In this document: one piece after another, positions 1 through 53,393 of the stretch
How positions within the stretch are numbered: the first letter of the stretch is position 1
Layout: the number at the start of each line of letters is the position of its first letter
Program-made: the position numbers and the translations under genes
Notes under the pieces: generated by a model
Told to the model about the DNA's origin: nothing
Databases searched by the model: none
What the model saw: only the letters and a program-made list of their open reading frames with translations
Source of the DNA: Nitrospirota bacterium
Lineage (GTDB): Bacteria > Nitrospirota > Thermodesulfovibrionia > UBA6902
Length of the DNA: 53,393 nucleotides
Assembly: GCA_011040095.1 (NCBI GenBank)
Contig: DRDE01000177.1
Location: 1-53,393 of the forward strand
Direction: 5' to 3'

Positions 1-412
1 CAATAATGCCCTTTTTAATATTATCCTGCTCGGTCTTTGAAAATTTTTTATAGGGCCCGCCCCTTCTCATGGGGTCCTTTTCTGAGAAATACTGATCAAA
101 ATAATCCCATACAGACACATTGGGATGATGTCTTTTTACATAGACGATTCTATAGTCAAGTCCGTTGTTGTCAACGAAGCTGATTCCCCTGCTGCCGACT
201 TTTTTTATTGTAACTTTTGTCCCGACAGGGAGAATCGCACCCTTGTGGTAATTGGTTGAATAGATTTTTGCCGGTCTTTCATACCATATATTGGCGGTTG
301 TATAAAATGCTTTCCCAACAACATCCCTGCCTGCTTCCGCAGAGGAAATGAATAATAACAACGAAAAAACAAATGCAAGTAAAATACAGGTATATCCTCG
401 GTTTTCAGTCAT
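1..412 (-). CDS. Hypothetical secreted protein, 3' end lies outside the window
   Basis: Minus-strand reading frame runs off the window start, so it is absent from the ORF track. ATG at 410-412. Hand translation MTENRGYTCILLAFVFSLLLFISSAEAGRD... has a signal-peptide-like N-terminus. No family recognised. Confidence 0.5.
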   Translation of the reverse strand, partial: MTENRGYTCILLAFVFSLLLFISSAEAGRDVVGKAFYTTANIWYERPAKIYSTNYHKGAILPVGTKVTIKKVGSRGISFVDNNGLDYRIVYVKRHHPNVSVWDYFDQYFSEKDPMRRGGPYKKFSKTEQDNIKKGII

Positions 413-561
413 AATTCAGCCCCTTTTTTTAAAATTACAGATTGTTTCCTCTTGAGATAAACAGCTGCCTTATTACCGTAACAATTATATCCAATGCTCT
501 GGATTAATTCAATATTAGAGGGGTGCCTCTGAGTTATAAGGTTAATACCGTGGGGGCATAT

Positions 562-990
562 TTATACAGACGGAAGCCAGGGGTTAAATAAAGAAACTCC
601 ACTGATTTCCATGTCGGAAAAATTTCTTGTAACAACTACCAACCCATAGGTTATTCCTGTTGCCGCAATTAAACTGTCAATTGCGGGCATTATTTTCCCT
701 TGTTTTTCTGCCTGGCCCTGTATCTCTCCCCATTTTTTTGCAACATCGGTATTTATGTCTAAAATTCTTCCGGCAAATCTGTTTTTTAATTCAGAGTCAA
801 TCCATAACTGAAGTTTTTCTTTCCTTTTTGAGTCAGGAAGTTTTGTAATCCCTTTTTGAATTTCGCCAATGGTCAATGCACTCAGGAAAAATGCCTCTTC
901 ATGGCAGGAACCCACCCAGGCAATAACTTTTTTATTTGGTTTTGTTCTGGCAAGTTCCGAAACGAGACAGGTGTCAAGTAAATATTTCAC
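562..990 (-). CDS. vapC: PIN-domain toxin, VapC family
   Basis: 142 aa with a typical VapC/FitB pattern (MKYLLDTC..., ...AIDSLIAATG..., ...VVTRNFSDM). Overlaps the upstream antitoxin gene by 4 nt (987-990). Confidence 0.85.
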   Translation of the reverse strand: MKYLLDTCLVSELARTKPNKKVIAWVGSCHEEAFFLSALTIGEIQKGITKLPDSKRKEKLQLWIDSELKNRFAGRILDINTDVAKKWGEIQGQAEKQGKIMPAIDSLIAATGITYGLVVVTRNFSDMEISGVSLFNPWLPSV

Positions 991-1238
991 AATTCAACTT
1001 TCCTTGATGGTTCTTTGCTTCTATCGATATCTAATTTTATGCCGTGCAGGGGAGATTTCTGAAAAAAATCAACCAGGTTTGTCCTGGGTTTTATCAGTTT
1101 TCTGTAATCCTTCATAGATAAAACTATTACTGTTTCAATTCCTCTCTTAGTGACAATCTGGGGGCCTTCTTTCTGTGCTTCATTTACCAAGTTACTGAAA
1201 CGATTTTTTGCGTCTTGCAGTTTCCATGCTCTTTTCAT
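987..1238 (-). CDS. Phd/YefM-type antitoxin, partner of VapC
   Basis: MKRAWKLQDAKNRFSNLVNEA...GPQIVTKRG is a typical Phd/YefM N-terminus. I prefer the ATG at 1236-1238 (GGTGA 7 nt upstream) over the GTG at 1247. Overlaps vapC. Confidence 0.8.
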   Translation of the reverse strand: MKRAWKLQDAKNRFSNLVNEAQKEGPQIVTKRGIETVIVLSMKDYRKLIKPRTNLVDFFQKSPLHGIKLDIDRSKEPSRKVEL

Positions 1239-1311
1239 GATAATCACCCCTGGAATAATTTCGTCTTTACAGGCTATCCTGTCTAGATAGTATAATATTT
1301 TGAATTGTATG

Positions 1312-1437
1312 TCAAATAAAGTGATTAATCAAATCACTCGCCGTCGTTCGCTTTTAATACAGGTCTTTTATCTTCATCTTTTGACTGCCATTTTTTAAAA
1401 TAAACCGCTTTTTTCTTTATACGTTATCGTGGTTATC
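1312..1437. repeat. 126-bp relic copy of the 3' end of the lipoprotein gene at 3395-3973
   Basis: By eye, about 90 percent identical to 3373-3499 (tcaaataaagtgatta...cgtggttatc). This copy has an in-frame stop and no upstream gene body. Confidence 0.7.
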
Positions 1438-1456
1438 TCCCGGTTGAATGACTTCG

Positions 1457-1768
1457 TTATGCTTTGTCTTTGTCTTTCTTTACTCTATGTTTCCAGTAAG
1501 ATGGTTCTCTGCTGCCATGCATCACTGCGACAATCAAAATGTAAGCTTCTTCAATAGTATAGAGAATCCCATAAGGAAATCGGCGGGTAAGACAACGTCG
1601 TATATCTTCTTCAATTATTCTGAATAATTCCGGGCTTTCAATGATTCGGTGAATCGTATTTTCAACTTCGGTGTAGAAAGCCAGTCCAGGTTTTGGATTT
1701 TTTCCGGAATAGTATATCGTTGCTTCGCTGAATTCAATTAATGTTTCAGGATGGAATATATATTTCAT
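1457..1768 (-). CDS. ParE/RelE-family toxin
   Basis: 103 aa. The C-terminus ...RRFPYGILYTIEEAYILIVAVMHGSREPSYW is typical of ParE-type plasmid stabilisation toxins. Overlaps the upstream antitoxin gene by 1 nt. Confidence 0.8.
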   Translation of the reverse strand: MKYIFHPETLIEFSEATIYYSGKNPKPGLAFYTEVENTIHRIIESPELFRIIEEDIRRCLTRRFPYGILYTIEEAYILIVAVMHGSREPSYWKHRVKKDKDKA

Positions 1769-1989
1769 TAAGCGATCAGTTTTCGCACTTGCTCTAAAGC
1801 TTCATCTCCTGAAATAGGTTTAACACGTCCGCTTCGTACTTCATCACGCCGTTTTTTAGCTTCAACTATCCAGAGTTTTTGAATTGTGTCATTTTCAAGA
1901 CTCTCTACTAATCGTTCAGCAAGTTGAGCTCTATCTTCGCTCGGCAAGGACAATGCCTGAGCGGCCAATTTATTAATTTTTATTTTCAT
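1768..1989 (-). CDS. Putative addiction-module antitoxin, partner of ParE
   Basis: 73 aa: ...LSLPSEDRAQLAERLVESLE...WIVEAKKRRDEVRSG. This is the pattern of the small 'addiction module component' antitoxins paired with ParE/RelE. It lies immediately upstream of the toxin. Confidence 0.7.
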   Translation of the reverse strand: MKIKINKLAAQALSLPSEDRAQLAERLVESLENDTIQKLWIVEAKKRRDEVRSGRVKPISGDEALEQVRKLIA

Positions 1990-2231
1990 ACCATTTCCCT
2001 TTTAAACTATATTAATCATTTCTTGAGCTTTTTGCAAAATAAAAACATGACTTGGAATTTTTCACATGGCGATATTTATCCTTTAGCCCTTTAGCCAAAT
2101 CAAGGTAGAACTGCCGGTTACCTGAGAGCCGCCTCGCAGGTCCCTGCGTGCGATTTTCCCGCACAAGGCTCTTCAGTATTGCTCGCTTCGTACAAAAGCA
2201 TCGTTTTATGCTCTCTTTGCTATTCCCCTCA

Positions 2232-2342
2232 ATTACAGATTTTTCTGAAGAACGTAGAGACAAATGTTTGGATTGAATTCCTTTTTTATTATGTATGAAC
2301 TGTTGACTCTTTTAATCTGAAAGGTTTAATCGTTTTTAATTC
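2232..2342. repeat. Uninterrupted paralog of the IS1595 target region (matches 5155-5210 plus 6223-6287)
   Basis: Near-identical sequence attacagatttttctgaagaacgtagagacaaatgtttggattgaatt...ttattatgtatgaactgttgactcttttaatctgaaaggtttaatcgtttttaattc. Its right part equals the 3' end of higA, and a 37-codon relic ORF ends ...ELKTIKPFRLKESTVHT. Confidence 0.75.
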
Positions 2343-2458
2343 TTCGTTCTTCCAATAAGTACTTTCGGAGTTGGGTGAACCCACGGATTTATTTGCCATT
2401 TATTCTGCCGAATGGGTTAAAATAAACGTAACTTTAAAGAAATCAAGGTAAAAAATAA

Positions 2459-2909
2459 TTGCAAAGAAAAAAACTCTATATAGATGTTTGTACCTTGTGC
2501 AGACCCTTTGATGATCAAAATATAATGCGTATAAGGCTTGAAACAGATGCATTTTATATGATTCTTCAAAGTATTAGAGAAGGAAATTATAATATGGTAG
2601 TTTCGCCGGTTCATCTGAAAGAAATTGGAGGAATTGAAGATATTCGTGAAAGATTGGAATTAATAATTTTGCTAAATAACTTTGGGGTGAACCCGTCTTG
2701 TAATTTACGGAAAGTAAGAGAAAGGGCAGAATATTTTGTCTCGCTGAAATCAGGTATCGCAGATGCTGCCCATTTGGCATTTGCAGAAGCAACATCTGAT
2801 AATTTTTATAACCTGTGATGATAAGTTGTTAAAGAAATGCAAAAGGAATAACATAAAGATACAGTCTGTTAGTCCATTAGAGTTCTGTACTATGGAGGAT
2901 TTAAAATGA
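2459..2909 (+). pseudogene. PIN-domain nuclease gene interrupted by a +1 frameshift in a T-run
   Basis: The 119-aa ORF (TTG start) ends ...AAHLAFAEATSDNFYNL*. The +1 frame continues ITCDDKLLKKCKRNNIKIQSVSPLEFCTMEDLK*, the expected PIN C-terminus. Removing one T from aattttta near 2803-2810 restores one frame. The restored stop (2907-2909) overlaps the next ATG as ATGA. Confidence 0.6.
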
Positions 2910-3103
2910 AAAAAAGTCACTATATAGGGGAAGATCAACTTCTTAAAAAAGCCATTAATATTTTGATGGAAAAATTGGGTCCAGTGGAAACAAACAGGTT
3001 TCTGTCTCTGCCTGCAAAAAAACGCATTGAATCGGTAAAGAGACACCGTTTATGGCAATCCGGACTTGATAAGGATTCTTTTTTTAAGGAAGTTTTTGGT
3101 TAA
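2906..3103 (+). CDS. Small hypothetical protein translationally coupled to the PIN gene, possibly its partner
   Basis: 65-aa ORF. Its ATG overlaps the reconstructed PIN stop (ATGA at 2906-2909). No family recognised. Confidence 0.45.
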   Translation: MKKSHYIGEDQLLKKAINILMEKLGPVETNRFLSLPAKKRIESVKRHRLWQSGLDKDSFFKEVFG

Positions 3104-3394
3104 GAGGGTCTTTGAAACAATAAAGTATGTCTTCTTCAATTTATATACAAAATGCCGTGACACATCTACTTCTTAGATGTGTCTTGAGTTGTAAACACAA
3201 TTAATGACTGCTTCAGATATCAGGACTTTTCTCTATTAAGACTTTTGAGCAATTTTTGATATACGAGTTCTGTCCCATATCCCCATAATTTTCTATTCTT
3301 TTCTATTACATTAACACATTTATTCAACCGCCCATTGTTTTCTTGTGTCTATCATCAAAACCACCGATGCATTCAAATAAAGTGATTAGTCAAA

Positions 3395-3973
3395 TCACTC
3401 GCCGTCGTTCGCTTTTAATACAGGCCTTTGATCTTCATCTTTTGACTGCCATTTTTCAAAATAAACCGCTTTTTTCTTTAAAACACTATCGTGGTTATCA
3501 CTTGCCCACTTATAAGCTGAATCATTATTTTTGATTATGTTGGCATTCTCTATCCACTTACGAACTTTGTCGGTTTTCAACTGGTCTTTTGTAACCGGGG
3601 CCAACGAAAACCTGGCTCTCCATGCACCCATCCTCGGTACGACTCGAACATAGTAGGTTTTGCCGGGAAGCAGATCAGCTTTCATGAAGTCAGCGGCTTC
3701 AGAAACCACCATAAATAAATGTTCGCCGGGTTCAGCCATGTATGGGAGTTTCTGATTATAAGGCACAAAACCTATAAAATTGTCATCATCATATACTGCT
3801 GCATGAATTTTGAAACCTAAAGTATTAGGCCGAATAAAATATACCAATGCCTTATCCCCTTCCAGGGCTATATCAGTCTCAATTGGAACAGATAGATTCA
3901 TTCTCGGTGCAACACATCCAAATAGTCCTGCGGCTAATATAACAACGGCCATTACTTTAATGCATTTGTTCAT
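3395..3973 (-). CDS. Lipoprotein, DUF2846-like
   Basis: I prefer the internal start MNKCIKVMAVVILAAGLFGC, which has a lipobox and AGGAGG just upstream. The 22 codons upstream in the ORF track look non-coding. The body ...ALVYFIRPN...GKTYYVRV resembles DUF2846 lipoproteins. Confidence 0.7.
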   Translation of the reverse strand: MNKCIKVMAVVILAAGLFGCVAPRMNLSVPIETDIALEGDKALVYFIRPNTLGFKIHAAVYDDDNFIGFVPYNQKLPYMAEPGEHLFMVVSEAADFMKADLLPGKTYYVRVVPRMGAWRARFSLAPVTKDQLKTDKVRKWIENANIIKNNDSAYKWASDNHDSVLKKKAVYFEKWQSKDEDQRPVLKANDGE

Positions 3974-4072
3974 AGTTCCTCCTTTTTTGGGTTCTTCCGG
4001 ATTTGTGGTGGGATTCCCTAAAGGGTTTTTGTGCTTCATATAGGCAATTATGGTAAAGGGTCATGAAAATAT

Positions 4073-4210
4073 TTAATGTTTCCAGTAAGTTGGCCCCTGC
4101 ACATCCATGCTCAAGAGAACCAACAGGCATTTGTTCTGTTCACCCAGCGTCGGCATCAGCACGGGAAAGAATAATTGGTGACGACAGCGAAAGAACTTTA
4201 TGTACAAAAA
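4073..4210 (-). pseudogene. Relic of a second ParE/RelE toxin gene (C-terminal 45 codons only)
   Basis: Hand translation of the minus strand gives ...FRCRHQLFFPVLMPTLGEQNKCLLVLLSMDVQGPTYWKH*. This aligns with IRRCLTRRFPYGILYTIEEAYILIVAVMHGSREPSYWKH of the intact ParE at 1457-1768. An in-frame TAG lies at 4211-4213. Confidence 0.45.
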
Positions 4211-4492
4211 CTATGTGAAATTCATATGAGGCTCAATAAACCCCTTTAAAAGAGTTCTTTTAAGGAGAAAAAACAAGCAAACCCAATACGGAAGCAGCTT
4301 CTTCAGTTGGTGGAACCTTTGATAGCGTCAATGAAAAATCCCACCATAAACCCGGAAGAGCCCTTTTTTGTATAGCAACAAAGTGACTGACAAGTGCCTG
4401 AATGATATCTGTTTGCTAAAGAAATCAGTTTGCATACAAAAAAACGATCAAAAACGAAACAGTCACCGCTGGCACTCGTTCACGTCCATCTG

Positions 4493-4933
4493 TTAGGGCA
4501 GCTTTGTCCAAATCGAGTCAATAACCTGAAATACTTTTTTCCTCGGATCGGGAAAAGAATGCAACCATGAATTATCGAATTCCCCGGTTGCTACGAGTTC
4601 ATTTGTATGGTTGTCGTATATGTTTATGTCAAGTTTATCAAGATACATTGACATATCCCATCGCCAGATATCTGAAAATGTAACATACGCATCAACATTT
4701 TTAGGCTTGCTTTCAATGGGTCCAATTGAGGCTCTTATTCCTCGAACTGCCAATGCTTTCTGGATATAAATATCGATCCCTCTTTTTGATGCTTTATTTT
4801 GAACTACATATACGGAATTGATGTCATTCAAAAAATCTCTACTATAGACTCCAGCCGGATGTATTGTTGAGCATGATACTAAAGATACGCCAACAAGTAG
4901 TATAAGAATTAATTTTATTTTTGCAGTATGCAT
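4493..4933 (-). CDS. Hypothetical lipoprotein
   Basis: 146 aa with an N-terminal MHTAKIKLILILLVGVSLVSCS signal peptide and lipobox. Confidence 0.65.
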   Translation of the reverse strand: MHTAKIKLILILLVGVSLVSCSTIHPAGVYSRDFLNDINSVYVVQNKASKRGIDIYIQKALAVRGIRASIGPIESKPKNVDAYVTFSDIWRWDMSMYLDKLDINIYDNHTNELVATGEFDNSWLHSFPDPRKKVFQVIDSIWTKLP

Positions 4934-5210
4934 AATACCTCCTACACGTTATAAGCAATTCGTTTTTACTGACTCTTTTGTCATTATAGTGGACATGGCA
5001 TGGAAAATACAGTACTACCGGAATCTCAGGAATTTTTGCGTTGCAAGAGCCTTGTCCATAAAAAAGTATATATGATTCCATTTGCATTGGGCAAGAAAAT
5101 TAAGGGGGGGGAGCGATAAGGAACTGCCGCAGAGACAGTTGGCGGTGTCTACGTATTACAGATTTTTCTGAAGAACGTAGAGACAAATGTTTGGATTGAA
5201 TTTCTTTTTT

Positions 5211-6222
5211 AGGCCTATGCACTTGACTGAAGTTACCCCAATATATAGTATACGTGGGTATGGAAGTTTACCCTCGGAATCTTATGGAATTTGAGCAGCA
5301 ATTTGCTTCGGAAGAAGCTTGCCGGGAATATTTGTTTCAATTGCGCTGGCCAAATGGCTTTCAATGTCCTCGGTGTAAGAATCAGAAGAGTTGGAAGACT
5401 ATCCAAAATCTGTATTACTGCACAAGATGTGGATATAAAACTTCGATAACGGCGGGCACAATTTTTCAAGATACGAGTAAGTCTCTGATGATATGGTTTC
5501 GAGCAATGTGGTATGTGACGAATCAAAAACATGGGGTTAGTGCTCTTGGTATGCAACGTGCGCTGGGATTGGGCAGTTATCGGACTGCTTGGGCATGGTT
5601 GCACAAGCTGCGTTGTGCAATGGTGCGACCTGGCCGTGATCGTCTCTCGGGTAAGGTGGAGGTTGATGAAACTTATATTGGGGGGCCAAAGCCAGGGAAA
5701 CGGGGTCGTGGAGCTGCCGGTAAAGTCTTGGTAGTCGTTGTGGCACAACAAGATGGCAAACGAATTGGACGAATCCGCCTTCAACGAGTGGCTGATGCCT
5801 CCGCAGAAAGTTTGAACGATGCTGTACAGAAAAGCGTTGAACCTAATTCCATAGTCCATACAGACGATTGGAATGGATATAAGCAATTGGATAAGTTGGG
5901 TTATACTCATGAGGTTATCCGCCATACATCTGATATTGGTAAAAATCTTTTGCCTTTGGCCAATCGAGTTGTTTCTCTGTTAAAACGATGGCTGTTGGGA
6001 ACTCATCAAGGAGCTGTTAAGATATCGCATCTGGACTATTATCTGGATGAATTTACTTTCCGCTTCAACCGTAGAACTTCCAAATCGAGAGGCAAATTGT
6101 TTTATCGACTTGTTCAACAATCTGTCGAAGTTCCCCCTGTCTTGATAAAGAACATTGTTGGGGATAAATCTGGAAACTAAAATACAATATATAGTATGCA
6201 CTTCAGTCAAGTGCATAGGCCT
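5211..6222 (+). mobile_element. IS1595-family insertion sequence (ISXO2-like)
   Basis: Perfect 23-bp terminal inverted repeats aggcctatgcacttgactgaagt (5211-5233 and 6200-6222) enclose a single transposase ORF. Flanked by the direct repeat ttctttttt (5202-5210 and 6224-6232). Inserted into a sequence that is intact at 2232-2342. Confidence 0.85.
5254..6180 (+). CDS. IS1595-family transposase (N-terminal zinc ribbon plus DDE domain)
   Basis: 308 aa. CPRC...CTRC zinc ribbon, then ...VEVDETYIGG... and ...VHTDDWNGY..., typical of ISXO2-like transposases. Confidence 0.9.
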   Translation: MGMEVYPRNLMEFEQQFASEEACREYLFQLRWPNGFQCPRCKNQKSWKTIQNLYYCTRCGYKTSITAGTIFQDTSKSLMIWFRAMWYVTNQKHGVSALGMQRALGLGSYRTAWAWLHKLRCAMVRPGRDRLSGKVEVDETYIGGPKPGKRGRGAAGKVLVVVVAQQDGKRIGRIRLQRVADASAESLNDAVQKSVEPNSIVHTDDWNGYKQLDKLGYTHEVIRHTSDIGKNLLPLANRVVSLLKRWLLGTHQGAVKISHLDYYLDEFTFRFNRRTSKSRGKLFYRLVQQSVEVPPVLIKNIVGDKSGN

Positions 6223-6233
6223 ATTCTTTTTTA

Positions 6234-6557
6234 TTATGTATGAACTGTTGACTCTTTTAATCTGAAAGGTTTAATCGTTTTTAATTCCTTTGCCTCCATG
6301 AGCTTTGCTTTATATAAATCCCATCGAAGCTGAAGGTTCATCCAGAAATCTTCTGAAACCCCGAAGAATTTCCCGAGCCTTAATGCCGTGCTTGGAGTTA
6401 TTCCACGGCGTTTGTTAATAATTTCATTAATCCTCTGGTATGGGACATGAATATCCTCTGCCAATTCCCTTTGAGTAATACCCATAGGAATCAGGAATTC
6501 TTCAAGGAGCATCTCCCCAGGGTGAGTCGGTTCTCTATGTGTTGGTATGCGAACCAT
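6234..6557 (-). CDS. higA: HigA-family antitoxin (XRE-type HTH), no adjacent toxin
   Basis: MVRIPTHREPTHPGEMLLEEFL...GITQRELAEDIHVPYQRINEIINKRRGITPSTALRLGKFFG is a classic HigA sequence. I prefer the ATG at 6555-6557, which has GGAGG 5 nt upstream. Confidence 0.85.
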   Translation of the reverse strand: MVRIPTHREPTHPGEMLLEEFLIPMGITQRELAEDIHVPYQRINEIINKRRGITPSTALRLGKFFGVSEDFWMNLQLRWDLYKAKLMEAKELKTIKPFRLKESTVHT

Positions 6558-6612
6558 CTTTGCCTCCATAAAATATTTTAGTTTGTGTCATGGAATTAAT
6601 AAAATCTCCCCT

Positions 6613-6638
6613 ATCCCCTCTTTTCCAAAGAGGGGGAT
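6613..6638 (-). terminator. Candidate hairpin terminator after the KS/KS-like pair
   Basis: 9-bp GC-rich stem cccctcttt/aaagagggg about 20 nt past the stop at 6657. On the minus strand a T-run follows only after about 12 nt, so this is weak. Confidence 0.3.
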
Positions 6639-6656
6639 ATTCTCATCTAAACATAA

Positions 6657-7727
6657 CTATTTCTTTCCAAGATAAACGCCTGCTTTATTCCCGTAACAGT
6701 TATATCTGATGATCCGGATCAATTCAATATTGTCTTTCTTTGTTTCACTGACAATATTCAGCCCGTGAGGGTTATCTCTTACTGGATTGGCATATTTTAT
6801 CTGTTCCTTAAGCATCAGCGCCCCTGCCGCACAGTTAAAGGCGCTGCCGGTCATCATGCTGCCGAACAGGGGAGAATAAGCGGCAGCGGGAATATCTTCA
6901 GAGAGTGAATACGCATAAACGGATTCATCGGCTAACATGCCGTCTGCATCAATAATATTTAAATCCACTTGAGGTGAATTTTCCGTTTCAGCGTCCATGA
7001 GTATATTTTCAACTTCACAAAAAGTATTATCCGTCTTCCTGTTGCTCAACAAAAAGAAGACAGCGCCTTCACCCGGGACGTGAAAGACAGGGTTGAAATC
7101 AAAAGGCTTTATTCTGCCATCAGATGCAGCTCTCAATTTTTCATTATAAATATATCCCAGGACATCACCGTACTGTTCCGCCGTCCCCACCAAGACATAA
7201 TCACACCGCCCCTCATTTAACCATGACCGGGCAAGCTGCAGGGCGCTCTGGAAAGAGAAGAAAAATTGTGTAACGGTCAAGGTCGGCCCCTGAATATTGA
7301 GGGCTGATGATATGTAAGAGGAGGCTGCATTGTGGACCGAATTGGAGAAGGACGTCGGCGAAGGATGTAATTCTCCGTATTGAAGTATTTCGTCCAGAAA
7401 ATCAAATGTCGTTACATGAGGGCCGAATGCCGTTGCAGTTATAATGCCTACTGTTTTTCCGTCAATATTTTCTATCCCGCTGTTTTTAAAGGCCTCGGAA
7501 GCGGCATAAACCGCCATTTTGCTTAATTTGTCGGAACGCCGCATTTTTTTCAGCAATGTCCTGTCGGCAATATTCCTGATATCAGCCAGATATGCAAAGC
7601 TTTTTCCGTCTTTTAAATAAGAAGCGCCAATTTCAGCAGGCTTTTGCCATCCCCGGTTCAGGGCATCACGGAACCTGTCGACTCCCCTGCCCTGCGCACA
7701 GATAATGCCCATCCCGAGGACATTCAT
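6657..7727 (-). CDS. KS-like protein lacking the active-site Cys (chain-length-factor-like partner)
   Basis: 356 aa with a thiolase-fold KS pattern. The GPxxxxxxACSS position reads GPTLTVTQFFFSF (Phe instead of Cys), and the HGTGT and GHxxGAAG histidine motifs are absent. ATGA overlap with the upstream KS (7724-7727). Confidence 0.8.
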   Translation of the reverse strand: MNVLGMGIICAQGRGVDRFRDALNRGWQKPAEIGASYLKDGKSFAYLADIRNIADRTLLKKMRRSDKLSKMAVYAASEAFKNSGIENIDGKTVGIITATAFGPHVTTFDFLDEILQYGELHPSPTSFSNSVHNAASSYISSALNIQGPTLTVTQFFFSFQSALQLARSWLNEGRCDYVLVGTAEQYGDVLGYIYNEKLRAASDGRIKPFDFNPVFHVPGEGAVFFLLSNRKTDNTFCEVENILMDAETENSPQVDLNIIDADGMLADESVYAYSLSEDIPAAAYSPLFGSMMTGSAFNCAAGALMLKEQIKYANPVRDNPHGLNIVSETKKDNIELIRIIRYNCYGNKAGVYLGKK

Positions 7728-8899
7728 CCCTTTCGCTCCAGCACAAGGGCCGCATTATTTCCGCCGAACGCCAGAGATGTGGATAGGGCATATCGTCCGT
7801 CAACAGTTGTCTTCCGGACAACAGGCGCTACCGGGATATTTTCATCCCTGTTTTCAAATCCCGCGCTGGCAGGTATCCACCCTTCCCTTAATGCCGCGGC
7901 GCTGAACACAGCCTCCATTCCTCCGGCTGCGCCTAATGTATGACCGGTATATCCTTTCGTTGATAACATCTTCAGACCTGCCCCGAATATTTTCCCAAGC
8001 AGCCTGCCTTCAACAAGATCGTTATCCGTTGTTGCCGTGCCGTGGGCATTAACAAAGCTTACATCCGCAAGTGTAATACCTGCATCGGAAAGGGCCTTGC
8101 TGATTGACGCTTCCAGTCCCGCACCGTCCGGCCTCGGCGCCGTAAGGTGGTATGAATCACTGGCAGAGCCGTATCCTGAAATAAAAAGCCCGGATGTCAT
8201 CCCTCTCTTTTCAACTGATTCCCTTGTCTCAATAACCAGGATACCCGCTCCTTCACCCAGGTTAAGTCCTTTACGGTCCCGGTCAAAGGGCATGCATAAT
8301 TCACTGCTCAGCACCCCTAAAGATCCAAACCCGCAAAGAGGAACAATGTTCATTTCATCGGCGCCGCCTGCAATGGCTATATCACACAGCCCGTTATTCA
8401 GCCATGATATTGCTACACCGATTGCATCGGTCCCTGAAGAACATGCATTGACAACTGTAAGCGCAGGCCCCCTCACTTTGAATCTGCGCGAAATAAATTC
8501 AGCAACATTGCCCTTTAAATACCTGTTTGCCGACGTCATGGGCGCTGAACGGGTATTGCGGTAAGATTTGTAGAATTCAATATCATTAAGCTGGCTTGCC
8601 ACTGTTGTGCCCAGGCAGACGCCGACCCGGAACCCTGACAGGTCGCTGCCGAGTTCTGCATTCCCGAGCGCTTCATCGACTGCACAGAGGGCAAGGCTCA
8701 GTGTCCTCCGGCCTTCCATGTAGAATTTTTCAGGAATATCTTTGACTTCAAAGACGGGATACGGCAGTGAGGTCTCAAACAGCGTTACCCTTCCTGCATT
8801 CCTCTTTCCCCGGCTGAATGAATCAAGAGTGTTATCGAGACCAACGCCCGCTGCGGAGACTACCCCCAATCCTGTTATCAACACATTATAGTTTCTCAC
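7724..8899 (-). CDS. Beta-ketoacyl-ACP synthase, FabF/FabB-like, catalytically complete
   Basis: 391 aa (GTG start). Motifs: GPALTVVNACSSGTDAI (Cys), VNAHGTATTDND (His), GHTLGAAG (His). Confidence 0.9.
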   Translation of the reverse strand: MRNYNVLITGLGVVSAAGVGLDNTLDSFSRGKRNAGRVTLFETSLPYPVFEVKDIPEKFYMEGRRTLSLALCAVDEALGNAELGSDLSGFRVGVCLGTTVASQLNDIEFYKSYRNTRSAPMTSANRYLKGNVAEFISRRFKVRGPALTVVNACSSGTDAIGVAISWLNNGLCDIAIAGGADEMNIVPLCGFGSLGVLSSELCMPFDRDRKGLNLGEGAGILVIETRESVEKRGMTSGLFISGYGSASDSYHLTAPRPDGAGLEASISKALSDAGITLADVSFVNAHGTATTDNDLVEGRLLGKIFGAGLKMLSTKGYTGHTLGAAGGMEAVFSAAALREGWIPASAGFENRDENIPVAPVVRKTTVDGRYALSTSLAFGGNNAALVLERKG

Positions 8900-9219
8900 A
8901 TTAATCGGATATGACCGGACTCCTGCAATTTTTGATTATCATTTTATTTGCCTGTTTATGAGAACTATCAAGGAAGTGAAAATACTATAAAATAATAAAA
9001 TCCCGAAGTCAAGAAAATATAAAATCCTGCCGGATTCCCATAGGGGAAAAAGGTCATATGTCTCCGGTAAAATATTGTGTGTACTCCTCCTTGCTTTTTG
9101 ATTTGGAATATTAAGCTTTTTTGTGATACTATCTTCTCATCCTGGTAAGTTTTTGCCCATAAAAAACTTGCCATATGAGATTAAAAACTGATGTGCTTTC
9201 TGTCTGACCACTATTTTTC

Positions 9220-10668
9220 ATGAAAAAGAAGAAAAAGATTTTATTTATCCACCCCCTTGGAGTAAACTGGGTGCCGGGCGAAACAGATATGTCCCGTGTT
9301 GCGAATATAATGCCCCCGCTCGGACTTTTAAGCCTTGCCGCCTGGGTGGAGAAACATGGGCATATTTCTTCTGTTCATGACTGCTATGCCTACCCGGTTC
9401 AGGATGAAAAAATCATTGAAAAAATAAAAACAGATACTCCCGACTACATAGGATTCAGCACCACAACATCAAGTTTCCCTGATGCTGTCCGGATTGCAAT
9501 GAAGATAAGAGAAGTTATGCCCAAAATAAAAAATATTTTCGGTGGTGTGCATATCTCGGCCCTCAATGAAACCCTGCTGCAGGATTATCCTGTCATCGAC
9601 TATGGCATTGTGGGTGAGGGGGAACTTACCCTGTTATCGTTAATTGAGAGTGACGGACAGATAGGGAAAAATGTTCCGGGCCTTTTATACCGGGATGGGG
9701 ATGAAATCATTTTTACAGGGTTTCGTAATAAAGAACAGTTGATTGATCTGGACACACTCCCTTTTCCTGCATACGACAAACTGAATGGTTTTCCCGATTT
9801 ATACAAATTACCCATTTTTAATTATCCGAGGGCTCCGCATACAACCGCTGTTTCAAGCAGGGGATGTCCTTACAAGTGTTCATACTGCGACAGGACCGTA
9901 TTTAAACGTTCATACCGTTTTAATTCTGCGGGGTATTTATATGACCACGTTAAACATCTGAACCGGAAATATGGTATAAGGCATATTAATTTTTATGATG
10001 ATCTCTTTACATTTAACCGTAAAAGGGTGGAAGAATTCTGCAGACTTTTAATAAATAAAAAGAGAGGGATTACATTTAATTGTGCTGCTCGCGCTGAACA
10101 TGTTGATAGGGACTTATTGCTATTAATGAAAAAGGCCGGCTGCTGGATGATCAGCCTCGGAATAGAAACCGGTGATTCGGAGCTTCTGGGGGTTCACCGT
10201 TCCAATTCCGATCTTGAAATGATAAGAAGCAAGGTTGAATTAATACGTGAGTCCGGAATAAGGGTAAAGGGTCTGTTTATGATGGGTCTGCCGGGAGAAA
10301 CTGAAGAAAGCATAGACAAGAGCATTAAATATGCTTTGGATATCCCGCTTAATGATATGAACCTGACAAAGTTTACTCCATTTCCGGGAAGTCCTGTTTA
10401 TAAGGAAATCAGACGTTACGGGACATTTAATGAAAAATGGGAGCTGATGAACTGTACAAATTTTGTTTTTGTACCGAATGGACTCACACATGAACGGCTT
10501 GAAGAACGTTACAAGGAATTTTACAGAAGGCATTTTGAACGGTATCACATACTGTTTGACTATATGACAATGATTTGGCGATCTCCCGACAGCTGGGTGC
10601 GTTTTCTTTTAAACCTGCGGGGATTTTTAAGGATCAGAAATACTTTCAGAGGAAACAAATCCGCCTGA
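9220..10668 (+). CDS. Cobalamin-binding-domain (class B) radical SAM enzyme
   Basis: 482 aa. N-terminal B12-type Rossmann region (KKILFIHP...PDYIGFSTTT...IFGGVHISA), then SSRGCPYKCSYC (CX3CX2C). Confidence 0.9.
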   Translation: MKKKKKILFIHPLGVNWVPGETDMSRVANIMPPLGLLSLAAWVEKHGHISSVHDCYAYPVQDEKIIEKIKTDTPDYIGFSTTTSSFPDAVRIAMKIREVMPKIKNIFGGVHISALNETLLQDYPVIDYGIVGEGELTLLSLIESDGQIGKNVPGLLYRDGDEIIFTGFRNKEQLIDLDTLPFPAYDKLNGFPDLYKLPIFNYPRAPHTTAVSSRGCPYKCSYCDRTVFKRSYRFNSAGYLYDHVKHLNRKYGIRHINFYDDLFTFNRKRVEEFCRLLINKKRGITFNCAARAEHVDRDLLLLMKKAGCWMISLGIETGDSELLGVHRSNSDLEMIRSKVELIRESGIRVKGLFMMGLPGETEESIDKSIKYALDIPLNDMNLTKFTPFPGSPVYKEIRRYGTFNEKWELMNCTNFVFVPNGLTHERLEERYKEFYRRHFERYHILFDYMTMIWRSPDSWVRFLLNLRGFLRIRNTFRGNKSA

Positions 10669-10715
10669 TCCATTGATTAGCACAGGGACGGTAATGATAT
10701 AATGTATAAGTCGAG

Positions 10716-12014
10716 ATGAAGATTCTTTTAGTAAATCCCCCGAATGCCGGGATAAGCATTCCGGTTGAAAAATTTGGTTTAAAAGAAACACAAAAAATTT
10801 TCAAAGGGGAACCCTTTGCGTTAGAGGTGCTTGCAGGGAATCTTGAAAACCATGAAACAAAAATTATTGATTTGAAAATTCCCGGTGAATCTTTGGAAAA
10901 AGAAATCTCCACCTTTTCTCCTGATATAGTGGCTTTTACCTCGCTCACCTGTGAAGCCAATACTGTTTTAAACCTCAGCCGGGAGACAAAAGGCATTGAT
11001 AAAAAGATTAAAATTGCAGTTGGTGGTGTTCATGCCAGCAGCGATCCCGCTTTTTTTAACAGAGATTTTATTGATTATTTAATTATAGGACTTGGCAAAC
11101 ACACTTTCAGAAAGCTTGTTGATTCACTGGAAAGGAATGGTTATCCTGAAGAACTTGCGGGGGTAGCCGGGACAAATCCGCAGGCCGGCATTTCATTTAT
11201 AAGGCGGGAATTTGATAGAACGGACCTTGTGGAGGAAAAACCTCCGGCATATGATCTTGTCACCGTATATCGCAAAAACTATGTGATTGACTCTCTGGGG
11301 ATAAGCATGGGATACATAAACACAGCATATGGTTGTCCCAACAACTGTTCTTTTTGTTGTATCGGCAATATAACGGGAAACCGTTATATTGAACATAATA
11401 TAGAATGTGTAATTCGTGATTTAACGCTGCTCGAAGACATTCCGGTTATACGATTGGTGGACGCAAACACCTTTGCAAACCCTGATAGAGCAAAAAAGTT
11501 GTGTAATGCAATAAAAAGCAGCAACTTTAAAAAGCGCTTTATTGCCGATGCCTGTGCGGATTCAATAGTTTCGGATCCCGGGCTTTTTGAGCAATGGCAA
11601 AAAGCCGGCCTTCATGCGGTTATTATCGGATTTGAGGAAATTAACAATGAAAGGTTGTCGGGATGGAGAAAGAAAAGCACTTTGGTCATCGTTCAAAAGG
11701 CAATCGAAATACTTCATGATCTTGAAATCTCAATTGTAGGTGATTTTATTATATCCCCGGACTATTGTGAAAATGATTTCAGAAAGCTGGAAACTTTTGT
11801 TGAAAAAAGCGCAATTGAGCTTCCTGTTTTCTCGGTTTTAACGCCTTTGCCGGGAACTCCGCTTTACAAAACCATGCAAAATGATATTATAATCCACAAT
11901 CTTGATTATTATACTTTGGGAAATGCAGTAACTGAGACAGCCTTGCCCGAAAAGGAATTCTATACAATTTTAACCGGACTTCAAGACAGGTTTCATCGTA
12001 AAGCCAGACTCTGA
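10716..12014 (+). CDS. Cobalamin-binding-domain (class B) radical SAM enzyme
   Basis: 432 aa. MKILLVNPP...PDIVAFTSLT...AVGGVHASS, then YGCPNNCSFC (CX3CX2C). Confidence 0.9.
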   Translation: MKILLVNPPNAGISIPVEKFGLKETQKIFKGEPFALEVLAGNLENHETKIIDLKIPGESLEKEISTFSPDIVAFTSLTCEANTVLNLSRETKGIDKKIKIAVGGVHASSDPAFFNRDFIDYLIIGLGKHTFRKLVDSLERNGYPEELAGVAGTNPQAGISFIRREFDRTDLVEEKPPAYDLVTVYRKNYVIDSLGISMGYINTAYGCPNNCSFCCIGNITGNRYIEHNIECVIRDLTLLEDIPVIRLVDANTFANPDRAKKLCNAIKSSNFKKRFIADACADSIVSDPGLFEQWQKAGLHAVIIGFEEINNERLSGWRKKSTLVIVQKAIEILHDLEISIVGDFIISPDYCENDFRKLETFVEKSAIELPVFSVLTPLPGTPLYKTMQNDIIIHNLDYYTLGNAVTETALPEKEFYTILTGLQDRFHRKARL

Positions 12015-12031
12015 AAAGGAATTAAGACCCT

Positions 12032-13180
12032 ATGGACGTTTATATCACCGGCACATCAGCATTCTTACCGAATGACCCTGTAGAAAACGATCAGGTGGAG
12101 GATATTATAGGAAGCATTACAAGGCTCTCTCCCAAGGTAAAAGAAATAGTCCTGAAAAGTAATGGCATTAAGAAAAGATACTATGCCATCCATCCACAAA
12201 CAAGAAAACCGACACACACTAATGCACGGCTTGCAGCAGAAGCAATCAAGAGATTGATAAGCTCATCCGGCATTTCCGGAAATGATATTGAACTTCTTGC
12301 CTGTGGCACTTCAATACCTGACCAGATATTGCCGGGGCATGCTTCAATCATACACGGTGAGCTCGGGACAGCCCCCTGTGAAATAATTTCCTGCTCGGGT
12401 GTCTGTTGCTCGGGAATGGCTGCAATGAAATATGCCTACGCAAATGTTTCTGCCGGTTTTTCTAAAGTTGCTGTTGCCTCAGCATCAGAGGCCGCTTCTT
12501 CATATATCAGGAAGGAGAACTATCGAATCCCCCCGCAGGAAAATAATCCTGCTTTATCCGACAATTCAATGCCCGGATTTAACGGTGAATTCCTGAGATG
12601 GATGTTATCTGATGGCGCAGGGGCGGTTCTTTTAGAAAATAAATGCCCTGAAGATCGCATATCCCTTAAAATAGAATGGATAGAGCAGCGCTCCTTTGCC
12701 AACGAGCTTGATACATGCATGTATGCCGGAGCAGTAAAAAATGACGACGGCAGCCTCAGGGGATGGCGTGATTTTGATTCACTTCAGGATGCACTTGGCA
12801 ATAATGTTTTTGCCATTCAACAGGACGTTAAACTTCTAAACAAAGAAATTGTAAAGACTGCCGTGGAACGGGCCCTCATCCCCGTAGCAAAAAGCCGCGA
12901 GCTGTCACCTGAACAGATCGACTGGTTTCTTCCGCACTATTCATCAGATTATTTCAGAAGCGATTTTTTCGAGAAACTTAAATTTAATGGTTTTGAAATC
13001 CCATACAGCAAATGGTTTACCAACCTGACTGAGAAGGGTAACACCGGAGCAGCTTCGATTTTCATAATTCTGGATGAGCTGTTTAAATCCGGAAAAATCA
13101 AAAGAGGGGAAAAGCTTCTTTGTTTTATCCCTGAAAGCGGCAGATTTACAATATGTTATATGCTTCTGACAGTGGTTTGA
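12032..13180 (+). CDS. Long-form KAS III (FabH-like) condensing enzyme
   Basis: 382 aa. Candidate catalytic residues: Cys in SCSGVCCSGMAA, His in FLPHYSS, Asn in EKGNTGAASI. The N-terminus (FLPNDPVEND...LKSNGIKKRYYA) differs from canonical FabH. Confidence 0.8.
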   Translation: MDVYITGTSAFLPNDPVENDQVEDIIGSITRLSPKVKEIVLKSNGIKKRYYAIHPQTRKPTHTNARLAAEAIKRLISSSGISGNDIELLACGTSIPDQILPGHASIIHGELGTAPCEIISCSGVCCSGMAAMKYAYANVSAGFSKVAVASASEAASSYIRKENYRIPPQENNPALSDNSMPGFNGEFLRWMLSDGAGAVLLENKCPEDRISLKIEWIEQRSFANELDTCMYAGAVKNDDGSLRGWRDFDSLQDALGNNVFAIQQDVKLLNKEIVKTAVERALIPVAKSRELSPEQIDWFLPHYSSDYFRSDFFEKLKFNGFEIPYSKWFTNLTEKGNTGAASIFIILDELFKSGKIKRGEKLLCFIPESGRFTICYMLLTVV

Positions 13181-13191
13181 AAATCATTGAA

Positions 13192-13479
13192 TCAGGAAGC
13201 AAAAATCTTTTTATTTATAAAATCAGCAAGTGTATTAATGGATTTAAGAACCTGGCGGGAAGTGTTGATGTCCCTTATGCGAACCTTGTATTTCTTTTCC
13301 AGGGCAACCACTATTTCCACGGCATCAAGTGAATCTATACCTAATGGCGAAGAGGGATCAATCAGGGGTTCATCATCCTTAATATGATCCGCAGTAATAC
13401 CTACTTCCTGCAGATTGCAGGTCTCGACAACCAGCTCTTTCAATTCACTTTTCAAGGATTTTATTGCCTGCTCACTCAT
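13192..13479 (-). CDS. Acyl carrier protein
   Basis: LGIDSLDAVEIVVALE phosphopantetheine-attachment motif. I prefer the second ATG (AGGA 7 nt upstream); the ORF track extends to 13497. Confidence 0.85.
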   Translation of the reverse strand: MSEQAIKSLKSELKELVVETCNLQEVGITADHIKDDEPLIDPSSPLGIDSLDAVEIVVALEKKYKVRIRDINTSRQVLKSINTLADFINKKIFAS

Positions 13480-13570
13480 AGTTGATTCCTGCTGCATTGT
13501 AAAGGTTTTGCGGCAGGCTCACCTGCCTTATTTATGCAAGATAATATCGCCTGTAATAAATATTCAAAAT

Positions 13571-14854
13571 TCAAACAAGCTTGGAGCGTAAACCGGAAAT
13601 GAACATCGTTAAAACAAAAAAGCTCAGAAGTTTTATTGCATTCGGCAAAATCACAAGAAGATTACCATCCCTGAGAAAAATGTCCAGGAAACCTTTAAGC
13701 CCCCATGAAAGAGGAGATATCACACTTATTTTTTGCATAAATTCCGGCATAACAAAGACAGGCACCATAACACCTCCCAAGGCGGCGGCGACAACAACAG
13801 AAATTGCCCCGAATGTTGACGCCTGCTCCTGTGTACCGGCCACAGTTCCAAGCATTACACCAAAACCGGCAGCAGCAAGCCCCGAGCTGAGAGCTATTAA
13901 CACCATTGCCGGATAATTAGATCCCATTACCAGTATTTCCGTGCCAAGCGCGGGCAGGATAAATATGCCGACTAAAAGCATTAAGACAGACTGTATCATA
14001 CATATGCATAAATATACAATTATTTTCCCCAGTATATGCGTGGGATAAGATACCGGCATAGTCCTCAACCTGAGGAAGATTCCATCTTTACTTTCTTTAA
14101 TCATGTTTCCTGCCAGGGGAATCGCTATGAGAAAAATTGCGAACATGGTCCAGGCCGGAACATTTTGCTGTACGGCATTAGGGGTAATACTTAAACTCTC
14201 CGGAACAGCATAGATTTCCCTGATTTTAACCAGAGGCTCACGGTAATTCTTTTTCTCTTCTTTTTTTGTCTCTCTTCCATTCCCTGAAAACTCTCTCGAT
14301 ATAACATCGAGGACAGATCTCTTTTCAATGTTTGCAGCAAAACCATTCAGGGAGCTTATAATCGAATTTTGAAATGATTTTCGAACAGCAGGATCAAGGT
14401 AAACCTCAATCTCCAGTGGTTGAGAATCTTCTTTAGAATTTTTACTCGTTGACTCTGAACCCTGGAAAATTGTTTTTTTAACCATCTCTATGGCTTTTTC
14501 CTGAATTTTTCTGCTCGCCCCCTCAGGAACTATAATCCCTATCTGAAAATCTCCCTTTGAGACCTTTTCCCTGAGGATTTTTTCATCCACTTCTTTTCCA
14601 TGTATCTTTTTTGTTAAAGAAAAATTTCCTGCTTCATTCAAACCTCTCTCAAGCGACAAACCGAAAGTCCCCCGGTCATTATCAAGATAAATCAATTTGA
14701 TTTCCGTTTCTTTGACTGCCCTGAACGCGCTGTCCTGGACGAGGGTGACTACCAAAACGAGAACCATGGGCATTATAAAAAGTACGCCCAGGCCCGCCTT
14801 GTCTCTGAACAGAATCAGAAACTCTTTCTTAACGGTTGATAATAGCCTGAACAT
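13571..14854 (-). CDS. ABC-2-type transporter permease
   Basis: 427 aa. One N-terminal TM helix, a large soluble loop, then five or six C-terminal TM segments. Lies 3 nt downstream of the ATPase gene. Confidence 0.8.
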   Translation of the reverse strand: MFRLLSTVKKEFLILFRDKAGLGVLFIMPMVLVLVVTLVQDSAFRAVKETEIKLIYLDNDRGTFGLSLERGLNEAGNFSLTKKIHGKEVDEKILREKVSKGDFQIGIIVPEGASRKIQEKAIEMVKKTIFQGSESTSKNSKEDSQPLEIEVYLDPAVRKSFQNSIISSLNGFAANIEKRSVLDVISREFSGNGRETKKEEKKNYREPLVKIREIYAVPESLSITPNAVQQNVPAWTMFAIFLIAIPLAGNMIKESKDGIFLRLRTMPVSYPTHILGKIIVYLCICMIQSVLMLLVGIFILPALGTEILVMGSNYPAMVLIALSSGLAAAGFGVMLGTVAGTQEQASTFGAISVVVAAALGGVMVPVFVMPEFMQKISVISPLSWGLKGFLDIFLRDGNLLVILPNAIKLLSFFVLTMFISGLRSKLV

Positions 14855-14857
14855 TCC

Positions 14858-15616
14858 CTAATCTCTCAATTCCTTTCCGGTCAAATTAAGAAAAAAATCT
14901 TCAAGCCTGTTAAATTTACTTCCATCCCCTAACAGGTCCCCAGGGGTTCCTTCTGTTAATATCCTTCCGTTGTCCATTATCGCAATACGCGAACACAGGT
15001 TCTCCGCTTCCTCAAGATAGTGCGTAGTATAGATTATTGTAGTATCGCGATTGCCTGTATCCATTAGATATTCCAATATAACATTGCGGGATTGTACGTC
15101 AATGCCGACCGTAGGCTCGTCAAGAATCAGTACCCTGGGTTTATGAAGAACTGCCGCAATCAGGTTGGTTCTTCTTTTCATTCCACCTGAAAAGGTCGAT
15201 ATCTTTCTATCGGCGTTCTTCTCAAGTCCAAGCAGCTCCAGACATTCATCGATACGCTTTTCCAGATATTTCCCTCTGAACCCGTACATATTACCGAAAA
15301 ACCTCAGATTCTCTCTCGCTGTTAATGAAGAATAAAGGGCCAGGTCCTGGGGGACAACGCCAATGACTTTCTTTATTTCAGCTAAATGCTTTTCAATATT
15401 AACCCCAAAGAACTCAACACTTCCCTTTGATTGTTTCAGCAGTCCGCAAAGAACAGATATAGTCGTAGTTTTCCCCGCGCCATTCGGACCCAGGAGTCCG
15501 TACCTTTCACCACTTTCAATTGCAAATGAAATATTATTAATTGCAGGTTCTTTACTTCCCTCGTATTTTTTGGTTAGTTCTGAAATCTTATAAGCTTGTT
15601 TATTGAAATCGAACAT
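14858..15616 (-). CDS. ABC transporter ATP-binding protein
   Basis: Walker A GPNGAGKTTT, signature FSGGMKRR, Walker B LILDEPTVGID. Confidence 0.92.
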   Translation of the reverse strand: MFDFNKQAYKISELTKKYEGSKEPAINNISFAIESGERYGLLGPNGAGKTTTISVLCGLLKQSKGSVEFFGVNIEKHLAEIKKVIGVVPQDLALYSSLTARENLRFFGNMYGFRGKYLEKRIDECLELLGLEKNADRKISTFSGGMKRRTNLIAAVLHKPRVLILDEPTVGIDVQSRNVILEYLMDTGNRDTTIIYTTHYLEEAENLCSRIAIMDNGRILTEGTPGDLLGDGSKFNRLEDFFLNLTGKELRD

Positions 15617-16618
15617 TCAAAATAAAATCTTTTTAAGTTCCTTAAATATATTTTCTTCCATATTTGAACATTCTGTCAAAATACCGGCCAGTTTGCCGTA
15701 AAGTTCAGGAGAGACTTCATTATTCTTACAGCTTCTTGCCGAAGCAAGAGCAAACTCCCGCCATTTATCCCCGACTATGGTCATATCTTCAGACAGACCC
15801 GACATTGATTTAAGATTCAAAAACCCGGATGCTTCCTGTAGAAAAGAAGAAAACATAAAACGAAAACCGGCCCCACCAGTGCCAATCTCTTCCTGCATCC
15901 GGATTACCTGTCCCAAATAAAGCAATGCCTTTTTACTGCCAAGCTTATCCGGCCATTTTTTCATATGCCGTGCCAGATAACGTATCCCCTTAACACCGAC
16001 CATGGGAAATGGTATGGATAACATATTTTTTACGGTCACTTTAATCCCTTTCCGGATCGCTTTATTAAACTCAATTCTTTCAGGGATTTTCTCAATATAA
16101 TACATCCGCCCCTTCGGAGCCAGAGGACCCTTTGCAAATCTGACTCTCATCAGATCATCGTATGAACATCTGACAGGAGTTTCCATAACAGGATCGCTTA
16201 TCAGATATTCCCCGTTTTCTTTTCCGTATACAACAATATTATGGGCATTAAAATGAAACCGGTAAGAAGGGGGAAAATACGGGAGCCAATAAACGCCGAC
16301 CTGAAGGCCCACAGGAGATCCCCTTTCAATTATTGTGTCAATATCCGCCATGGCTTTTGAGGGATATCTATATCTCAGGCTTCTGACTTTGATGCCAAGT
16401 CGTTTTGTTGCTGATTTAAAAACATATCCGGGAGTATATCTGAATGTTGTAAGAGGCAAATAATTTACTTTTACAAAAGGCAAATAAGCAAAAAACAAAC
16501 CGGACCCGATTCCGAATACCATTGCTTCACTCAAATCAACACCATGATATTTTAAAAGGCTGGAAGTAACCCCACTCTCGCAATGGGCTGACTGTTTATG
16601 CTGAAAATCTATATTCAT
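15617..16618 (-). CDS. BtrH-N/DUF4872-like protein (cysteine-peptidase-fold acyl-ACP transferase family)
   Basis: The N-terminus FQHKQSAHCESGVTSSLLKYHGVDLSEAMVFGIGSGLFFAY matches the butirosin BtrH N-terminal domain pattern as I recall it. I prefer the start MNIDF at 16618. Confidence 0.65.
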   Translation of the reverse strand: MNIDFQHKQSAHCESGVTSSLLKYHGVDLSEAMVFGIGSGLFFAYLPFVKVNYLPLTTFRYTPGYVFKSATKRLGIKVRSLRYRYPSKAMADIDTIIERGSPVGLQVGVYWLPYFPPSYRFHFNAHNIVVYGKENGEYLISDPVMETPVRCSYDDLMRVRFAKGPLAPKGRMYYIEKIPERIEFNKAIRKGIKVTVKNMLSIPFPMVGVKGIRYLARHMKKWPDKLGSKKALLYLGQVIRMQEEIGTGGAGFRFMFSSFLQEASGFLNLKSMSGLSEDMTIVGDKWREFALASARSCKNNEVSPELYGKLAGILTECSNMEENIFKELKKILF

Positions 16619-16625
16619 AATATCT

Positions 16626-17141
16626 CTAACGCACCTCTTTAAGTTCATCCACGGTTAATGAAAATACTTTCGCGTAATGCTCCAATATAGAATCATCAAG
16701 CTTATCAAAACATTCGGGATTCAGGTGTTTTTTTATTTTTCTTTTTGAAAAACCTGCATAATCCGAAAGCAGTTTTAAATCCATTTGATGTCTGGCCATA
16801 TAATAAGCTATCGGGCTCAGCTCACCTCTCAGCACCTTTTTCTTTACATCATTAGCCTTCTCTTCAATAAGCTCCCAGGCCTGGGCGTTCACTATCTGTT
16901 TGGCTTTCCATCCGGTGCTCCTGACGGTAGTATAGTTACCGCTCTCATCAACAGCATAACAGAGCTCTCTGCACTCACTCATCATTTTGCTTTTATCCTG
17001 GGGTACCTCGTTTTTTTTCAAAACCAATCTCCATTCTTCGAGCGTAAAATTAAAACAATATGCAGGAAAGAGTTCAGGGATGCTTGATTGATCATATTTC
17101 AAATGCAGGGATGCAAAGCGGAATGCAGGCTTCGGGGTCAA
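16626..17141 (-). CDS. Hypothetical protein with a possible C-terminal HTH-like region
   Basis: 171-aa ORF. Its TTG start overlaps the ACP stop (TTGA at 17138-17141); an internal ATG (MMSECREL) is an alternative. No family recognised. Confidence 0.45.
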   Translation of the reverse strand: MTPKPAFRFASLHLKYDQSSIPELFPAYCFNFTLEEWRLVLKKNEVPQDKSKMMSECRELCYAVDESGNYTTVRSTGWKAKQIVNAQAWELIEEKANDVKKKVLRGELSPIAYYMARHQMDLKLLSDYAGFSKRKIKKHLNPECFDKLDDSILEHYAKVFSLTVDELKEVR

Positions 17142-17419
17142 TCTTTTCTTTTTTCATATACGTATTTTGCGAGGGTGTCTATGGAGTGGAATACGTCTTT
17201 CCTGTTTTCTATATCCTTAACATCTAATCCGAAATTGCGCTGTAAAATGACGACAATCTCAACGGCATCCAGGGAATCGAGCCCCAGTCCCTCACCGAAT
17301 AAAATTTCATCATCTTTTATATCATCAGGAGTAATATCTTCAAGCGACAAATCTTTTACAAGCAGCGCTTTCAAGGCGCTCTTTATATCCGCCAACTCTT
17401 CTTCATTGATTTCTTGCAT
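17138..17419 (-). CDS. Acyl carrier protein
   Basis: 93 aa with the LGLDSLDAVEIVVILQ motif. Confidence 0.9.
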   Translation of the reverse strand: MQEINEEELADIKSALKALLVKDLSLEDITPDDIKDDEILFGEGLGLDSLDAVEIVVILQRNFGLDVKDIENRKDVFHSIDTLAKYVYEKRKD

Positions 17420-17487
17420 TATATACTCCCCGCTTCATTTATGAATTCAGACAAATAGGATATCATATTCTTTTTCAATCTGTCCAT

Positions 17488-18375
17488 TCATTCTCCCTCC
17501 CCTTCCCAAATATCACTAAAGACAAACCATTGAAAAGGATATTGAACAGCATACTCTTCCAGAATGCGGGCGAATTGCTGAACAAGCGCCCTGATTTCCT
17601 CCTCTTTCCCGGATTTTGAACTGCACCGGGGTGTTATAACATGAGAGACATCAATGATATATTTTCTGCTGGAGACCTTGGCTGGCAGTAGAACGACAAC
17701 AGAGCATTTAAGGGCAGTTGCGATGCTGAATGCGCCTACAGGCAAATTCGCCTTTCCACCCAGCAAAGAGACCCGGGCTGAATTATGTCCGTAACTGCGG
17801 TCTCCCATTATCGAAACAATATTGCCCTCATCGATTACTTTTAAGATTTCAAGTATCCCGCCAAGAAATTTCTCAGGGGAAATGATTTTTGCTTTATCTT
17901 TTTCGTTTCCGATATTCAACGTGTTTTTTACCGCGGCATTTTCTTCGGGCGTCATTAATAAATACACTGTTTTATTTAATTTTTTCAGGGCCGTCATTGA
18001 AGCCTGCCAGTTGCCGACATGGGCGGTAAGCAGGATAAATCCCTTTTGGGAATTACTCAAAAGGCTTTTTATCCTGTCATAACCCCGAAGCTCAACATCA
18101 AATTGGCCAAGTCCTGCAACATGGTAATATCTGTCAATCAGGTTTTTGCCCTGGCTGACAAATAACTTATAAACAGCGCAGATCCTCCGGAAGATGTTAT
18201 ACGATCTGAAACGCCTCTTCACATATGTCATGGCGGTGGATACTGCATGACGGTCAAAGATCAGGTAATACAGGCAGACCGGGTAGAGCAGCGCATATGC
18301 CCCTGAAAGGCCGAATAATTTGAGTGATGTCCGGAAAAACCAGAATCCCGCTCTGTTGCCTCTTTTTTTACCCAT
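17488..18375 (-). CDS. LpxL/HtrB-family (lipid A biosynthesis-type) acyltransferase
   Basis: 295 aa. N-terminal TM region and LLTAHVGNWQ, the HxGNWE-type motif of lauroyl/myristoyl acyltransferases. Confidence 0.75.
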   Translation of the reverse strand: MGKKRGNRAGFWFFRTSLKLFGLSGAYALLYPVCLYYLIFDRHAVSTAMTYVKRRFRSYNIFRRICAVYKLFVSQGKNLIDRYYHVAGLGQFDVELRGYDRIKSLLSNSQKGFILLTAHVGNWQASMTALKKLNKTVYLLMTPEENAAVKNTLNIGNEKDKAKIISPEKFLGGILEILKVIDEGNIVSIMGDRSYGHNSARVSLLGGKANLPVGAFSIATALKCSVVVLLPAKVSSRKYIIDVSHVITPRCSSKSGKEEEIRALVQQFARILEEYAVQYPFQWFVFSDIWEGEGE

Positions 18376-19555
18376 TGACGACGATATGTCTCTTTTTTAT
18401 CAGTACCGCTGAAAAGAAAGTAACAGCGGCTATCAGTACGGCCCCTATCGGCGCTATGATCAGGGAGCCCAGCAGCCATTCCACCAGCCGCTCCGGGAAC
18501 TGGGAAAAAACGGTCTCAAAAGATACATTTGTCAGCCACTCTCCGTGTCTCATGAAATAACCGACTTCAATGCATAATGCGGGCACAAAGGGCGGAGCAC
18601 AGATATGCTGCACATTAACAGCGACGATTTTATTCAGGTTTAACCGGGTGGCAACATACAGGATGATTATCGTATGCACAAACAACAAAGGAAGAATGGC
18701 AAAAAAAATGCCTACGGCAGCAGCGGCCGCAAGTCCCGCAGGTGTTACATTTTCCCTCAGCAGCATTTTAAGTAACCTGAGGGGATGCCGCAGTATCCGC
18801 AAATCTGGCTTTTTCTTCTCCACAAACCTGTTGTGTTTTATCGGCAGGAGCCGCTGTCCGATCAGCATGGCATGGGTACGTGAAATGCGAAGGTTGTCTA
18901 TGAAAGGCCTGAAGCTGGAAACTCTCTTGCCGGGTTCAGGGTAAACGACACCTATTTCAACGGTCTTTAGAGTCAAACCCGCCCATGCAGCCTTTGCCAG
19001 CACATCTGCTTCAAAATCATAATGTGCACCCCTGAGCTTCATCCTGTTAAGATACCTGACCGGGTAGGCCCGGAATCCGCTCTGGCAGTCATCAATATAT
19101 ATTCCTGTTTCGATGCGAAGCCAGAAATTTGCAAATTCCCTGCCGAAGCGGCTTTTCCCCGGCACGTTTTCCGTATCAAAATCCCTGGAGCCGATTATTA
19201 TGGCCGGATCATTATCATCCAGCAGGGGAATAAATTTTTCAATATCCGCGGGATTGTGCTGTCCGTCCGCATCAATAGTTATCATAAAGCGCCCGCCCTG
19301 CTCTTCAATATACCTTGAAGCCGTAAGAATGGCCCTGCCTTTTCCAATATTTGTTTCGTGCCTGAGCACCACAACATCCGTTCCGGACAGGAGGGAAGCC
19401 ACGTCCGCATCCGTGCTGCCGTCGTCCACAACAACCACGTTTTTAATAATGGAGCGGCACCCCGCTGCTACACCGGCAACAGTATCCCTGTTATTGTAGA
19501 CAGGGACCGCACACCAGACATACTGCTGCAATTCCGGAGAGTTACTTTGCAGCAT
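18368..19555 (-). CDS. Family 2 glycosyltransferase fused to a C-terminal multi-pass membrane domain
   Basis: VPVYNNRDT...VVVDDGSTD...TIDADGQH is the GT2 core. The last ~130 aa are hydrophobic (LAAAAAVGIFFAILPLLF...) and look DUF2062-like. Confidence 0.85.
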   Translation of the reverse strand: MLQSNSPELQQYVWCAVPVYNNRDTVAGVAAGCRSIIKNVVVVDDGSTDADVASLLSGTDVVVLRHETNIGKGRAILTASRYIEEQGGRFMITIDADGQHNPADIEKFIPLLDDNDPAIIIGSRDFDTENVPGKSRFGREFANFWLRIETGIYIDDCQSGFRAYPVRYLNRMKLRGAHYDFEADVLAKAAWAGLTLKTVEIGVVYPEPGKRVSSFRPFIDNLRISRTHAMLIGQRLLPIKHNRFVEKKKPDLRILRHPLRLLKMLLRENVTPAGLAAAAAVGIFFAILPLLFVHTIIILYVATRLNLNKIVAVNVQHICAPPFVPALCIEVGYFMRHGEWLTNVSFETVFSQFPERLVEWLLGSLIIAPIGAVLIAAVTFFSAVLIKKRHIVVNG

Positions 19556-20912
19556 ACCGTTTTCTCACCGGATGTTTTTTGCCGGGAAGCATCAGGTTCC
19601 ACAATGTGCCCGCGTATCCCATTTGATGGAGGGCCATTATAGTGTTGTCATAGGCGTCAGGAGGAAAGATACAGTTTTCTGTTTTTGAAAAAGCCTCATT
19701 CAAGGTATTCTCCAGCCAGTTTTTATCGGTTCCGGGGGAGATATAATAAACCGGCTTGAGCAGATCCTTGCCGGCAGGGATGACCTTTTCTCTTATCGCT
19801 ATGGCGGCAAGAGGAGTGGCAGGCAGAATTCTGATACCCATAAAAATAAAAACAACACATTTTTTTAAGCTTATGATGTTCTTTATTCCCTCTGATACGG
19901 TTTCTTTTGTCTCTCCCGGACCGCCGAACATGTAAAAATGCGATACGGCAATTTCATGCCTCCCGAATAAATCATTACATTTCCCGATCTCCTCAAAGGT
20001 AAAACCCTTGCCGAGTTTTTTCAGTGTTTCATTGGTGGAGGCATCAGCGCCGATTTCAACAGCGGCAAGACCTGTCTGCTTCATCATTTCAACAACCTTG
20101 TCATTTAACCCTGCCGGCTTGAAAAATCCTGTCCAGGGTATGCTCACTTTACGTCTTGCCATTTCCCCCAATAAATCAAGGTAAGCGCCTTCATCGTCAT
20201 TAAATACCGAATCCACGAAGAAGATATATTTTGCCTTATGCTTCCGTGAAAGCAGTTCAATATCATCAACAACCGAACGCGGGTCCCTCTGGCGGATTTT
20301 AGAGCCTTCCAGAACCGGGTATGTGCAGTACACACATTCGCGGGTACATCCCCGTTTGGTTTGTATGGAGGCCATATTTCCGCTGCGCAGATAAAATTCA
20401 ATCAGCCGGTCATCATATTTTGCCGGAACAAAGTCACATCCCGGGAGCCTGCTGCCGGATCCGATAATACGCTCTTCCGGGAATATTCCTTTAGCCGCGT
20501 TACCGGCAAACTCGACCATCAGTGATTCACCTTCCCCGGTAATTCCGTAATCAGCGCCTGTCGTTTGCATGATTAAATCGGGAACAAGAGAAAACCCCGA
20601 TCCTCCCAGAATTATTTTTATATCCGAAACTTCCCTTATTTTGTTTGCTATATCCCTGACAGTATCGATGTAATATTTTTCGTTTACAATATTGACATTG
20701 TCGATATTACGGATGGAAATGCCGGTCAAACCCGGTTGAAAATTTTTAATCTCCTCTCCAAGCGCATCTAATGAACTATTTTCCCGGAGGAAATCAAATT
20801 GCCTTACCTCGTGACCGGCAGCAGTCAGAGCTGCTGCAATTATACTGGCTCCCAGAGGATAGACAGGGTATGGCGACACGGATGTATTGGATGAAATCAG
20901 CAATATCTTCAT
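19542..20912 (-). CDS. Cobalamin-binding-domain (class B) radical SAM enzyme
   Basis: I prefer the start MKILLISSNT at 20910-20912, which overlaps the upstream stop as ATGA. B12-type N-terminal domain, then TKRGCTRECVYC (CX3CX2C). Confidence 0.9.
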   Translation of the reverse strand: MKILLISSNTSVSPYPVYPLGASIIAAALTAAGHEVRQFDFLRENSSLDALGEEIKNFQPGLTGISIRNIDNVNIVNEKYYIDTVRDIANKIREVSDIKIILGGSGFSLVPDLIMQTTGADYGITGEGESLMVEFAGNAAKGIFPEERIIGSGSRLPGCDFVPAKYDDRLIEFYLRSGNMASIQTKRGCTRECVYCTYPVLEGSKIRQRDPRSVVDDIELLSRKHKAKYIFFVDSVFNDDEGAYLDLLGEMARRKVSIPWTGFFKPAGLNDKVVEMMKQTGLAAVEIGADASTNETLKKLGKGFTFEEIGKCNDLFGRHEIAVSHFYMFGGPGETKETVSEGIKNIISLKKCVVFIFMGIRILPATPLAAIAIREKVIPAGKDLLKPVYYISPGTDKNWLENTLNEAFSKTENCIFPPDAYDNTIMALHQMGYAGTLWNLMLPGKKHPVRKRYAAK

Positions 20913-22180
20913 GGCTGCTTCCAGGCCCTGTTGCGGGATGTCCAATTTTTCCTGCCTGACCGGTTTCTTCCGGGCGTGAAGTCGTTTCTTTCTTTTTTCA
21001 TTACGTTCATGAACAGTTTTGCCATCTTGACTTCCCGGCTTTCTTTGACGTAAAAAGTATCCCACGCGTAATAAAACATCTCCTGCAATTTGTCCACACT
21101 CATCTTTGCCGGCCTGAATACAACTTCTCCGCTTGTATATCGCGACCAGTCATTATGTAAAATCCTGTTCTCCTTCTCCAGTACCTCCCTGATGGGAGTA
21201 TGCGGAAAGGGAGTCAGCACTGTAAATTCGGCCAGGTCCAGTTCGATCTCAACAAGGAAATCCACGAGCCGCTTTATATAATCTTCGTCATGATCGTCCA
21301 TCCCCAGGATAATCGTCCCCTCGACACCGATCCCGCGCTCCTTCAGCCTTCTCACCCTCTGTCTTATGTGATCCGATGTATCCATAATCGCCTGGTATAC
21401 ATACCAGCAGCCGGCCTCTGCCGCAAGGTCCAGTATCTCATCATCATCTTTGATAGGGTGAGATATCCATTTCTTATTCAACGGGATTAATGCCCTGAAT
21501 AATTCCTTTTCCCATTCATCATCCTGGGCAAGGGAATTATCAACAAAAAACAGGCGGCCGTTGTCTATCTGCTCCAGCTCTTCAACAACCGATTTAATAT
21601 TCCTGGGCCTGAAATTACGCCCCCCCAGATAAGGAGTGCAGCATGGGAAACAGTTGAACCTGCAGCCGCGGGAAGCGTGAACAAGGTCAACCATCTGTAC
21701 CCCTCTGTAATTGTACAAATCACGACTCAGGATGCTCCGCCTGGCTGGACCGATCAGGTCCATATCAGGATAATTATGCATGTAGTCATATACCTTCTTT
21801 AACCCTTTATTATTCAGGTCATTAATAATTTCTTCAAAACGTCCCTCGACCTCGCCGAGAAATACCGAATCCGCATGATCCAGGGTTTCCTCATGATGCA
21901 GCATTGCGGCAATACCGCCGAAAATGACCGGAATGCCCATATTCCTGAAACGGTCCGCAATCTCCCATGCGCGTGGAATCTGGCAGGTAAGCAAAACGGA
22001 TATGGCTACCATGTCGGCATCCGGACTAAAGTCAATCTCCTGCACGTTTTCATCGAAAAAAACAACCTCGACTTCGCCGGGGATTGCGGCCGCCACACAA
22101 ACAGGGGCGTGCGGGGGCAGATGAAATTCCGTCTGCCTGCTCAGTTTCGGCCACAGTGGATAAACAAATTTTATTTTCAC
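20909..22180 (-). CDS. Cobalamin-binding-domain (class B) radical SAM enzyme
   Basis: 423 aa (GTG start). KIKFVYPLW...DMVAISVLL...IFGGIAA, then ASRGCRFNCFPC (CX3CX2C). Confidence 0.9.
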   Translation of the reverse strand: MKIKFVYPLWPKLSRQTEFHLPPHAPVCVAAAIPGEVEVVFFDENVQEIDFSPDADMVAISVLLTCQIPRAWEIADRFRNMGIPVIFGGIAAMLHHEETLDHADSVFLGEVEGRFEEIINDLNNKGLKKVYDYMHNYPDMDLIGPARRSILSRDLYNYRGVQMVDLVHASRGCRFNCFPCCTPYLGGRNFRPRNIKSVVEELEQIDNGRLFFVDNSLAQDDEWEKELFRALIPLNKKWISHPIKDDDEILDLAAEAGCWYVYQAIMDTSDHIRQRVRRLKERGIGVEGTIILGMDDHDEDYIKRLVDFLVEIELDLAEFTVLTPFPHTPIREVLEKENRILHNDWSRYTSGEVVFRPAKMSVDKLQEMFYYAWDTFYVKESREVKMAKLFMNVMKKERNDFTPGRNRSGRKNWTSRNRAWKQP

Positions 22181-22842
22181 TATTGGTTCTCGCCTTTCCC
22201 GAGGACTGAAAATTCTTTCAGCATTTCATCCAATGCCCGGCTCCCTCTTAATATTGACATTGCCGTCTCAACATTACACAAAACATCCTGTCCTGAACCG
22301 GAATCTTTCTTTAGAACAAAATAAACCGCTTCCTCTTCCCTGCTCATTCCGGCGAGCATTACAGTCGATTCATCAAGAAGGATCATTTCAGCGGCGGTCT
22401 CTATCACAGGCAACAGGGAATTATCCGATGCAGCGATATAGAGCAGCGGCCCCTGCAGCCCGAAACGTATCGCGGCCTCGCCCAGCGGGCTTGTCGGCAG
22501 GGTATAAATAAAAAGATTCCCTCTTGATGATGTCCGGTTGCTGTCTATGTAGTCCATGAAATAATTAATATCGGTTTCAAGAGAGCCCCGACTATTGGTC
22601 CCTATAACCCCGATGTCCTGTTTCCGGTTCTGCGAATATTCAATCCCTGCATCTTTCAGCGCAAGGGCGGCTGCATAGCAGGTTATCCTGGAGGCATTGT
22701 CTATTCGTCCGAAGTTCTTATAAGAAGAGGTAAATATTTCTTTTTTTAAACGTGACTTATCATCATATGCAATCCTGATATTTCTCAGAATACAGCCATA
22801 TTCCGCTTTATTAATCCATCCTATGCCATTGACGGTAACCAT
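22180..22842 (-). CDS. Short KS-N-terminal-like protein without a catalytic Cys (chain-length-factor-like partner)
   Basis: 220 aa. Aligns to the N-terminal half of a KS (…ITCYAAALALKDAGI…GPLLYIAASDNSL…). No ACSS Cys and no C-terminal His motifs. Lies 8 nt after the KS gene. Confidence 0.7.
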   Translation of the reverse strand: MVTVNGIGWINKAEYGCILRNIRIAYDDKSRLKKEIFTSSYKNFGRIDNASRITCYAAALALKDAGIEYSQNRKQDIGVIGTNSRGSLETDINYFMDYIDSNRTSSRGNLFIYTLPTSPLGEAAIRFGLQGPLLYIAASDNSLLPVIETAAEMILLDESTVMLAGMSREEEAVYFVLKKDSGSGQDVLCNVETAMSILRGSRALDEMLKEFSVLGKGENQ

Positions 22843-22850
22843 ATCTTAAT

Positions 22851-23972
22851 CTATTTATGACAAATCAACGCTGCGTTTATTCCTCCGAATCCTGCACTGG
22901 TTATAAGAGCCATTTTCTCTTTATCTACACTGCGGGACCCGGATGATACCCACGCCTGAGCGTCTTCTTCACAATCTTTAAGATTGACTGTCGGAGGGAC
23001 TGTCTCCTCTTTCAGGCCCCTCAGGGCTATTATCATTTCAACAAGACCTGCTGCTCCCATTGTGTGGCCTATAGCTCCTTTTATTGAATATACAGGTGGT
23101 TTGTTATTGAAAATTGCATCAAATGCCTTAATCTCCATAGCATCGTTATAAACTGTGCCGGTTCCGTGTGCAGAGATTAAACCGATGGAGTTCTGGTCAA
23201 TGCCTGCATTCTTTAAGGCTTTTTTTATAGCCAGCACCCTTCCCGCACTGTCACTTGAGGGTCTTGTCATGTGATAGGCATCGTCACTCAGTCCCCAGCC
23301 TGTTATCCTGCCCACGATTTCCCTTTTTTCCTGTTTTGCCCTTTCTTCACTCATTACCAGTGCAAATGCCGCTGCTTCCCCTATGGTTAATCCGTTTCTG
23401 TTTTTGTCGAAAGGCCTGGCGCCGGATTTGTCCAGCGCCATTAATGCAGAGAAACCTGAAAAAAGAAATTCCGTTACGCTGTCGCATGCAACTACCAGCG
23501 CACAGTCACAGTGTTCCTCCCGGATCATTGCCGCAGCCCTGGCCACGGCCGCTGTAGAGGAAGCGCAGGCAGCAGAGACGATTATCCCCCGGTCTTCAAC
23601 ACCGGTAATATCCGCGACTTTTTTAAGCAGATGCCCCAGATTACAGCTTGATGCATCTCCGGTACCCTGAAGAAGCGATTTTTCGAGCAGGTCGATCTCT
23701 CCTTTTATTGTTGCCATCATAAGCCTTGCATCTCTTGGTATCGGGACCGGGACACTGTCAAACAGGGACCTCAGCATCTGCATAACAAGAGATTCTTTCC
23801 GGAGATATTCCAGGTTATCAACCGTGGCCGCACAATCGGCATGGAAGGCGTTTGTATTAAATCTGCCGAGCCTGGAGATAGCGGTTTGACCGGACATGAT
23901 GCCGTCCCAGCACGCATCTGCGCCCAATCCATAAGGTGTTACCATATTACATGAAACAACAACTGCTCTCAT
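22851..23972 (-). CDS. Beta-ketoacyl-ACP synthase, catalytically complete
   Basis: 373 aa. Motifs: IIVSAACASSTAAV (Cys), ISAHGTGTVYND (His), GHTMGAAG (His). Confidence 0.9.
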   Translation of the reverse strand: MRAVVVSCNMVTPYGLGADACWDGIMSGQTAISRLGRFNTNAFHADCAATVDNLEYLRKESLVMQMLRSLFDSVPVPIPRDARLMMATIKGEIDLLEKSLLQGTGDASSCNLGHLLKKVADITGVEDRGIIVSAACASSTAAVARAAAMIREEHCDCALVVACDSVTEFLFSGFSALMALDKSGARPFDKNRNGLTIGEAAAFALVMSEERAKQEKREIVGRITGWGLSDDAYHMTRPSSDSAGRVLAIKKALKNAGIDQNSIGLISAHGTGTVYNDAMEIKAFDAIFNNKPPVYSIKGAIGHTMGAAGLVEMIIALRGLKEETVPPTVNLKDCEEDAQAWVSSGSRSVDKEKMALITSAGFGGINAALICHK

Positions 23973-23995
23973 CTTTTTATCCTTCGCGGTTAATT

Positions 23996-24487
23996 TTACT
24001 TTTTAAGTTGACCGAAATCTCCTGCCTTCCACCTTCTGCGGCATTTTTCCAGCAGGGCAGGAGACGTCAGGCTGACCTCACCGGATTTTACATCAATAAA
24101 CAACTGCACGGTATAACCGCTGGCTGCAAGGCTTCCGTCATTTTTTAATATAAAGTATTCAGTATTCAGGCGCGCCCCCTCATCCCATACTAAAACGGTC
24201 CGGATCGTAAACTCCTCGTCAAGCCGCAGCGGCCTGTGAAAATCAACATGATATTTGACAAGGGGGGCGCGTAATTCCGCCTCCTGAAAATCCTTGTACG
24301 ACAGGCCGCACTGTCTGCCCAGCGCCTCTGCCCCCTCTTCAAAATAAGCCGTGTATCTTCCGTACCATACAAATGCCATAAGGTCTATTTCGCTGAAGTG
24401 AACCCGCCTTTTAATTTCAACGACAATCGGATCAGGCCCATCCTCATGCCGTTTGAAATATGCTCCTCTCCCCCGCTTATTTTTCAT
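23996..24487 (-). CDS. Hotdog-fold thioesterase (4HBT/YbgC-like)
   Basis: VHFSEIDLMAFVWYGRYTAYFEEG is a typical 4HBT N-terminal motif. I prefer the ATG at 24485-24487 (GGGAGA upstream) over the TTG at 24502. Confidence 0.8.
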   Translation of the reverse strand: MKNKRGRGAYFKRHEDGPDPIVVEIKRRVHFSEIDLMAFVWYGRYTAYFEEGAEALGRQCGLSYKDFQEAELRAPLVKYHVDFHRPLRLDEEFTIRTVLVWDEGARLNTEYFILKNDGSLAASGYTVQLFIDVKSGEVSLTSPALLEKCRRRWKAGDFGQLKK

Positions 24488-24869
24488 TTGTCTCCCGCTC
24501 AAACCTGACCCTTAATTTCACTTCGGCAATTTTCCTGCCGTCTTTGTTAAAGAATGCTTTAAGGGTGATATCCCTGTCCGGGGCATTAATGATATTACAG
24601 GCACACATCACTTTTTCCAACGGGGAAACAGGTGACAGGAATTTTGCCAGGACAACTTCTTTCAGCACGACGCGCTTTTTTCCCCATTTCTCAAGCATAT
24701 TCAAGACGCATTGTATCTGACAGATACCCGGCAATATCTTGTTGCCCGGAAAGTGTCCCTGAAAGCCTATAAAATCCTCCGGAAATACAAAGCAGGCATT
24801 AAGGCCCCCGTTTTCAGCCGCCTGAAAGTCCGACATGCACTCTGCAATTGCCTTTTTGATATTTTTCAA
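24477..24869 (-). CDS. FabZ/FabA-like 3-hydroxyacyl-ACP dehydratase (hotdog fold)
   Basis: 130 aa with the catalytic His motif FQGHFPGNKILPGICQIQ. The TTG start overlaps the upstream stop (TTGA). Confidence 0.8.
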   Translation of the reverse strand: MKNIKKAIAECMSDFQAAENGGLNACFVFPEDFIGFQGHFPGNKILPGICQIQCVLNMLEKWGKKRVVLKEVVLAKFLSPVSPLEKVMCACNIINAPDRDITLKAFFNKDGRKIAEVKLRVRFERETNEK

Positions 24870-25528
24870 TTCAGGATTTCCTTTAACCTGAGTGTAACAG
24901 TGTATCCATAGAGAAAATCATTAAAGATGATGCCCCCGGGGTATATCCCGCCGGCCTTTTCTTTATACTCATAATAAGAGACCCTCCATTTTAAATGATT
25001 GTTTTCGTAATAGTTTTTTTTTACCAGGTAGGCGTCCGCACCGGCAAACACATACTCTGTAGCTCCCGGACCTGATTCAAGCCTGAAGACAATCTCATAT
25101 TTTTTTCTTTTTACCGTCGCTGAGAGCGGAGGAGCCAAATCAAAATAAATCCGTTGTATGTCTTCTCCGATTATACCGGCAAAGGCTTCTTTATGTGGGA
25201 ATTCACCCGTCACAGAGTATCCGTCCATCCCCTCCCTGTTGCCGGACAATTCAAACAGTTTCATGCCTGTCGGGTTGAGGCAGGCAGCAGCATATGTCCC
25301 CGCCGTGGTGTTTATATCAATAACCCCCAGACATGAAAACTTTTTCCAGTTATACTCCACGACCATTGTATTAATTATCCGTATATATTCAGGTATGTTA
25401 TTTTTGTACCGTTCAGCAACGGCTGCAGGATCTTCATGGTCAATAGGGACGTAACCGGTTTCTTTAAACGGTATGCTGCTGCACCCTGCAATAAATAACA
25501 CGACAATAAGGCCAATTATTAACCGCAT
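24866..25528 (-). CDS. Lipoprotein (DUF3261-like position in ape-type clusters)
   Basis: MRLIIGLIVVLFIAGCSS signal peptide and lipobox. Sits directly after the MMPL exporter, as in aryl-polyene clusters. Confidence 0.65.
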   Translation of the reverse strand: MRLIIGLIVVLFIAGCSSIPFKETGYVPIDHEDPAAVAERYKNNIPEYIRIINTMVVEYNWKKFSCLGVIDINTTAGTYAAACLNPTGMKLFELSGNREGMDGYSVTGEFPHKEAFAGIIGEDIQRIYFDLAPPLSATVKRKKYEIVFRLESGPGATEYVFAGADAYLVKKNYYENNHLKWRVSYYEYKEKAGGIYPGGIIFNDFLYGYTVTLRLKEILN

Positions 25529-27918
25529 TGTTCTTTCTCTGCCTGAGCAGGTAAAATTTTCATCAGAGACGGAATAATAAAAATAGCAGAAATATATCCT
25601 GCCAGCACACCCATGAACAGGGTTATCCCGCTGGAAAACAATGCAGGATGTTTGGTAAAAAGCAAAACTCCCGCTCCGATAAGGGTAGTGACAGCAGAAA
25701 TCGAGATTGATAGTATAGCATTTTTTCTTAAATTATGCTGATAGTTATAGGTCATAAATATGCCGTAATCAATGCAAAGCCCCATTACGACTATGCCGGC
25801 AAACAGGTTTGCGATATTCAATGTAATGCCGGACAGGTACATAAAACCCATGAGCCATAAAACGCTTGTAAGCACCGGCACCAGTGCGATCAGCGCCCTC
25901 CTGAGATTCTTCAGGAATAAAAGAGTCAGCAAAACAATAAATGATGAGGCAATTACCGTCAAATATTTCGCTTCCGAAGAAGTGGAAGCGGATATGGACC
26001 GGGACAACAGCTTGCGTGATACCAGGAATGTTCCCGGATAATTTCCGATCAATTCAGATAATGCATCCACATATTTCTTCTCATCAGGGAAGAACGACAG
26101 TATCCTCACACCGTCTTCTCTTTCCCGGACAAATCTTTCTTTAAAAACCAGGGGAATATTATCATCGCCCGTTCCATTATTCACGGATGTGTCCGGATAT
26201 AAATTATCAAAGAACGGAGAAAATGCGGACGCGGAGAACCGGTACCCTGCTCCCTCTTCTTTTATCAGCCTTCTCAGCTTTTCTTCCCTGCCCTGTCTCC
26301 AGAACTCTTTCCATCTGTTCAGTTTTTTCAGCCGTGTTTTTTTCGAGGGCCATATTACGGCAAGACTCGAAAAATTTTCAGCGCCCACGGCTTTAACGGC
26401 ATCCTGATATATCCTGTCGTTCATTTCAAGCGCCTCTTCATAACTCTTTCCCGGTACGACAAAAAAAGCGCGATTGCCTTCATCTCCCCATGTCTTCCTG
26501 AAGTTTTCTTCTGCCTGCAAAACCGCCGGTTCGCTCCCGTCCAATTGCTGAATATTACTGTCAAACCTTACATTGAAAGCCATAAAGAAAGTTACACAAA
26601 CAGAAAAGACCCAGAGCACGGCAATCAGTTTATGATACCTGTTGGGACCTTTGTGCGATGCTTCCGGGGCTGAAGTAAAATTAAATGAAGGGCCTTTCGT
26701 TGATAATAAATGAGGCAGAATAAAAAGGGCTGATAAAAGCGACAGCGAAATGCTCAGAACCGAGAGAAAGGCGAGCTGATGATAACCCGGTGTCCTGGAG
26801 AAGAATAATGCGAAAAAAATACCTGATGTTGTCAGAGCGCCCATGCATACCGGCTTTGCTATGTGATTGATAACATGCGCTTCCCGTCCGTTGTTGCGGA
26901 CTGCTACATATATATGGATGCCGTAATCCACTGCTATGCCTGCGATCACGGTGCCCAGGCCGATTACCCATAAAGAAAGTCTTCCCATGAAGATGCCTGA
27001 CAGGCTGATTGATATAAGAACCGCTGCCGAGGGGATAAGGAAAATATATATGGCCCTGATGTCGCGAAAGACAACAAGAAATAATAGCAGGAAACCGGCT
27101 GCAGCAATGATAACGGCCAGGCGGATATCGTGTTTGATTACCTTTTCATTACTTATGGTGTGCAAATGCGCGCTTATGATGTCGGCGGAAATAAAATCGG
27201 GCAGGCGTGCTATTTTTTCATTCAGGGCAGTCAGAAGCTCTCTGGAGCCGGAGGCATCCGTCACCCGGACGGGTGTCTGTGTAATAACCATGGTATGTCG
27301 CCCGTCTCTGCTGATAAAATGCCCGTCTTCCATATTGACGTTATATTCCGTGAATGCTTTCAGTGTGTTCAGTTTGTCAAGCAGGAGAAGTCTGAGCCCG
27401 AGGGGATCGGAGTAAATCATTGATGACATGAAAATGCTTTGGGGACTTAACATCTGCCTGTAAATTCCCCGGAGTCTTTCGGAGATACTGTCCGGGTTTA
27501 TCAGGCTGTCAATGAATGACAGTTCTTCTTCGGTAATTACCCGGGGAATGTAATCAGAAAAAAAAATCCCGTCCATTATGTCCATACCCTGAAAGCCTGT
27601 GATTGTTTTTGTAAACAAGGGCGGGTTCAGAGAAGCGCTTAATTGTTCCGCTGCCCGGAAAAGATCTTTCCTGTTTTTCTCTTTTGAATTAAGGCCGAGG
27701 GAAATAACAATTTTATCGGAAAAATTGGAGTCCCTGAAGAAATCAATATTGCGCCTGATATTTATATCGTCCGGGAGCATTAATTCGACGCTGCCGTCGA
27801 ATTTGTCAAAAAAAAATCCGATACCGGAAGCTGCTATTAAAAATATGGCTGCCGCGAATACCGGAAGTCTCCTGTTTTTCACGAAATCATAAATGAGTGG
27901 AAAATATTTATCGAACAC
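25519..27918 (-). CDS. MMPL/RND-superfamily lipid exporter
   Basis: 799 aa (GTG start). Two repeats, each a large soluble loop plus a 5-6 TM bundle. Confidence 0.8.
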   Translation of the reverse strand: MFDKYFPLIYDFVKNRRLPVFAAAIFLIAASGIGFFFDKFDGSVELMLPDDINIRRNIDFFRDSNFSDKIVISLGLNSKEKNRKDLFRAAEQLSASLNPPLFTKTITGFQGMDIMDGIFFSDYIPRVITEEELSFIDSLINPDSISERLRGIYRQMLSPQSIFMSSMIYSDPLGLRLLLLDKLNTLKAFTEYNVNMEDGHFISRDGRHTMVITQTPVRVTDASGSRELLTALNEKIARLPDFISADIISAHLHTISNEKVIKHDIRLAVIIAAAGFLLLFLVVFRDIRAIYIFLIPSAAVLISISLSGIFMGRLSLWVIGLGTVIAGIAVDYGIHIYVAVRNNGREAHVINHIAKPVCMGALTTSGIFFALFFSRTPGYHQLAFLSVLSISLSLLSALFILPHLLSTKGPSFNFTSAPEASHKGPNRYHKLIAVLWVFSVCVTFFMAFNVRFDSNIQQLDGSEPAVLQAEENFRKTWGDEGNRAFFVVPGKSYEEALEMNDRIYQDAVKAVGAENFSSLAVIWPSKKTRLKKLNRWKEFWRQGREEKLRRLIKEEGAGYRFSASAFSPFFDNLYPDTSVNNGTGDDNIPLVFKERFVREREDGVRILSFFPDEKKYVDALSELIGNYPGTFLVSRKLLSRSISASTSSEAKYLTVIASSFIVLLTLLFLKNLRRALIALVPVLTSVLWLMGFMYLSGITLNIANLFAGIVVMGLCIDYGIFMTYNYQHNLRKNAILSISISAVTTLIGAGVLLFTKHPALFSSGITLFMGVLAGYISAIFIIPSLMKILPAQAEKEQCG

Positions 27919-28651
27919 TCTTGTTTATCCTGAAAAAACTGTCATCAAGAGGGGCATTTAATACAGTGTTCTCAAGGATGATCACTGTGGTGTCACCCTT
28001 GATCTCCCGGAACTCTATCTGTTTCAGGTATCTTGCATCTTCCCTGAATGTAACGGTGATGGATTTAATAATTTTTTTTGCGATGCTTTTTCCCCTGGGA
28101 ATGAATTCAAGCACATAAGGCCGCTGCTTTTTAATATGCACATCATAATTTTCCAGGAGGGAGATATAATTGCCGGAAAACCATACTGTCATCTGGTCTA
28201 TTATATTCCAGAAAATACTGTTTCCGGATATTTCGTTTATCTCGTTTGTATCTTCATCCCACTGCCGGATAACTTTATCCGTAATGAGGAGTTTATATTT
28301 AATGGGCTCCTCAACATGCCAGGCGATCTTGCCGGGTTTCCGCAGATACATTCTTCCTTTTATAATTATCTTGTTTTTGAATATGGCCAAGTGTTTTTCC
28401 TGAACAAAGTCTGTCTTTATGCTGTTAATATCAGAGAGCTTTTCTCCCAGTTGAAGCAGCAGACGGGATATACCGGATGCCCCGTATTCATTCTCTTCTT
28501 TTGCCTCTTTATTCTCTCCGGCAGGGGCTGCCGCGGTATCCCCGGGTAATTCGCCGCCTGCCGTACCGGGATATAAAGGGACAATCAAAACATAGACGAG
28601 GATACCCAGAAACAGAATGAATGTTTTTTTTTCAGCTCTCATTTGCCTCAT
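27908..28651 (-). CDS. LolA-like lipoprotein-carrier-fold protein
   Basis: Signal-anchor KKTFILFLGILVYVLIV, then FVQEKHLAIFKNKIIIKGRMYLRKPGKIAWHVEEP, which resembles LolA. The start is uncertain (28642, 28651 or TTG 28684). Confidence 0.65.
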   Translation of the reverse strand: MRQMRAEKKTFILFLGILVYVLIVPLYPGTAGGELPGDTAAAPAGENKEAKEENEYGASGISRLLLQLGEKLSDINSIKTDFVQEKHLAIFKNKIIIKGRMYLRKPGKIAWHVEEPIKYKLLITDKVIRQWDEDTNEINEISGNSIFWNIIDQMTVWFSGNYISLLENYDVHIKKQRPYVLEFIPRGKSIAKKIIKSITVTFREDARYLKQIEFREIKGDTTVIILENTVLNAPLDDSFFRINKSVR

Positions 28652-30116
28652 TACTATGCCAGACCTTAATCTCACCCCTGGCAATTAAATCATCTCCCTT
28701 AAATACCTCTCCTTTTACAATACCGAATTCATCAAGCTTTGCGACTTCACAGGTGCGCACACGCAGTTTGTCCCCTGCCGAGGCGCCGCCTAAAATCTCC
28801 AGATTCTTTATTCCCAGCAAAAAGCCTTTTATCGAAGATTCCCCGTTTTTCATATTCTTGAAACCATTTAATGCGGCAACGGATTGCGCAACCATTTCCA
28901 GGTAAAAGACATCGCCGATTTTACCGTCGTCTTCGATTAATATTGAATCTTCCGGAATCCGCAATTCCGACACTGACGATCTTTCGCTGACTTCAGTTAA
29001 TTCGTCTACAATAAGCATAGGCGGCTTGTGCGGTACAAGCCGGGAAGCCTTTAAGGGAAGACGAATGATTTCATCCTGTTTATCCAGATTTTTCCAGCAT
29101 GACGGGTCGGAAGCCAGGTAATCACCGGTCACTTGATAGGCTGCCCCGCGGCATCCGTAACATTCATTCCGGTTTTCACATCTTCCGCAGGGTCCCTTTA
29201 TGGTTTTTTTGTAATTTCTCAGGTCGCGGATGACCTCACTGTCTTTGAGAATATCAGAGAGCCCGCCTTCCCTTATATTACCGACCGGTATGGTAACGCC
29301 TACGCACGGCAGGACATCTCCATAGGCATTTACCACGCATGAAAACCGGTGTCTCAGGCACTGTCCGCCTACAAGCGGGGGCTGCGGATTCCAGGAACAG
29401 CCGTATTTTTCCCTGTCGATTCGGGCAATCCTGTAAAAAAGCTCCTTTACCCTGTGGGGTTCAACCTCCAGGAGGCCGTTTTCACTTGCCCTTCCCTGCG
29501 GGGTAATCATCTCGATATAGGGGGTAATCTTCTGATCCCTCATCCACTGCCACATTTCAACGAGTTCGTCTATGTTCCGGCGGCATATGATCGTGCTGAT
29601 CCCGAGCGGGGTTGTATGGGGATAACCCGCTTCCCTGAGATTATTGAATGCCTCCTGAATATACTTATATGCCCCCTTACTGCCTGAGAAAACATCCTGG
29701 AGGTTCTCATCAAGGGAATTCATTTTCAGCACGACTACGACCCCGGAATCAGACAGTGTCTTTGCAGCAGACTGCGTGATGTTCGTTCCGTTGGTGAAAA
29801 GCTCTATCTCCATGCCGAACTCTTTTATGAACCGGATCATTTCCATTATGTGCGGATAAAGCATAGGCTCCCCGCCGAGGATAATAATCTTTTTTGCGCC
29901 CAGTTCTCCTGCCTGCATGATTACATCACGGCTCTCCTCCATGGTCAATTCTTCCCTGCCGTTTGAATCGTTTTGTACATAACAGTAAATGCAGTTGAAG
30001 TTGCACTCGCGGTTAAACTCGATCTCCATGGACAGGAGCCCGCTGCCTGCGGCTGTCTCTTCTATCTCTTTTGCAGAGAACTCCGCTCCGTATATGCGAT
30101 TCCGGCATCTCATCAT
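28632..30116 (-). CDS. Radical SAM-SPASM enzyme fused to a C-terminal hotdog (dehydratase-like) domain
   Basis: 494 aa. NRECNFNCIYC (CX3CX2C). SPASM-type Cys pattern SCVVNAYGDVLPC ... CGRCENRNECYGC ... SCW. The last ~135 aa (HKPPMLIVDEL...GFLLGIKNLEI...GEIKVW) have a hotdog-fold pattern. Confidence 0.85.
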   Translation of the reverse strand: MMRCRNRIYGAEFSAKEIEETAAGSGLLSMEIEFNRECNFNCIYCYVQNDSNGREELTMEESRDVIMQAGELGAKKIIILGGEPMLYPHIMEMIRFIKEFGMEIELFTNGTNITQSAAKTLSDSGVVVVLKMNSLDENLQDVFSGSKGAYKYIQEAFNNLREAGYPHTTPLGISTIICRRNIDELVEMWQWMRDQKITPYIEMITPQGRASENGLLEVEPHRVKELFYRIARIDREKYGCSWNPQPPLVGGQCLRHRFSCVVNAYGDVLPCVGVTIPVGNIREGGLSDILKDSEVIRDLRNYKKTIKGPCGRCENRNECYGCRGAAYQVTGDYLASDPSCWKNLDKQDEIIRLPLKASRLVPHKPPMLIVDELTEVSERSSVSELRIPEDSILIEDDGKIGDVFYLEMVAQSVAALNGFKNMKNGESSIKGFLLGIKNLEILGGASAGDKLRVRTCEVAKLDEFGIVKGEVFKGDDLIARGEIKVWHSNEANES

Positions 30117-30117
30117 T

Positions 30118-31419
30118 TTAATTGTTTCTCCTGTCTATAAAGCGGTTTATTTTACGGGAGGATGCAGGCAGTATCCGTTTTTTGACCTCCTCGTCAGTGC
30201 AGATTAAAACATCGGGGCTTACGCGCAGCCTTGCCTGAAGCCTCTCCCTGATCCTGTCCGGCGGACAGGCGCTGCCGCCCTTGCTCAGCGACACATAAAC
30301 ATTCAATATATCAGAGAGATCAAAATCGCTGTGTACGGTAATATAATAATCACTGACCTCCGGAATCTCATCCAGGACGGAATATACGGCCTGGGGATAC
30401 AGAGTCGTTCCCCGGTATTTGATCATCTGTTTCTTCCTCCCGATTATAGGTCCGAGACGGGTTGAATGTCTTCCGCATTCACAGGGTTCATCAATCAGGA
30501 AACCGACATCACCTGTTTTAAACCTCAGCAGGGGCATCCCTTCCACCGACAGGGGCGTAACTACTATTTCCCCTGTTTCTCCCGGAGGCAGCGCCTCTCC
30601 CCTGTCATTGATTATTTCAACAATCGCCAGTTCGGGGTGCAGGTGCCCGCCTTTTTTTGCAGTGCATTCACAAAATGTCGTTATTGTCTCGGAAGAGGCA
30701 TATGTTGAATATATATCCGCCGGCCACATTTCTTCCAGGTACTGTCCCATTTTCAGAAGCGAGAGCGCATCGTCCCTGACCGGCTCACCGATGCAGACGA
30801 GCCTGGTTACAGGGGTTTCTTTCGGCTCCATACCCCCGGATTGCAGGAACCGGCCCAACTTATACAGAAATGACGGAACACCGACAATCACGGTAGGCTT
30901 CATCCTCCGGATAATCTCCATGTGGCTTGCAAAACTGCTCAGGCCGTTTCTGATAACAGCGGCCCCCCGCTGCTGCGCCCCTAAAAAGTAAGCCAGCCCG
31001 GCAATAAAGCATCTGTCCATTGTGCACGTGAGCAGGACGATGTCCTCCGCGGTAATTCCGCATCCCGCAAATGATATCTCCTCGTTGTATGCGAGGCGTT
31101 TCAGATCGTTTTCCGTGTACATGATCCTCGTAGGTTTGCCCGTGGTTCCGGATGATAAAACTATGTCCGTAATTTTGGACATGGGGACTGCAAGCAGTTC
31201 ATCATTGTACCTTTCAAGATCGGATTTATCGGTAAACGGCAGATCGCCCAGGTTATCAAGAGATATATTTTCCGGATCATGGCCCCTCAGTGTTCTGCTG
31301 TAATAAGGAGAATTTTTGGCAATATAACCAAGATGGCTTCTGAACATCGTTTCCTGTACCCGTTTTATTTCGTCAGGCCCTTCAAATTCAATCCCCCTGT
31401 ATTTGTAAAAATCCGTCAT
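30118..31419 (-). CDS. PaaK/coenzyme F390 synthetase-type adenylate-forming ligase
   Basis: 433 aa. Motifs: SSGTTGKPT, YASSE, FKTGD, GRKKQMIKYRG. ATGA overlap with the upstream acyltransferase gene. Confidence 0.85.
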   Translation of the reverse strand: MTDFYKYRGIEFEGPDEIKRVQETMFRSHLGYIAKNSPYYSRTLRGHDPENISLDNLGDLPFTDKSDLERYNDELLAVPMSKITDIVLSSGTTGKPTRIMYTENDLKRLAYNEEISFAGCGITAEDIVLLTCTMDRCFIAGLAYFLGAQQRGAAVIRNGLSSFASHMEIIRRMKPTVIVGVPSFLYKLGRFLQSGGMEPKETPVTRLVCIGEPVRDDALSLLKMGQYLEEMWPADIYSTYASSETITTFCECTAKKGGHLHPELAIVEIINDRGEALPPGETGEIVVTPLSVEGMPLLRFKTGDVGFLIDEPCECGRHSTRLGPIIGRKKQMIKYRGTTLYPQAVYSVLDEIPEVSDYYITVHSDFDLSDILNVYVSLSKGGSACPPDRIRERLQARLRVSPDVLICTDEEVKKRILPASSRKINRFIDRRNN

Positions 31420-32165
31420 GCCCTGCTCTCCATAAGGGACAGTTCATTGCCGATAATCTCCCGCACCCTGTTTTTCAATGAAAATATGGTCATTTCCCCA
31501 TAGTCCGTCCATGTAACGGCAGGCAGCCTGCGTATTCTGATTGTCCCGGGTCTTAAAAGAAGCGAGCCTCTGGGTGGAATGTTTTCATTCCCGGAGATGC
31601 AGAGCGGCACTATGGTCGCCTTTGATTTTAATGCAAGACGAAAGGCCGCACCATGGAAATGACCCGGTTTTCCGTGCGGGCGCCGCGTTCCCTCCGGGAA
31701 AAATATTATCGAGACCCTTTCCCTCAGTAATCCCATGGCCTTCTCAAAAAAATCTTCAGGCCGCATCTTCCTTATATTCAGATAGCCTGCCTTCCGGGCA
31801 AAGAAACCGAGAACCGGAATCCGGAAAGGCCATATGTTCACGACCTGCACAGCTTCATGAGGCAGCACGGACATCAGGAAGGCGTCTGATGCAGACCTGT
31901 GGTTGCAGACGAATATATACGGCTCCGGGATATTATCATCTGAATGATTTTCATAGATAAGCCTTATGAATGGAAAGGGAATTAACGTAGTGCCCTTCCC
32001 GTACCAACTGATGGCGCGACGGCACCTCCTGAGTCGACAGCGGCTTGATTTAAATAACGAACAGGAACCGAGGATAAGTGTAACGGCCGGAATGAATATC
32101 AGGGAATAAATTATAAAGAGAAAATAAAAATATAAGTTCAGAGAATAAATTTTAAAATTTTTCAT
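31416..32165 (-). CDS. PlsC-type (lysophospholipid) acyltransferase
   Basis: N-terminal TM helix, HX4D motif NHRSASD, and FPEGTR. Confidence 0.85.
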   Translation of the reverse strand: MKNFKIYSLNLYFYFLFIIYSLIFIPAVTLILGSCSLFKSSRCRLRRCRRAISWYGKGTTLIPFPFIRLIYENHSDDNIPEPYIFVCNHRSASDAFLMSVLPHEAVQVVNIWPFRIPVLGFFARKAGYLNIRKMRPEDFFEKAMGLLRERVSIIFFPEGTRRPHGKPGHFHGAAFRLALKSKATIVPLCISGNENIPPRGSLLLRPGTIRIRRLPAVTWTDYGEMTIFSLKNRVREIIGNELSLMESRA

Positions 32166-32183
32166 CTCGAAAGGAGTTCCCTC

Positions 32184-32438
32184 TCATTTTCTTTTCTTAT
32201 TCAGTTTAATAATAAGACTGTAGATGTCCTGAATAGTACGGATGTTTCTGACTTCTTCTTCATTCCGTATGTTAATTCCGAAACTTTTTTGCAATGCGGC
32301 AACCAAATCAACTATATCAAGGCTGTCCAGCCCCAGGTCGGTAAATATGTGCGCCCCGGGTTTCAACTTTTCTTTTTCTATCTCAAAGGATTCTTCAAAT
32401 ACCTTGTTTGTAATATCAACAATTTCCTGCTCAGTCAT
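32184..32438 (-). CDS. Acyl carrier protein
   Basis: LGLDSLDIVDLVAALQ motif. I prefer the start MTEQEIV at 32436-32438 (GGAGG 7 nt upstream); the ORF track extends to 32483. Confidence 0.9.
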   Translation of the reverse strand: MTEQEIVDITNKVFEESFEIEKEKLKPGAHIFTDLGLDSLDIVDLVAALQKSFGINIRNEEEVRNIRTIQDIYSLIIKLNKKRK

Positions 32439-32512
32439 TTTTCCCTCCCCAGGGCATTGAAATATTATTGATCTGTCAGACACTTATATAGAATAACTGC
32501 GAGTACGGCTTA

Positions 32513-33766
32513 TTATAATACAAAATCCTGAGAAGAATTATTATATTTTCTGCAAACCAGCGCTGCATTAACACCGCCGAAGGCAAAGCCGTTTTTTAAT
32601 ATCGCATTTAATTCCTTTCTTAAAGGTTTCGTAACATGGTCAATACCCCGGCAGTCAGGGCCGGCTTCATCCAGATTTAACGTCGGGTAAATAATCCCCT
32701 TTTCCATCATTATTAAAGAAGCGATAAGTTCAATTGCCCCGGATGCACCCAGTGTATGACCTATGTAGCCCTTTAAACTGCTTACCGGAACAGAGCAGCC
32801 AAAGACCCCCCTGATGGCTCCGGCTTCTTCCTTGTCCCCTTGAAGCGTCCCTGTAGCATGAGCATTTATATAGTCTATTTCGCCGGGGGAGACTTTAGCG
32901 TCTTTCAATGCTTCGCTTATACATTGAATGATTGATTTTTCGTCCGACTGGCTTATACGAGAACCGCTTCCGCAAGTGCTGTAGCCGATAATCTCAGCAT
33001 AAATTTTAGCATTTCTGCGGAGAGCATGTTTATATTCCTCCAGGACCAGGATACCGCTCCCCTCTCCACATACGAGTCCGTCCCTTTCTTTATCAAAAGG
33101 TCTCGGGGTTTTGTGGGGAGACCTGTTGTATTTCACCGATGTCGCAAATACAACATCAAAAGAACCGGTTACCACCGGGTGAAGCTCCTCAGTCCCCCCG
33201 CACAACAGGACATCCTGCTTCCCAAGGCTGATTAATTCATAGCCTGTGCCGATAGCCTGGAGAGAAGAAGCGCATGCGGATGACGTTGCTAGTACATATC
33301 CCGTTAAGCCAAAATATTGCGCCACATTAGCTGTTGCGGTATGAGACATGCATTGAAAAAACATGCCTGATGGAAGCCGGCTCATGTCTTTGTCCGTTAT
33401 CAATATGTTAAATGCATTATTAATACTATTAGCGCTCCCCGTGGTAGAGCCTATGATGCAGCCCATCCGGCCTGATGGTATATAGGGCAGATTTATTCCC
33501 GAATCGTTAAGCGCCTGTTCAGCAGCCTGGACAGCAAAAATACTCATTCTTCCCATAGTACGCCTTTTTTGGCGCGGGATATTTTTCTCATCCTTAAGCT
33601 CCGCAGGGGCAGCTACATGACTGTTCATCCCGCAGTAACAGGACCATTCATCCATAAAGCGGACAGCGCTTTTCCCTGACTCTATGCCGTCTATAAGTGA
33701 ATGGACGCTGCCCCCAAGGGGAGTAACAGCTCCGACTCCTGTTATTACCACTCTTTTCATCAGCAT
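32513..33766 (-). CDS. Beta-ketoacyl-ACP synthase, FabF/FabB-like, catalytically complete
   Basis: 417 aa. Motifs: ATSSACASSLQAI (Cys), INAHATGTLQGD (His), GHTLGASG (His). The start overlaps the stop of the upstream flavoenzyme gene. Confidence 0.9.
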   Translation of the reverse strand: MLMKRVVITGVGAVTPLGGSVHSLIDGIESGKSAVRFMDEWSCYCGMNSHVAAPAELKDEKNIPRQKRRTMGRMSIFAVQAAEQALNDSGINLPYIPSGRMGCIIGSTTGSANSINNAFNILITDKDMSRLPSGMFFQCMSHTATANVAQYFGLTGYVLATSSACASSLQAIGTGYELISLGKQDVLLCGGTEELHPVVTGSFDVVFATSVKYNRSPHKTPRPFDKERDGLVCGEGSGILVLEEYKHALRRNAKIYAEIIGYSTCGSGSRISQSDEKSIIQCISEALKDAKVSPGEIDYINAHATGTLQGDKEEAGAIRGVFGCSVPVSSLKGYIGHTLGASGAIELIASLIMMEKGIIYPTLNLDEAGPDCRGIDHVTKPLRKELNAILKNGFAFGGVNAALVCRKYNNSSQDFVL

Positions 33767-35259
33767 AAATTCTTTAACAAAAACTTATTGTACGTATCCT
33801 CATCCAGAATAGACCCGGCGACAATAAAAGAGGATAACATTGCTCCAAGCAGACCGGGCAAAAGTGAACTCTGTCCGGCAGCATATAAATTTCGCAATGG
33901 AAGCTGTCCTATAACATTAAACTGGTTCAGCTTCTGTTTTATTCCGTAAGCCGAGCCGTCATAATTATTCAGATAATCTCTGAAAGTAAGCACGGACGCC
34001 GAATCAAGAACCCTCAGGCTGTTTTTATATTCCGGGAAGAGCCTGAATATGCGTTTCAATACGGCGTCAACCCTTGTTTTCTTGTAATCCTGATATTCCT
34101 GCGGTCTCATTCCCGTTTGCGAATCCTTCCATGCCTTAACATGTTCCGGGAAAGACGGTTCCAGGGCAACAATTGTTTTACGGTTTTCCCCGCCGACCTG
34201 CTCCACAGACTTGATAAGCAATAGGGCCGGTGTGCCGGTGTATGCCGGATCCAAAAGCTGATTTAAGTCGCAACCCGGCAAAATGGAAAATATGGTATCA
34301 TCAAAATCCGGTTCCTCAAACCCGGACTCCAGGACCGCAAAAACCGAAAAGAATCCTATTGACGACTCAAACAGGTTAACCCGGTTGATAAATGCCCGGC
34401 TCAAATGCTTTTCCGGCAGAATACTTAATATCTCCCTGGGATGTATTGTAAAAATACAGTTATCAGATGAAATCTCTTCTCCTGAACTCAGTATAAAGCT
34501 GCCGACCTTTTTATCATGAATACCGGCCAGGTCCACTATAAAATCATTACAGCGGATATTGATGTCAAAATCCCTGAATTTTGTCTCAAAGGCCTTAACA
34601 AATGCGCCGCCGCCGCCCTTGACATGGGCAATCGACTCAAAAAAACCGAGACATATCCTGCTGTGGTCCGCAAATGAAATTTCTTCCGGTTTAACACCGT
34701 AGCACGTTGCAAACCCGGATAATACGGCTTTTAACAAAGGATTCCGTGTCAGCCTGCCCAGCATTTCATCCAGTGAGATAAAATCCTCTTCCAGGGACTG
34801 ATGCCGGGTTGTAAGTGTGCGCAGGTTCATTGATGGAGTCTGAGCACACACATGCTCGACTTTATCAAAATAGCCATCGATTGCGGATGCTTCACCTGTA
34901 AAATATTCTTTTAATTTCTTTTTTACATTCCCGATTCCATAAGGAATTTTGTATTGCCTGTTTTCTGTCTCGAATATACAACAGATGGCATGGTCCCCGG
35001 ATAAGAATGCCGGCTGGATTAAGTCACGGATTCCCAGGGCAGTCAGGAGCTCGTATAATATTCCGCCTTTTTGAAGTCCCCCCGTAAAATGAAAACCCGT
35101 ATCAAAAGGAATGCCTTTTTTGTAAAACCGTGCCACAGCCCCGCCGATACGAGGGTTTTTTTCCAGCAGCAGCACCTTGCGGCCGTTCATACCGAGGATA
35201 AGGGCCATTGTCATCCCGCTTATACCGCTGCCCACCACTATATCGTCGTATTTTTCCAT
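33760..35259 (-). CDS. CrtI/phytoene-desaturase-family FAD-dependent oxidoreductase
   Basis: 499 aa. Dinucleotide fold DIVVGSGISGMTMALILGMNGRKVLLLEKNPRIGG and a C-terminal ...LYAAGQSSLLPGLLGAM motif. Confidence 0.85.
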   Translation of the reverse strand: MEKYDDIVVGSGISGMTMALILGMNGRKVLLLEKNPRIGGAVARFYKKGIPFDTGFHFTGGLQKGGILYELLTALGIRDLIQPAFLSGDHAICCIFETENRQYKIPYGIGNVKKKLKEYFTGEASAIDGYFDKVEHVCAQTPSMNLRTLTTRHQSLEEDFISLDEMLGRLTRNPLLKAVLSGFATCYGVKPEEISFADHSRICLGFFESIAHVKGGGGAFVKAFETKFRDFDINIRCNDFIVDLAGIHDKKVGSFILSSGEEISSDNCIFTIHPREILSILPEKHLSRAFINRVNLFESSIGFFSVFAVLESGFEEPDFDDTIFSILPGCDLNQLLDPAYTGTPALLLIKSVEQVGGENRKTIVALEPSFPEHVKAWKDSQTGMRPQEYQDYKKTRVDAVLKRIFRLFPEYKNSLRVLDSASVLTFRDYLNNYDGSAYGIKQKLNQFNVIGQLPLRNLYAAGQSSLLPGLLGAMLSSFIVAGSILDEDTYNKFLLKNLC

Positions 35260-35354
35260 TTTTTATCTGTTAAATTCTGTTAAATAGAGTCTGTAGCGGG
35301 CAGACTTACCCGGCATGTTTATGCATTATTAAGGTTAATACAGGAATAATAAAA

Positions 35355-36077
35355 CTACATTGCCATCCCGCCGTTAATTCCGATGACCTGCCCATGTATG
35401 TACATGTCCTCTTCAGTAGATAAAAAGTTGACGACAGCGGCCACATCTTCAACCCTGCCTAACCTGTTAACGGGAATCAAAGGTAAAATTTGATCTCTGG
35501 GAATATCTTCCGTCATTTCTGTCTCAATGAAGCCCGGTGCAACGACATTTACAAGTATATTTTTTTTACCGACCTCACGTGCTAAGGATTTAGCCGCTCC
35601 AATCAGCCCTGCTTTAGAAGCAGCGTAGTTGACCTGTCCGGCCTGGCCTATCTCGCCTGAGACTGATGAAACAACGACAATCCGGCCTTTTCTAGCCCTG
35701 AGCATAGAAAACAAAACAGTACGGGTAACGTTATAAAATCCGTCCAGATTTGTAGAAAGAACCGAACTCCATTCCTTTCTGGTCATCCATACAAGCAGAT
35801 TATCCCTGGCAATTCCAGAGTTGTAGACCAGCACATGCGGTGCAGATTTCTCTACTATCGGAGCCAAAGCCGCTTCTGTTTCATCATAGCTTGAGACATC
35901 AAAGGCTATTAAATCACACGACCTTCCCAGTGTTTCTATCTCTGTTTTTACATTTTCAGCAGCTTTATGGCTGCTCTTGTAGGTCAGGCAGATATCAAAC
36001 CCCGAACGGGCAAGGCGTAAAGATACGGCACGTCCGATTCCCCGGCTGCCGCCGACTATAAGGGCAGTCTTCCTCAT
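35355..36077 (-). CDS. fabG: 3-oxoacyl-ACP reductase, SDR family
   Basis: 240 aa. Motifs: VGGSRGIGRAV (TGxxxGxG-type), NSGI, YAASKAG (YxxxK). Confidence 0.9.
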   Translation of the reverse strand: MRKTALIVGGSRGIGRAVSLRLARSGFDICLTYKSSHKAAENVKTEIETLGRSCDLIAFDVSSYDETEAALAPIVEKSAPHVLVYNSGIARDNLLVWMTRKEWSSVLSTNLDGFYNVTRTVLFSMLRARKGRIVVVSSVSGEIGQAGQVNYAASKAGLIGAAKSLAREVGKKNILVNVVAPGFIETEMTEDIPRDQILPLIPVNRLGRVEDVAAVVNFLSTEEDMYIHGQVIGINGGMAM

Positions 36078-36082
36078 TTAAG

Positions 36083-36766
36083 TCACCCCCCCGGTGAGAA
36101 TTTAACAAACTTCTCCCAATACTCAAACAGATCTTTCGTAGCATACAGATCCCCAACACAGTATCTGGCGATTGTAAGGTATTGCCGCTGTTTAAAAAGT
36201 TCGGGCACTTCGTGTCCTGTGACGCCTTCCTCTTTCGGACTCTTTATTCCAAAGGCTTTGCACCACATGTGGAGGCTGAATTTTCTCCGCACGGAACCAT
36301 AGAATGTCAGCGTATCAATCAGGTCGCAATGCGACAGGTTGTAACGGTTGGGCATAAGCTCTTTGGTCGGCTGTATTTTGTTTATTGCCGACCGCAATAT
36401 GAGAAAGGGAGCGTCAAATCCCCTGCCGTTAAACGTTATCACCTGGTCATAATATTTTACAGCCTCCCAGAACCTCTTAAGTATCCCTGCTTCAGTGTCG
36501 GCAACATATGCAATCCCTTCTTCATCAACAGGGTCCTGGGGCGCTCCCGGAGACTGGTAATATACTGCGCCCCTGTTCGTGTCGGGGTTGAGCATTCCGA
36601 TTGCGACAATCTCACCCGTGAGAGGGGAGAAGCTAAGGCCTTCTTTGGCCGCACTGATATCTTCCTCCGTCTCTGTAAACTTGAGGATATATTCTTTGGA
36701 TGCTTCATCAAAAGAGTCGAAATCTCTTCCGATTGTCTCGATGTCAATAATGATCTTTTTGGACAT
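36083..36766 (-). CDS. PolB-exonuclease-like 3'-5' exonuclease (RNase H fold)
   Basis: KIIIDIETIG..., ...FNGRGFDAPFL..., ...YCVGDLYAT are ExoI/II/III-like motifs. The stop lies only 5 nt before the fabG-like start. The start is ATG 36766 or GTG 36781. Confidence 0.75.
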   Translation of the reverse strand: MSKKIIIDIETIGRDFDSFDEASKEYILKFTETEEDISAAKEGLSFSPLTGEIVAIGMLNPDTNRGAVYYQSPGAPQDPVDEEGIAYVADTEAGILKRFWEAVKYYDQVITFNGRGFDAPFLILRSAINKIQPTKELMPNRYNLSHCDLIDTLTFYGSVRRKFSLHMWCKAFGIKSPKEEGVTGHEVPELFKQRQYLTIARYCVGDLYATKDLFEYWEKFVKFSPGG

Positions 36767-36862
36767 AGAAGGTTTTAACACGTTTTTGATAAAAGATGCA
36801 AGAAATTAATATTCCCGATGAATTCGTAAAAAGTCGTTATAATCCGGAGTGAAGGATAAAAG

Positions 36863-36982
36863 GTAACCGTTCACAGGGTGCAGGGGCAGTTTATCAGTTT
36901 TCCCCTCTCAAGAGGGGATTTCAGTCTTTCCGTTGCAGTGTTTAATGTTGAATACTGACAAATATAACCCGTGAACGGTTAC
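36863..36982. repeat. Nested inverted-repeat element in the intergenic region upstream of the cluster
   Basis: Outer arms are gtaaccgttcacagggt (36863-36879) and acccgtgaacggttac (36967-36982), with a 12-bp perfect core. The inner hairpin is tcccctc-tcaa-gagggga (36901-36918). Confidence 0.5.
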
Positions 36983-36994
36983 GACAAAAGAGGG

Positions 36995-37321
36995 TTATTT
37001 GAGTGTCCGTATAAATTCCTTATATCCTTCAGGGGGATCCAGGATACCCATGCCCATGCTGAATGATATGCCGTGAGGAGAGGTTTTTGTCTGAAACCAT
37101 TTGACTTTACAATTAAGGCTTATTTTTTCACCGGAGGGGAGGTTGCATTTAAGCTCAAGCGCTGTTGAAGGGGCAATGTCCTCTATACTATTTGCCGTAG
37201 CAGTCACTATGTACAGACCTTTTTCGGAAAAATTCATAATAATACCGGGGTAACTCCCGCTCCCCGAAATTATTTCAGCATCCAGGCTGTCGACTATCCT
37301 GCTGTTATCTCTTTTCTCCAT
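36995..37321 (-). CDS. PilZ-domain protein (c-di-GMP receptor type)
   Basis: 108 aa with RDNSR (RxxxR) and NFSEKG (D/NxSxxG) motifs at the canonical spacing. Confidence 0.8.
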   Translation of the reverse strand: MEKRDNSRIVDSLDAEIISGSGSYPGIIMNFSEKGLYIVTATANSIEDIAPSTALELKCNLPSGEKISLNCKVKWFQTKTSPHGISFSMGMGILDPPEGYKEFIRTLK

Positions 37322-37403
37322 AGTTCTTAAATGCCCTAATTTGATTTATATTTTTAAGTATACCAAATCATAAGTCGTATGAAAACAAATATCCGTTCCC
37401 TGA

Positions 37404-37440
37404 TAAAAAAACGGCTCTCTTAAATGAGAACCGCTTTTTT
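37404..37440 (-). terminator. Rho-independent (bidirectional-type) terminator after ppdK
   Basis: 8-bp stem cggctctc/gagaaccg (one G-U pair) with a 6-nt loop. Flanked by an A7 run on one side and a T6 run on the other. Begins 25 nt past the ppdK stop. Confidence 0.6.
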
Positions 37441-37464
37441 GTGAAAACCGGATCAGATAAATAT

Positions 37465-40194
<2,730 letters not shown>

Positions 40195-40516
40195 TTCGAC
40201 CTCCAGAATTTTAATTCAAGATTTATAATGCAAAGCGATCAAATAATTTAAACCGCTACGTATTCTACACAAAATATCAGGCTAAATTCAAACATATAAT
40301 TTTTTATAATCGTACAGGTGGAGCTCATTATAAAATTATACATGACTTTTTTGAATAAGCAATTGTAACTGCCTGCGAAAGGCACAGGGCTGCGGGATAT
40401 CAAAGGGACAGGGTGAAAGAAAATGATACAAACTTTCACTGTACAACCACAGTGTTTACTCCCGGCTTAACGCAACACCGGGGACAGGCTCCTCCACTGA
40501 ACCCTGCATGGTTCAG

Positions 40517-40607
40517 TGGCGGAGGAGGCAGGATTCGAACCTGCGTCCCGGCGAAACCGGGAAACGGTTTTCGAGACCGCCGCCTTAAACCGCTCGGCCA
40601 CTCCTCC
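40517..40607 (-). tRNA. tRNA-Ser (anticodon CGA) with encoded CCA
   Basis: Hand-folded: acceptor GGAGGAG/CTCCTCC, anticodon stem GCGGT/ACCGT with loop CTCGAAA, long variable arm TTCCCGGTTTCGCCGGGAC, T arm GCAGG-TTCGAAT-CCTGC, 3' GCCA. Confidence 0.95.
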
Positions 40608-40618
40608 AGATGTATTTT

Positions 40619-41080
40619 TTAACCGGAACCGTCTCTTAATTTTACAAAAAATCTCTTCAAAATACCTGCACACTCATTTTCCAGTACCCCGGATGCCACC
40701 CTGACCCGGTGATTGAGCAAAGGATCATAAACTATTTGATACCGGCTTGTTACTGCTCCATATTTTTCGTCCCTGCACCCGTAAACGAGTTTTCCGAGCC
40801 TTGCATTAATCATTGCCCCTGCGCACATGACGCATGGTTCTTTGGTTACATAAAGAGTTGCGCCGGTTAAACGCCAATTGCCTGTCTTTATTGCTCCTTC
40901 CCTGATAACGGTCAGTTCTGCATGTGCGGTCGGGTCTGCAGATGCCTCCTTTTTATTATGAGCCGAGACTATAATCCTGTTTTCTTTTACAAGAACCGCC
41001 CCGACAGGGACTTCGCCTTCTGCAAATGCCGCCTCTGCCTCATTAAGGGCAAGACGCATGAAATATTCATCATTTATCAT
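40619..41080 (-). CDS. tadA: tRNA-specific adenosine deaminase
   Basis: HAELTVIREG and PCVMCAGA zinc-ligand motifs. I prefer the start MINDEYFMRLAL at 41080; the ORF track's 67-codon N-terminal extension is unlikely. Confidence 0.9.
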   Translation of the reverse strand: MINDEYFMRLALNEAEAAFAEGEVPVGAVLVKENRIIVSAHNKKEASADPTAHAELTVIREGAIKTGNWRLTGATLYVTKEPCVMCAGAMINARLGKLVYGCRDEKYGAVTSRYQIVYDPLLNHRVRVASGVLENECAGILKRFFVKLRDGSG

Positions 41081-41401
41081 CAGGTTGTTTTCCAGGGAAA
41101 CAGACAGGGCAGTAAAGTTCTCCATAGTCGAGACTGCAGATATGTCCGCATTCAGCGCAGCAGGTACATTTATCCGCGGGTCTTTCACAAACATCGCAAA
41201 CTTTAATATTATTTTCCATAATTGACACGAACTCTCCCAGCATAACTCAGCGGCTCTTTGCAAATCAAGGGGCGCGGACACATGATGATGCCCGCTTTAT
41301 TTTCCATGCCGGAAGCATGTATAATATTGAGATTTTTTATAATAAAAAATGTCTGTGAAACTCTTTTATGTTTCACTACCGGGCAATATCAAGGAGAATA
41401 A

Positions 41402-43849
41402 ATGGCAAGACTTACTTTAAATATTGAAGAGGAGATGAAAACTTCCTATCTCGATTACGCGATGAGCGTAATTGTCGGCAGGGCGCTGCCGGATGTGAGA
41501 GACGGGCTCAAACCCGTTCAGCGCCGCATACTCTATGCAATGCTCAGGGAAGGGCTGACGCCGGGGAAAAAGTATTCCAAATGCGCGGGTGTTGTGGGGG
41601 AAGTGCTGAAAAAATATCATCCCCACGGAGACTCTGCGGTATATGACGCCCTCGTGAGGCTGGCGCAGGATTTTAATATGCGCTATATGCTTGTCGACGG
41701 CCAGGGCAACTTCGGCTCCATAGACGGCGACCCTGCAGCAGCATACCGTTACACAGAGGCGCGTCTCACAAAGATTGCCGAGGAGCTGCTTATTGATATT
41801 GACAAGGATACAGTGGGTTATTCTCCCAACTTTGATGAAACGACTCAGGAGCCCGTAGTCCTGCCGGCAAGGGCGCCTAACCTGCTCATCAACGGATCAT
41901 CGGGGATCGCAGTGGGCATGGCCACCAATATACCGCCTCACAATCTCGGAGAGGTGGTTGACGGGCTTGTGATGATGATAGAAAATCCGGATGTTACGAT
42001 TAATGAACTCATGAAAAAGATCAAGGGGCCTGATTTCCCGACAGGCAGCACAATTCACGGGAAACAGGGGATCATTGACGCCTATCATACCGGCAGAGGC
42101 AAGGTAAAAATGAGGGCAAAAGTAGGCTTTGAGGAAAATAAAAGAGGGCAGAGCATCATAATTTCAGAATTGCCGTACCAGGTCAACAAGGCAAGGCTCA
42201 TTGAAAAGATTGCGGAACTTGTGCGCCACAAGAAGATTGAAGGCCTGTCCGATCTCAGGGATGAATCCGACAGGGAGGGAATCAGGGTAGTGCTTGAGGT
42301 AAAACGCGGAGAGATCCCGCAGGTAATCCTGAACCAGTTGTACAAGCATACGGCGATGGAATCCACCTTTGGCATTATCATGCTCGCAATCGTCAACGGC
42401 CAGCCGGAGGTGTTAAAACTTACAAGGATTCTTTCCCTTTTTCTCCAGCACAGACGGGATGTCACAGTAAGAAAAACGAAATTTGAACTCAGGAAAGCGG
42501 AAGAAAAGGCCCACATCCTTGAAGGCCTTAAAATTGCCCTTGACAATCTGGACAAAATAATAAAATTGATCCGCAGCTCCAAGTCCCCGGAAGATGCCCT
42601 GAATGGATTGATGGGGGATTTCCCACTGACAAAGGCGCAGGCGCAGGCAATTTTAGATATGAGACTGCAGAGGCTGACCGGTCTGGAAAGGGACAAGATT
42701 GTTGCCGATTACGAAAACACCATTAAAGAAATTGAGCGGCTCAGGTCGATCTTAGCAAGCTCTGCGCTCGTTGACAACATAATTAAAGAAGAGCTTCTTG
42801 AGATCAGGAAAAAGTATGCCGACAAAAGACGCACTGAGATAGTGGCTGAAGCATTAGAGCTAACTGTCGAGGACCTCATCACAGAGGAAGAAATGGTGGT
42901 AACCATTTCCCACCAGGGGTATATTAAGAGGAATTCCCTTGACATCTACAGAAGCCAGCACAGGGGCGGCAAAGGCCTTCTCGGAATGGAAACGAGGGAG
43001 GAGGATTTTGTAGAAGACCTCTTTACCGCATCAACTCACGATTATGTCCTGTTCTTTACCAACTTCGGACGCCTTTACTGGCTCAAGGTCTACCAGATAC
43101 CTGAAATGGGCAGGGCTGCAAGGGGCAGGGCTATTGTCAACCTGCTGCAGATATCCCCGAAAGAAAGGCTGTCGGCCGTTTTCCCGATAAAGGAGTTCAA
43201 GGAAGGCCTTTCCCTGTTTATGGCAACAAAAAAAGGCATTGTCAAAAAAACTGCGTTATCAGCATACAGCAATCCCCGGTCCACGGGAATCAATGCAATC
43301 AAGATCGATACTGAAGACGAGCTGATCGGTGTCAGGCTGACTGACGGTCAAAAAGACATTACACTCAGCACGCGGAACGGCCTTTCAATCAGGTTCAATG
43401 AGCAGGATGTGAGAGAGGTGGGGAGGGTTGCCCGCGGGGTGATAGGCATCAGGCTCAAGGGAGACGACGAAGTCGTTTCCGTCGGCATTGTAGAAGAGGA
43501 TACAACTCTACTGACCATAACGGAAAAAGGATACGGCAAGAGAACCAGGGCAAAAGAGTACAGGATCCAGGGCAGGGGCGGAAAGGGAATTTTCACCATA
43601 AAGGTAACAAAGAAAAACGGGAAGGTAGTCGGCGTGCTCCGTGTTACAAATGATGATGAGATAATAATCATTGCAAGCAGCGGCAAATTAATTCGTCTGA
43701 GGGCATCGAATATTTCCATTATCGGCCGCGCTACCCAGGGAGTAAGGCTTATAGACCTGGCCAAAAACGACAAAGTCGTCAGCATAGCCCGCGTAGCTGA
43801 AAAAGATGCGGCTGACAGCAACCCGAGCGGGGACCTGTTCAAGGAGTAA
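41402..43849 (+). CDS. gyrA: DNA gyrase subunit A
   Basis: 815 aa. [33 protein letters not shown], active-site Tyr region [11 protein letters not shown], and C-terminal beta-pinwheel repeats. Confidence 0.98.
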
Positions 43850-44179
43850 GGCGCTGCCTGGAGTTTTTTGCATCAATATTTGCGGAAATGGAAGCGAATA
43901 CCCGTAATTCGTAAGCCTACGGATTTCAGTAATAGAGTTCCCGGTACAATAATATTATCAGCAAAAAAACGCTGAAGATGCAGGATTATCTGCGCTTACA
44001 GCCACCTTTGGGCGCCGGTTATTTATTTTAAAGCCGGGCGCCGACCGCTGATGCCTGAATTATTGCAATTGTGTTAATATATTATACTGCTATAAACAAC
44101 CCGGACCGATTCCAATGATTTATAATCCCGGTTGAAATGATGGGGTGAAGTGGATACCCGCTTCAGGTATAATATAATA

Positions 44180-45586
44180 ATGCAAGAAAATTTTTACTCA
44201 GCTACAACTATCTCGTATAAAAAACCCTTGGCGCAGGTAATTATTACTTTTTTATTGTCGTTAATCATAGGGGGGATATACTCATATGATCTGATTATTT
44301 TCGGCGCCGCTCTTCTCGGGTCCGCAGTGGTGGTCTTCGGCGTGGCTAAGCCGAAGTACATGCTGTACTTTATATTATTCTCATCCAGTGTGCTGAGCTT
44401 TTATCCACTTGCCCTTTATACGACATTTTTTGAGGGCACAAGTTTTCAGATAAACCTTCAGGGGCTCAGAAACGTATTAATTATTGTCGTTACCATTCCA
44501 CTGATTATGTTCAATTTCAAAGAGGTTGTCAAAGCCAGGTTCTTTTTTCCGATCATGCTGTATATCCTGGTTTTTACTATGACGACTATCATTAACTTTT
44601 CCTCGGATGATATACGTCTTTTTACCAATATTGTCAGCCCGTTCCTGTTTTATTTTCTGATGTTGATTTTCATAAAGGATGAGAGCGATAAAAAGGCGGT
44701 TTTAACCGCGATTATTTTATCTTCTCTTATTCCTATAATAGTAGCTTTTCTGCAGTATTTTCATGTTATGCGACTATATGAAAAGTATAGCTATAATATC
44801 AGCGGCAGGAGGATACATTCGACCTTTGATCTTGCCAATACATTCGGCGTCTATATGGTGATGTTTTCATTTATTTCGATCCTTAACTTCCTTAAAGCAA
44901 AAAAGCTTTTCAGTAAAATATGGAGCGGCATTTATTTAATAGGGGCTCATATTGCCCTTCTTATGACCCTTTCGCGGAATGCCATCTTCAGTCTGCTGCT
45001 GGCCTCTATGATGGTAGCTAATGCAAAATGGGGATTATTGCGTTCAGTGCTTGTCGGACTTATGTTGGTCGTAATTTTATTTTCTCTCCCCGGGGGCTTC
45101 AATGAAAGGCTCCTGTCCCCGAGTCAAAAGATAGATGTCTCGGTCTTTGATGTTTTTAGCAGGTTTGATTTTGAAACGCTTAATTTCTACTCAATGGGCA
45201 GGCTTAATATATGGAGAGACTGGTGGTACATGATTTTAGAGAGTACACCGAAAGAGTATATTCTGGGTCATGGGTTTGATGCGAATTTTATAAAGGGCAG
45301 GTATTTTCATAACGAATTTTTGAGAACATTCTGGGTTAGCGGGGTTGTAGGCCTGTTGTTCTATATATATGTGATTGCTTATATGCTTCACACGATTTAT
45401 TCATGGATGCGGCGTTCTCTTAAAAAAGGAAAATTGAATATTTATTATCTCTCTGCTTTTGGTTATATGTTTGCCATGACCTTCATGCTGAACTTCGATA
45501 ATATCAAGGAAAAACATCAAATCTGGGTTTATTATTTCGCGCTTCTGGCGCTGGCTGAAATAACTAAAGAAAAAGAAACAACATGA
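44180..45586 (+). CDS. O-antigen ligase/polymerase-like (Wzy_C-type) membrane protein
   Basis: About 10-12 TM segments, with a ...LMTLSRNAIFSLLLAS... region and a larger loop typical of the O-antigen ligase family. I prefer the ATG at 44180 over the GTG at 44150. Confidence 0.7.
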   Translation: MQENFYSATTISYKKPLAQVIITFLLSLIIGGIYSYDLIIFGAALLGSAVVVFGVAKPKYMLYFILFSSSVLSFYPLALYTTFFEGTSFQINLQGLRNVLIIVVTIPLIMFNFKEVVKARFFFPIMLYILVFTMTTIINFSSDDIRLFTNIVSPFLFYFLMLIFIKDESDKKAVLTAIILSSLIPIIVAFLQYFHVMRLYEKYSYNISGRRIHSTFDLANTFGVYMVMFSFISILNFLKAKKLFSKIWSGIYLIGAHIALLMTLSRNAIFSLLLASMMVANAKWGLLRSVLVGLMLVVILFSLPGGFNERLLSPSQKIDVSVFDVFSRFDFETLNFYSMGRLNIWRDWWYMILESTPKEYILGHGFDANFIKGRYFHNEFLRTFWVSGVVGLLFYIYVIAYMLHTIYSWMRRSLKKGKLNIYYLSAFGYMFAMTFMLNFDNIKEKHQIWVYYFALLALAEITKEKETT

Positions 45587-45695
45587 TTTGTGATTTTTTC
45601 GTATAATTTCTTAATGATGCAGTTCGAGGGCCGGCTGCCCGGACGGATTTTGTTGTAAAATACGGCTTGTTTACAATGACTGGATTAATCTGAAA

Positions 45696-46406
45696 ATGAT
45701 GAAACAAACACATGCCAATAAATATCTTATACAAAGAATCGGCGGAGAATTACGGCAGTGCGTATCGTCAACCGGCCATACTCCCCGTATCCTGAATATA
45801 GGTGCGGCAAAAACAATTTATATTGAAGATGACCTGAGTAGTGACGGCTGTGTTTACGTTGCTGACCGTATTGATGTAGACGACTGCACCGTCACCCATC
45901 CGCATATCAGGGAGTGCTGGAAATGCTCGGTTGAATCCATGCGCCCGGTGAACTCGCAGCAATACGATTTTGCTATTGCCAATTGGGTGCTTGAGCATGT
46001 TCCCGACCTAAGCAAGGCTGCCGGGGAAATGTACAGGATATTGAAACCATCCGGCAAACTCATTACCGCTGTTCCTAACCCTGCCTCACCGGAGTTCCTG
46101 TTTGCAAGATTAACACCTTTATGGATTCACAAGATGATACGCGGGCAGAATCATGATGAAGATGAAACATATCATACATATCATACATGTTATGCATACG
46201 ACAGCATTAAACAACTGCTTGAGATATTTAAGCAGGCGGGGTTTCGGGAAATTGAAATAAAATACTTTCCGACTATCGAAAGTTATGTTTCCCGGTTTCC
46301 TTTTTTGAATTTTCCGGGCAAACTGTATGACAAGATTATTTCCTCCTTAAAAATCAAGCCATTAATGGGACATGTCTGCATCCTGTTTGAAAAGCCCTCT
46401 ACCTGA
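45696..46406 (+). CDS. Class I SAM-dependent methyltransferase
   Basis: ILNIGAAKT (motif I-like) and ...DFAIANWVLEHVPDLSKAAGEMYRILKPSGKLI, a Methyltransf_11-type pattern. Confidence 0.8.
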   Translation: MMKQTHANKYLIQRIGGELRQCVSSTGHTPRILNIGAAKTIYIEDDLSSDGCVYVADRIDVDDCTVTHPHIRECWKCSVESMRPVNSQQYDFAIANWVLEHVPDLSKAAGEMYRILKPSGKLITAVPNPASPEFLFARLTPLWIHKMIRGQNHDEDETYHTYHTCYAYDSIKQLLEIFKQAGFREIEIKYFPTIESYVSRFPFLNFPGKLYDKIISSLKIKPLMGHVCILFEKPST

Positions 46407-46669
46407 AATTTTATCCTGAATCCAGGACACCCTCCCCCGCGTGGCCGATAAAATTTTGCTGTCGGATTTATTGTCATAGCACAAGGAATGAACTTTTTAC
46501 AAAAACATCATGGTTGATTTAATCAATCAATAAAGCATATAGTAGTAGTATAGTATTTGCGTTGAGCAATTCATAGATGTGTATCTGCAATAACGGTTTA
46601 CAAGAGGCACAAAGGGAATAAATGTAATCCTGTCAAAAAGCTAAACTACTATTTCGACTTGAATTTAAA

Positions 46670-47728
46670 ATGAATCTAAAAGTTATAAAACTCGGTTTAA
46701 GCACCTTTCGCAGTATTATCGCCAACAATATATATTTGAAATTGGGAGTTGATTTTACATATCCCGTACATGTTTATGTGCAAATCAATTCAAAATGTAA
46801 TTCAAAGTGCAAGATGTGCAAAATATGGCGGGAAGACACAAATGAACTGCCTGCATCCATATGGATTAAAGCGCTTAAAGAGATACGACCGCATATAGGC
46901 AATTTGAAGGTAAGCTTTACCGGGGGAGAGGTCTTATTAAAGAAGGATATTTTTGAGATGTTTGAAGCCTGCAATAAAGAAAATATCCTGTTCGGAATGA
47001 CTACCAATGGAATTCTTCTTAACAAAACGAATATCGAAAGATTTCTCGACTTGGACCCTTTTAACCTCAATATTTCCCTGGACACATTTGATCCTGATAC
47101 CTATTTCAACATAAGGGGGGTTCGCAGCCTTGAAAAAGTGCTGGCAAATATCGATTATCTTGTGGAATACAGGAAAAAAATAAACAGCAGGGTAATAATA
47201 AATCTCAAGACCATGGTTTGCAGGGAAAACCTGCATGAATTGGATAAAATCGCCGAGTATGCCAGGAAAAAGAACTTTGTCGGCGTAACTTATCAACCCC
47301 TCGTTAAAGAGACAAGAGAGCGTGAAACGAATGACGAATCCGAAGAGATGTTTAACGTTGATAAGAAAGACTTGTTTTACATGATTGACAAGCTGATTGA
47401 CATGAAGAGAAACGGCTATGATATATTAAACTCGGAAGCGAATATAAGGCGATGGCCGGATTATTTTGATGGGACAATAGTTATAGACAGAACTAATCCC
47501 TGTTTAGTGCCATTGAGAAATTTATATATTTTCCCCGAAGGGGATGTTCAGCTTTGTGACTATATCCATACAAAGGTCGGTAATATCGCGCATGAGAACC
47601 TGAGAACAATACTGGATTCGGAGAGGACCGCAAAACTGAAGAAAGAACTGGTTTGCTGCAAAAGGTCCTGTGTTTATTGTGTGCAAAGAACAATTAAAGA
47701 TTATATAACCTTGCTGCTGAAATTTTAG
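46670..47728 (+). CDS. Radical SAM enzyme with a Cys-rich (SPASM-like) C-terminus
   Basis: INSKCNSKCKMC (CX3CX2C), GGEVLL, and C-terminal cysteines (NPCLVP..., QLCDY, VCCKRSCVYC). Confidence 0.85.
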   Translation: MNLKVIKLGLSTFRSIIANNIYLKLGVDFTYPVHVYVQINSKCNSKCKMCKIWREDTNELPASIWIKALKEIRPHIGNLKVSFTGGEVLLKKDIFEMFEACNKENILFGMTTNGILLNKTNIERFLDLDPFNLNISLDTFDPDTYFNIRGVRSLEKVLANIDYLVEYRKKINSRVIINLKTMVCRENLHELDKIAEYARKKNFVGVTYQPLVKETRERETNDESEEMFNVDKKDLFYMIDKLIDMKRNGYDILNSEANIRRWPDYFDGTIVIDRTNPCLVPLRNLYIFPEGDVQLCDYIHTKVGNIAHENLRTILDSERTAKLKKELVCCKRSCVYCVQRTIKDYITLLLKF

Positions 47729-47778
47729 CATACTGTTTTTCCGCATTACTTTAGTTCTGAAACTCAAAACAATCCTTA

Positions 47779-47957
47779 GGGTCCGCGAAAAAATAACTTA
47801 ACATTCTCACATCTCATCTTCGGGCCGTCTTCGGCTGCTCCTCAATCACAAAATCCTCAAAATAACCGGTTATTCCTGTGGTTTTGCTCAATCGGACCAA
47901 CCAAATCCAACCACAAATCTAAGCGCGAAGAATGTCAACTTATTTTTTCGCGAACCC
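47779..47957. mobile_element. MITE-like element, 179 bp
   Basis: 29-bp imperfect terminal inverted repeats (26/29): gggtccgcgaaaaaataacttaacattct at 47779-47807, with its inverted partner at 47929-47957. TTA lies on both outer flanks. No ORF inside. Confidence 0.45.
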
Positions 47958-48030
47958 TTATCAGCCGGGAAACCCTTCCTCCCCCGGCGCTTTCCACAGG
48001 CCGGATTATCCCTCAGGCCAAAATGTCCCA

Positions 48031-48051
48031 ACATAATGTAGGCCATTATGT
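48031..48051 (+). promoter_or_regulatory. Palindrome ACATAATG-N5-CATTATGT, candidate enhancer-binding-protein site
   Basis: Perfect 8-bp inverted repeat about 70-90 bp upstream of the sigma-54-type -24 element. No regulator gene is visible in the window. Confidence 0.25.
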
Positions 48052-48116
48052 CCTGTTAAACCTTGCTGAATCAATTCCAATAACCATAACCATTGAAAAT
48101 TAAAGAAAAATATCTT

Positions 48117-48133
48117 CTGGCATACCCTTTGCT
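48117..48133 (+). promoter_or_regulatory. Sigma-54-type -24/-12 promoter upstream of the hsp20 triplet
   Basis: CTGGCATACCCTTTGCT versus the consensus YTGGCACGrNNNTTGCW. GG and GC are at exact spacing, and TGGCA and TTGC are intact. About 40 nt upstream of the first hsp20 ATG. Confidence 0.6.
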
Positions 48134-48174
48134 TTATTAAATAATAAAAAATAAGAAGAAAGGAGGAAGGAACG

Positions 48175-48597
48175 ATGAGAGGAACATATTTAGACAGGTT
48201 TTTAGATCCATGGAGTGAATTTGAACGCATGAGTCGTTTGTTAAGCAGGGTGGCGTCAAATCCGGGCAAAGAGTTCCCGCCTGTTAATGTGTGGGTAAAT
48301 GGAGACAATGCCGTTATTACAACGGAGATCCCCGGTGTTGAGAGCGATGCAATAGACATTTCCGTATCCGGCAATACCGTGATGCTCCGCGGGTCGCGTC
48401 CCGCAGGGGATATAAAGGAAGGTGAATCCTGTCACAGGCACGAACTCAGGCACGGTAATTTCAGCAAAACAATTGAACTTCCTTTCAACATTGATACGGA
48501 CAAAGTTCAAGCGGTTTATAAAAAAGGCATTCTGAATATATCACTGCAGCGGATAGAGACCGAGAAACCGAAAAAAATTGAGATCAAATCAAAATAG
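48175..48597 (+). CDS. Small heat-shock protein (Hsp20/alpha-crystallin family)
   Basis: 140 aa. PPVNVWVNGDNAVITTEIPGV... alpha-crystallin domain and a C-terminal I-x-I motif (IEI). Confidence 0.92.
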   Translation: MRGTYLDRFLDPWSEFERMSRLLSRVASNPGKEFPPVNVWVNGDNAVITTEIPGVESDAIDISVSGNTVMLRGSRPAGDIKEGESCHRHELRHGNFSKTIELPFNIDTDKVQAVYKKGILNISLQRIETEKPKKIEIKSK

Positions 48598-48609
48598 GAG
48601 GTGAATAAA

Positions 48610-49014
48610 ATGACGGAAAAAAGAGAATTACAAAAGAGAGATGCCGAGCTCGAAAAAGGCGTTGAACGCACAAGGCAGACAAGGGTCTATACGCCGGCTG
48701 TAGATATTATAGAAAAGAACAATGATATCGTTCTTATGGCCGATATGCCGGGCGTGGATGAGAACTCTGTTGATATAACCCTTGAAAAAGACCTGCTGAC
48801 GATTTACGGAAAGGTCGAACCCGAAATCCCTGAAAATCACAGACTCGTTATTTCAGAATACGGGGTCGGCGACTATGAGAGGACATTCACTCTTTCCGAT
48901 GAAATTGACAGAGAGCATATCAGGGCAACAGTAAAAGACGGCGTCTTGAAACTTGTTTTGCCAAAAGCCGAAAGCGCAAAAACAAAGAAAATCCCTGTTA
49001 CAGGGAATGCTTAA
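48610..49014 (+). CDS. Small heat-shock protein (Hsp20/alpha-crystallin family)
   Basis: TPAVDIIEKNNDIVLMADMPGV... domain and a C-terminal IPV. I prefer the ATG at 48610 (AGGAGG upstream) over the GTG at 48601. Confidence 0.92.
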   Translation: MTEKRELQKRDAELEKGVERTRQTRVYTPAVDIIEKNNDIVLMADMPGVDENSVDITLEKDLLTIYGKVEPEIPENHRLVISEYGVGDYERTFTLSDEIDREHIRATVKDGVLKLVLPKAESAKTKKIPVTGNA

Positions 49015-49045
49015 AATAGTTTCAGATAAGAAGGGGGGATGACTT

Positions 49046-49537
49046 ATGACACTCAAAAACCTTGTGCCGTCATTCGGAAAAAAGAAGGTTCCCGTAAGAT
49101 ATGACCACAATCCCTTGAGTTTACTGCATGAGGATATGGACAAACTGTTTGACGACTTCTTCCACGGGTTTGATATCGAGCCGTTCGGCGGACGCCTCAG
49201 CTCATTCAGCCCGGACATTGAAGTAAGTGAGAACGATAAGGAGATAAAGATCACCGCAGAGCTGCCGGGCATGGATGAAAAAGATATCGATGTATCATTT
49301 TCAGATAACACGTTGATAATCAGCGGTGAGAAGAAAGAGGAAAAGGAGAGCGCCGAAAAAGATTACTACATGAAAGAGCGCACCTATGGTTCATTCAGGA
49401 GATCGATCCCTCTCTACTCCGATATCAGGGCCGATAAAGTTGATGCCCGCTTTAAAAAGGGTGTTCTGACAATAACACTTCCAAAGTCCGAGAAGGAGAT
49501 AGAGAAGAAAAAGAAGATTGCCGTTAAAGCAGAATAA
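49046..49537 (+). CDS. Small heat-shock protein (Hsp20/alpha-crystallin family)
   Basis: 163 aa. SPDIEVSENDKEIKITAELPGM... domain and a C-terminal IAV. Confidence 0.92.
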   Translation: MTLKNLVPSFGKKKVPVRYDHNPLSLLHEDMDKLFDDFFHGFDIEPFGGRLSSFSPDIEVSENDKEIKITAELPGMDEKDIDVSFSDNTLIISGEKKEEKESAEKDYYMKERTYGSFRRSIPLYSDIRADKVDARFKKGVLTITLPKSEKEIEKKKKIAVKAE

Positions 49538-49566
49538 AAACCTGAGAATGCCGGAAACTTTCTGTG

Positions 49567-49614
49567 GCCCGTCTTCGCCTTATTGAAAAAGGCGGAGACG
49601 GGCAATTCTTTTTT
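49567..49614 (+). terminator. Rho-independent terminator of the hsp20 operon
   Basis: 13-bp stem gcccgtcttcgcc/ggcggagacgggc (one G-U pair), an 11-nt loop, then aattctttttt. Confidence 0.8.
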
Positions 49615-49660
49615 AAATCTAATACAATAGTTGAATTAATATTCAACTGCTTATTAATTC

Positions 49661-50968
49661 ATGCAAACCGACAACAAAAAAGCGATATTCGGATGGAGTC
49701 TCTATGACTGGGCTAATTCGGCCTTTGCCACGACAATCATGGCCGGTTTTTTCCCTCTATTCTTTAAACAGTTCTGGAGCGCCGGCGCTGATGTGAATGT
49801 CAGTACAGCCAGACTGGCACTGGCGAATTCTATAGCAGGCATTATAATAGCATTGTTCGCGCCGGTTCTTGGTGCAATTGCCGACCAGGGGACAGCAAAA
49901 AAGAAATTCCTTTTCTTCTTTGCTTATATGGGTGTGGTAATGACCTCCTCTTTATATATGGTTTTAAAGGGGAACTGGCCGCTGGCTGTAATGCTTTATG
50001 TTTTGGCAAGCATCGGTTTTGCCGGCGGCAATATCTTCTATGATTCATTGATTACGAGTGTGGCATCCGAAAAAAAACTTGATTTTGTCTCTGCCCTGGG
50101 TTTTTCTCTTGGATATCTCGGCGGAGGGCTTTTATTTGCAGTAAATGTATGGATGACCCTGAGCCCCCAAACATTCGGATTTGCGAATGCAGGAGAGGCT
50201 GTGCGCTTTTCCTTTCTGACTGTCGGGGTCTGGTGGGCGGTTTTCTCAATTCCAATTTTCCTTCTTGTCAAAGAGCCTGAAAATGACAAGGCCCTTTCCG
50301 GTGTAAAGGCCGTAAGAGCAGGATTCCTTCAATTAATAGACACCTTTCATGAACTCCGCCATTTGAAGACTGTTTTTTTGTTCCTTGCAGCCTACTGGCT
50401 GTATATTGATGGAGTGGATACAATTATCCGGATGGCCGTTGATTACGGCATGTCAATAGGCTTTCAATCCGATGATTTGATTGTTGCCCTGCTTATTACC
50501 CAGTTTGTGGGTTTCCCTTCTGCTATAGCGTTTGGTTATATGGGGCAGAAGATAGGCGCTAAACGGGCTATATTTATTGCGATTGCCGTATACCTGTTTG
50601 TGTCTGTCTGGGGGGCATTTATGCAGGACAAGAATGAATTTTATATCCTGGCTGTAATCATCGGTCTGGTTCAGGGCGGCATCCAGGCATTGAGCAGGTC
50701 ATTCTATGCGAGGATAATTCCTGCTGATAAGTCGGCGGAGTATTTCGGGTTCTATAATATGTTAGGTAAATTCGCCGCTGTCCTCGGTCCTCTTGTCATG
50801 GGAGGGGTAGGATTGCTCGCGAGATCAATGGGATACAGCAGTGATATTGCGTCACGGGCAAGCATTGCATCTATTTCGATATTCTTTATAGCCGGCGGAG
50901 TTCTGTTTTATTTCGTGGATGAAGAAAAGGGCAGGGAAGAGGTCAAGTTTTTGAAGGGGAACAGTTAA
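49661..50968 (+). CDS. MFS transporter, UMF1/Atg22-like
   Basis: 435 aa with about 12 TM segments. The N-terminal FGWSLYDWANSAFATTI motif is typical of the UMF1 family. Confidence 0.85.
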   Translation: MQTDNKKAIFGWSLYDWANSAFATTIMAGFFPLFFKQFWSAGADVNVSTARLALANSIAGIIIALFAPVLGAIADQGTAKKKFLFFFAYMGVVMTSSLYMVLKGNWPLAVMLYVLASIGFAGGNIFYDSLITSVASEKKLDFVSALGFSLGYLGGGLLFAVNVWMTLSPQTFGFANAGEAVRFSFLTVGVWWAVFSIPIFLLVKEPENDKALSGVKAVRAGFLQLIDTFHELRHLKTVFLFLAAYWLYIDGVDTIIRMAVDYGMSIGFQSDDLIVALLITQFVGFPSAIAFGYMGQKIGAKRAIFIAIAVYLFVSVWGAFMQDKNEFYILAVIIGLVQGGIQALSRSFYARIIPADKSAEYFGFYNMLGKFAAVLGPLVMGGVGLLARSMGYSSDIASRASIASISIFFIAGGVLFYFVDEEKGREEVKFLKGNS

Positions 50969-51145
50969 CAGGTATTGGCGAATGGCTGTTTTGCCCATAC
51001 ATTGCATTAACGATTGATTTTATTGGATTACAATTCTATAGGCGAAAAAATTCAAAAGAATGGCTGCGCTTCAAAAATAAATTCAAACTACAATTGGGTG
51101 GTTTTCTATTTTGGAACTACCGCTATAAGATTCTTATCCAGAGAC

Positions 51146-52135
51146 TTATTTTGTTGAGAAATTAAAGCAAATAGAAATAATTCGATTTAAATATTCGTTA
51201 CCGAGAATATATATATTTTTTTCTGTGTAGTTCATTGTATCAGCGTTAAATAGACTCAAATTGAATTTATGCTTAGAAGATACCTTGAGTTTAATGCTTG
51301 GAGAATCAATTTTTAGCATATTGAAAAGCTTGGGTGAATTAGCTTTAATATAATCTCTGTATAATGGAGCATCTACAATAGTATTATCTTCCGGTAATGA
51401 TTTCCATATCTCAATTACTTCCTGCATTTCCTCTAATTCATTTTTCCTTGCCCAACTCGTAAAATTTTCTTTTTGAATTCCTCTTACCCATTTAGTACCT
51501 AAATTTTTTGATATTTCATCGGATTCTTTCAATAAGTTGTTTTTTTCATTAATAGAAAACGTCAATTCAATGCTATTAATAGATAAATCTGACTCTAAGA
51601 TATAATGATCATGAGGAGTAATGTTATTTAATTTCTCGTTATCAGAGGTCATTTCATAAATCTTTTCATCTTCTACTATCTTCGGATGACTTAAATCACC
51701 TATATAATTATTTCCTTTAAAAGCATTTTGCAATTTATGTAAGGATTTTATACGTTTTGTAGTGGAAGAGAAAAATGGTTTCTCATATGCTCTGAATCCC
51801 TGTTTACATATTATTGCAGATGGATCAATAGTTGACGCTGTATTTAGAGCTTTATTAATTATTGCTTTTATTCTTGATTGCTTATTCCCGTGAGGAATAT
51901 GAATCATTAACCAGAGTAAAGGATATTCTTGAGGCTCACTGTCAGGGATAACAAAGATATTATCTTCCGCAAAACTTCTTTTCCAAGAATCTAAAAGAGC
52001 AGCATATTTTCCATATGAAGAACATGATAAACCAATGTCGTATATTTTCCCGCACATAGAAAACTCCTTGTCAAACATTTCTATGAAATTAAATATCTCA
52101 TTATTATCTGACAAGTCTTGTACGTTAATTTTCAT
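51146..52135 (-). CDS. Hypothetical protein in the AT-rich islet
   Basis: 329-aa ORF. No motif or family recognised. Lies 15 nt downstream of the preceding ORF. Composition is far more AT-rich than the rest of the window. Confidence 0.6.
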   Translation of the reverse strand: MKINVQDLSDNNEIFNFIEMFDKEFSMCGKIYDIGLSCSSYGKYAALLDSWKRSFAEDNIFVIPDSEPQEYPLLWLMIHIPHGNKQSRIKAIINKALNTASTIDPSAIICKQGFRAYEKPFFSSTTKRIKSLHKLQNAFKGNNYIGDLSHPKIVEDEKIYEMTSDNEKLNNITPHDHYILESDLSINSIELTFSINEKNNLLKESDEISKNLGTKWVRGIQKENFTSWARKNELEEMQEVIEIWKSLPEDNTIVDAPLYRDYIKANSPKLFNMLKIDSPSIKLKVSSKHKFNLSLFNADTMNYTEKNIYILGNEYLNRIISICFNFSTK

Positions 52136-52150
52136 TATTAATATTTAAAC

Positions 52151-53125
52151 TTATGTTTTATCTGTAACAATGCTATAAAACTCATTAAGTTTAGCATTCA
52201 CATCTTCAGCATTCTCATCACTTAAAAAATATTCCCAAAAATATAACCAATTGATAATCCTCATATCCGTTTCATTAATATCATTTGCCCATGAACCTTC
52301 TTTATACCATAAGATATCATTGTAATTAGAATTAACTATCTTATATGCTTTCTTCTTTACAAAATCTTTATCTATTCCGAGATTATCTTTGTTTCTCCAA
52401 ATAAAAAGAAAAGGTAATAAACTCATTTTCTCGGGTAAATTATATTTTTCTTCGTTTTTGTAATTATTGATTACAATGCGTGCATAAGAATCTTTGCGTA
52501 AAAAATTATCAACCATATTTTTTTCTTTAGCAGGATAAAGATATCGGTTTAATGAATTAATGATATTTCCTAATCCGTGAAATCTATTACTAATAGTATC
52601 CATCTTACTGTACCATTCGTGCGCTCTATCGATTAAATGCTGAGCAGCTTTTTTAGCACTCTTATCATCATTAATATCCATAAATGCTTGTAGAGCAAAG
52701 GCAGTAAACACATAACCTGCGTGTATTAGTTCTTTGCCATTTTCGTCCTTATATATAGTCTCCCAAAAATTATTGCTACGTTTATCATCGCACAACCATT
52801 CTTCGCATATTGAAAGTTTCTTGCTATCTTTTTTATCAATTAAATTCTCAATTAAATTTCCGGCCAAATTTAATTGAGAAATCACTTCTGAGGTACACAA
52901 ACAACAGCCTTGATGAATAAATCCAAAATCATCATTAATTCTTGAAATACGTGCCGTTAATGCAATTTTACAATCTATTCTTAATGGGGAGCGACCTGAT
53001 CTAAATAAAGTTGTTAAATAATCATTACTATCAATAATTGTTCTCTGGGATTCTATATAATCTAATGCTTTCATTATCCTATCTCCATGAGATAGGAACA
53101 ATTTTTCTCCCTTAGGAGCTGTCAA
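52151..53125 (-). CDS. Hypothetical protein in the AT-rich islet
   Basis: 324-aa ORF (alternative start MKALDY at 53074 with GGAG upstream). No family recognised. Helix-rich with scattered W/Y/F, possibly an alpha/alpha-repeat fold (speculative). Confidence 0.6.
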   Translation of the reverse strand: MTAPKGEKLFLSHGDRIMKALDYIESQRTIIDSNDYLTTLFRSGRSPLRIDCKIALTARISRINDDFGFIHQGCCLCTSEVISQLNLAGNLIENLIDKKDSKKLSICEEWLCDDKRSNNFWETIYKDENGKELIHAGYVFTAFALQAFMDINDDKSAKKAAQHLIDRAHEWYSKMDTISNRFHGLGNIINSLNRYLYPAKEKNMVDNFLRKDSYARIVINNYKNEEKYNLPEKMSLLPFLFIWRNKDNLGIDKDFVKKKAYKIVNSNYNDILWYKEGSWANDINETDMRIINWLYFWEYFLSDENAEDVNAKLNEFYSIVTDKT

Positions 53126-53153
53126 ATAATAACCTTTACAACTTCACATCAGA

Positions 53154-53393
53154 TCATCGTTGCTTCAGTGGCTCAATTTTTGAAATTTTATAATTCCAGT
53201 CTCCATGGAATTTATGTTTTACGATGTTAATCTTTTCCATTTCCTGATCTGAAACCTTTATCCCTGTTGGATATTTCCTTTTGTCAATTTTAGCTTTAAC
53301 CTTTAGTCCGGTTTTGGTTTTTGTCGCACCAATTAGGTTAACCATAACATCATGGCTCATTAATGGATGCCCTTTCCAATTCATGCTAATATG
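53154..53393 (-). CDS. ISAzo13-family transposase, C-terminal fragment (N-terminus outside the window)
   Basis: The frame is open to the window edge (...HISMNWKGHPL...). The C-terminus ...HKFHGDWNYKI matches the ISAzo13/Rhodopirellula-type DDE transposase tail as I recall it. Confidence 0.7.
   Translation of the reverse strand, partial: HISMNWKGHPLMSHDVMVNLIGATKTKTGLKVKAKIDKRKYPTGIKVSDQEMEKINIVKHKFHGDWNYKISKIEPLKQR

Follow-up and report, generated by a model that had tools for sequence, protein, structure and literature searches.

Aryl-polyene (APE) clusters, such as those of Escherichia coli CFT073 (c1186-c1204) and Xenorhabdus doucetiae, combine a type II ketosynthase/ketosynthase-like (KS/KS-like) pair with a ketoreductase (KR), a heterodimeric dehydratase (DH), lipid anchoring and LolA/MMPL export, and use no enoyl reductase (ER). 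In the flexirubins (Chitinophaga pinensis, Flavobacterium johnsoniae) and the arcuflavins (arc/dar genes of Azoarcus sp. BH72), two moieties are joined as an ester, and Azoarcus carries its dar genes and its polyene cluster at different loci. Among the proposed ladderane clusters of the anammox bacterium Kuenenia, kuste3335-3352 is syntenic in Desulfotalea psychrophila (Rattray et al. 2009) and runs, by locus tag, GT 3335, PD 3336, MT 3338, FabZ 3339, ACP 3340, FabG 3341, radical SAM (rSAM) 3342/3343 and ligase 3344. Cluster I (kuste3603-3608), reported to be anammox-exclusive, and kuste2802-2805 are the current ladderane candidates. Ladderanes have been reported from anammox bacteria only, and Desulfotalea had none; no phytoene desaturase activity was seen for kuste3336 and kuste3607, and E. 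coli expressing the Kuenenia genes made no new fatty acids.

The window analysed here, 53,393 nt of a contig from an uncultured member of the Nitrospirota found in sulfide deposits of the deep sea, carries 29 tightly packed lipid/polyketide genes at 6657-36077, as shown by ORF listing and Pfam/NCBIfam scans. HMM annotation bore out the 29 consecutive genes and the domains listed in the original prediction, although the end it had placed at 36781 was moved to 36077, because 36083-36781 encodes an unrelated PolB-type 3'-5' exonuclease (Pfam) that is missing from the related loci of other lineages. Twenty-four minus-strand genes run co-directionally from FabG (35355-36077) to an ACP (13192-13497), with a widest intergenic gap of 95 nt; three plus-strand genes (two B12-rSAM and one KAS III-like) occupy 9220-13180, and a KS/KS-like pair lies on the minus strand at 6657-8899. 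All five predicted 4-nt stop/start overlaps are real and read ATGA (31416-31419, 20909-20912, 7724-7727) or TTGA (24866-24869, 17138-17141) on the minus strand. One very long transcript had been proposed; spacing and coupling agree with this, but the signal of a promoter/terminator consensus scan did not exceed the shuffled background, so it is from spacing and coupling only that we infer a single transcript. Cys-His-His residues are present in KS_a, KS_b and KS_c, the Cys being missing from both KS-like partners, and CxxxCxxC was found in all five rSAM proteins, the DSL motif in all three ACPs and a lipobox in a 220-aa ORF. The genes with APE-like functions are as follows.

35355-36077, minus: FabG/ApeQ-type ketoreductase, first cluster gene (Pfam adh_short, 171 bits; 40% identity to E. 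coli ApeQ)
32513-33766, minus: KS_c, catalytic ketosynthase, ApeR-like (41% identity to ApeR)
32184-32483, minus: ACP_1 (PP-binding)
31416-32165, minus: PlsC/LPLAT-type acyltransferase, ApeD-like (Pfam Acyltransferase; weak ApeD match)
30118-31419, minus: FlxY/PaaK-type adenylating ligase, predicted to activate the starter (FlxY_rubin, 457 bits, below the NCBIfam cutoff of 520; runner-up PaaK, 188 bits)
27908-28684, minus: LolA-like carrier, ApeL-like (Pfam LolA)
25519-27918, minus: MMPL/RND-type exporter, ApeM-like (Pfam MMPL; ApeM match)
24866-25528, minus: lipoprotein at the ApeN/DUF3261 position (lipobox FIAGC; position conserved; not detectably similar to ApeN of E. coli)
24477-24869, minus: ApeI-like hotdog dehydratase partner (precomputed PF22818; weak FabA and ApeI matches)
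23996-24502, minus: 4HBT thioesterase, ApeK-like (Pfam 4HBT_2; 31% identity to ApeK)
22851-23972, minus: KS_b, catalytic ketosynthase of the second KS/KS-like pair (best solved homologue 9s5h_B)
22180-22842, minus: KSL_b, short Cys-less chain-length-factor-like partner (Pfam ketoacyl-synt, N-terminal half alone)
18368-19555, minus: GT2-DUF2062 glycosyltransferase, equivalent to the ApeJ N-terminal part (Pfam; 33% identity to ApeJ)
17488-18375, minus: LpxL-type acyltransferase, equivalent to the ApeJ C-terminal part (Pfam Lip_A_acyltrans; matches ApeJ residues 258-550)
17138-17419, minus: ACP_2, ApeE-like (PP-binding; 38% identity to ApeE)
7724-8899, minus: KS_a, catalytic ketosynthase, ApeO/DarJ-like (36% identity to ApeO)
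6657-7727, minus: KSL_a, Cys-less KS-like partner, ApeC/DarK-like (Pfam ketoacyl-synt)

In agreement with the predicted APE/flexirubin-like chassis, a BLASTP comparison with the CFT073 ape cluster matched 11 Ape proteins (ApeR, ApeQ, ApeP, ApeO, ApeM, ApeL, ApeK, ApeJ, ApeI, ApeE/F and ApeD, 20-42% identity) to 12 window genes, since ApeJ, a GT2-acyltransferase fusion, spans two of them; ApeC, ApeN, ApeA and ApeG gave no sequence-level match in the window. The window shares the APE logic outlined above; it lacks the ApeB methyltransferase and has a FlxY/PaaK-type ligase in place of the ApeH type. As also predicted, Pfam and NCBIfam scans detected no ER, FabD, PPTase, ammonia-lyase or class I methyltransferase among the 29 genes. 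The additions over APE are a CrtI-like flavoprotein, an rSAM-SPASM enzyme fused to ApeP, the second KS/KS-like pair, four B12-rSAM enzymes and the following block.

16626-17141, minus: DarG-family protein, DarD of Azoarcus, 171-aa ORF (NCBIfam DarG_fam, 162 bits, cutoff 70)
15617-16648, minus: DarH, BtrH-related acyltransferase, DarE of Azoarcus (NCBIfam DarH_acyl, 483 bits, cutoff 300; Pfam BtrH_N and DUF4872)
14858-15616, minus: ABC ATPase, DarF-like (Pfam ABC_tran; accompanies DarB in 25 of 80 loci)
13571-14854, minus: ABC-2 permease, DarI-like (Pfam ABC2_membrane_3; neighbourhood survey of the 80 DarB loci)
13192-13497, minus: ACP_3, DarC-like (PP-binding)
12032-13180, plus: DarB/StlD-family ketosynthase, predicted to form a cyclohexanedione/resorcinol ring (NCBIfam NF005293, 538 bits, cutoff 450)

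The five rSAM enzymes, the CrtI-like flavoprotein, the BtrH-like transferase and the ABC-2 exporter had all been taken as foreign to the chassis. This held for the rSAM and CrtI-like proteins; by homology, however, the 171-aa ORF, the BtrH-like gene and the ABC-2 exporter, together with one ACP and the KAS III, make up the dialkylresorcinol (Dar) module already known from flexirubin/arcuflavin clusters, and the same set of genes constitutes the published dar cluster of Azoarcus. The likeness to these systems covers DarB, DarG/DarD, DarH/DarE, DarF/DarI, DarC and DarJ/DarK, as well as the FlxY-like ligase, LolA, exporter, GT and acyltransferases. In contrast, the window has neither FlxA tyrosine ammonia-lyase nor a class I methyltransferase, a B12-rSAM stands where the aromatase DarA would be, and the host belongs to a presumably anaerobic Nitrospirota lineage rather than to the Bacteroidota or Betaproteobacteria. 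Term searches of the flexirubin and arcuflavin papers returned no mention of rSAM or phytoene-desaturase-like genes. In the relatives L013 and L088, ACP_2 is followed directly by KS_a with nothing between, and GC is lower in the Dar block (41.2% versus 46.0%), suggesting that the block is an insertion into an APE-like operon. Directly 5' of DarB, DarA was found in 42 of 62 informative metagenomic DarB loci and a B12rS_2 homologue (47-52%) in 15, both together in none; DarA was present neither in the window nor at those 15 loci. ApeB-type methyltransferase homologues were confined to DarA-type loci (none in rSAM-type loci). The standing of B12rS_2 homologues at the DarA position is a new finding.

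We consider, with a probability of about 0.55, that the product is a flexirubin/arcuflavin-type outer-membrane lipid, in which a polyene-type acyl chain would be combined with a dialkylresorcinol or its cyclohexanedione precursor. Two separate products seem unlikely: an APE-like core making its own membrane-anchored polyene lipid, and nested Dar genes making free dialkylresorcinols/cyclohexanediones, compounds with signalling or antioxidant roles in other bacteria, for export via the ABC-2 pump. The separate Azoarcus loci and the distinct GC of the Dar block would suit such a division, as would the absence of Dar beside the core in most phyla and the many loci, L087 among them, where a Dar module has no APE-like core. 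Nevertheless, the Dar genes are flanked by ACP_2 and KS_a within the operon and are translationally coupled to ACP_2 by the TTGA overlap at 17138-17141; DarH is a BtrH-type ACP-dependent acyltransferase, whose most natural role would be to join an ACP-bound acyl chain and a resorcinol; and the flexirubin and arcuflavin moieties are esterified together.

The tailoring enzymes of the locus are as follows.

33760-35259, minus: CrtI/amine-oxidase-family flavoprotein (Pfam Amino_oxidase and NAD_binding_8)
28632-30116, minus: rSAM-SPASM enzyme fused to an ApeP-type hotdog dehydratase (Pfam Radical_SAM, SPASM, ApeP-like)
20909-22180, minus: B12rS_4, B12-domain rSAM enzyme (Pfam)
19542-20912, minus: B12rS_3, TIGR04072 "lipid biosynthesis B12-binding/radical SAM protein" (613 bits, cutoff 360)
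10716-12014, plus: B12rS_2, HpnR-like B12-rSAM enzyme at the DarA place (best NCBIfam match HpnR, 154 bits, below cutoff)
9220-10668, plus: B12rS_1, BchE/HpnJ-like B12-rSAM enzyme (best NCBIfam match BchE, 201 bits, below cutoff)

The CrtI-like flavoprotein scored under every carotenoid cutoff in NCBIfam and showed 28% identity to kuste3336/3607 over its N-terminal ~230 aa, with synteny kept in 11 loci. The C-terminus of the SPASM fusion matched the ApeP structure 6qsr_B and E. coli ApeP, and its N-terminal 340 aa have 47% identity to kuste3343; the protein has more than 2000 homologues. B12rS_4 is the most conserved and slowest-evolving protein of the cluster (59-77% identity across phyla), and its AF2 model (pLDDT 75) gave AprD4, MgmA, TsrM and CysS as top Foldseek matches. 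B12rS_3 is 36% identical to kuste3342, with BzaD and TsrM as next-best families and TsrM (6wte) as best PDB match; BzaD and TsrM methylate aromatic sp2 carbons. The true start of ORF 19542-21065 is most likely the ATG giving 19542-20912, because an end-to-end TIGR04072 alignment then results. Homologues of B12rS_1 belong to APE-like clusters, some of which have DarB and some not. The presence of rSAM enzymes where conventional tailoring enzymes are missing suggests an oxygen-free route.

The match to kuste3335-3352 named in the original prediction stands for these homologies and for content (GT, desaturase-like flavoprotein, ACPs, FabG, ligase, FabF copies plus a non-canonical FabF, lipoprotein), but the gene order given there is contradicted by the locus tags. 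Kuenenia differs in having two SAM methylases and a FabZ; its SPASM enzyme is unfused, and no Dar module is reported from it. Cluster I and kuste2802-2805 share with the window an ACP, a dehydratase, a catalytic KS with a non-catalytic partner, a desaturase-like flavoprotein and a B12-rSAM, whereas their KS partner is full length (KSL_b being a 220-aa half) and the window cluster has all the APE genes for export and anchoring. B12rS_4 is the best window match of kuste3608 (30%, E 8e-48) and kuste2803 (27%, E 1e-35); the low identity and a 17-residue indel in the alignment indicate homologues, not orthologues.

These matches bear on a reading that we find quite improbable, in which KS_b/KSL_b, B12rS_4/B12rS_3, the CrtI-like and the SPASM enzymes would be the general form of the kuste2803-2805 and kuste3605-3608 modules and would form C-C bonds by radical chemistry (cyclisation or iterative branching) on an ACP-bound chain, giving a new type of lipid, carbocyclic or heavily branched, by ladderane-related chemistry. 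The clear homologues of kuste3342 and kuste3343, the pairing of rSAM with KS and non-canonical KS in both anammox clusters, the conservation of B12rS_4, the SPASM enzyme fused to a chain-processing dehydratase and the unsolved state of ladderane biosynthesis in the literature are in its favour; the distance from kuste3608/kuste2803, the lack of ladderanes in Desulfotalea despite its syntenic cluster, the different type of the anammox-exclusive cluster and the standard APE/Dar nature of the remaining genes are not. Genes shared with proposed ladderane clusters are, on this comparison, not evidence for ladderanes, and the ladderane association appears weak, because the family spans many non-anammox phyla and current work favours kuste3603-3608.

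An anaerobic route to polyunsaturated fatty acids/hydrocarbons or ordinary membrane acyl chains, with the CrtI-like protein as desaturase or ER, is highly improbable, even though FAS-like KS/KR/DH genes and a desaturase-family flavoprotein are present. Polyunsaturated hydrocarbons of the Desulfotalea kind are explained elsewhere by Ole/Pfa genes. D. psychrophila has such hydrocarbons, and Rattray et al. suggested a polyunsaturated fatty acid/hydrocarbon role for its cluster, but the link is correlative only. The inactivity of kuste3336/kuste3607 as phytoene desaturases and the lack of new fatty acids in E. coli also speak against it, and the LolA/MMPL/lipoprotein, GT2, LpxL and Dar genes indicate an outer-membrane specialised lipid rather than bulk fatty acids.

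For the polyene-resorcinol lipid preferred here, we infer all seven pathway steps from homology, the homologies alone being demonstrated. The FlxY-type ligase would activate the starter, a carboxylic acid that is probably aromatic, and load it onto an ACP (step 1). KS_c and one or other KS/KS-like pair would extend it with malonyl units, with keto reduction by FabG and dehydration by the ApeI/ApeP-type hotdog pair, and the double bonds would stay in the chain because there is no ER (step 2). The SPASM enzyme, being fused to the dehydratase, probably works on ACP-bound intermediates at the dehydration step (step 3). The tandem B12-rSAMs beside the second KS/KS-like pair would modify the carbon skeleton, B12rS_3 probably methylating an sp2 or aryl carbon and B12rS_4 appearing central (step 4). 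DarB would join two fatty-acid-derived units, with B12rS_2 directly upstream replacing DarA (step 5), and DarH would move the ACP-bound acyl chain onto the resorcinol (step 6). The PlsC- and LpxL-type acyltransferases and GT2 would add the lipid anchor, and the LolA/MMPL/lipoprotein set and the ABC-2 pump would export the product (step 7).

Several observations count against this scheme. We know of no reports of flexirubin-type pigments from the carrier phyla, neither the window nor most related loci contain a gene (TAL, chorismate lyase) that would supply an aromatic acid, and the ligase is below the FlxY cutoff. The CrtI-like and SPASM enzymes have no step in known APE/flexirubin chemistry, and the slow evolution of B12rS_4 is easier to reconcile with a core step than with peripheral tailoring. 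The two ordinary SAM methylases beside the rSAM homologues in Kuenenia show that replacement of methyltransferases by rSAM is not universal. In its favour are the APE chassis matches with ApeP-/ApeI-like domains, the DarB, DarG-family and DarH scores above NCBIfam cutoffs with coupling to the operon, the mutual exclusion of DarA and B12rS_2 with ApeB-type homologues in DarA-type loci only, and the kinship of B12rS_3 with BzaD and TsrM. An aromatic starter is supported by the FlxY-like ligase, whose homologue in L090, in a cluster with the same B12-rSAM trio, adjoins a tyrosine-ammonia-lyase-like gene. The hosts of all named relatives, which we take to be typically anaerobic lineages, likewise count for it.

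No product assignment for the family was found in the literature searched, as had been stated. The core (FabG, CrtI-like, KS, ACP, acyltransferase, ligase, SPASM rSAM-dehydratase, export trio, second KS/KS-like pair, two B12-rSAMs and GT2) has a conserved gene order that recurs in Nitrospirota, Omnitrophota, Desulfobacterota-type MAGs and Lentisphaerota (the cultured Victivallis vadensis among them), indicating that the cluster is not anammox-specific. Across phyla, the five rSAM and CrtI-like genes, where present, are conserved together with the KS/ACP genes, as expected; the BtrH-like gene is not, and travels with DarB. Judged by these sequence comparisons, the cluster belongs to a widespread family of pigment-like outer-membrane lipid pathways related to the aryl-polyene and flexirubin clusters. 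A variant of the core occurs in Phycisphaerales.

ORF calling together with Pfam and NCBIfam scans confirmed the 29 lipid/polyketide genes within 6657-36077. The original prediction had extended the cluster to 36781; the exonuclease gene at 36083-36781 was found in same-species contigs, was missing from related loci of other lineages, and was therefore placed outside the cluster, although it may be co-transcribed with FabG. Beyond the cluster on the right are this exonuclease, PilZ, ppdK, a deaminase, and gyrA. On the left, an HTH gene, an IS1595 transposase, and toxin-antitoxin genes adjoin at 6657, and the low GC content of this flank (36-41% over 562-6569) was noted; the boundary here may be mobile or prone to recombination. 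The flanking features were as follows.

Within 562-6569: PIN and ParE toxin genes
5254-6180, plus strand: IS1595-family transposase
6234-6569, minus strand: HTH regulator, directly beside the cluster end
36083-36781, minus strand: PolB-type 3'-5' exonuclease (RNase_H_2/DNA_pol_B_exo2), on the FabG strand and 5 nt upstream of that gene
45696-46406, plus strand: class I methyltransferase, beyond gyrA
46670-47728, plus strand: sixth radical SAM/SPASM protein of the window, beyond gyrA

The last two lie with an O-antigen-ligase-like gene in a plus-strand group (44150-47728) about 8-10 kb past the cluster, and three HSP20 (small heat-shock protein) genes in tandem, then an ATG22/MFS transporter gene, occupy 48175-49537 on the same strand. 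The window is a contig of 53,393 bp from a MAG that NCBI labels Nitrospirae/Nitrospirota. Genes identical to those of the window were present in marine metagenomes of project PRJDB5792, whose samples are, according to the published description, deep-sea massive sulfide deposits. The closest named relatives were Nitrospirota and Thermodesulfovibrionia MAGs.

All five predicted 4-nt stop/start overlaps read ATGA or TTGA on the minus strand, and the largest gap in the 24-gene minus-strand run did not exceed 95 nt. The sole match in an Rfam scan of the window was one tRNA (40520-40607, minus strand), and no cobalamin riboswitch was found despite the four B12-domain enzymes; a scan for promoters and terminators gave signal no higher than the shuffled background. 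The predicted enzyme inventory was likewise borne out by the motifs, with Cys-His-His in the three ketosynthases (KS), no active-site Cys in the two KS-like partners (KSL_a and KSL_b), CxxxCxxC in all five radical SAM (rSAM) enzymes, and DSL in all three ACPs. The SPASM protein has eight cysteines besides CxxxCxxC, and a 220-aa ORF carries a lipobox. As had been proposed, no enoyl reductase family was matched in Pfam scans of the cluster genes. The best solved homologue of the ketosynthase KS_b (22851-23972, minus strand) was chain B of PDB 9s5h/9s5i, a structure in which two different KS-like chains are present. The alignment to chain B extended over the full length, as compared with only the C-terminal two thirds for E. 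coli FabF. This structure possibly represents the FabF2/FabFmut heterodimer of anammox bacteria.

A BLASTP comparison of the E. coli CFT073 ape (aryl-polyene, APE) cluster proteins with the window genes paired ApeR, Q, P, O, M, L, K, J, I, E/F, and D with window counterparts. ApeO was 36% identical to the ketosynthase KS_a, ApeR 41% identical to KS_c, and ApeQ 40% identical to the window FabG. The counterpart of ApeP is a domain at the C-terminus of the SPASM rSAM protein, an rSAM-dehydratase fusion (SPASM-DH); the solved ApeP chain 6qsr_B matches this domain as well. ApeI has a counterpart in an ApeI-like PF22818 protein. The AlphaFold model of this fusion had a mean pLDDT of 59, and was left out of the fold search for that reason. 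The APE anchoring and export genes were represented, by Pfam and BLAST, by LPLAT, GT2/LpxL-type acyltransferase, thioesterase, LolA-like, and MMPL genes, the last two of which would serve in export. The window lipoprotein corresponds to ApeN (DUF3261 lipoprotein) in position only, showing no similarity to the E. coli protein; ApeC gave no BLAST match in the window, and the aryl-acid ligase ApeH and the ring methyltransferase ApeB had no counterpart there. Instead of ApeH, the window has a FlxY/PaaK-type ligase, which scored 457 bits against the FlxY (4-coumarate ligase) model, below its cutoff of 520. No ammonia-lyase of the flexirubin FlxA type was found in the window; in the window and all fetched loci, such a gene was found only in L090, a locus on a 3.9-Mb metagenomic contig, where a tyrosine-ammonia-lyase-like gene adjoins the ligase.

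The BtrH-like transferase and the ABC-2 exporter had been regarded as alien to this chassis, an assertion that was contradicted by the family scores and by the gene list of a known dialkylresorcinol (Dar) cluster. In the NCBIfam scans, the BtrH-like gene was assigned to DarH (483 bits, cutoff 300), which would act in an esterification, the 171-aa ORF to the DarG family (DarG_fam, 162 bits, cutoff 70), and the KAS III-like gene to the StlD/DarB family (538 bits, cutoff 450), the last scoring 459 bits against the narrower DarB model with its cutoff of 550. The dar cluster of Azoarcus BH72 comprises a KS, its partner, an ACP, an ABC permease, an ABC ATPase, a BtrH-like protein, a hypothetical protein, DarB, and DarA, and the window gene list agrees with it except for the absence of DarA. 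Because the same set occurs in Azoarcus, the window Dar genes were considered native to a flexirubin-style system rather than foreign. Co-occurrence of the accessory dar genes with DarB was seen in a set of 80 loci. The Dar block of 8 kb, with a GC content of 41.2% versus 46.0% for the core, sits between the ApeE-like ACP_2 and the KS_a/KSL_a pair, and its first gene overlaps the ACP_2 stop; in the related loci L013 and L088, KS_a/KSL_a directly follow ACP_2.

A DarB alignment was used to scan metagenomes, which gave these 80 loci; in 62 of them, the immediate 5' neighbour of DarB on the same strand could be evaluated. It belonged to the DarA family in 42 loci and was a homologue of B12rS_2, a B12-domain rSAM enzyme, in 15 (47-52% identical). 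Pfam and NCBIfam did not recognize DarA, and the family identity was taken from the source names of exact-sequence look-ups ("DarA aromatase / dialkylresorcinol condensing enzyme"). The two families were mutually exclusive: no DarA homologue was found in the fetched sequence of the 15 B12rS_2-type loci, or in the window by tblastn with 42 DarA sequences, and in the window the DarA position beside DarB is taken by B12rS_2. ApeB-type methyltransferases occurred in DarA-type loci only. The closest characterized relatives of a further B12-domain enzyme, B12rS_3, were BzaD and TsrM, both of which methylate an aromatic sp2 carbon. Another candidate for the role of DarA, the BchE-like B12rS_1, was rejected, as locus L087 has B12rS_1 together with DarA and DarB, and B12rS_1 homologues occur in DarB-less clusters.

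Taken together, the best-supported reading is that the cluster encodes an oxygen-independent form of the pathway to a polyene-dialkylresorcinol lipid of the outer membrane, an APE/flexirubin-type pathway probably adapted to anoxic life. The homologies, the synteny, the SPASM-dehydratase fusion, the mutual exclusivity of DarA and B12rS_2, and the conservation ranking are observations, and the starter, the polyene character of the chain, and a reaction for each rSAM enzyme are inferred. This reading yields enzyme assignments that can be tested, namely a B12-rSAM enzyme in place of the DarA aromatase, and a TsrM/BzaD-like B12-rSAM enzyme where the ring methyltransferase is missing.

The core was mapped by a genome scan with the SPASM-DH protein followed by ORF/BLAST mapping. 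The conserved order was FabG, CrtI-like, KS, ACP, PlsC, ligase, SPASM-DH, LolA, MMPL, lipoprotein, ApeI-like dehydratase, thioesterase, KS, KS-like, B12rS_4, B12rS_3, and GT2. It was found in Nitrospirota, Omnitrophota, Deltaproteobacteria- and Pseudomonadota-labelled MAGs, a PVC-group MAG, Victivallis vadensis DSM 14823, and a second Lentisphaerae MAG. In Desulfobulbus-type loci the cluster is reduced, and the SPASM rSAM protein is not fused. L088 (Phycisphaerales) and L090 are without the SPASM domain, carry an ApeP-ApeI fusion, and have B12rS_4, B12rS_3, and B12rS_1 in tandem.

L088, 4395-5330: ApeP-ApeI fusion, alternative to the window SPASM-ApeP fusion
L090, 4204-5067: ApeP-ApeI fusion, likewise
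L090, 5551-7389: KS and partner fused, 612 aa

All the rSAM families are large: more than 2000 SPASM-DH homologues were found, and the B12rS_3 family comprised 687 clusters at 50% identity with E<=1e-30. B12rS_4 was the most conserved protein of the cluster, with a minimum identity of 59%; in Omnitrophota and Lentisphaerota it was 66-68% identical, versus 25-53% for its neighbours. In L019, the Victivallis vadensis locus, which has the entire core, the value was 68%. Given this strong conservation, a more unusual chemistry is conceivable. A Foldseek search with B12rS_4 gave only generic B12-rSAM neighbours (AprD4, MgmA, TsrM, and CysS; TM 0.5-0.64), and did not separate methylases from non-methylases.

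The original prediction had also stated a match in gene order to the cluster of Rattray et al. Six Kuenenia stuttgartiensis (kuste) sequences, partial or complete, given as supplementary data by Javidpour et al. 2016, were compared with the window.

Best window matches of the Kuenenia proteins
kuste3343: SPASM rSAM, 47% over 331 aa, E 3e-110
kuste3342: B12rS_3, 36%
kuste3608: B12rS_4, 30%
kuste2803: B12rS_4, 27%
kuste3336 and kuste3607: CrtI-like, 28%, N-terminal part only

Homologues of kuste3342 and kuste3343 are present in the window, and the gene order did not hold, since the order of the locus tags in Table 2 of Javidpour et al. is different. B12rS_3 passed TIGR04072 with 613 bits (cutoff 360). 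The annotated desaturase-like flavoprotein, PaaK-like ligase, GT, and FabF copies (one non-canonical) of kuste3335-3352 agree with the window content, kuste3336 being the only one of these compared by sequence. The cluster is real and was well described, and it is a variant of a family recognized since 2009, not a separate kind.

An alternative is that KS_b/KSL_b, B12rS_4, B12rS_3, the CrtI-like protein, and SPASM-DH form a widespread counterpart of kuste2803-2805/kuste3605-3608, performing radical C-C bond chemistry on the ACP-bound growing chain to give a new lipid skeleton. B12rS_4 can be aligned with kuste3608 and kuste2803, with a 17-residue indel. According to recent work, kuste3603-3608 (Cluster I) is an anammox-exclusive ladderane candidate, and ladderane biosynthesis is unsolved; the window cluster falls outside Cluster I, as B12rS_4 is just 30% identical to kuste3608 with the indel and its host is a Nitrospirota MAG. 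Rattray et al. noted a syntenic cluster in Desulfotalea, where ladderanes are absent. We therefore consider this alternative improbable, and there is no evidence for ladderanes from the window cluster. A literature search on an assigned product, TIGR04072, and the origin of the Desulfotalea hydrocarbons found nothing decisive. If the alternative were true, carriers in culture outside the anammox bacteria, for example Victivallis vadensis, would offer a tractable entry to ladderane-forming chemistry. B12rS_4 combines the highest conservation in the cluster with the closest relationship in the window to kuste3608 and kuste2803, so that knowing what it does in a cultivable carrier could inform the ladderane problem.

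Genome-mining software has flagged members of this family in many non-anammox phyla as 'ladderane' clusters, to which the respective studies assigned no function. The APE/flexirubin-type reading calls for caution when metagenomic clusters of this type are taken to mark ladderanes, and the value of the finding lies in its testable enzyme assignments and in the cultivable carriers it points out.

A recurrent four-gene cassette encodes an ACP, a protein without Pfam match (about 450 aa), an FAD oxidoreductase (about 416 aa), and an AMP-binding ligase. It was observed with B12rS_1 homologues in the following loci.

L089, 665-4906: ACP/FAD oxidoreductase/ligase cassette
L093, 5664-9997: the same cassette
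L094, 5697-9999: the same cassette

The cassette was directly 5' of the B12rS_1 homologue in two Nitrospirota MAGs, and in a 4.7-Mb genome it was located about 5 kb upstream on the opposite strand, flanked by a Trp-halogenase-like gene.

Follow-up and report, generated by a model that had tools for sequence, protein, structure and literature searches.

A B12-domain radical SAM protein family occupies the place of the aromatase DarA beside DarB-family ketosynthases in a Nitrospirota polyene-lipid cluster and in other bacteria

Dialkylresorcinols and bacterial stilbenes act as signalling molecules, antioxidants and pigment anchors, and are the basis of the approved drug tapinarof. In the darABC, StlCDE and BrtCD pathways, the ring is made by a ketosynthase-cyclase (DarB, StlD or BrtD) and an aromatase (DarA, StlC or BrtC). 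DarB alone gives a carboxy-cyclohexanedione (carboxy-CHD), and the dialkylresorcinol (DAR) is obtained only with the aromatase (PMC6836626; PMC13748660). The dar cluster of Azoarcus sp. BH72, which directs arcuflavin synthesis, comprises darA, B, D, E, F, I, C, J and K, with darJ encoding a ketosynthase and darC an acyl carrier protein (ACP), and also holds genes for an ABC transporter permease and an ATP-binding protein (PMC3949708). Descriptions of the pathway have so far comprised DarB and the aromatase DarA; 'DarA-less' DarBs have been noted in reviews and left unexplained.

The window analysed here is a whole stretch of 53,393 nucleotides from a Nitrospirota bacterium. It contains a plus-strand operon of three genes, confirmed by an ORF check, which encode two B12-binding-domain radical SAM proteins (rSAM1 and rSAM2) and a β-ketoacyl-ACP synthase III-like enzyme (KAS III; Table 1). 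The first-pass annotation, made from the letters alone, had read these ORFs, their cysteine motifs, their spacing and their orientation correctly. The stop codon of rSAM2 and the ATG of KAS III are separated by 17 nt with an AAGGA Shine-Dalgarno-like motif, the ketosynthase (KS) gene diverges from rSAM1 across a 320-bp gap, and the ACP gene converges on KAS III with 11 nt between the two stop codons. A sigma-70 consensus scan of the 320-bp divergent gap gave 15 sites, no excess over the 12.4 ± 3.2 sites in shuffled sequence. The equivalent slot between the KS pair and rSAM2 differs among close relatives: in locus L022 it holds rSAM1, in L021 the opposite strand encodes an unrelated protein of 205 aa with a signal peptide, and in L024 there are about 210 bp with no gene.

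Table 1. Features of the operon and its surroundings in the window
Feature	Position	Strand	Basis or size
Cys-less KS-like partner (CLF-like)	6657..7727	-	Pfam ketoacyl-synt N-terminal domain only
Complete β-ketoacyl synthase, darJ position	7724..8899	-	Pfam ketoacyl-synt N and C domains
Divergent intergenic region, presumed promoters, variable slot	8900..9219	.	320 bp
rSAM1, B12-binding-domain radical SAM, 482 aa, CPYKCSYC	9220..10668	+	Pfam
rSAM2, B12-binding-domain radical SAM, 432 aa, CPNNCSFC	10716..12014	+	Pfam, NCBIfam
StlD/DarB-family ketosynthase-cyclase, 382 aa	12032..13180	+	NF005293, StlD 5gk0, ML tree
Acyl carrier protein, DarC-like position, convergent on DarB	13192..13497	-	Pfam PP-binding
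ABC-2 permease of dar module	13571-14854	-	Pfam, NCBIfam
ABC ATPase of dar module	14858-15616	-	Pfam, NCBIfam
DarH, BtrH-like acyltransferase	15617-16648	-	NF053550, 482.7 bits (cut-off 300)
DarG	16626-17141	-	NF053536 DarG family, 161.6 bits (cut-off 70)
TIGR04072 member	19542-21065		612 bits (cut-off 360)

The KAS III, whose N-terminus reads MDVYITGTSAFLPNDPVEND...LKSNGIKKRYYA, is by its sequence a StlD/DarB-family head-to-head ketosynthase-cyclase and not a housekeeping FabH. It scores 537.9 bits against the StlD/DarB model NF005293 (cut-off 450), covers profile positions 1-378 of 378, and is the only match above the cut-off in the whole genome. The structure of StlD (5gk0) matches it over its full length (E 2.7e-119), and residues Cys125, Glu153, His302 and Asn337 are invariant in the alignment and identical in StlD. 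In a maximum-likelihood (ML) tree of 91 rows, which covered DarBs, StlD and the genome's own FabH, the window protein lies inside a DarB sub-clade with 100/98 support; StlD groups with the DarA-linked DarBs, and the FabH is set far apart by a very long branch (about 10 changes per column). OleA-type PDB chains match weakly (E about 1e-6). FabH models were tried and rejected, since TIGR00747 (92.1 bits, cut-off 292) and NF006829 (104.2 bits, cut-off 249) each match in two partial stretches, and a separate 327-aa FabH-like ORF on contig C99 is the housekeeping FabH. The DarB 'exception' model NF053539 gives 459.4 bits, short of its cut-off of 550. The DarB-type identity that the first-pass annotation had guessed is thus borne out, also by the phylogeny with FabH, DarB and StlD, and its suggestion of a head-to-head condensation was right because the enzyme is of the DarB type.

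We read the operon as the branch that forms the ring in a dar module like those of flexirubin and arcuflavin, set within a radical-SAM-rich, aryl-polyene-type lipid cluster. DarG, the BtrH-like DarH, the ABC ATPase and permease, the ACP, the KS and DarB are all adjacent, and the place of DarA is taken by rSAM2. A separate branch had been anticipated from the sequence, and it is the dialkylresorcinol branch of the large polyene-lipid cluster; the membership of the surrounding genes in the dar module (the KS and its KS-like partner, the ACP, the BtrH-like gene and the ABC exporter) had escaped notice. KS/partner pairs homologous to the one in the window flank rSAM2-DarB or the dar ACP in eight loci (L020, L021, L024, L038, L040, L050, L064 and L108), and orthologs of the complete KS, with 76% identity, occupy the same place in L021 and L024. 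Immediately 3' of DarB, and converging on it, an ortholog of the ACP gene is present in L017, L020-L024, L039, L040, L043, L056 and L108. The ABC permease and ATPase adjoin DarH in both rSAM-type and DarA-type loci, and DarG and DarH are kept at similar identity in the two types, which argues that both make the same kind of acceptor. The host cluster encodes three further B12-type radical SAM enzymes and one SPASM enzyme, and the window contains a true TIGR04072 member.

rSAM2 is the conserved partner of DarB, stands in the DarA position and is strictly alternative to DarA. In 25 non-redundant loci the gene immediately upstream of DarB is an rSAM2 ortholog, usually with a spacing of 10-17 nt; the adjacency is seen in Thermodesulfovibrionia-labelled contigs, Desulfuromonas versatilis, Geoalkalibacter halelectricus, one unclassified MAG and 19 metagenome loci. 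Where the sequence upstream of DarB extends far enough, rSAM2 is present in 25 loci, DarA in 45, both in none and neither in 6 (Fisher p = 9e-15). In Desulfobacterota, the phylum of D. versatilis, 22 of 301 species genomes contain DarB, and the gene directly upstream is rSAM2 in 10/22 and DarA in 12/22, with both in none and neither in none. rSAM2 orthologs occur in exactly those 10 genomes of the 301 and nowhere else in the sample; the family is found only directly upstream of DarB. The pairwise identities of rSAM2 and DarB are correlated (r = 0.905; Mantel 0/2000), indicative of co-evolution, and the partner has been swapped between near relatives, with L042 (rSAM) sister to L029 (DarA) at 100/92 support in the ML tree. 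A DarA profile, which detects positive controls at E 1e-94 to 1e-140, has no match in the genome of the window, nor in D. versatilis and G. halelectricus, whose genomes are complete; for the window's genome, which is 79% complete, this absence is not proof by itself. The partner of DarB is not always adjacent, because the six loci with neither (L025, L026, L055, L068, L071 and L074) are joined by a Lentisphaerae contig (L109) in the same state. The occupation of the DarA place by rSAM2 was not remarked on in the first-pass annotation.

The two alternative partners are structurally unrelated as judged from their predicted folds: DarA is predicted to be flavodoxin/WrbA-like with a C-terminal helical anchor, and rSAM2 is a class-B-type radical SAM protein. 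rSAM2 belongs to a distinct and well-conserved orthologous family of about 431 aa, whose members score 628-744 bits against its profile, versus at most 128 bits for other radical SAM proteins in the loci; C207, C211 and C214 of its CxxxCxxC motif are invariant in 40 orthologs. Its AF2 model (pLDDT 92) has AprD4 as the top PDB fold match (TM 0.76), and TsrM, OxsB, CysS, TokK and MgmA are also among the fold matches. The top NCBIfam match is the hopanoid C-3 methylase HpnR (TIGR04367), nearly full length at 153.6 bits with a cut-off of 650, and HpnJ is also among the matches. Assignment to BchE (TIGR02026; 93.5 bits, cut-off 481) or to the TIGR04072 ladderane-type lipid radical SAM family (36 bits, cut-off 360) was rejected, and HemN gives no match at E <= 0.001 in the NCBIfam profile search. 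Both rSAM1 and rSAM2 exceed the Pfam gathering scores for B12-binding (PF02310) and Radical_SAM (PF04055) and thereby have the class B architecture. The B12-binding domain alone is no proof of B12 use, because AprD4 has the same architecture and works without cobalamin.

rSAM1 is a putative optional accessory tailoring enzyme. It falls below the cut-off of every NCBIfam model, the best being BchE (TIGR02026; 200.9 bits, cut-off 481); membership of TIGR04072 (107 bits, cut-off 360) and of HpnR (TIGR04367; 76.9 bits, cut-off 650) was rejected. Orthologs with 58-91% identity occur in many phyla and are placed differently in similar lipid clusters of other phyla (L110, L111 and L112). rSAM1 is near DarB only in the window, L022 and L111, and L021 and L024, the closest clusters in synteny, lack it. 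The idea that the two radical SAM genes form a pair coupled to KAS III, and that all three genes are co-conserved, therefore stands for rSAM2-DarB and fails for rSAM1. Otherwise, synteny between the operon and the remaining cluster genes holds in L021 and L024, the nearest relatives in which it occurs.

The best explanation of these observations, to which we give an even chance, is that rSAM2 takes the place of DarA and aromatises DarB's carboxy-cyclohexanedione by decarboxylation. By analogy with the known pathways, DarB would form a 2,5-dialkyl-carboxy-cyclohexanedione by condensing a β-ketoacyl thioester with a 2-enoyl thioester, with the adjacent ACP as the probable carrier. rSAM2 would then take over DarA's step, an oxidative decarboxylation that aromatises the ring. 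Specifically, its 5'-deoxyadenosyl radical would abstract a ring hydrogen next to the carboxyl-bearing carbon, and CO2 and one electron would be lost according to a HemN-like logic, with cobalamin or the enzyme's cluster as electron acceptor, to give an enone that would tautomerise to the resorcinol. The polyene acid on its ACP would then be joined to the resorcinol as an ester by DarH and DarG, and the product would be exported by the ABC and LolA/MMPL gene products. rSAM1 would be an optional extra tailoring enzyme, inserted in the variable slot that separates rSAM2 from the KS pair. We propose more tentatively, at slightly under an even chance, that rSAM2 is a DarA-independent aromatase that represents a new functional class of radical SAM enzymes and has been exchanged repeatedly with the non-homologous DarA among anaerobic lineages. 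We know of no B12-type radical SAM enzyme that aromatises by decarboxylation.

The main rival reading is a role as a methylase or in other tailoring of the ring. rSAM2 could be a cobalamin-dependent radical SAM C-methyltransferase acting on DarB's cyclohexanedione or on an alkyl chain, in which case the head group would be a methylated cyclohexanedione or a ring aromatised non-enzymatically, and no DarA-like step would be needed. Methylases make up the majority of the class B radical SAM enzymes characterised so far, TsrM, MgmA, CysS and TokK among the fold matches are methylases, and the nearly full-length match to HpnR goes together with the automatic annotation of family members as 'hopanoid C-3 methylase' in several sources. 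However, the HpnR cut-off is missed widely, and the top structural match, AprD4, is non-methylating. A tailoring methylase should sometimes co-occur with DarA, and rSAM2 does so in 0/70 partner-bearing loci and 0/22 genomes; DarH and DarG, the presumed users of a ring hydroxyl, are conserved in both locus types, and no DAR was obtained in vitro without the aromatase (PMC6836626). We regard methylation as possible and rather unlikely.

Still less probable, in our estimate, is that rSAM2 rearranges the DarB product by some other radical reaction, for instance a dehydration, a contraction of the ring or a C-C cyclisation (compare AprD4, OxsB, HpnJ and BchE), by which a non-resorcinol head group would arise and the DarA step would become obsolete. 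That AprD4 is a 1,2-diol dehydratase, that BchE and HpnJ are among the NCBIfam matches and that the cluster is rich in further B12-type radical SAM and SPASM enzymes would fit such chemistry, but nothing points directly to any one rearrangement, and swaps of partner between nearly identical DarBs with retention of DarG and DarH fit one common product more easily. The starter-unit synthesis raised in the first-pass annotation, with KAS III as a FabH-like priming enzyme for the polyene and both radical SAM enzymes modifying the starter, could draw on the weak FabH-model matches (92-104 bits) and on the position adjoining the KS pair; we consider it very improbable, since the protein exceeds the StlD/DarB cut-off, stays far below every FabH cut-off, matches StlD and is nested in DarB/StlD in the tree, away from the long FabH branch, and since rSAM1 is not co-conserved with it.

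On sequence grounds, the arrangement with rSAM2 for DarA is a new form of the known dialkylresorcinol pathway, and we found no published description of this swap in the literature. The rSAM2 family offers a testable candidate for the missing aromatisation step in many anaerobes, two of them cultured species, and the aromatase reading, if true, would extend class B radical SAM chemistry by a new type of reaction. The dialkylresorcinol branch is an optional addition to the 'ladderane-type' lipid clusters with their radical SAM genes. The present analysis corrects the automatic annotations, which are 'hopanoid C-3 methylase', 'YgiQ' and 'beta-ketoacyl-ACP synthase III'. The view of the swap as an adaptation to anoxia is weakened, because DarA is present in 12/22 DarB-positive, largely anaerobic Desulfobacterota.

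The locus resembles darABC, StlCDE and BrtCD in the family and catalytic residues of its condensing enzyme, in the adjacent ACP and in the tightly spaced upstream gene, which, unlike in those systems, encodes a B12-domain radical SAM protein and not the flavodoxin-like DarA. With the dar sub-clusters of flexirubin (Chitinophaga, Flavobacterium) and arcuflavin (Azoarcus) it shares the small conserved protein DarG, the BtrH-like DarH, the ABC ATPase and permease, the ACP and the ketosynthase. It differs from them in that its genes form a convergent and a divergent operon around rSAM-DarB, not one collinear string, in the replacement of DarA, in the extra rSAM1 and in the TIGR04072 'ladderane-type' radical SAM pair of the host cluster. 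rSAM2 has the same B12-domain plus radical SAM architecture as HpnR (TIGR04367), whose substrate is likewise a lipid, but reaches 154 bits of the 650 needed, and the window has no hopanoid context. A precedent for the exchange itself is offered by the pairs HemN and HemF, and BchE (B12-type) and AcsF, in which a radical SAM enzyme does the work of a redox enzyme to which it is not related, in the manner of oxidative decarboxylation without oxygen. HemN abstracts a hydrogen β to a carboxylate, after which CO2 and one electron are lost, and this chemistry would, by analogy, be what the DarA step needs. rSAM2 belongs to neither the HemN nor the BchE family, and the division between aerobes and anaerobes is not clean for rSAM2 and DarA, because DarA also occurs in Desulfobacterota genomes; the pattern of an unrelated redox enzyme replaced at a single step appears to be the same.

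The window operon comprises three plus-strand genes, encoding two B12-domain radical SAM proteins (rSAM1 and rSAM2) and a KAS III. ORF calls and Pfam searches return the three ORFs, sizes and cysteine motifs described in the first-pass annotation, and the layout is also as described there. Specifically, the 17-nt gap between rSAM2 and the KAS III gene carries an AAGGA motif, the operon diverges from a KS gene across 320 bp, and it converges with an ACP gene, with 11 nt between the two stop codons. Promoter and terminator consensus scans give results no better than shuffles, and promoter matches in the 320-bp divergent region do not exceed chance. The start of rSAM1 is uncertain (window 9220-9290): the public call of the same protein has 465 aa (P0258), and a Shine-Dalgarno motif is absent ahead of the ATG at 9220. 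The long form is favoured because 482-aa orthologs cover its full length.

Features of the window operon and of the lipid cluster around it
Feature	Position	Strand	Description
IS1595-family transposase	5254-6180		cluster border
HigA antitoxin	6234-6569		orphan; cluster border
Lipid cluster	6657-36077		flexirubin/aryl-polyene-like
rSAM1	9220-10668	+	482 aa; CPYKCSYC; Pfam B12-binding then Radical_SAM
rSAM2	10716-12014	+	432 aa; CPNNCSFC; Pfam B12-binding then Radical_SAM
KAS III (DarB)	12032-13180	+	382 aa
DarG and BtrH-like DarH	within 6657-36077		
ABC-2 exporter; ACPs; KS/partner pairs	within 6657-36077		
LpxL-like and GT2 genes	within 6657-36077		
TIGR04072 'ladderane-type' radical SAM	within 6657-36077		612 bits; plus second B12-type partner
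SPASM enzyme	within 6657-36077		
FlxY-like and FlxB-like proteins	within 6657-36077		
LolA2 and MMPL transporter	within 6657-36077		

The sequence of the KAS III assigns it to the StlD/DarB family and not to FabH. At 537.9 bits it exceeds the 450-bit cut-off of NCBIfam model NF005293 (StlD/DarB family), and the StlD structure 5gk0 aligns along its whole length (E 2.7e-119), which bears out the earlier guess of a DarB-type enzyme. FabH models give just 92-104 bits (cut-offs 249-292), the best FabH chain in the PDB matches at 1e-18, and OleA-type chains match at ~1e-6. For the comparison with OleA, PqsD and CerJ, HMM and PDB scores were used. Cys125, Glu153, His302 and Asn337 are invariant across eight DarB/StlD-family proteins. 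The narrower DarB model NF053539 gives 459 bits, below its cut-off of 550. A separate FabH-like ORF of 327 aa lies on another contig of the same genome.

The 60 nearest species genomes contain neither DarB nor a close rSAM2, so synteny was examined on metagenome and assembly contigs; a single-protein rSAM2 scan of the genome collection returned one irrelevant 26% match. Thermodesulfovibrionia-labelled contigs encode the closest DarB proteins (77-80% identical) and share the window architecture, namely a KS pair followed by a divergent 432-aa radical SAM gene and DarB, with ACP, ABC, ABC, DarH, DarG, ACP, LpxL, GT2 and the ladder radical SAM pair on the convergent side. On these contigs, rSAM2-DarB keeps its synteny with the rest of the cluster. 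The same 431/432-aa radical SAM gene also precedes DarB in three more places, an unclassified MAG and the complete genomes of Desulfuromonas versatilis and Geoalkalibacter halelectricus. In the latter two, rSAM2-DarB is immediately preceded by an RPE65-type carotenoid-oxygenase-like gene and alpha/beta-hydrolase genes (L020 4519-8022 and L108 4050-6524, respectively); an oxygenase-family gene beside a radical SAM gene is odd for strict anaerobes.

The two radical SAM genes do not form a pair jointly coupled to the KAS III, as had been proposed. Among close relatives, the slot between KS and rSAM2 is filled by rSAM1 both in the window and in contig L022 (82% identical). In L021 it is filled by an unrelated signal-peptide protein of 205 aa, outer-membrane-like and encoded on the opposite strand, and in L024 it is empty. 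The slot is polymorphic among very close relatives (window 8900-9219; L021 3783-4858; L024 8474-8686; L022 1-1167), and two of these contigs encode an identical DarB protein. Well conserved rSAM1 orthologs (58-73%) occur in Nitrospirota, Deltaproteobacteria, Planctomycetota and Sumerlaeia, where they occupy other positions in similar clusters. In a Phycisphaerales genome the ortholog follows the TIGR04072 pair, on a deltaproteobacterial contig it is directly upstream of DarA-DarB-DarG-DarH, and in another MAG it comes after MMPL, ACP, an unassigned 427-aa protein, an FAD enzyme and an AMP ligase. The co-occurrence of rSAM1 with DarA, the flavodoxin-like aromatase directly upstream of DarB in canonical darAB clusters, shows that rSAM1 is not a DarA substitute.

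Neither Pfam nor NCBIfam has a DarA model, and a profile was therefore built from 27 metagenome DarAs (A3); the DarA probe came from a darABC-like gene trio on a Burkholderia pseudomallei plasmid. In the plasmid search, Prevotella and Nostoc plasmids carry DarB and lack an annotated DarA. Metagenome loci with a DarB alignment (80) were analysed by our own ORF calling with blastp, and later by profile HMMs. The rSAM2 profile gives orthologs 628-744 bits and all other radical SAM proteins at most 128 (rSAM1, 83). An rSAM2 ortholog is directly upstream of DarB at 25 non-redundant loci and DarA at 45; no locus has both, and six, all with enough upstream sequence, have neither. Thirteen loci were too short for the upstream gene to be assigned. 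Fisher's test on the alternation gives p = 9e-15, the loci being phylogenetically related.

The same alternation is seen at the genome level. Desulfobacterota, the phylum to which D. versatilis belongs, was sampled with 301 species genomes, of which 22 encode a DarB over cut-off. An rSAM2 ortholog is directly upstream on the same strand in ten of these and DarA in the other 12 (11 intact, one fragmented); none of the 22 has both orthologs or neither. One rSAM2-type genome has only a remote 80-bit flavodoxin-like match, 1.35 Mb away. Across all 301 genomes, orthologs detected with the rSAM2 profile are confined to the ten rSAM2-type genomes, with one copy in each. The DarA profile matches nothing in either the window's genome (79% complete) or the complete D. 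versatilis and G. halelectricus genomes, with positive controls at E 1e-94 to 1e-140. Co-conservation holds for rSAM2 and DarB (25 loci, 10 genomes) and fails for rSAM1. The observation in the first-pass annotation stands, and its interpretation is partly supported.

The maximum-likelihood tree of DarB places every rSAM-linked protein in a single 37-row clade (support 100/98), which also contains four DarA-linked proteins. The rSAM-linked DarB of L042 is sister to the DarA-linked DarB of L029 (support 100/92), indicating a change of partner among close relatives. The pairwise identities of rSAM2 are correlated with those of DarB, with r = 0.905 (Mantel 0/2000).

In a Desulfobacterota genome (G152:C15:44781-46071), DarB has an in-frame TAG with only DarA fragments beside it, which may reflect a darAB pair in decay or an error in the assembly. 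A Lentisphaerae DarB-DarG-DarH-ABC-ACP locus (L109 3882-5874) lacks both rSAM2 and DarA upstream; their place is taken by a signal-peptide protein of 232 aa, and a Lentisphaerae rSAM2 ortholog is on another contig. The Nostoc flagelliforme plasmid pNFSY08 (L026 4992-7704, unannotated in the record) encodes a 482-aa DarB with a C-terminal extension. Downstream of it are a fragment of a Haem_oxygenas_2 'iron-containing redox enzyme' and a DUF6999 protein, and DarA is absent; these neighbours may be yet another alternative DarB partner. Same-family relatives without DarB carry another operon (L113, G012:C49, 3569-12835; L114, G030:C38), in which a distant DarB-like KAS III (125 bits, NF005293) adjoins a 33-34% rSAM2 paralog, a second kind of KAS III and B12 radical SAM pairing. 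Alongside the pair lie genes for three crotonases, a holo-ACP synthase, a 3-hydroxyacyl-CoA dehydrogenase, FabF, a thioesterase and an acetoacetate-decarboxylase-like protein.

DarB, StlD and BrtD condense two thioesters, one beta-ketoacyl and one 2-enoyl, into a carboxy-cyclohexanedione; resorcinol appears only upon addition of an aromatase, with decarboxylation during aromatisation (PMC6836626; PMC13748660). In their predicted structures, DarA and rSAM2 are unrelated in fold. The DarA model (pLDDT 93) combines an N-terminal flavodoxin/WrbA/PnpB-like domain with long C-terminal helices, and the rSAM2 model (pLDDT 92) has the form of a class-B-type radical SAM protein. The best match of rSAM2, AprD4 (TM 0.76), is a non-methylating diol dehydratase, followed by TsrM, MgmA, OxsB, CysS and TokK; the best named sequence model, HpnR, is far under cut-off (154/650 bits). 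rSAM2 could instead methylate a head group that no enzyme ever aromatises, which seems unlikely, or could catalyse another radical rearrangement, which we regard as less likely still. Best supported, at close to an even chance, is that rSAM2 would perform oxidative decarboxylation of the DarB product by radical chemistry, in DarA's stead, because of the strict complementarity, the identical position, the co-evolution and the retention of DarG and DarH. A division into DarA for aerobes and rSAM2 for anaerobes is weakened by DarA in 12 of the 22 DarB-positive Desulfobacterota genomes, and on the same ground an anoxic-replacement rationale for rSAM2 is only weakly supported.

A search spanning less than all journals found no literature linking a radical SAM enzyme to DarB; a 2019 review flagged DarA-less DarBs as an open point (PMC6836626). 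In the window's lineage, the polyene/radical-SAM cluster occurs without the resorcinol branch. Specifically, 12 of the 60 nearest species genomes (G001-G060) have a TIGR04072 protein over cut-off and none has DarB, so the resorcinol branch is an optional add-on. The transposase and HigA genes at the cluster border abut the KS-like gene, consistent with a mobile, patchily distributed cluster.

The Azoarcus dar sub-cluster consists of darA, darB, a small hypothetical gene, BtrH-like, ABC ATPase and permease, ACP and KS genes (PMC3949708). The genes around the window operon match this whole set except DarA, and rSAM2 is a clear, testable candidate enzyme within a variant of the known dialkylresorcinol pathway.

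Follow-up and report, generated by a model that had tools for sequence, protein, structure and literature searches.

Tandem genes for two radical SAM enzymes with B12-type domains, here called rSAM-1 and rSAM-2, lie between a ketosynthase (KS)/partner pair and a glycosyltransferase gene in a Nitrospirota contig. What do these enzymes do, and to which product does their cluster lead? We analyzed the whole stretch of 53,393 nucleotides, referred to below as the window, starting from a sequence-only reading of the locus.

A coupled pair of dissimilar radical SAM genes

The pair and its conserved neighbors are as follows.

22851-23972, minus strand: KSb, a beta-ketoacyl synthase (FabF/AmcF-like, 373 amino acids; fabF 221 bits and AmcF 214 bits, both under cutoff in NCBIfam), which pairs with the CLF-like protein
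22180-22842, minus strand: CLF-like partner of the upstream KS (220 amino acids; Pfam ketoacyl-synt N-terminal domain only, 43.6 bits)
20909-22180, minus strand: rSAM-1 (423 amino acids), with an N-terminal B12-binding-like Rossmann domain and the motif C173-x3-C177-x2-C180
19542-20912, minus strand: rSAM-2 (456 amino acids), a B12-binding/radical SAM protein of TIGR04072 with a predicted TsrM/BzaD-like fold
18368-19555, minus strand: GT2 glycosyltransferase with a C-terminal DUF2062 membrane domain (PF00535, PF09835)
17488-18375, minus strand: LpxL-type (lipid A biosynthesis family) acyltransferase (PF03279, 60.8 bits)
17138-17419, minus strand: ACP2, a second acyl carrier protein (NF006617, 70.1 bits against a cutoff of 70)
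7724-8899, minus strand: KSc, of a second KS/CLF-like pair (NCBIfam matches)
6657-7727, minus strand: CLFc, partner of KSc (NCBIfam matches)

The open reading frames agree with the tandem, tightly coupled arrangement described earlier, including its overlaps. The G that opens the GTG start of rSAM-1 also closes the TAG stop of the 220-amino-acid KS-like gene (...CAA TAG / GTG AAA..., a 1-nucleotide overlap at 22180). rSAM-2 starts with the ATG at 20912 within an ATGA (20912-20909) and ends at 19542, overlapping the GT2 gene by 14 nucleotides. Its mechanical reading frame extends back to a GTG at 21065; however, we place the start at 20912 because all 120 listed homologues measure 452 to 467 amino acids, with exactly 456 in most, and identical contigs annotated independently also give 456.

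Both CX3CX2C motifs (RGCRFNCFPC and RGCTRECVYC) were found. Pfam detects a B12-binding domain (PF02310) and a radical SAM domain (PF04055) in both proteins above the gathering threshold, at 57.8 and 62.0 bits in rSAM-2 and only marginally in rSAM-1 (34.8 bits against 32.1 and 31.9 against 29.5). The BchE, HpnP/HpnR/HpnJ, and antibiotic methylase families, any of which would have spoken against the earlier view, score far below their NCBIfam cutoffs. Judged by their identity (25% over 204 amino acids in BLASTP; 24% in hhalign, with a probability of 97%), the two proteins are not recent duplicates of each other, in agreement with the earlier reading.

rSAM-2 resembles aromatic C-methylases

A family named for lipid biosynthesis had been suggested as a possible home for the pair. 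It exists as NCBIfam TIGR04072, "lipid biosynthesis B12-binding/radical SAM protein," and takes in rSAM-2 (612.6 bits against a cutoff of 360, covering profile positions 1 to 441 of 443) but not rSAM-1 (53.1 bits). NCBI and JGI annotate rSAM-2 homologues with this family name. Next among the NCBIfam profiles come BzaD (196.5 bits over nearly the full length) and the tryptophan 2-C-methyltransferase TsrM (145.9 bits). TsrM is also the match among PDB sequences (6wte; E = 3e-35) and the best Foldseek match of the rSAM-2 model (E = 5e-23; TMq 0.75), at a similarity of 22 to 25% that does not fix the substrate. TsrM and BzaD are described as aromatic Csp2 methylases, the activity of BzaD being predicted (PMC12931638). 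The class B (cobalamin) assignment of rSAM-2, a putative cobalamin binder with a predicted TsrM-like fold, is secure, and profile comparison makes these two aromatic C-methylases its nearest characterized relatives.

In a residue-level alignment, rSAM-2 retains R69 of TsrM (in ISIRNID), whereas E273 is replaced by Val and E236 by Tyr. In TsrM, R69 lies under the corrin and E273 blocks the cluster (PMC12931638). This difference suggests an open iron site in rSAM-2 and thus ordinary radical SAM cleavage rather than the nonradical route of TsrM.

rSAM-1 falls outside the curated families

rSAM-1 is above the cutoff of no NCBIfam family, its best score being 61 bits for TIGR04013. By these scores, it stands outside every curated family and forms a separate, unnamed orthogroup, one that is tight (64 to 77% identity across about ten phyla of anaerobes). 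The top Foldseek matches of its AF2 model (pLDDT 79.5) are AprD4, MgmA, MiaB, and TsrM, with AprD4 best (6fd2; E = 4e-18; TMq 0.74). AprD4 is a dehydratase, and its published structure reportedly has a B12-like domain without cobalamin. Because the Pfam B12 score is marginal and AprD4 is the best structural match, cobalamin binding by rSAM-1 appears doubtful; the class B label, which had been given to both proteins, is only nominal here, and rSAM-1 may therefore be no methylase at all.

It might instead work without cobalamin, like AprD4, as a dehydratase or a catalyst of another redox-neutral rearrangement, acting on a polar head group (the sugar or glycerol handled by the adjacent GT2 and acyltransferases) and leaving the acyl chain to rSAM-2 alone. 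The barely sufficient B12 score would fit, as would the sequence matches to the AprD4 family model (E = 4.8e-08) and to AprD4 in the PDB (E = 0.0002), and AprD4 is classed as unrelated to true B12-dependent enzymes (PMC12931638). Furthermore, in one related locus (L017) rSAM-1 adjoins an acyltransferase, apart from rSAM-2. Even so, we regard this alternative as improbable. Identity to AprD4 is only 17 to 18%, and in sequence the two match over the radical SAM barrel alone, leaving out the N-terminal domain. That domain has its nearest sequence relatives in the MJ_1487 and MgmA families, MgmA being a cobalamin-dependent methylase. An AprD3-like reductase partner is absent, and in 64 of 75 related loci rSAM-1 has a CLF-like gene directly upstream and is coupled to the KS/CLF pair, not to GT2.

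The pair is conserved among anaerobes

Among related loci with enough downstream sequence, rSAM-2 directly follows rSAM-1 in 66 of 69, so the tandem is not a matter of chance. The recurrent order is KS-CLF-rSAM1-rSAM2-GT2-LpxL-type acyltransferase-ACP-KS-CLF; most related loci have GT2 after rSAM-2 and the order ACP2-KSc-CLFc, with the second KS/CLF pair directly after ACP2, and the acyltransferase keeps its position. ACP genes aside, rSAM-1 ranks first in conservation in 63 of 65 loci. Hosts of the pair include Nitrospirota, Desulfobacterota, Omnitrophota, Verrucomicrobiota/Lentisphaerae (including the cultured Victivallis vadensis), Elusimicrobia, Planctomycetia, Acidobacteria, and Spirochaetota. 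The two genes form a genuine and strongly conserved pair, in a cluster common to many oxygen-avoiding bacteria.

The surrounding cluster is of the aryl-polyene type

Upstream of KSb lie a processing/export block of five genes (23996-28684), whose order is conserved in related loci, a SPASM gene, and an initiation/elongation block of six genes (30118-36077).

23996-24502, minus strand: 4HBT thioesterase
24477-24869, minus strand: FabZ/ApeI-like dehydratase (ApeI-like Pfam match on an identical product)
24866-25528, minus strand: lipoprotein, family not assigned
25519-27918, minus strand: MMPL/RND exporter
27908-28684, minus strand: LolA2-like carrier (LolA2_flexi, 116 bits against 125)
28632-30116, minus strand: SPASM-domain radical SAM protein (AhbD/NirJ-like; NCBIfam AhbD 156.8 bits, under cutoff)
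30118-31419, minus strand: FlxY-like aryl/acyl-CoA ligase (FlxY, 457 bits against 520)
31416-32165, minus strand: AGPAT acyltransferase
32184-32483, minus strand: ACP
32513-33766, minus strand: KSa (PRK09116 KS, 443 bits against 470)
33760-35259, minus strand: phytoene-desaturase-family flavoprotein (Pfam)
35355-36077, minus strand: FabG/FlxB-like ketoreductase (FlxB, 292 bits against 340; FabG NF004200 passes, 288.7 against 273)

With the SPASM gene, the conserved cluster counts three radical SAM genes.

The pair's context had been taken as one that yields a noncanonical acyl chain. It is not a plain fatty acid cluster; gene content marks the ~29 kb around the pair as an aryl-polyene/flexirubin-type cluster that also carries export, anchoring, and dialkylresorcinol genes. 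The tool kit comprises two ACPs, three KSs with two CLF-like partners, three acyl/glycosyltransferases, LolA/MMPL export, the FlxY-like ligase, a ketoreductase, the ApeI/FabZ-like dehydratase, and a thioesterase, and a set of glycosyltransferase, LolA, acyltransferase, and exporter is a hallmark of polyene-pigment clusters (PMC3949708). The flexirubin-specific FlxY, FlxB, and LolA2_flexi models stay just under cutoff; those for DarG and StlD/DarB exceed theirs. An aryl starter is suggested solely by the FlxY/PaaK-like ligase, and the window holds no tyrosine ammonia-lyase or chorismate-utilizing enzyme.

Inserted into the conserved gene order is the dialkylresorcinol module (9220-17141), its genes named after the Azoarcus dar cluster (PMC3949708).

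16626-17141, minus strand: DarG (DarG_fam, 161.6 bits against 70)
15617-16648, minus strand: BtrH/DarE-like protein (BtrH_N, DUF4872)
14858-15616, minus strand: ABC ATPase
13571-14854, minus strand: ABC permease
12032-13180, plus strand: StlD/DarB ketosynthase (NF005293, 537.9 bits against 450)
9220-10668 and 10716-12014, plus strand: two further B12-type radical SAM genes (BchE-like, 200 bits, and HpnR-like, 154 bits, both under cutoff)

These two genes and the SPASM gene go beyond what the sequence-only reading had recorded. The module raises the possibility that the pair modifies a flexirubin-like ester on its dialkylresorcinol half, for example by alkyl-chain methylation or anaerobic aromatization, and not on the polyene half; no DarA aromatase homologue occurs among the window ORFs scanned. 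We give this little credence, as the pair is kept in dozens of loci without DarG, BtrH, or DarB within reach, and the genes physically attached to DarB are the other two B12-type genes (9220-12014).

Clusters of this kind, termed "ladderane-like," occur in Desulfotalea, Geobacter, and Kuenenia (kuste3335-3352). They and their connection to "ladderane" candidate genes have been in the literature since 2009 (PMC2649909), which makes the find less new than had been implied. The family's historical label rSAM_ladder_B12 and the antiSMASH "ladderane" class would have the pair make ladderane (concatenated cyclobutane) lipids. The rSAM-2 family does take its name from the Kuenenia candidate cluster; within kuste3335-3344, the SPASM gene, CoA ligase, GT2, flavoprotein, FabG, and ACP are matched by genes of the window, with identities of 43% for the N-terminal 128 amino acids of kuste3342 against rSAM-2, 44.5% for an N-terminal fragment of kuste3343 against the SPASM protein, and 40% for the kuste3340 ACP against ACP2. 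Such a role is nonetheless barely credible. The host is probably a member of Nitrospirota and not an anammox bacterium. Both proteins have their nearest relatives in Nitrospirota and about nine further nonanammox phyla, the remaining cluster is an export-and-anchor aryl-polyene system, and ladderanes are known only in anammox Planctomycetota, with none in Desulfotalea psychrophila despite its syntenic cluster (PMC2649909, PMC9902471). The genes regarded as ladderane specific, kuste3603-3608 (with amxACP and amxFabZ), are reportedly confined to anammox bacteria (PMC10139942) and have no equivalent here. The product is very probably not a ladderane. Two published points also weigh against the polyene reading preferred below. 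For D. psychrophila, Rattray et al. reported polyunsaturated hydrocarbons, not aryl polyenes, albeit with no genetic tie to the cluster (PMC2649909), and reviews up to 2026 list the "ladderane" B12 radical SAM enzyme under "unknown transformation" (PMC12931638, PMC13459092).

A proposed role in polyene tailoring

Class B radical SAM chemistry extends beyond methylation to BchE cyclization, OxsB ring contraction, and others. The pair could perform nonmethylating chemistry on the growing polyene or acyl chain: it could form C-C bonds or rings (in the manner of BchE or of the scheme put forward for ladderane rings), desaturate the chain jointly with the phytoene-desaturase-like flavoprotein, or cross-link it, giving a carbon skeleton unseen in aerobic aryl polyenes. 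Class B enzymes that do not methylate have ample precedent (PMC12931638), the cluster adds the flavoprotein and three radical SAM genes to an otherwise ordinary aryl-polyene set, and the top conservation of rSAM-1 is more in keeping with a demanding key step than with mere decoration. KS/CLF genes also stand beside B12-type radical SAM genes in the anammox-specific kuste3605-3608 and kuste2803-2805 (PMC4790861; bioRxiv 10.64898/2026.05.19.726425), and N-terminal fragments of kuste3608 and kuste2803 fall within the broad rSAM-1 superfamily (37 to 40% identity over 75 to 98 amino acids). However, both are nearer to other, unrelated members (41 to 43%), and because relatives of rSAM-1 at 35 to 38% identity occur in unrelated gene contexts, there is no special tie to the anammox enzymes. 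The closest characterized relatives of rSAM-2 are methylases, and no unusual cyclic lipid from cultured hosts was found in the literature searched. We consider nonmethylating chemistry unlikely, albeit the leading alternative.

The reading that we prefer is anaerobic tailoring of a carrier-bound polyene intermediate, with C-methylation as its likeliest form. The pathway should need a methylase because the flexirubin ring methyl derives from methionine (PMC3992019) and no class I methyltransferase lies within 6657-36077; conserved clusters in other phyla are gap-free. Precedent comes from CysS (9n1b-d, among the structural matches), a B12 radical SAM methylase whose substrate is bound to pantetheine. 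In the syntenic cluster of Kuenenia, however, a TIGR04072 homologue coexists with two class I methyltransferases (PMC4790861), so TIGR04072 is not everywhere a simple class I replacement.

Taken together, we tentatively propose, at somewhat less than even confidence, that the pair is a conserved two-enzyme tailoring module in the anaerobe version of an aryl-polyene (flexirubin/xanthomonadin-type) type II FAS/PKS-like lipid-pigment pathway. The KS/CLF pair would extend an aryl-acid starter into a carrier-protein-bound polyene. rSAM-2, using cobalamin and a 5'-deoxyadenosyl radical, would C-methylate an sp2 carbon, most plausibly of the aryl head group, and rSAM-1 would act on the same carrier-bound intermediate in another radical step, for which further C-methylation, with putative cobalamin use, is the default guess. 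The finished acyl chain would then pass to a glyco- or lysolipid anchor and on to the outer membrane. In these organisms, rSAM-2 would be the anaerobic stand-in for the class I SAM methyltransferase of aerobic flexirubin and APE producers.

Gene structure of the radical SAM pair

An earlier reading made from the sequence alone had proposed that two radical SAM genes at 19542-22180 form a tandem, translationally coupled pair, and the sequence bears this out. The genes concerned are as follows.

20909..22180, minus strand: rSAM-1, a 423-aa ORF taken from the ORF listing and the raw sequence
20912 (ATG) to 19542, minus strand: rSAM-2, 456 aa
18368..19555, minus strand: GT2 gene, overlapping rSAM-2 by 14 nt

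The G that opens the GTG start codon of rSAM-1 is also the final G of the TAG stop codon of the upstream 220-aa gene (…CAA TAG / GTG AAA…), and an ATGA overlap at 20912..20909 joins the end of rSAM-1 to the ATG of rSAM-2. The longest mechanical ORF for rSAM-2 extends back to a GTG at 21065, within rSAM-1. Despite this, we placed the start at 20912 because all 120 rSAM-2 homologues listed are 452 to 467 aa long (exactly 456 in most) and because independent gene calls on contigs of identical sequence gave products of 220, 423, 456, and 395 aa with the overlaps unchanged. Between 17 and 25 kb, promoter- and terminator-like sites were no commoner than in shuffled sequence. We therefore rejected internal promoters or terminators separating the genes, and the counts fit one single operon.

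Both cysteine motifs quoted in the sequence-only reading, RGCRFNCFPC and RGCTRECVYC, are present. The two proteins are also, as it had held, not recent duplicates of each other: rSAM-1 and rSAM-2 are 25% identical over 204 aa by BLASTP, and hhalign matched their family alignments with 97% probability at 24% identity.

In two metagenome fragments (P0246 and P0126), a single ORF continues directly from the C-terminal portion of rSAM-1 to the beginning of rSAM-2. We considered these ORFs as a natural “Rosetta stone” fusion of the pair and rejected them as such, as the linker and tail look frameshifted and the fragments error-laden. A natural fusion is possible, but an assembly or sequencing error is the likelier source of the read-through.

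Family assignment of rSAM-2

Against TIGR04072 (rSAM_ladder_B12; curated cut-off, 360 bits), rSAM-2 scored 612.6 bits, with residues 2-441 aligned to model positions 1-441 of 443. By this profile, we assign rSAM-2 as a full-length member of the family named “lipid biosynthesis B12-binding/radical SAM protein,” a name that its homologues already carry in NCBI and JGI annotation. A family of that name had been suggested in the sequence-only reading for the pair; it exists and takes in rSAM-2, whereas rSAM-1 lies outside it, at 53.1 bits over a partial stretch. The gene context that goes with TIGR04072 was found as well, with beta-ketoacyl synthase (KS) and chain-length-factor-like (CLF) genes and ACP, FabG, dehydratase, and thioesterase genes in the rSAM-2 operon and likewise in related loci. 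TIGR04072 is a family without an assayed member, and membership supplies a name, not a function, for rSAM-2. Our literature searches on TIGR04072, “lipid biosynthesis B12-binding,” and aryl polyene with radical SAM returned no functional study.

rSAM-2 matched PF04055 (Radical_SAM) at 62.0 bits, with the motif CTRECVYC, and PF02310 (B12-binding) at 57.8 bits. The next-best models after TIGR04072 were BzaD (196.5 bits; cut-off, 450) and TsrM (145.9 bits; cut-off, 500). BzaD and TsrM, a tryptophan 2-C-methyltransferase (6WTE/6WTF), are the nearest characterised relatives of rSAM-2, although their context is thiopeptide or cobamide synthesis and that of rSAM-2 is lipid/polyene. TsrM was also the best PDB sequence match (6wte; E, 3e-35; identity, 22-23%). 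In a Foldseek search with the AF2 model of rSAM-2 (pLDDT, 74), the top match was again TsrM, with cobalamin (E, 5e-23; TMq, 0.75), and the predicted fold thus appears closest to a cobalamin-bound structure.

In TsrM, Glu273 serves as fourth ligand to the [4Fe-4S] cluster and underlies the non-radical mechanism, Glu236 lies between the corrin and the cluster, and Arg69 lies beneath the corrin (PMC12931638). In the HMMER alignment to 6wte, rSAM-2 has Val in place of Glu273 and Tyr in place of Glu236, and only Arg69 is kept (ISIRNID) of the three residues that mark a TsrM-type non-radical methylase. From this alignment, rSAM-2 probably binds cobalamin in a TsrM-like manner, with an open iron site. 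The open site would imply that rSAM-2 cleaves SAM reductively, as in ordinary class B enzymes.

The sequence-only reading had left room for either protein to belong to a characterised, unrelated subfamily. Instead, BchE, HpnJ, HpnR, PhpK, AprD4, KedN5, and other named B12-type equivalogs were far under their cut-offs for both proteins (for the two proteins, BchE gave 43 and 66 bits against 481, HpnR 40 and 55 against 650, and HpnJ 46 and 67 against 578), and HpnP was absent from the profile matches of rSAM-1 and rSAM-2.

Family assignment of rSAM-1

rSAM-1 fits no curated NCBIfam family; its best match, TIGR04013, reached 61 bits against a cut-off of 251. The CX3CX2C motif of rSAM-1 (C173/C177/C180) is invariant among 40 homologues. 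Matches to PF04055 (31.9 bits; gathering score, 29.5) and PF02310 (34.8 bits; gathering score, 32.1) were both marginal, so that the B12-type domain that had been ascribed to both proteins is above the gathering score in each but only narrowly in rSAM-1. In a library of 50%-identity representatives, just two full-length relatives exceeded 50% identity to rSAM-1, and the next were at 40% or below. By these identities, rSAM-1 is one tight orthogroup within a very large, diffuse superfamily.

The AF2 model of rSAM-1 (pLDDT, 79.5; pTM, 0.80) had AprD4 as its best fold match (6FD2; TMq, 0.74; identity, 17-18%). Further fold matches were MgmA (9CCB; TMq, 0.61), MiaB, TsrM, and CysS, with a TMq of about 0.6 for MgmA, TsrM, and CysS; the TsrM entry was solved with cobalamin. 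AprD4 is a radical SAM 1,2-diol dehydratase, and in its published structure the B12-like domain reportedly holds no cobalamin. Of the other matches, MgmA (the MCR glutamine C-methylase), TsrM, and CysS use cobalamin, and MiaB does not. AprD4, MgmA, and rSAM-1 have a common three-part layout, with a Rossmann domain at the N-terminus, then the radical SAM barrel, then a helical part at the C-terminus, but the substrates of the first two (an aminoglycoside and a protein glutamine) are unrelated to the context of rSAM-1. Because AprD4 reportedly lacks cobalamin and MgmA depends on it, these two matches cannot decide the cofactor of rSAM-1; on the modelled fold, the use of cobalamin is plausible.

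We also considered an auxiliary Fe-S cluster in rSAM-1. C28, C66, C181, and C258 are invariant among close rSAM-1 homologues, and MiaB/RimO are among the fold matches. All four cysteines, however, are replaced in an orthologue of 63% identity (P0121), and by this comparison an auxiliary cluster is unlikely.

The cluster around the pair

The operon that contains the pair spans 36077 to 6657 on the minus strand, with dialkylresorcinol genes at 9220-13180 on the plus strand. Its genes, in order from the high-coordinate end, are as follows.

Operon start, minus strand: FabG/FlxB-like reductase, phytoene-desaturase-family flavoprotein, KS, ACP, AGPAT acyltransferase
Next, minus strand: FlxY-like CoA ligase, SPASM radical SAM, LolA2-like carrier, MMPL exporter, lipoprotein
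Next, minus strand: ApeI/FabZ-like dehydratase, 4HBT thioesterase, KS, short CLF-like protein
Next, minus strand: rSAM-1, rSAM-2, GT2+DUF2062, LpxL-type acyltransferase, second ACP (17138-17419)
Next: dialkylresorcinol module, then second KS/CLF pair (6657-8899)

The aryl-polyene core set is complete in this one operon (CoA ligase, KS and CLF-like protein, ACPs, ketoreductase, ApeI/FabZ-type dehydratase, and thioesterase), and an anchoring and export set is present (GT2+DUF2062, Lip_A_acyltrans, AGPAT, LolA2_flexi, and HAE3/MMPL transporter). A glycosyltransferase/acyltransferase/LolA/exporter set is conserved in polyene-pigment clusters (PMC3949708). The flexirubin-specific models fell just short of their cut-offs (score/cut-off in bits: FlxY, 457/520; FlxB, 292/340; LolA2_flexi, 116/125; flexirubin DarG, 162.6/170; DarB fell short also), and only broader models pass (DarG_fam, 161.6/70; the StlD/DarB family at the NF005293 level, 537.9/450; FabG NF004200, 288.7/273). 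Aryl-polyene, flexirubin, and arcuflavin (xanthomonadin-dialkylresorcinol) clusters have the same architecture as the window cluster (PMC3949708, PMC3992019), but in anaerobes the clusters contain, in addition, from three to five radical SAM genes as well as a flavoprotein that resembles phytoene desaturase. From its gene content, we class the window cluster as of a flexirubin-like polyene-dialkylresorcinol type with five radical SAM genes. The cluster holds no class I methyltransferase, tyrosine ammonia-lyase, or chorismate-utilising enzyme, and the window as a whole holds no starter-forming enzyme (TAL or XanB2).

The dialkylresorcinol module consists of two parts.

13571-17141, minus strand: DarG, BtrH/DarE-like, and two ABC transporter genes, matching the Azoarcus dar cluster (darG, darE, darF, darI)
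9220-13180, plus strand: two B12-binding radical SAM genes, then a StlD/DarB-family ketosynthase

Besides the genes that pass the DarG and StlD/DarB family models, the BtrH-like and ABC genes are present. The two extra B12 radical SAM genes encode a BchE-like protein of 482 aa (200 bits) and an HpnR-like protein of 432 aa (154 bits), neither of which reached a cut-off. No homologue of the DarA aromatase was found among the cluster ORFs scanned, and the two extra genes stand where DarA is expected, an addition of this analysis. The radical SAM genes at 9220-13180 might replace DarA aromatisation anaerobically, or they might alkylate the resorcinol. Relative to the order of genes in about 50 other genomes, the whole module is inserted after the second ACP and ahead of the last KS/CLF pair. 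In a few loci of Geopsychrobacteraceae and Trichloromonas, an orthologue of the 9220-10668 gene lies between rSAM-2 and GT2, and DarG and BtrH are present as well.

The window comes from an uncultured organism in a marine metagenome. Over its whole length, the sole Rfam match was a tRNA, and neither a cobalamin riboswitch nor any further RNA element was found. The cluster directly adjoins, at its low-coordinate end, an IS1595-family transposase gene (5254-6180, plus strand) and an HTH regulator gene (6234-6569, minus strand). On the opposite flank are one gene with an exonuclease domain, one with a PilZ domain, and pyruvate phosphate dikinase, with a tRNA, TadA, and gyrA farther out. About 8 kb past the cluster, a separate small group of genes at 44150-47728 on the plus strand encodes a membrane protein resembling O-antigen ligase, a class I methyltransferase (45696-46406), and another radical SAM/SPASM protein (46670-47728).

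Conservation of the pair in other genomes

A scan of one genome per species for rSAM-1 relatives matched at least 582 genomes, and the best 80 of these matches are 64-77% identical to rSAM-1. Nitrospirota/Thermodesulfovibrionia proteins are the closest to both rSAM-1 and rSAM-2 among the matches listed, which makes this group the probable source of the window. The other hosts among the best 80 are Desulfobacterota (MAGs labelled Desulfonema, Pelobacter, Geobacterales, and Geopsychrobacteraceae), Omnitrophota, Verrucomicrobiota, Kiritimatiellia, Lentisphaerae (including cultured Victivallis vadensis DSM 14823), Elusimicrobia, one Planctomycetia MAG, Acidobacteria, and Spirochaetota.

We placed the window proteins on the related loci by tblastn and found a gap-free, near-invariant order: AGPAT, CoA ligase, SPASM, LolA, MMPL, lipoprotein, dehydratase, thioesterase, KS, CLF, rSAM-1, rSAM-2, GT2, LpxL-type acyltransferase, ACP, KS, CLF. 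Where there was enough sequence, rSAM-2 lay immediately 3' of rSAM-1 in 66 of 69 loci, and the CLF-like gene was immediately upstream of rSAM-1 in 64 of 75. In 63 of 65 loci, rSAM-1 was better conserved than any other gene apart from the ACPs; its mean identity was 69%, compared with 57% for rSAM-2, 53% for KS, and 44% for CLF; the loci were picked by rSAM-1 similarity, which somewhat inflates its rank. In V. vadensis, the identities are 68% for rSAM-1, 39% for rSAM-2, and 38% for KS. Such conservation is unusual for a tailoring enzyme and could reflect either very strong constraint or a horizontal transfer of the cluster as a whole. More distant members of the superfamily, with 35-38% identity to rSAM-1, are found in unrelated neighbourhoods, and the link to KS/CLF is therefore a property of the rSAM-1 orthogroup. 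As judged from these alignments and gene orders, what our analysis adds is an extremely conserved, unnamed protein in apparently obligate tandem with TIGR04072 across about ten phyla.

A few loci are arranged differently. In an Acidobacteria MAG (L078), the 10 kb to each side of an rSAM-1 orthologue (66%) contain no further gene of the cluster, and in an Elusimicrobia MAG (L043) the rSAM-1/rSAM-2 pair is in a different gene context. In a Spirochaetota MAG (L017), rSAM-1 adjoins an acyltransferase, and rSAM-2 is on the opposite strand in an adjacent sub-cluster. A Nitrospirota MAG (GCA_016214855.1; L082/L083) has a relative of rSAM-1 at ~35% between Lip_A_acyltrans and SPASM radical SAM genes, with a further B12 radical SAM gene close by; these may form a distinct and smaller group of radical SAM genes for lipid modification.

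Relation to “ladderane” clusters

TIGR04072 is a curated and automatically annotated family, and clusters of this type have been in the literature since 2009 and are routinely flagged by antiSMASH; the genes themselves are unsurprising to a specialist. In the Kuenenia clusters described by Rattray et al. (PMC2649909), FAS genes occur together with genes for SAM radical enzymes, homologues of phytoene dehydrogenase, a phenylacetyl-CoA ligase, a glycosyltransferase, and a large membrane protein, and the clusters are strikingly syntenic with loci of Desulfotalea psychrophila, Geobacter, and Pelobacter. D. psychrophila makes polyunsaturated hydrocarbons but not ladderanes (PMC2649909). Genome mining has since placed “ladderane” clusters, with no function assigned, in many non-anammox phyla (PMC9902471). 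These “ladderane-like” clusters, the antiSMASH “ladderane” type, have the same kinds of genes in anaerobes without ladderanes (PMC2649909, PMC9902471), and we found the rSAM-1/rSAM-2 pair in Pelobacter- and Geobacterales-labelled MAGs. Neither study singles out the rSAM-1 orthogroup or the rSAM-1/rSAM-2 tandem, and the aryl-polyene/dialkylresorcinol nature of the clusters goes unrecognised in both. Our second addition is that, by gene content, the “ladderane-like” clusters appear to be aryl-polyene/flexirubin-type systems.

For comparison with Kuenenia, we used the N-terminal ~128 codons of each gene, which are available as codon-optimised sequences (supplement of PMC4790861). Over these fragments, identity to rSAM-2 is 43% for the first 128 aa of kuste3342, itself a TIGR04072 protein, and identity to the window SPASM protein is 44.5% for kuste3343. 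The CoA ligase, GT2, flavoprotein, ACP, and FabG are matched by kuste3344, 3335, 3336, 3340, and 3341, respectively. In the published gene list, however, an rSAM-1 orthologue is missing from the kuste3342 cluster, and two class I methyltransferases are present in its place (PMC4790861). Two anammox-specific B12 radical SAM proteins, kuste3608 and kuste2803, belong to the broad superfamily of rSAM-1 (37-40% identity over 75-98 aa of N-terminal fragments). We rejected a special kinship with rSAM-1, as both are closer to other superfamily members (41-43%).

The kuste3603-3608 cluster (anammox Cluster I) is reportedly exclusive to ladderane producers (PMC10139942). We took as its marks amxACP, amxFabZ, FabF2/FabFmut, a phytoene-dehydrogenase homologue, a B12 radical SAM protein, and an anammox Planctomycetota genome. 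The window cluster does not match this set, and the N-terminus of kuste3608 is 37% identical to rSAM-1 over 98 aa. Up to 2026, no enzyme of these clusters had a demonstrated role, and ladderane synthesis was unsolved (PMC10139942, PMC13459092, PMC12931638, bioRxiv 10.64898/2026.05.19.726425). The B12 radical SAM enzymes of “ladderane” clusters are uncharacterised because anammox bacteria have no genetic system and because the enzymes failed in E. coli (PMC4790861, PMC10139942). Given the hosts in which the rSAM-1/rSAM-2 pair is found, ladderane synthesis by the pair is very unlikely.

Proposed role of the pair

The observations made here are that the genes are coupled, that the proteins have the family assignments given above, that the tandem is conserved, and that its context is of the aryl-polyene type. 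Beyond these, we propose a pathway in which the FlxY-like ligase would activate an acid and the KS/CLF pair and ACPs would extend it to a polyene chain. The radical SAM pair would modify the carrier-bound intermediate, the acyltransferases and GT2 would join the product to a lipid anchor, and LolA and MMPL would export it. For rSAM-2, we favour a radical C-methylation that depends on cobalamin and takes place at an sp2 carbon, the aryl ring being the most plausible site. We favour this step because TsrM and the predicted function of BzaD, the nearest characterised relatives, are those of aromatic C-methylases, because the ring methyl of flexirubin is derived from methionine (PMC3992019), and because the conserved cluster is without a class I methyltransferase.

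As a default, rSAM-1 would carry out a second methylation. A serious rival is that rSAM-1 performs a non-methylating radical step, which may be a cyclisation, a desaturation together with the flavoprotein, or a rearrangement like that of AprD4. The exceptional conservation of rSAM-1 suggests that its step, whichever it is, would be both demanding and central. We regard as rather improbable a more far-reaching proposal, in which rSAM-1 would be the key catalyst of a new radical step that forms C-C bonds or rearranges the skeleton of the carrier-bound polyene, with rSAM-2 as its obligate partner. Anaerobes of many phyla would then make undescribed cyclised or cross-linked polyene lipids, and the logic of KS/CLF combined with B12-type radical SAM enzymes would also underlie the anammox ladderane pathway.

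For this window, the result is chiefly a correct annotation. More broadly, radical SAM chemistry on fatty-acyl and polyketide-type lipids is almost unexplored, and the pair, whose cluster is kin to the “ladderane” ones, occurs in ordinary anaerobes, in at least 582 genomes at the species level, among them cultured V. vadensis and relatives of Geobacter and Pelobacter. The rSAM-1/rSAM-2 pair thus offers a tractable route to the role of TIGR04072 enzymes, to the true products of the “ladderane” clusters mined outside anammox bacteria, and to the way in which anaerobes may decorate aryl-polyene-type outer-membrane lipids without O2.

What the first reader, a model, noticed from the sequence alone, without database searches (positions are those of the whole stretch)
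28632..30116. Radical SAM-SPASM enzyme fused to a hotdog (dehydratase-like) domain inside the acyl-chain operon
One 494-aa ORF combines three parts. It has a CX3CX2C radical SAM core (CNFNCIYC). It has a near-complete SPASM cysteine pattern (C-X10-C with GX4C, then CGRCENRNECYGC, then a final Cys), implying auxiliary Fe-S clusters. It ends in a ~135-aa hotdog-fold domain of the kind that binds acyl-ACP thioesters. SPASM enzymes are best known for peptide and cofactor maturation. Fusion to an acyl-thioester-binding fold, next to a ligase and an ACP, suggests radical chemistry on a carrier-bound lipid chain. The gene sits 1 nt after the ligase stop and overlaps the LolA-like gene, so the fusion is not an assembly artefact of two separate frames.
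Basis: partly seen in the sequence, partly recalled or inferred. Interest (0 to 1): 0.72.

Follow-up and report, generated by a model that had tools for sequence, protein, structure and literature searches.

The report
Radical SAM enzyme fused to dehydratase
A real, widely conserved but never-studied enzyme joins an iron-sulfur "radical" catalyst to one half of the dehydratase that builds a pigment-like polyene lipid in anaerobic bacteria, which suggests that radical chemistry acts on the growing, carrier-bound chain.

Summary
The 494-aa ORF lies on the minus strand (28632-30116). It has an intact radical SAM core (C38/C42/C45 plus a GGE motif), a complete SPASM domain (seven canonical Cys plus an eighth, enough for two auxiliary clusters), and a C-terminal hotdog domain.

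The hotdog domain is more specific than "dehydratase-like". It is an ApeP-type subunit of the heterodimeric aryl-polyene dehydratase (PDB 6QSR). It keeps the catalytic Glu407 but lacks the catalytic His. A separate ApeI-like ORF (24477-24869) supplies that His.

The fusion is not an artefact. It is intact in 18 syntenic loci from Nitrospirota and the Geobacter/Pelobacter groups and in more than 100 database homologues. In some phyla ApeI is fused on as well. A deep-alignment AlphaFold model is confident overall (pLDDT 90, pTM 0.89).

The operon is an aryl-polyene/flexirubin-plus-dialkylresorcinol type II PKS cluster. It belongs to the "ladderane-like" class described in 2009, whose product is unknown.

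The chemistry of the radical SAM domain remains inferred. The most likely role is oxidative tailoring of the ACP-bound chain at the dehydratase. A large sister clade has lost the radical SAM motif, which cautions against over-reading the fusion. I rate it a new variant of known kinds, of moderate to high interest.

The parts
28632..30116 (-). Whole gene: radical SAM - SPASM - ApeP-like hotdog fusion, 494 aa (stop codon 28632-28634)
29397..30035 (-). Radical SAM partial TIM-barrel core (about residues 28-240). Includes the GGE SAM-binding motif, G81-G82-E83.
   Evidence: Pfam PF04055, E 8.8e-24. G81/G82/E83 are invariant. Foldseek matches to SkfB, SuiB, PqqE and anSME.
29982..30005 (-). CX3CX2C motif (C38-N-F-N-C42-I-Y-C45), ligands of the radical SAM [4Fe-4S] cluster
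   Evidence: invariant
29097..29360 (-). SPASM domain (residues 253-340). Cys253, 260, 271, 310, 313, 319, 322 and 340 give ligands for two auxiliary [4Fe-4S] clusters.
   Evidence: Pfam PF13186, 37.2 bits against a threshold of 21.5. All eight Cys are invariant in 106 sequences. The pattern parallels anSME (that comparison is from my own knowledge).
28653..29054 (-). ApeP-like hotdog domain (residues 355-488), the Glu-donating half of a heterodimeric 3-hydroxyacyl-ACP dehydratase
28896..28898 (-). Codon of Glu407 (motif L-E-M-V-A-Q), which aligns with the catalytic Glu of FabZ and with ApeP. Invariant in every hotdog-bearing relative examined.
24477..24869 (-). ApeI-like hotdog ORF (130 aa) with the GHFP catalytic-His motif (His39). 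Proposed partner subunit of the fused ApeP domain.
   Evidence: Pfam FabA, E 5e-4. BLASTP to E. coli ApeI. The top PDB hit is 6qsr_A (ApeI), E 0.0058. Present in 11 of the 12 related loci that reach this position. Fused to the radical SAM-ApeP protein in P0146, P0179, P0190 and P0265.
30118..31419 (-). FlxY-like (PaaK-type) aryl-acid ligase immediately upstream, separated by a 1-nt gap
   Evidence: NCBIfam FlxY, 457 bits (cutoff 520)
32184..32483 (-). Acyl carrier protein (ApeF/ApeE-like)
27908..28684 (-). LolA-like carrier (ApeL/LolA2-like). Overlaps the 3' end of the fusion gene. The likely start is Met12 or Met15 of the ORF (28651 or 28642).
35355..36077 (-). Ketoreductase (ApeQ/FlxB-like), first gene of the conserved cassette
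22180..23972 (-). KS (22851-23972) and chain-length-factor-like (22180-22842) elongation pair
19542..22180 (-). Two B12-binding radical SAM genes. The product of 19542-21065 is an equivalog of TIGR04072 'rSAM_ladder_B12'.
   Evidence: 612 bits against a cutoff of 360

Best explanation
The gene encodes an obligatory subunit of the pathway's only recognisable beta-hydroxyacyl-ACP dehydratase, with a SPASM-type radical SAM enzyme attached.

How the dehydratase part works. The C-terminal ApeP-like hotdog domain pairs with the separately encoded ApeI-like protein (24477-24869). Together they form one composite active site: His39 from the ApeI-like subunit and Glu407 from the fusion protein. This site dehydrates ACP-bound 3-hydroxy intermediates made by the cluster's KS/CLF pair and ketoreductase. 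No enoyl reductase is present, so the product is a polyene chain, as in aryl-polyene and flexirubin biosynthesis.

How the radical SAM part probably works. The N-terminal domain is held rigidly on this dehydratase. It reductively cleaves SAM at the C38/C42/C45 cluster, and the 5'-deoxyadenosyl radical abstracts a hydrogen from the same ACP-tethered chain. The two fully Cys-ligated auxiliary clusters then carry away an electron. The net result is an oxygen-independent oxidative tailoring step, either a desaturation or a C-C ring closure/cross-link on the growing chain.

Fate of the product. It is then esterified or anchored and exported to the outer membrane by the acyltransferase, LolA-like, MMPL and lipoprotein genes of the same operon.

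What is shown: the domain architecture, the motifs, the homology to ApeP and ApeI, the synteny, and the existence of ApeP-ApeI double fusions.

What is inferred: heterodimer formation, that ACP-bound chains are the radical SAM substrate, and the type of reaction.
For: - Domains and motifs.
- ApeP homology.
- His/Glu split. The hotdog domain lacks the GHFP His but keeps the Glu that aligns with the FabZ catalytic Glu. The ApeI-like ORF has GHFP, with Gln at the Glu/Asp position. The literature describes ApeI/ApeP as a heterodimeric dehydratase with a single active site and reports an ApeH-ApeI fusion in A. baumannii (PMC8041823).
- No other ApeP-like gene was found in the window.
- Rosetta-stone fusions radical SAM-SPASM-ApeP-ApeI exist (P0146, P0179, P0190, P0265). 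P0146 sits in a syntenic cluster in Aminicenantes.
- A conserved cassette of about 17 genes recurs across Nitrospirota, Geobacterales, Desulfuromonadales and Pelobacter.
- One-to-one homologues exist for E. coli ApeR, Q, F, D, P, L, M, I, K, O and J.
- Flx/Dar family matches and the TIGR04072 match.
- Whole-protein AlphaFold model with pLDDT 90 and pTM 0.89.
- Eight SPASM Cys mean both auxiliary clusters are fully ligated. In anSME and BtrN-type enzymes this goes with an electron-transfer (oxidative) role (my own knowledge).
- The best curated sequence families are the oxidative AhbD/NirJ enzymes.
Against: - No experiment exists on any member. No paper describing the fusion was found.
- About half of the diverse full-length hotdog-bearing relatives have lost CX3CX2C and GGE yet keep the SPASM Cys and the hotdog Glu. 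The barrel+SPASM module therefore has some role that does not need SAM cleavage.
- Stand-alone homologues (35-54% identical) occur without a fused hotdog domain in related clusters.
- The Pfam ApeP-like score is below its gathering threshold. The ApeI-like partner is only weakly similar to ApeI (E 0.0058).
- The type of reaction cannot be derived from sequence. Every curated radical SAM family scores far below its cutoff.
Confidence: 0.55

Rival explanations
1. Co-localisation only. The hotdog domain is the ApeP dehydratase subunit, but the radical SAM domain acts on something other than the ACP-tethered chain. Candidates are the free aryl starter acid, the dialkylresorcinol moiety, or the released or anchored lipid. 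The fusion would then merely secure stoichiometry or assembly in a multi-enzyme complex.
For: - Stand-alone homologues (about 350 aa, 35-54% identical) sit next to the FlxY-like ligase and the DarB/DarH-type genes without any hotdog domain.
- Other fusions of the module involve non-ACP partners: LolA in P0121, a PlsC acyltransferase in P0187, and B12-radical SAM domains in P0149 and P0253.
- The gene lies directly after the ligase.
Against: - The short, conserved linker and the high whole-chain pTM of 0.89 point to a fixed geometry rather than a loose tether.
- Fusion specifically to the acyl-ACP-binding dehydratase halves, ApeP and then ApeI, recurs across phyla.
Confidence: 0.2
2. Structural or redox accessory. 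The barrel+SPASM module mainly scaffolds or electronically serves the dehydratase or a neighbouring enzyme (for example as an Fe-S relay to the FAD phytoene-desaturase-like enzyme or the B12-radical SAMs). SAM-radical chemistry would be dispensable or vestigial.
For: - A large sister clade lacks CX3CX2C and GGE yet conserves most SPASM Cys and the hotdog Glu/Gln.
- Tandem duplicated radical SAM-SPASM proteins (P0145, P0213) hint at dimeric assemblies in which one half could be inactive.
Against: - In the window protein, in the 21 homologues aligned with it (57-83% identical) and in the 106-sequence fused-plus-stand-alone alignment, CX3CX2C and G82-E83 are invariant. Purifying selection of this kind is expected for an active enzyme.
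- The radical SAM Pfam score is strong (85 bits).
Confidence: 0.15
3. Peptide or protein maturase. As with most SPASM enzymes, the radical SAM domain would modify a peptide or protein, for example a small precursor or the ACP itself. The hotdog domain would be incidental.
For: The closest solved structures and PDB sequence hits for the N-terminal part are RiPP maturases and anSME (SkfB, SuiB, PqqE, CteB).
Against: - No precursor-like gene is conserved in the cassette.
- No RiPP-recognition (RRE) N-terminal domain is present; the radical SAM core starts at about residue 28.
- Every conserved neighbour is a lipid/PKS gene or an export gene.
- The better curated-family scores are to the non-peptide AhbD/NirJ enzymes.
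Confidence: 0.05
4. Artefact. Two genes were merged by a frameshift or a mis-assembly.
For: None found.
Against: - Identical architecture in 18 independent genomes.
- More than 100 near-full-length homologues from NCBI, JGI, ENA and Logan assemblies.
- Invariant residues run across the SPASM-hotdog junction.
Confidence: 0.01

Closest known systems
ApeI:ApeP heterodimeric 3-hydroxyacyl-ACP dehydratase of aryl-polyene biosynthesis (Xenorhabdus doucetiae, PDB 6QSR; E. coli CFT073 c1196/c1188)
   Same: - The C-terminal domain is homologous to ApeP: profile E 2.1e-12, TM 0.78, and 27.5% identity to E. coli ApeP.
- It keeps the same L-E-x-x-A-Q Glu and lacks the GHFP His.
- An ApeI-like GHFP protein is encoded in the same operon.
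- The rest of the operon matches the Ape genes one for one.
   Different: - ApeP is a free-standing protein of about 150 aa. Here it is the C-terminus of a 494-aa radical SAM-SPASM enzyme.
- The Pfam ApeP-like score falls just under the gathering threshold.
- The heterodimer itself was not tested.
ApeH-ApeI fusion of Acinetobacter baumannii (PMC8041823)
   Same: It is a precedent for one half of the split dehydratase being fused to another enzyme of the same cluster, with the other half encoded separately.
   Different: There the fusion partner is the adenylating ligase and the fused half is ApeI. Here the partner is a radical SAM enzyme and the fused half is ApeP.
SPASM radical SAM enzymes (anSME, SkfB, PqqE, SuiB, CteB) and, by sequence family, AhbD/NirJ
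   Same: - CX3CX2C core and GGE motif.
- Complete 7-Cys SPASM motif plus an eighth Cys, as in anSME.
- Foldseek TM 0.58-0.68 on the target side.
   Different: - Scores are far below every curated family cutoff (AhbD 157 bits against 500), so this is a separate family.
- There is no peptide-recognition domain.
- It is fused to an acyl-ACP dehydratase subunit and embedded in a PKS/lipid operon.
'Ladderane-like' extended FASII/PKS clusters of Kuenenia (kuste3335-3352), Desulfotalea, Geobacter and Pelobacter (Rattray et al. 2009, PMC2649909; NCBIfam TIGR04072)
   Same: - Same gene inventory: SAM-radical enzymes, a phytoene-desaturase-like FAD enzyme, a phenylacetyl-CoA-ligase-like gene, a non-canonical KS, a glycosyltransferase and an exporter.
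- The window's B12-radical SAM passes the TIGR04072 equivalog cutoff.
- The fusion family occurs in Geobacter and Pelobacter relatives.
   Different: - I could not test whether kuste3342/3343 or DP1853/DP1855 are orthologues of the fusion.
- The cluster now favoured for ladderanes is a different, smaller one (kuste3603-3608).
- Nitrospirota are not known to make ladderanes.
Flexirubin / arcuflavin (aryl-polyene + dialkylresorcinol) clusters (PMC3992019, PMC3949708)
   Same: - FlxY-like ligase, FlxB-like KR and LolA2-like carrier.
- DarB-family KS, DarG-family protein and DarH acyltransferase.
- ABC transporter.
   Different: - The Flx matches fall just below equivalog cutoffs.
- No TAL or DarA was recognised.
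- Extra genes are present: a PDH-like enzyme, four B12-radical SAMs and the SPASM fusion.
- The hosts are anaerobes.
Jaw5/C10P radical SAM cyclopropanase working with an iterative PKS (reviewed in PMC13459092)
   Same: It is a functional analogy only: a radical SAM enzyme proposed to modify a carrier-bound enoyl or polyene chain during elongation.
   Different: Jaw5 is HemN-like rather than SPASM, is not fused to a dehydratase, and works with a type I iterative PKS.

Membership tests
Radical SAM superfamily | CX3CX2C cluster motif, a SAM-binding GGE motif, and a Pfam PF04055 score above the gathering threshold | tested here: met
   C38/C42/C45 and G81-G82-E83 are invariant. PF04055 scores 85 bits against a threshold of 29.5.
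SPASM subfamily | C-terminal 7-Cys motif CX9-15GX4C ... CX2CX5CX3C ... C, and a Pfam PF13186 score above threshold | tested here: met
   PF13186 scores 37.2 bits against 21.5. The motif reads C253-x12-G266-x4-C271, then C310-x2-C313-x5-C319-x2-C322, then C340, with an extra C260. The last spacing is X2 rather than X3. All are invariant in 106 sequences.
SPASM subfamily | Actual binding of two auxiliary Fe-S clusters | not testable with these tools
   Needs Fe/S analysis and EPR or Mossbauer spectroscopy on anaerobically reconstituted protein.
ApeP-like hotdog (PF22817) / FabZ-type dehydratase fold | Pfam score above the gathering threshold | tested here: not met
   24.5 bits against a threshold of 27, E 2.2e-5. 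The precomputed Pfam column for the best 120 homologues lists PF22817 for all of them.
ApeP-like hotdog (PF22817) / FabZ-type dehydratase fold | Homology and fold match to solved ApeP (6QSR chain B) | tested here: met
   Profile E 2.1e-12. Single sequence E 5.6e-8. Foldseek E 3.4e-10, TMt 0.78, rmsd 2.4. BLASTP to E. coli ApeP: 27.5% identity over 138 aa.
ApeI:ApeP heterodimeric dehydratase | Split catalytic dyad: Glu on the ApeP side, GHFP His on the ApeI side, with the partner encoded in the cluster | tested here: met
   Glu407 aligns with the FabZ Glu, and no GHFP motif is present in the hotdog domain. ORF 24477-24869 carries GHFP (His39). The partner is present in 11 of 12 loci that extend far enough.
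ApeI:ApeP heterodimeric dehydratase | Physical heterodimer with dehydratase activity | not testable with these tools
   Supported only indirectly, by natural ApeP-ApeI fusions on the same polypeptide.
AhbD / NirJ / PqqE / MftC and other curated radical SAM-SPASM equivalogs | NCBIfam score above the curated cutoff | tested here: not met
   Best scores: AhbD 156.8 bits against 500, NirJ2 147.2 against 500, PqqE 108 against 381, MftC 102 against 265.
Aryl-polyene / flexirubin type II PKS cluster | Co-located KS + CLF, KR, split DH, ACP, adenylating ligase, thioesterase, acyltransferase/GT, and LolA-like + MMPL export genes, with no enoyl reductase | tested here: met
   BLASTP finds homologues of ApeR (41%), Q (40%), F, D, P, L, M, I, K, O and J. 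Pfam results. FlxY scores 457 bits against 520, FlxB 292 against 340, LolA2 116 against 125, all just below the equivalog cutoffs.
Dialkylresorcinol (Dar) module | DarB-family KS, DarG and DarH above NCBIfam cutoffs; DarA aromatase present | tested here: inconclusive
   StlD/DarB family 538 bits against 450, DarG family 161.6 against 70, DarH 482.7 against 300: all met. No DarA was recognised among the ORFs scanned.
'Ladderane-type' lipid cluster (Rattray 2009 / TIGR04072) | TIGR04072 B12-radical SAM equivalog, plus a PDH-like enzyme and a non-canonical KS in one cluster | tested here: met
   The 19542-21065 product scores 612 bits against a cutoff of 360. PDH-like gene at 33760-35259. CLF-like KS genes.
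'Ladderane-type' lipid cluster (Rattray 2009 / TIGR04072) | Orthology of the fusion to kuste3342/3343 or DP1853/DP1855; production of ladderanes | not tested
The product is chemically unknown.

The most novel reading that the evidence does not exclude
The radical SAM-SPASM domain may act iteratively on the ACP-tethered enoyl or polyenoyl chain each time it visits the attached dehydratase. In this reading it would form C-C bonds (ring closures) by radical addition into the conjugated system. This is the kind of 'ring-by-ring during elongation' mechanism that has been proposed, but never demonstrated, for ladderanes. If so, Nitrospirota, Geobacter/Pelobacter relatives, Lentisphaerae and Aminicenantes would make an unrecognised class of cyclised polyene lipids. 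The culturable members would give a tractable model for radical SAM chemistry on polyketide/fatty-acyl carriers.
Probability: 0.1. Interest if true: 0.9.

Novelty: new variant of a known kind. Interest (0 to 1): 0.62.

Why it matters
Radical SAM modification of fatty-acyl or polyketide chains is almost unexplored. [quoted passage not shown]

Here a SPASM radical SAM enzyme is covalently and apparently rigidly joined to the Glu-donating half of a pathway's dehydratase. It is conserved across several phyla of anaerobes, with 325 representative clusters at E <= 1e-30.

This gives a concrete, testable handle on what the widespread 'ladderane-like' and aryl-polyene-like clusters of anaerobes make. 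These clusters are routinely flagged by genome mining and have never been explained.

It also names a defined substrate to try, ACP-bound intermediates generated by the cluster's own KS/CLF, KR and DH. Relatives occur in culturable genera (Geobacter, Pelobacter), whereas anammox bacteria have no genetic system.

The intact and pseudo-radical-SAM sister clades form a natural experiment on what the barrel+SPASM module contributes.

Tried and rejected
- **Plus-strand reading.** Translation of the given coordinates on the plus strand is full of stop codons. The gene is on the minus strand.
- **First structure model.** The first AlphaFold run used 22 sequences and gave a poor model (pLDDT 61, SPASM region below 45). 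I replaced it with a 106-sequence run (pLDDT 90).
- **Promoter/terminator scan.** The scan of 27500-37800 found no more sites than shuffled sequence, so it is uninformative.
- **Literature searches.** I searched for a described radical SAM-SPASM-hotdog fusion, for ApeP/ApeI, for kuste3342/3343 and DP1853/1855, for ladderane plus Geobacter, and for aryl polyene plus radical SAM. These found only the cluster-level papers and nothing on this protein. The Pelobacter genome paper was irrelevant.
- **Link to anammox.** I tried to reach anammox proteins by searching with the stand-alone homologue P0137. The named hits were Acidobacteriota, Zetaproteobacteria, Methylomirabilis, Nitrospirota and Deltaproteobacteria, with no anammox names in the top 120. 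Orthology to the Kuenenia genes stays open.
- **Second radical SAM-SPASM gene.** The gene at 46670-47728 was considered as a paralogue and rejected (24% identity).
- **L019.** This second locus in one MAG was considered as an in-genome pseudo-radical-SAM paralogue, but the contig is riddled with frameshifts.
- **Membership in curated families.** Membership in AhbD, NirJ, PqqE or MftC was rejected on the curated cutoffs.
- **Ligase as ApeH.** BLASTP gives no hit of the upstream ligase to ApeH. It is FlxY/PaaK-type.


Full report
**1. Observation**

The coordinates 28632-30116 hold a single 494-codon ORF, but on the minus strand; the plus-strand translation is full of stops. The ligase gene ends with TAA, followed by one base and then the ATG at 30116, with a GGAG 13 nt upstream. 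The LolA-like ORF overlaps the 3' end. Its likely starts are Met12 or Met15, which still gives an overlap of 11-20 nt.

Pfam finds three domains:
- Radical_SAM, residues 33-187, 85 bits, E 8.8e-24.
- SPASM, residues 253-314, 37.2 bits, above the gathering score.
- ApeP-like hotdog, residues 357-457, 24.5 bits, just below the gathering score of 27.

**2. The three domains in detail**

I made a 22-sequence alignment and a 106-sequence alignment that adds stand-alone relatives. The following are invariant in the 106-sequence alignment:
- C38, C42 and C45.
- G81-G82-E83-P84, the SAM-binding 'GGE' motif.
- Eight SPASM cysteines: C253, C260, C271, C310, C313, C319, C322 and C340.

The canonical first cysteine is C253 (C253-x12-G266-x4-C271). 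The 7-Cys motif is therefore complete, and an eighth Cys is present, as in anSME. That arrangement implies two fully Cys-ligated auxiliary clusters (the anSME comparison is from my own knowledge).

Curated NCBIfam families all score far below their cutoffs. The best are AhbD (157 bits against 500) and NirJ2 (147 against 500). This is a separate family.

For the C-terminal domain the evidence is:
- The family profile hits PDB 6qsr_B, the ApeP chain of the X. doucetiae 'Dehydratase Heterocomplex ApeI:P', at E 2.1e-12 over residues 357-491.
- The single sequence hits the same chain at E 5.6e-8.
- BLASTP against E. coli CFT073 ApeP gives 27.5% identity over 138 residues.

A first AlphaFold model from 22 sequences was poor (pLDDT 61). 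A second from 106 sequences is confident over the whole chain (mean pLDDT 90.0, pTM 0.89).

Foldseek with the second model gives these matches:
- N-terminal two-thirds: SkfB, SuiB, PqqE, CteB and anSME.
- C-terminal domain: FabZ (TM 0.80-0.87, rmsd 2.2-3.0) and ApeP (TM 0.78, rmsd 2.4).
- No PDB chain covers more than about half of the protein (best TM normalised to the query, 0.52).

**3. The hotdog domain is one half of a split dehydratase**

In the alignments to ApeP and FabZ, the FabZ 'GHFP' catalytic His is absent from the fused domain (sequence ...EDDGKIGDV...). The catalytic Glu is kept (L-E407-M-V-A-Q411). Glu407 and Gln411 are invariant in every hotdog-bearing relative I examined.

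The 130-aa ORF 24477-24869 in the same operon has the complementary pattern: F-Q-G-H39-F-P...L-P-G, with Gln at the Glu/Asp position. Its best PDB hit is the ApeI chain 6qsr_A (E 0.0058, weak but top-ranked). It also matches E. coli ApeI and Pfam FabA.

The literature describes ApeI/ApeP as a heterodimeric dehydratase with a single active site. It also reports that in A. baumannii ApeI is fused to the ligase ApeH (PMC8041823). No other ApeP-like gene was found in the window. The fusion protein therefore most likely supplies the catalytic Glu of the cluster's only recognisable dehydratase.

**4. The fusion is conserved and has informative variants**

The best 120 homologues are 57-100% identical and nearly all 483-506 aa. 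Nearly all carry the same three Pfam domains (P0089, a 374-aa fragment, lacks the Radical_SAM entry). They come from NCBI, JGI, ENA and Logan assemblies. Where named, they are from Nitrospirota, Geobacteraceae or Pseudomonadota. The window itself is a Nitrospirota MAG contig (P0001).

In 18 genome loci from Nitrospirota, Thermodesulfovibrionia, Geobacterales, Desulfuromonadales and Pelobacter, the ORF aligns over residues 1-489. It sits in an invariant gene order: KR, PDH-like, KS(ApeR-like), ACP, PlsC-type acyltransferase, ligase, [radical SAM-SPASM-ApeP], LolA-like, MMPL, lipoprotein, ApeI-like, thioesterase, KS, CLF, B12-radical SAM, B12-radical SAM, GT2.

An exhaustive HMMER search of 1.84 billion cluster representatives gave 325 hits at E <= 1e-30. 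Among the best 150:
- 77 are stand-alone radical SAM-SPASM proteins of about 350 aa (35-54% identical).
- 42 carry the hotdog domain. These include Lentisphaerae/Victivallales members.
- Four are triple fusions radical SAM-SPASM-ApeP-ApeI. One of these, P0146 from an Aminicenantes MAG, sits in a syntenic cluster in which the export genes that separate ApeP and ApeI in the window are absent.
- Single cases are fused to LolA (P0121) or to a PlsC acyltransferase (P0187).

The ApeP-ApeI double fusions are Rosetta-stone evidence for the proposed pairing.

One unexpected result: about half of the diverse full-length hotdog-bearing representatives have lost CX3CX2C and GGE. They retain most SPASM cysteines and the hotdog Glu/Gln.

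**5. What the operon is**

BLASTP against the E. coli CFT073 aryl-polyene cluster (fetched as L025) gives counterparts for these Ape proteins:
- ApeR (41% identity), ApeQ (40%), ApeF (42%) and ApeO (36%).
- ApeD, ApeP, ApeL, ApeM, ApeI and ApeK.
- ApeJ, which is split in the window into a GT2 gene and an LpxL-like acyltransferase gene.

No enoyl reductase was found.

NCBIfam adds the following:
- The ligase resembles FlxY (457 bits, cutoff 520). FlxY is a characterised 4-coumarate-CoA ligase of flexirubin biosynthesis (PMC3992019).
- The KR resembles FlxB, and the LolA-like gene resembles LolA2.
- A DarB-family KS, a DarG-family protein and DarH all pass their cutoffs.
- The B12-radical SAM encoded at 19542-21065 is an equivalog of TIGR04072 'rSAM_ladder_B12' (612 bits against 360).

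The locus is thus an aryl-polyene/flexirubin-plus-dialkylresorcinol type II PKS cluster of an anaerobe. It is decorated with a phytoene-desaturase-like flavoenzyme, four B12-radical SAMs and the SPASM fusion.

This is the cluster class that Rattray et al. (2009) found in Kuenenia, Desulfotalea, Geobacter and Pelobacter while looking for ladderane genes (PMC2649909). Genome-mining studies report it as 'ladderane' clusters of unknown function in non-anammox phyla (PMC9902471). Heterologous expression of the Kuenenia genes gave no product, and the radical SAM proteins were not detected (PMC4790861). The cluster now favoured for true ladderanes is a different, smaller one, kuste3603-3608.

I could not establish whether kuste3342/3343 or DP1853/1855 are orthologues of the fusion.

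**6. Mechanism**

*Shown:* the architecture, the motifs, the split dyad, the synteny and the fusion variants.

*Inferred:* The ApeP domain and the ApeI-like protein form the single-site dehydratase of an ER-less, polyene-forming elongation cycle. The radical SAM-SPASM module is rigidly attached (pTM 0.89). [quoted passage not shown] Its two fully ligated auxiliary clusters would remove an electron. The outcome would be an oxygen-independent oxidative step, either a desaturation or a C-C ring closure/cross-link.

The type of reaction is a guess. It is guided by the fully ligated auxiliary clusters and by the nearest curated families, AhbD and NirJ, which are oxidative enzymes.

*Rivals:* The radical SAM domain may act on a non-ACP substrate, with the fusion serving only assembly. 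The stand-alone homologues next to the ligase argue for this. Alternatively, the barrel+SPASM module may be mainly a structural or redox accessory. The pseudo-radical-SAM clade argues for this, whereas strict conservation of all motifs in the window's clade argues against it. A peptide-maturase role is unlikely, because no precursor gene and no recognition domain are present. An artefact is excluded.

**7. Novelty and verdict**

Each part is a known kind: a SPASM radical SAM enzyme, an ApeP dehydratase subunit, and an APE/flexirubin or 'ladderane-like' cluster. Automated pipelines already label the domains; one JGI name reads 'radical SAM enzyme/predicted hotdog family 3-hydroxylacyl-ACP dehydratase'.

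No curated family covers this protein. No solved structure has the architecture. No paper in the searchable library describes or tests it.

I classify it as a new variant of known kinds. It has above-average interest because it physically ties radical SAM chemistry to a carrier-protein-dependent chain-building enzyme and gives a concrete experiment for a long-unexplained cluster class.

Noticed in passing
Relatives P0133, P0136, P0139, P0150, P0151, P0154, P0161, P0169, P0170, P0172, P0254, P0179, P0190, P0265, P0187 (no window coordinates): A large 'pseudo-radical-SAM' sister clade. These proteins are full length and carry the hotdog domain, but they have lost CX3CX2C and the GGE motif. They keep most SPASM cysteines and always keep the hotdog Glu/Gln. 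About half of the diverse fused representatives are of this type.
   Followed up: partly
L028 9644-11602 (P0146, Aminicenantes MAG); also P0179, P0190, P0265: Triple fusions radical SAM-SPASM-ApeP-ApeI on one polypeptide, in a syntenic cluster that lacks the LolA/MMPL export genes between the two hotdog halves.
   Followed up: yes
window 9220-13180 (+): Two B12-binding radical SAM genes (one BchE-like, one HpnR-like) lie directly upstream of a DarB-family ketosynthase. No DarA aromatase was recognised anywhere in the window. They may be an oxygen-independent replacement for the aromatisation step of dialkylresorcinol synthesis.
   Followed up: no
window 13571-17141 (-): A dialkylresorcinol-type accessory module: a DarG-family protein (16626-17141), the DarH BtrH-like acyltransferase (15617-16648), and an ABC ATPase with its ABC-2 permease.
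   Followed up: partly
window 46670-47728 (+): A second, stand-alone radical SAM-SPASM gene. It is only 24% identical to the finding. It lies next to a methyltransferase (45696-46406) and a Wzy_C/O-antigen-ligase-like gene (44150-45586), and appears unrelated to the polyene cluster.
   Followed up: partly
window 5254-6180 (+) and 6234-6569 (-): An IS1595-family transposase and a HigA-type antitoxin sit at the left edge of the biosynthetic region, next to the KS/CLF pair at 6657-8899.
   Followed up: no
window 19542-21065 (-): The ORF as listed starts at a GTG and overlaps the upstream B12-radical SAM gene by 157 nt. However, the TIGR04072 match and all homologues begin at about residue 52, so the true start is probably about 150 nt downstream.
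   Followed up: partly
window 30105-30107 (-), Cys4 of the fusion protein: An N-terminal Cys4 is invariant in the 22 closest fused homologues but not in the stand-alone relatives. Cys178 is likewise invariant in those 22 and is retained in most relatives, including most stand-alone ones. The role of both is unknown. Residues 1-7 are modelled with low confidence.
   Followed up: no
window 24866-25528 (-): A 220-aa protein with a lipoprotein signal (…IAGCSS) and no family hit. It is conserved between the MMPL and ApeI-like genes in all related loci. By position it is the counterpart of the LolB-like ApeN (DUF3261), but no sequence similarity was detected.
   Followed up: partly
L018 and L019 (Nitrospirota MAGs, MFD assemblies): These long contigs are frameshift-ridden; many cluster genes are split. 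The apparent second, divergent copy of the cluster in the same MAG as L005 could therefore not be evaluated.
   Followed up: partly
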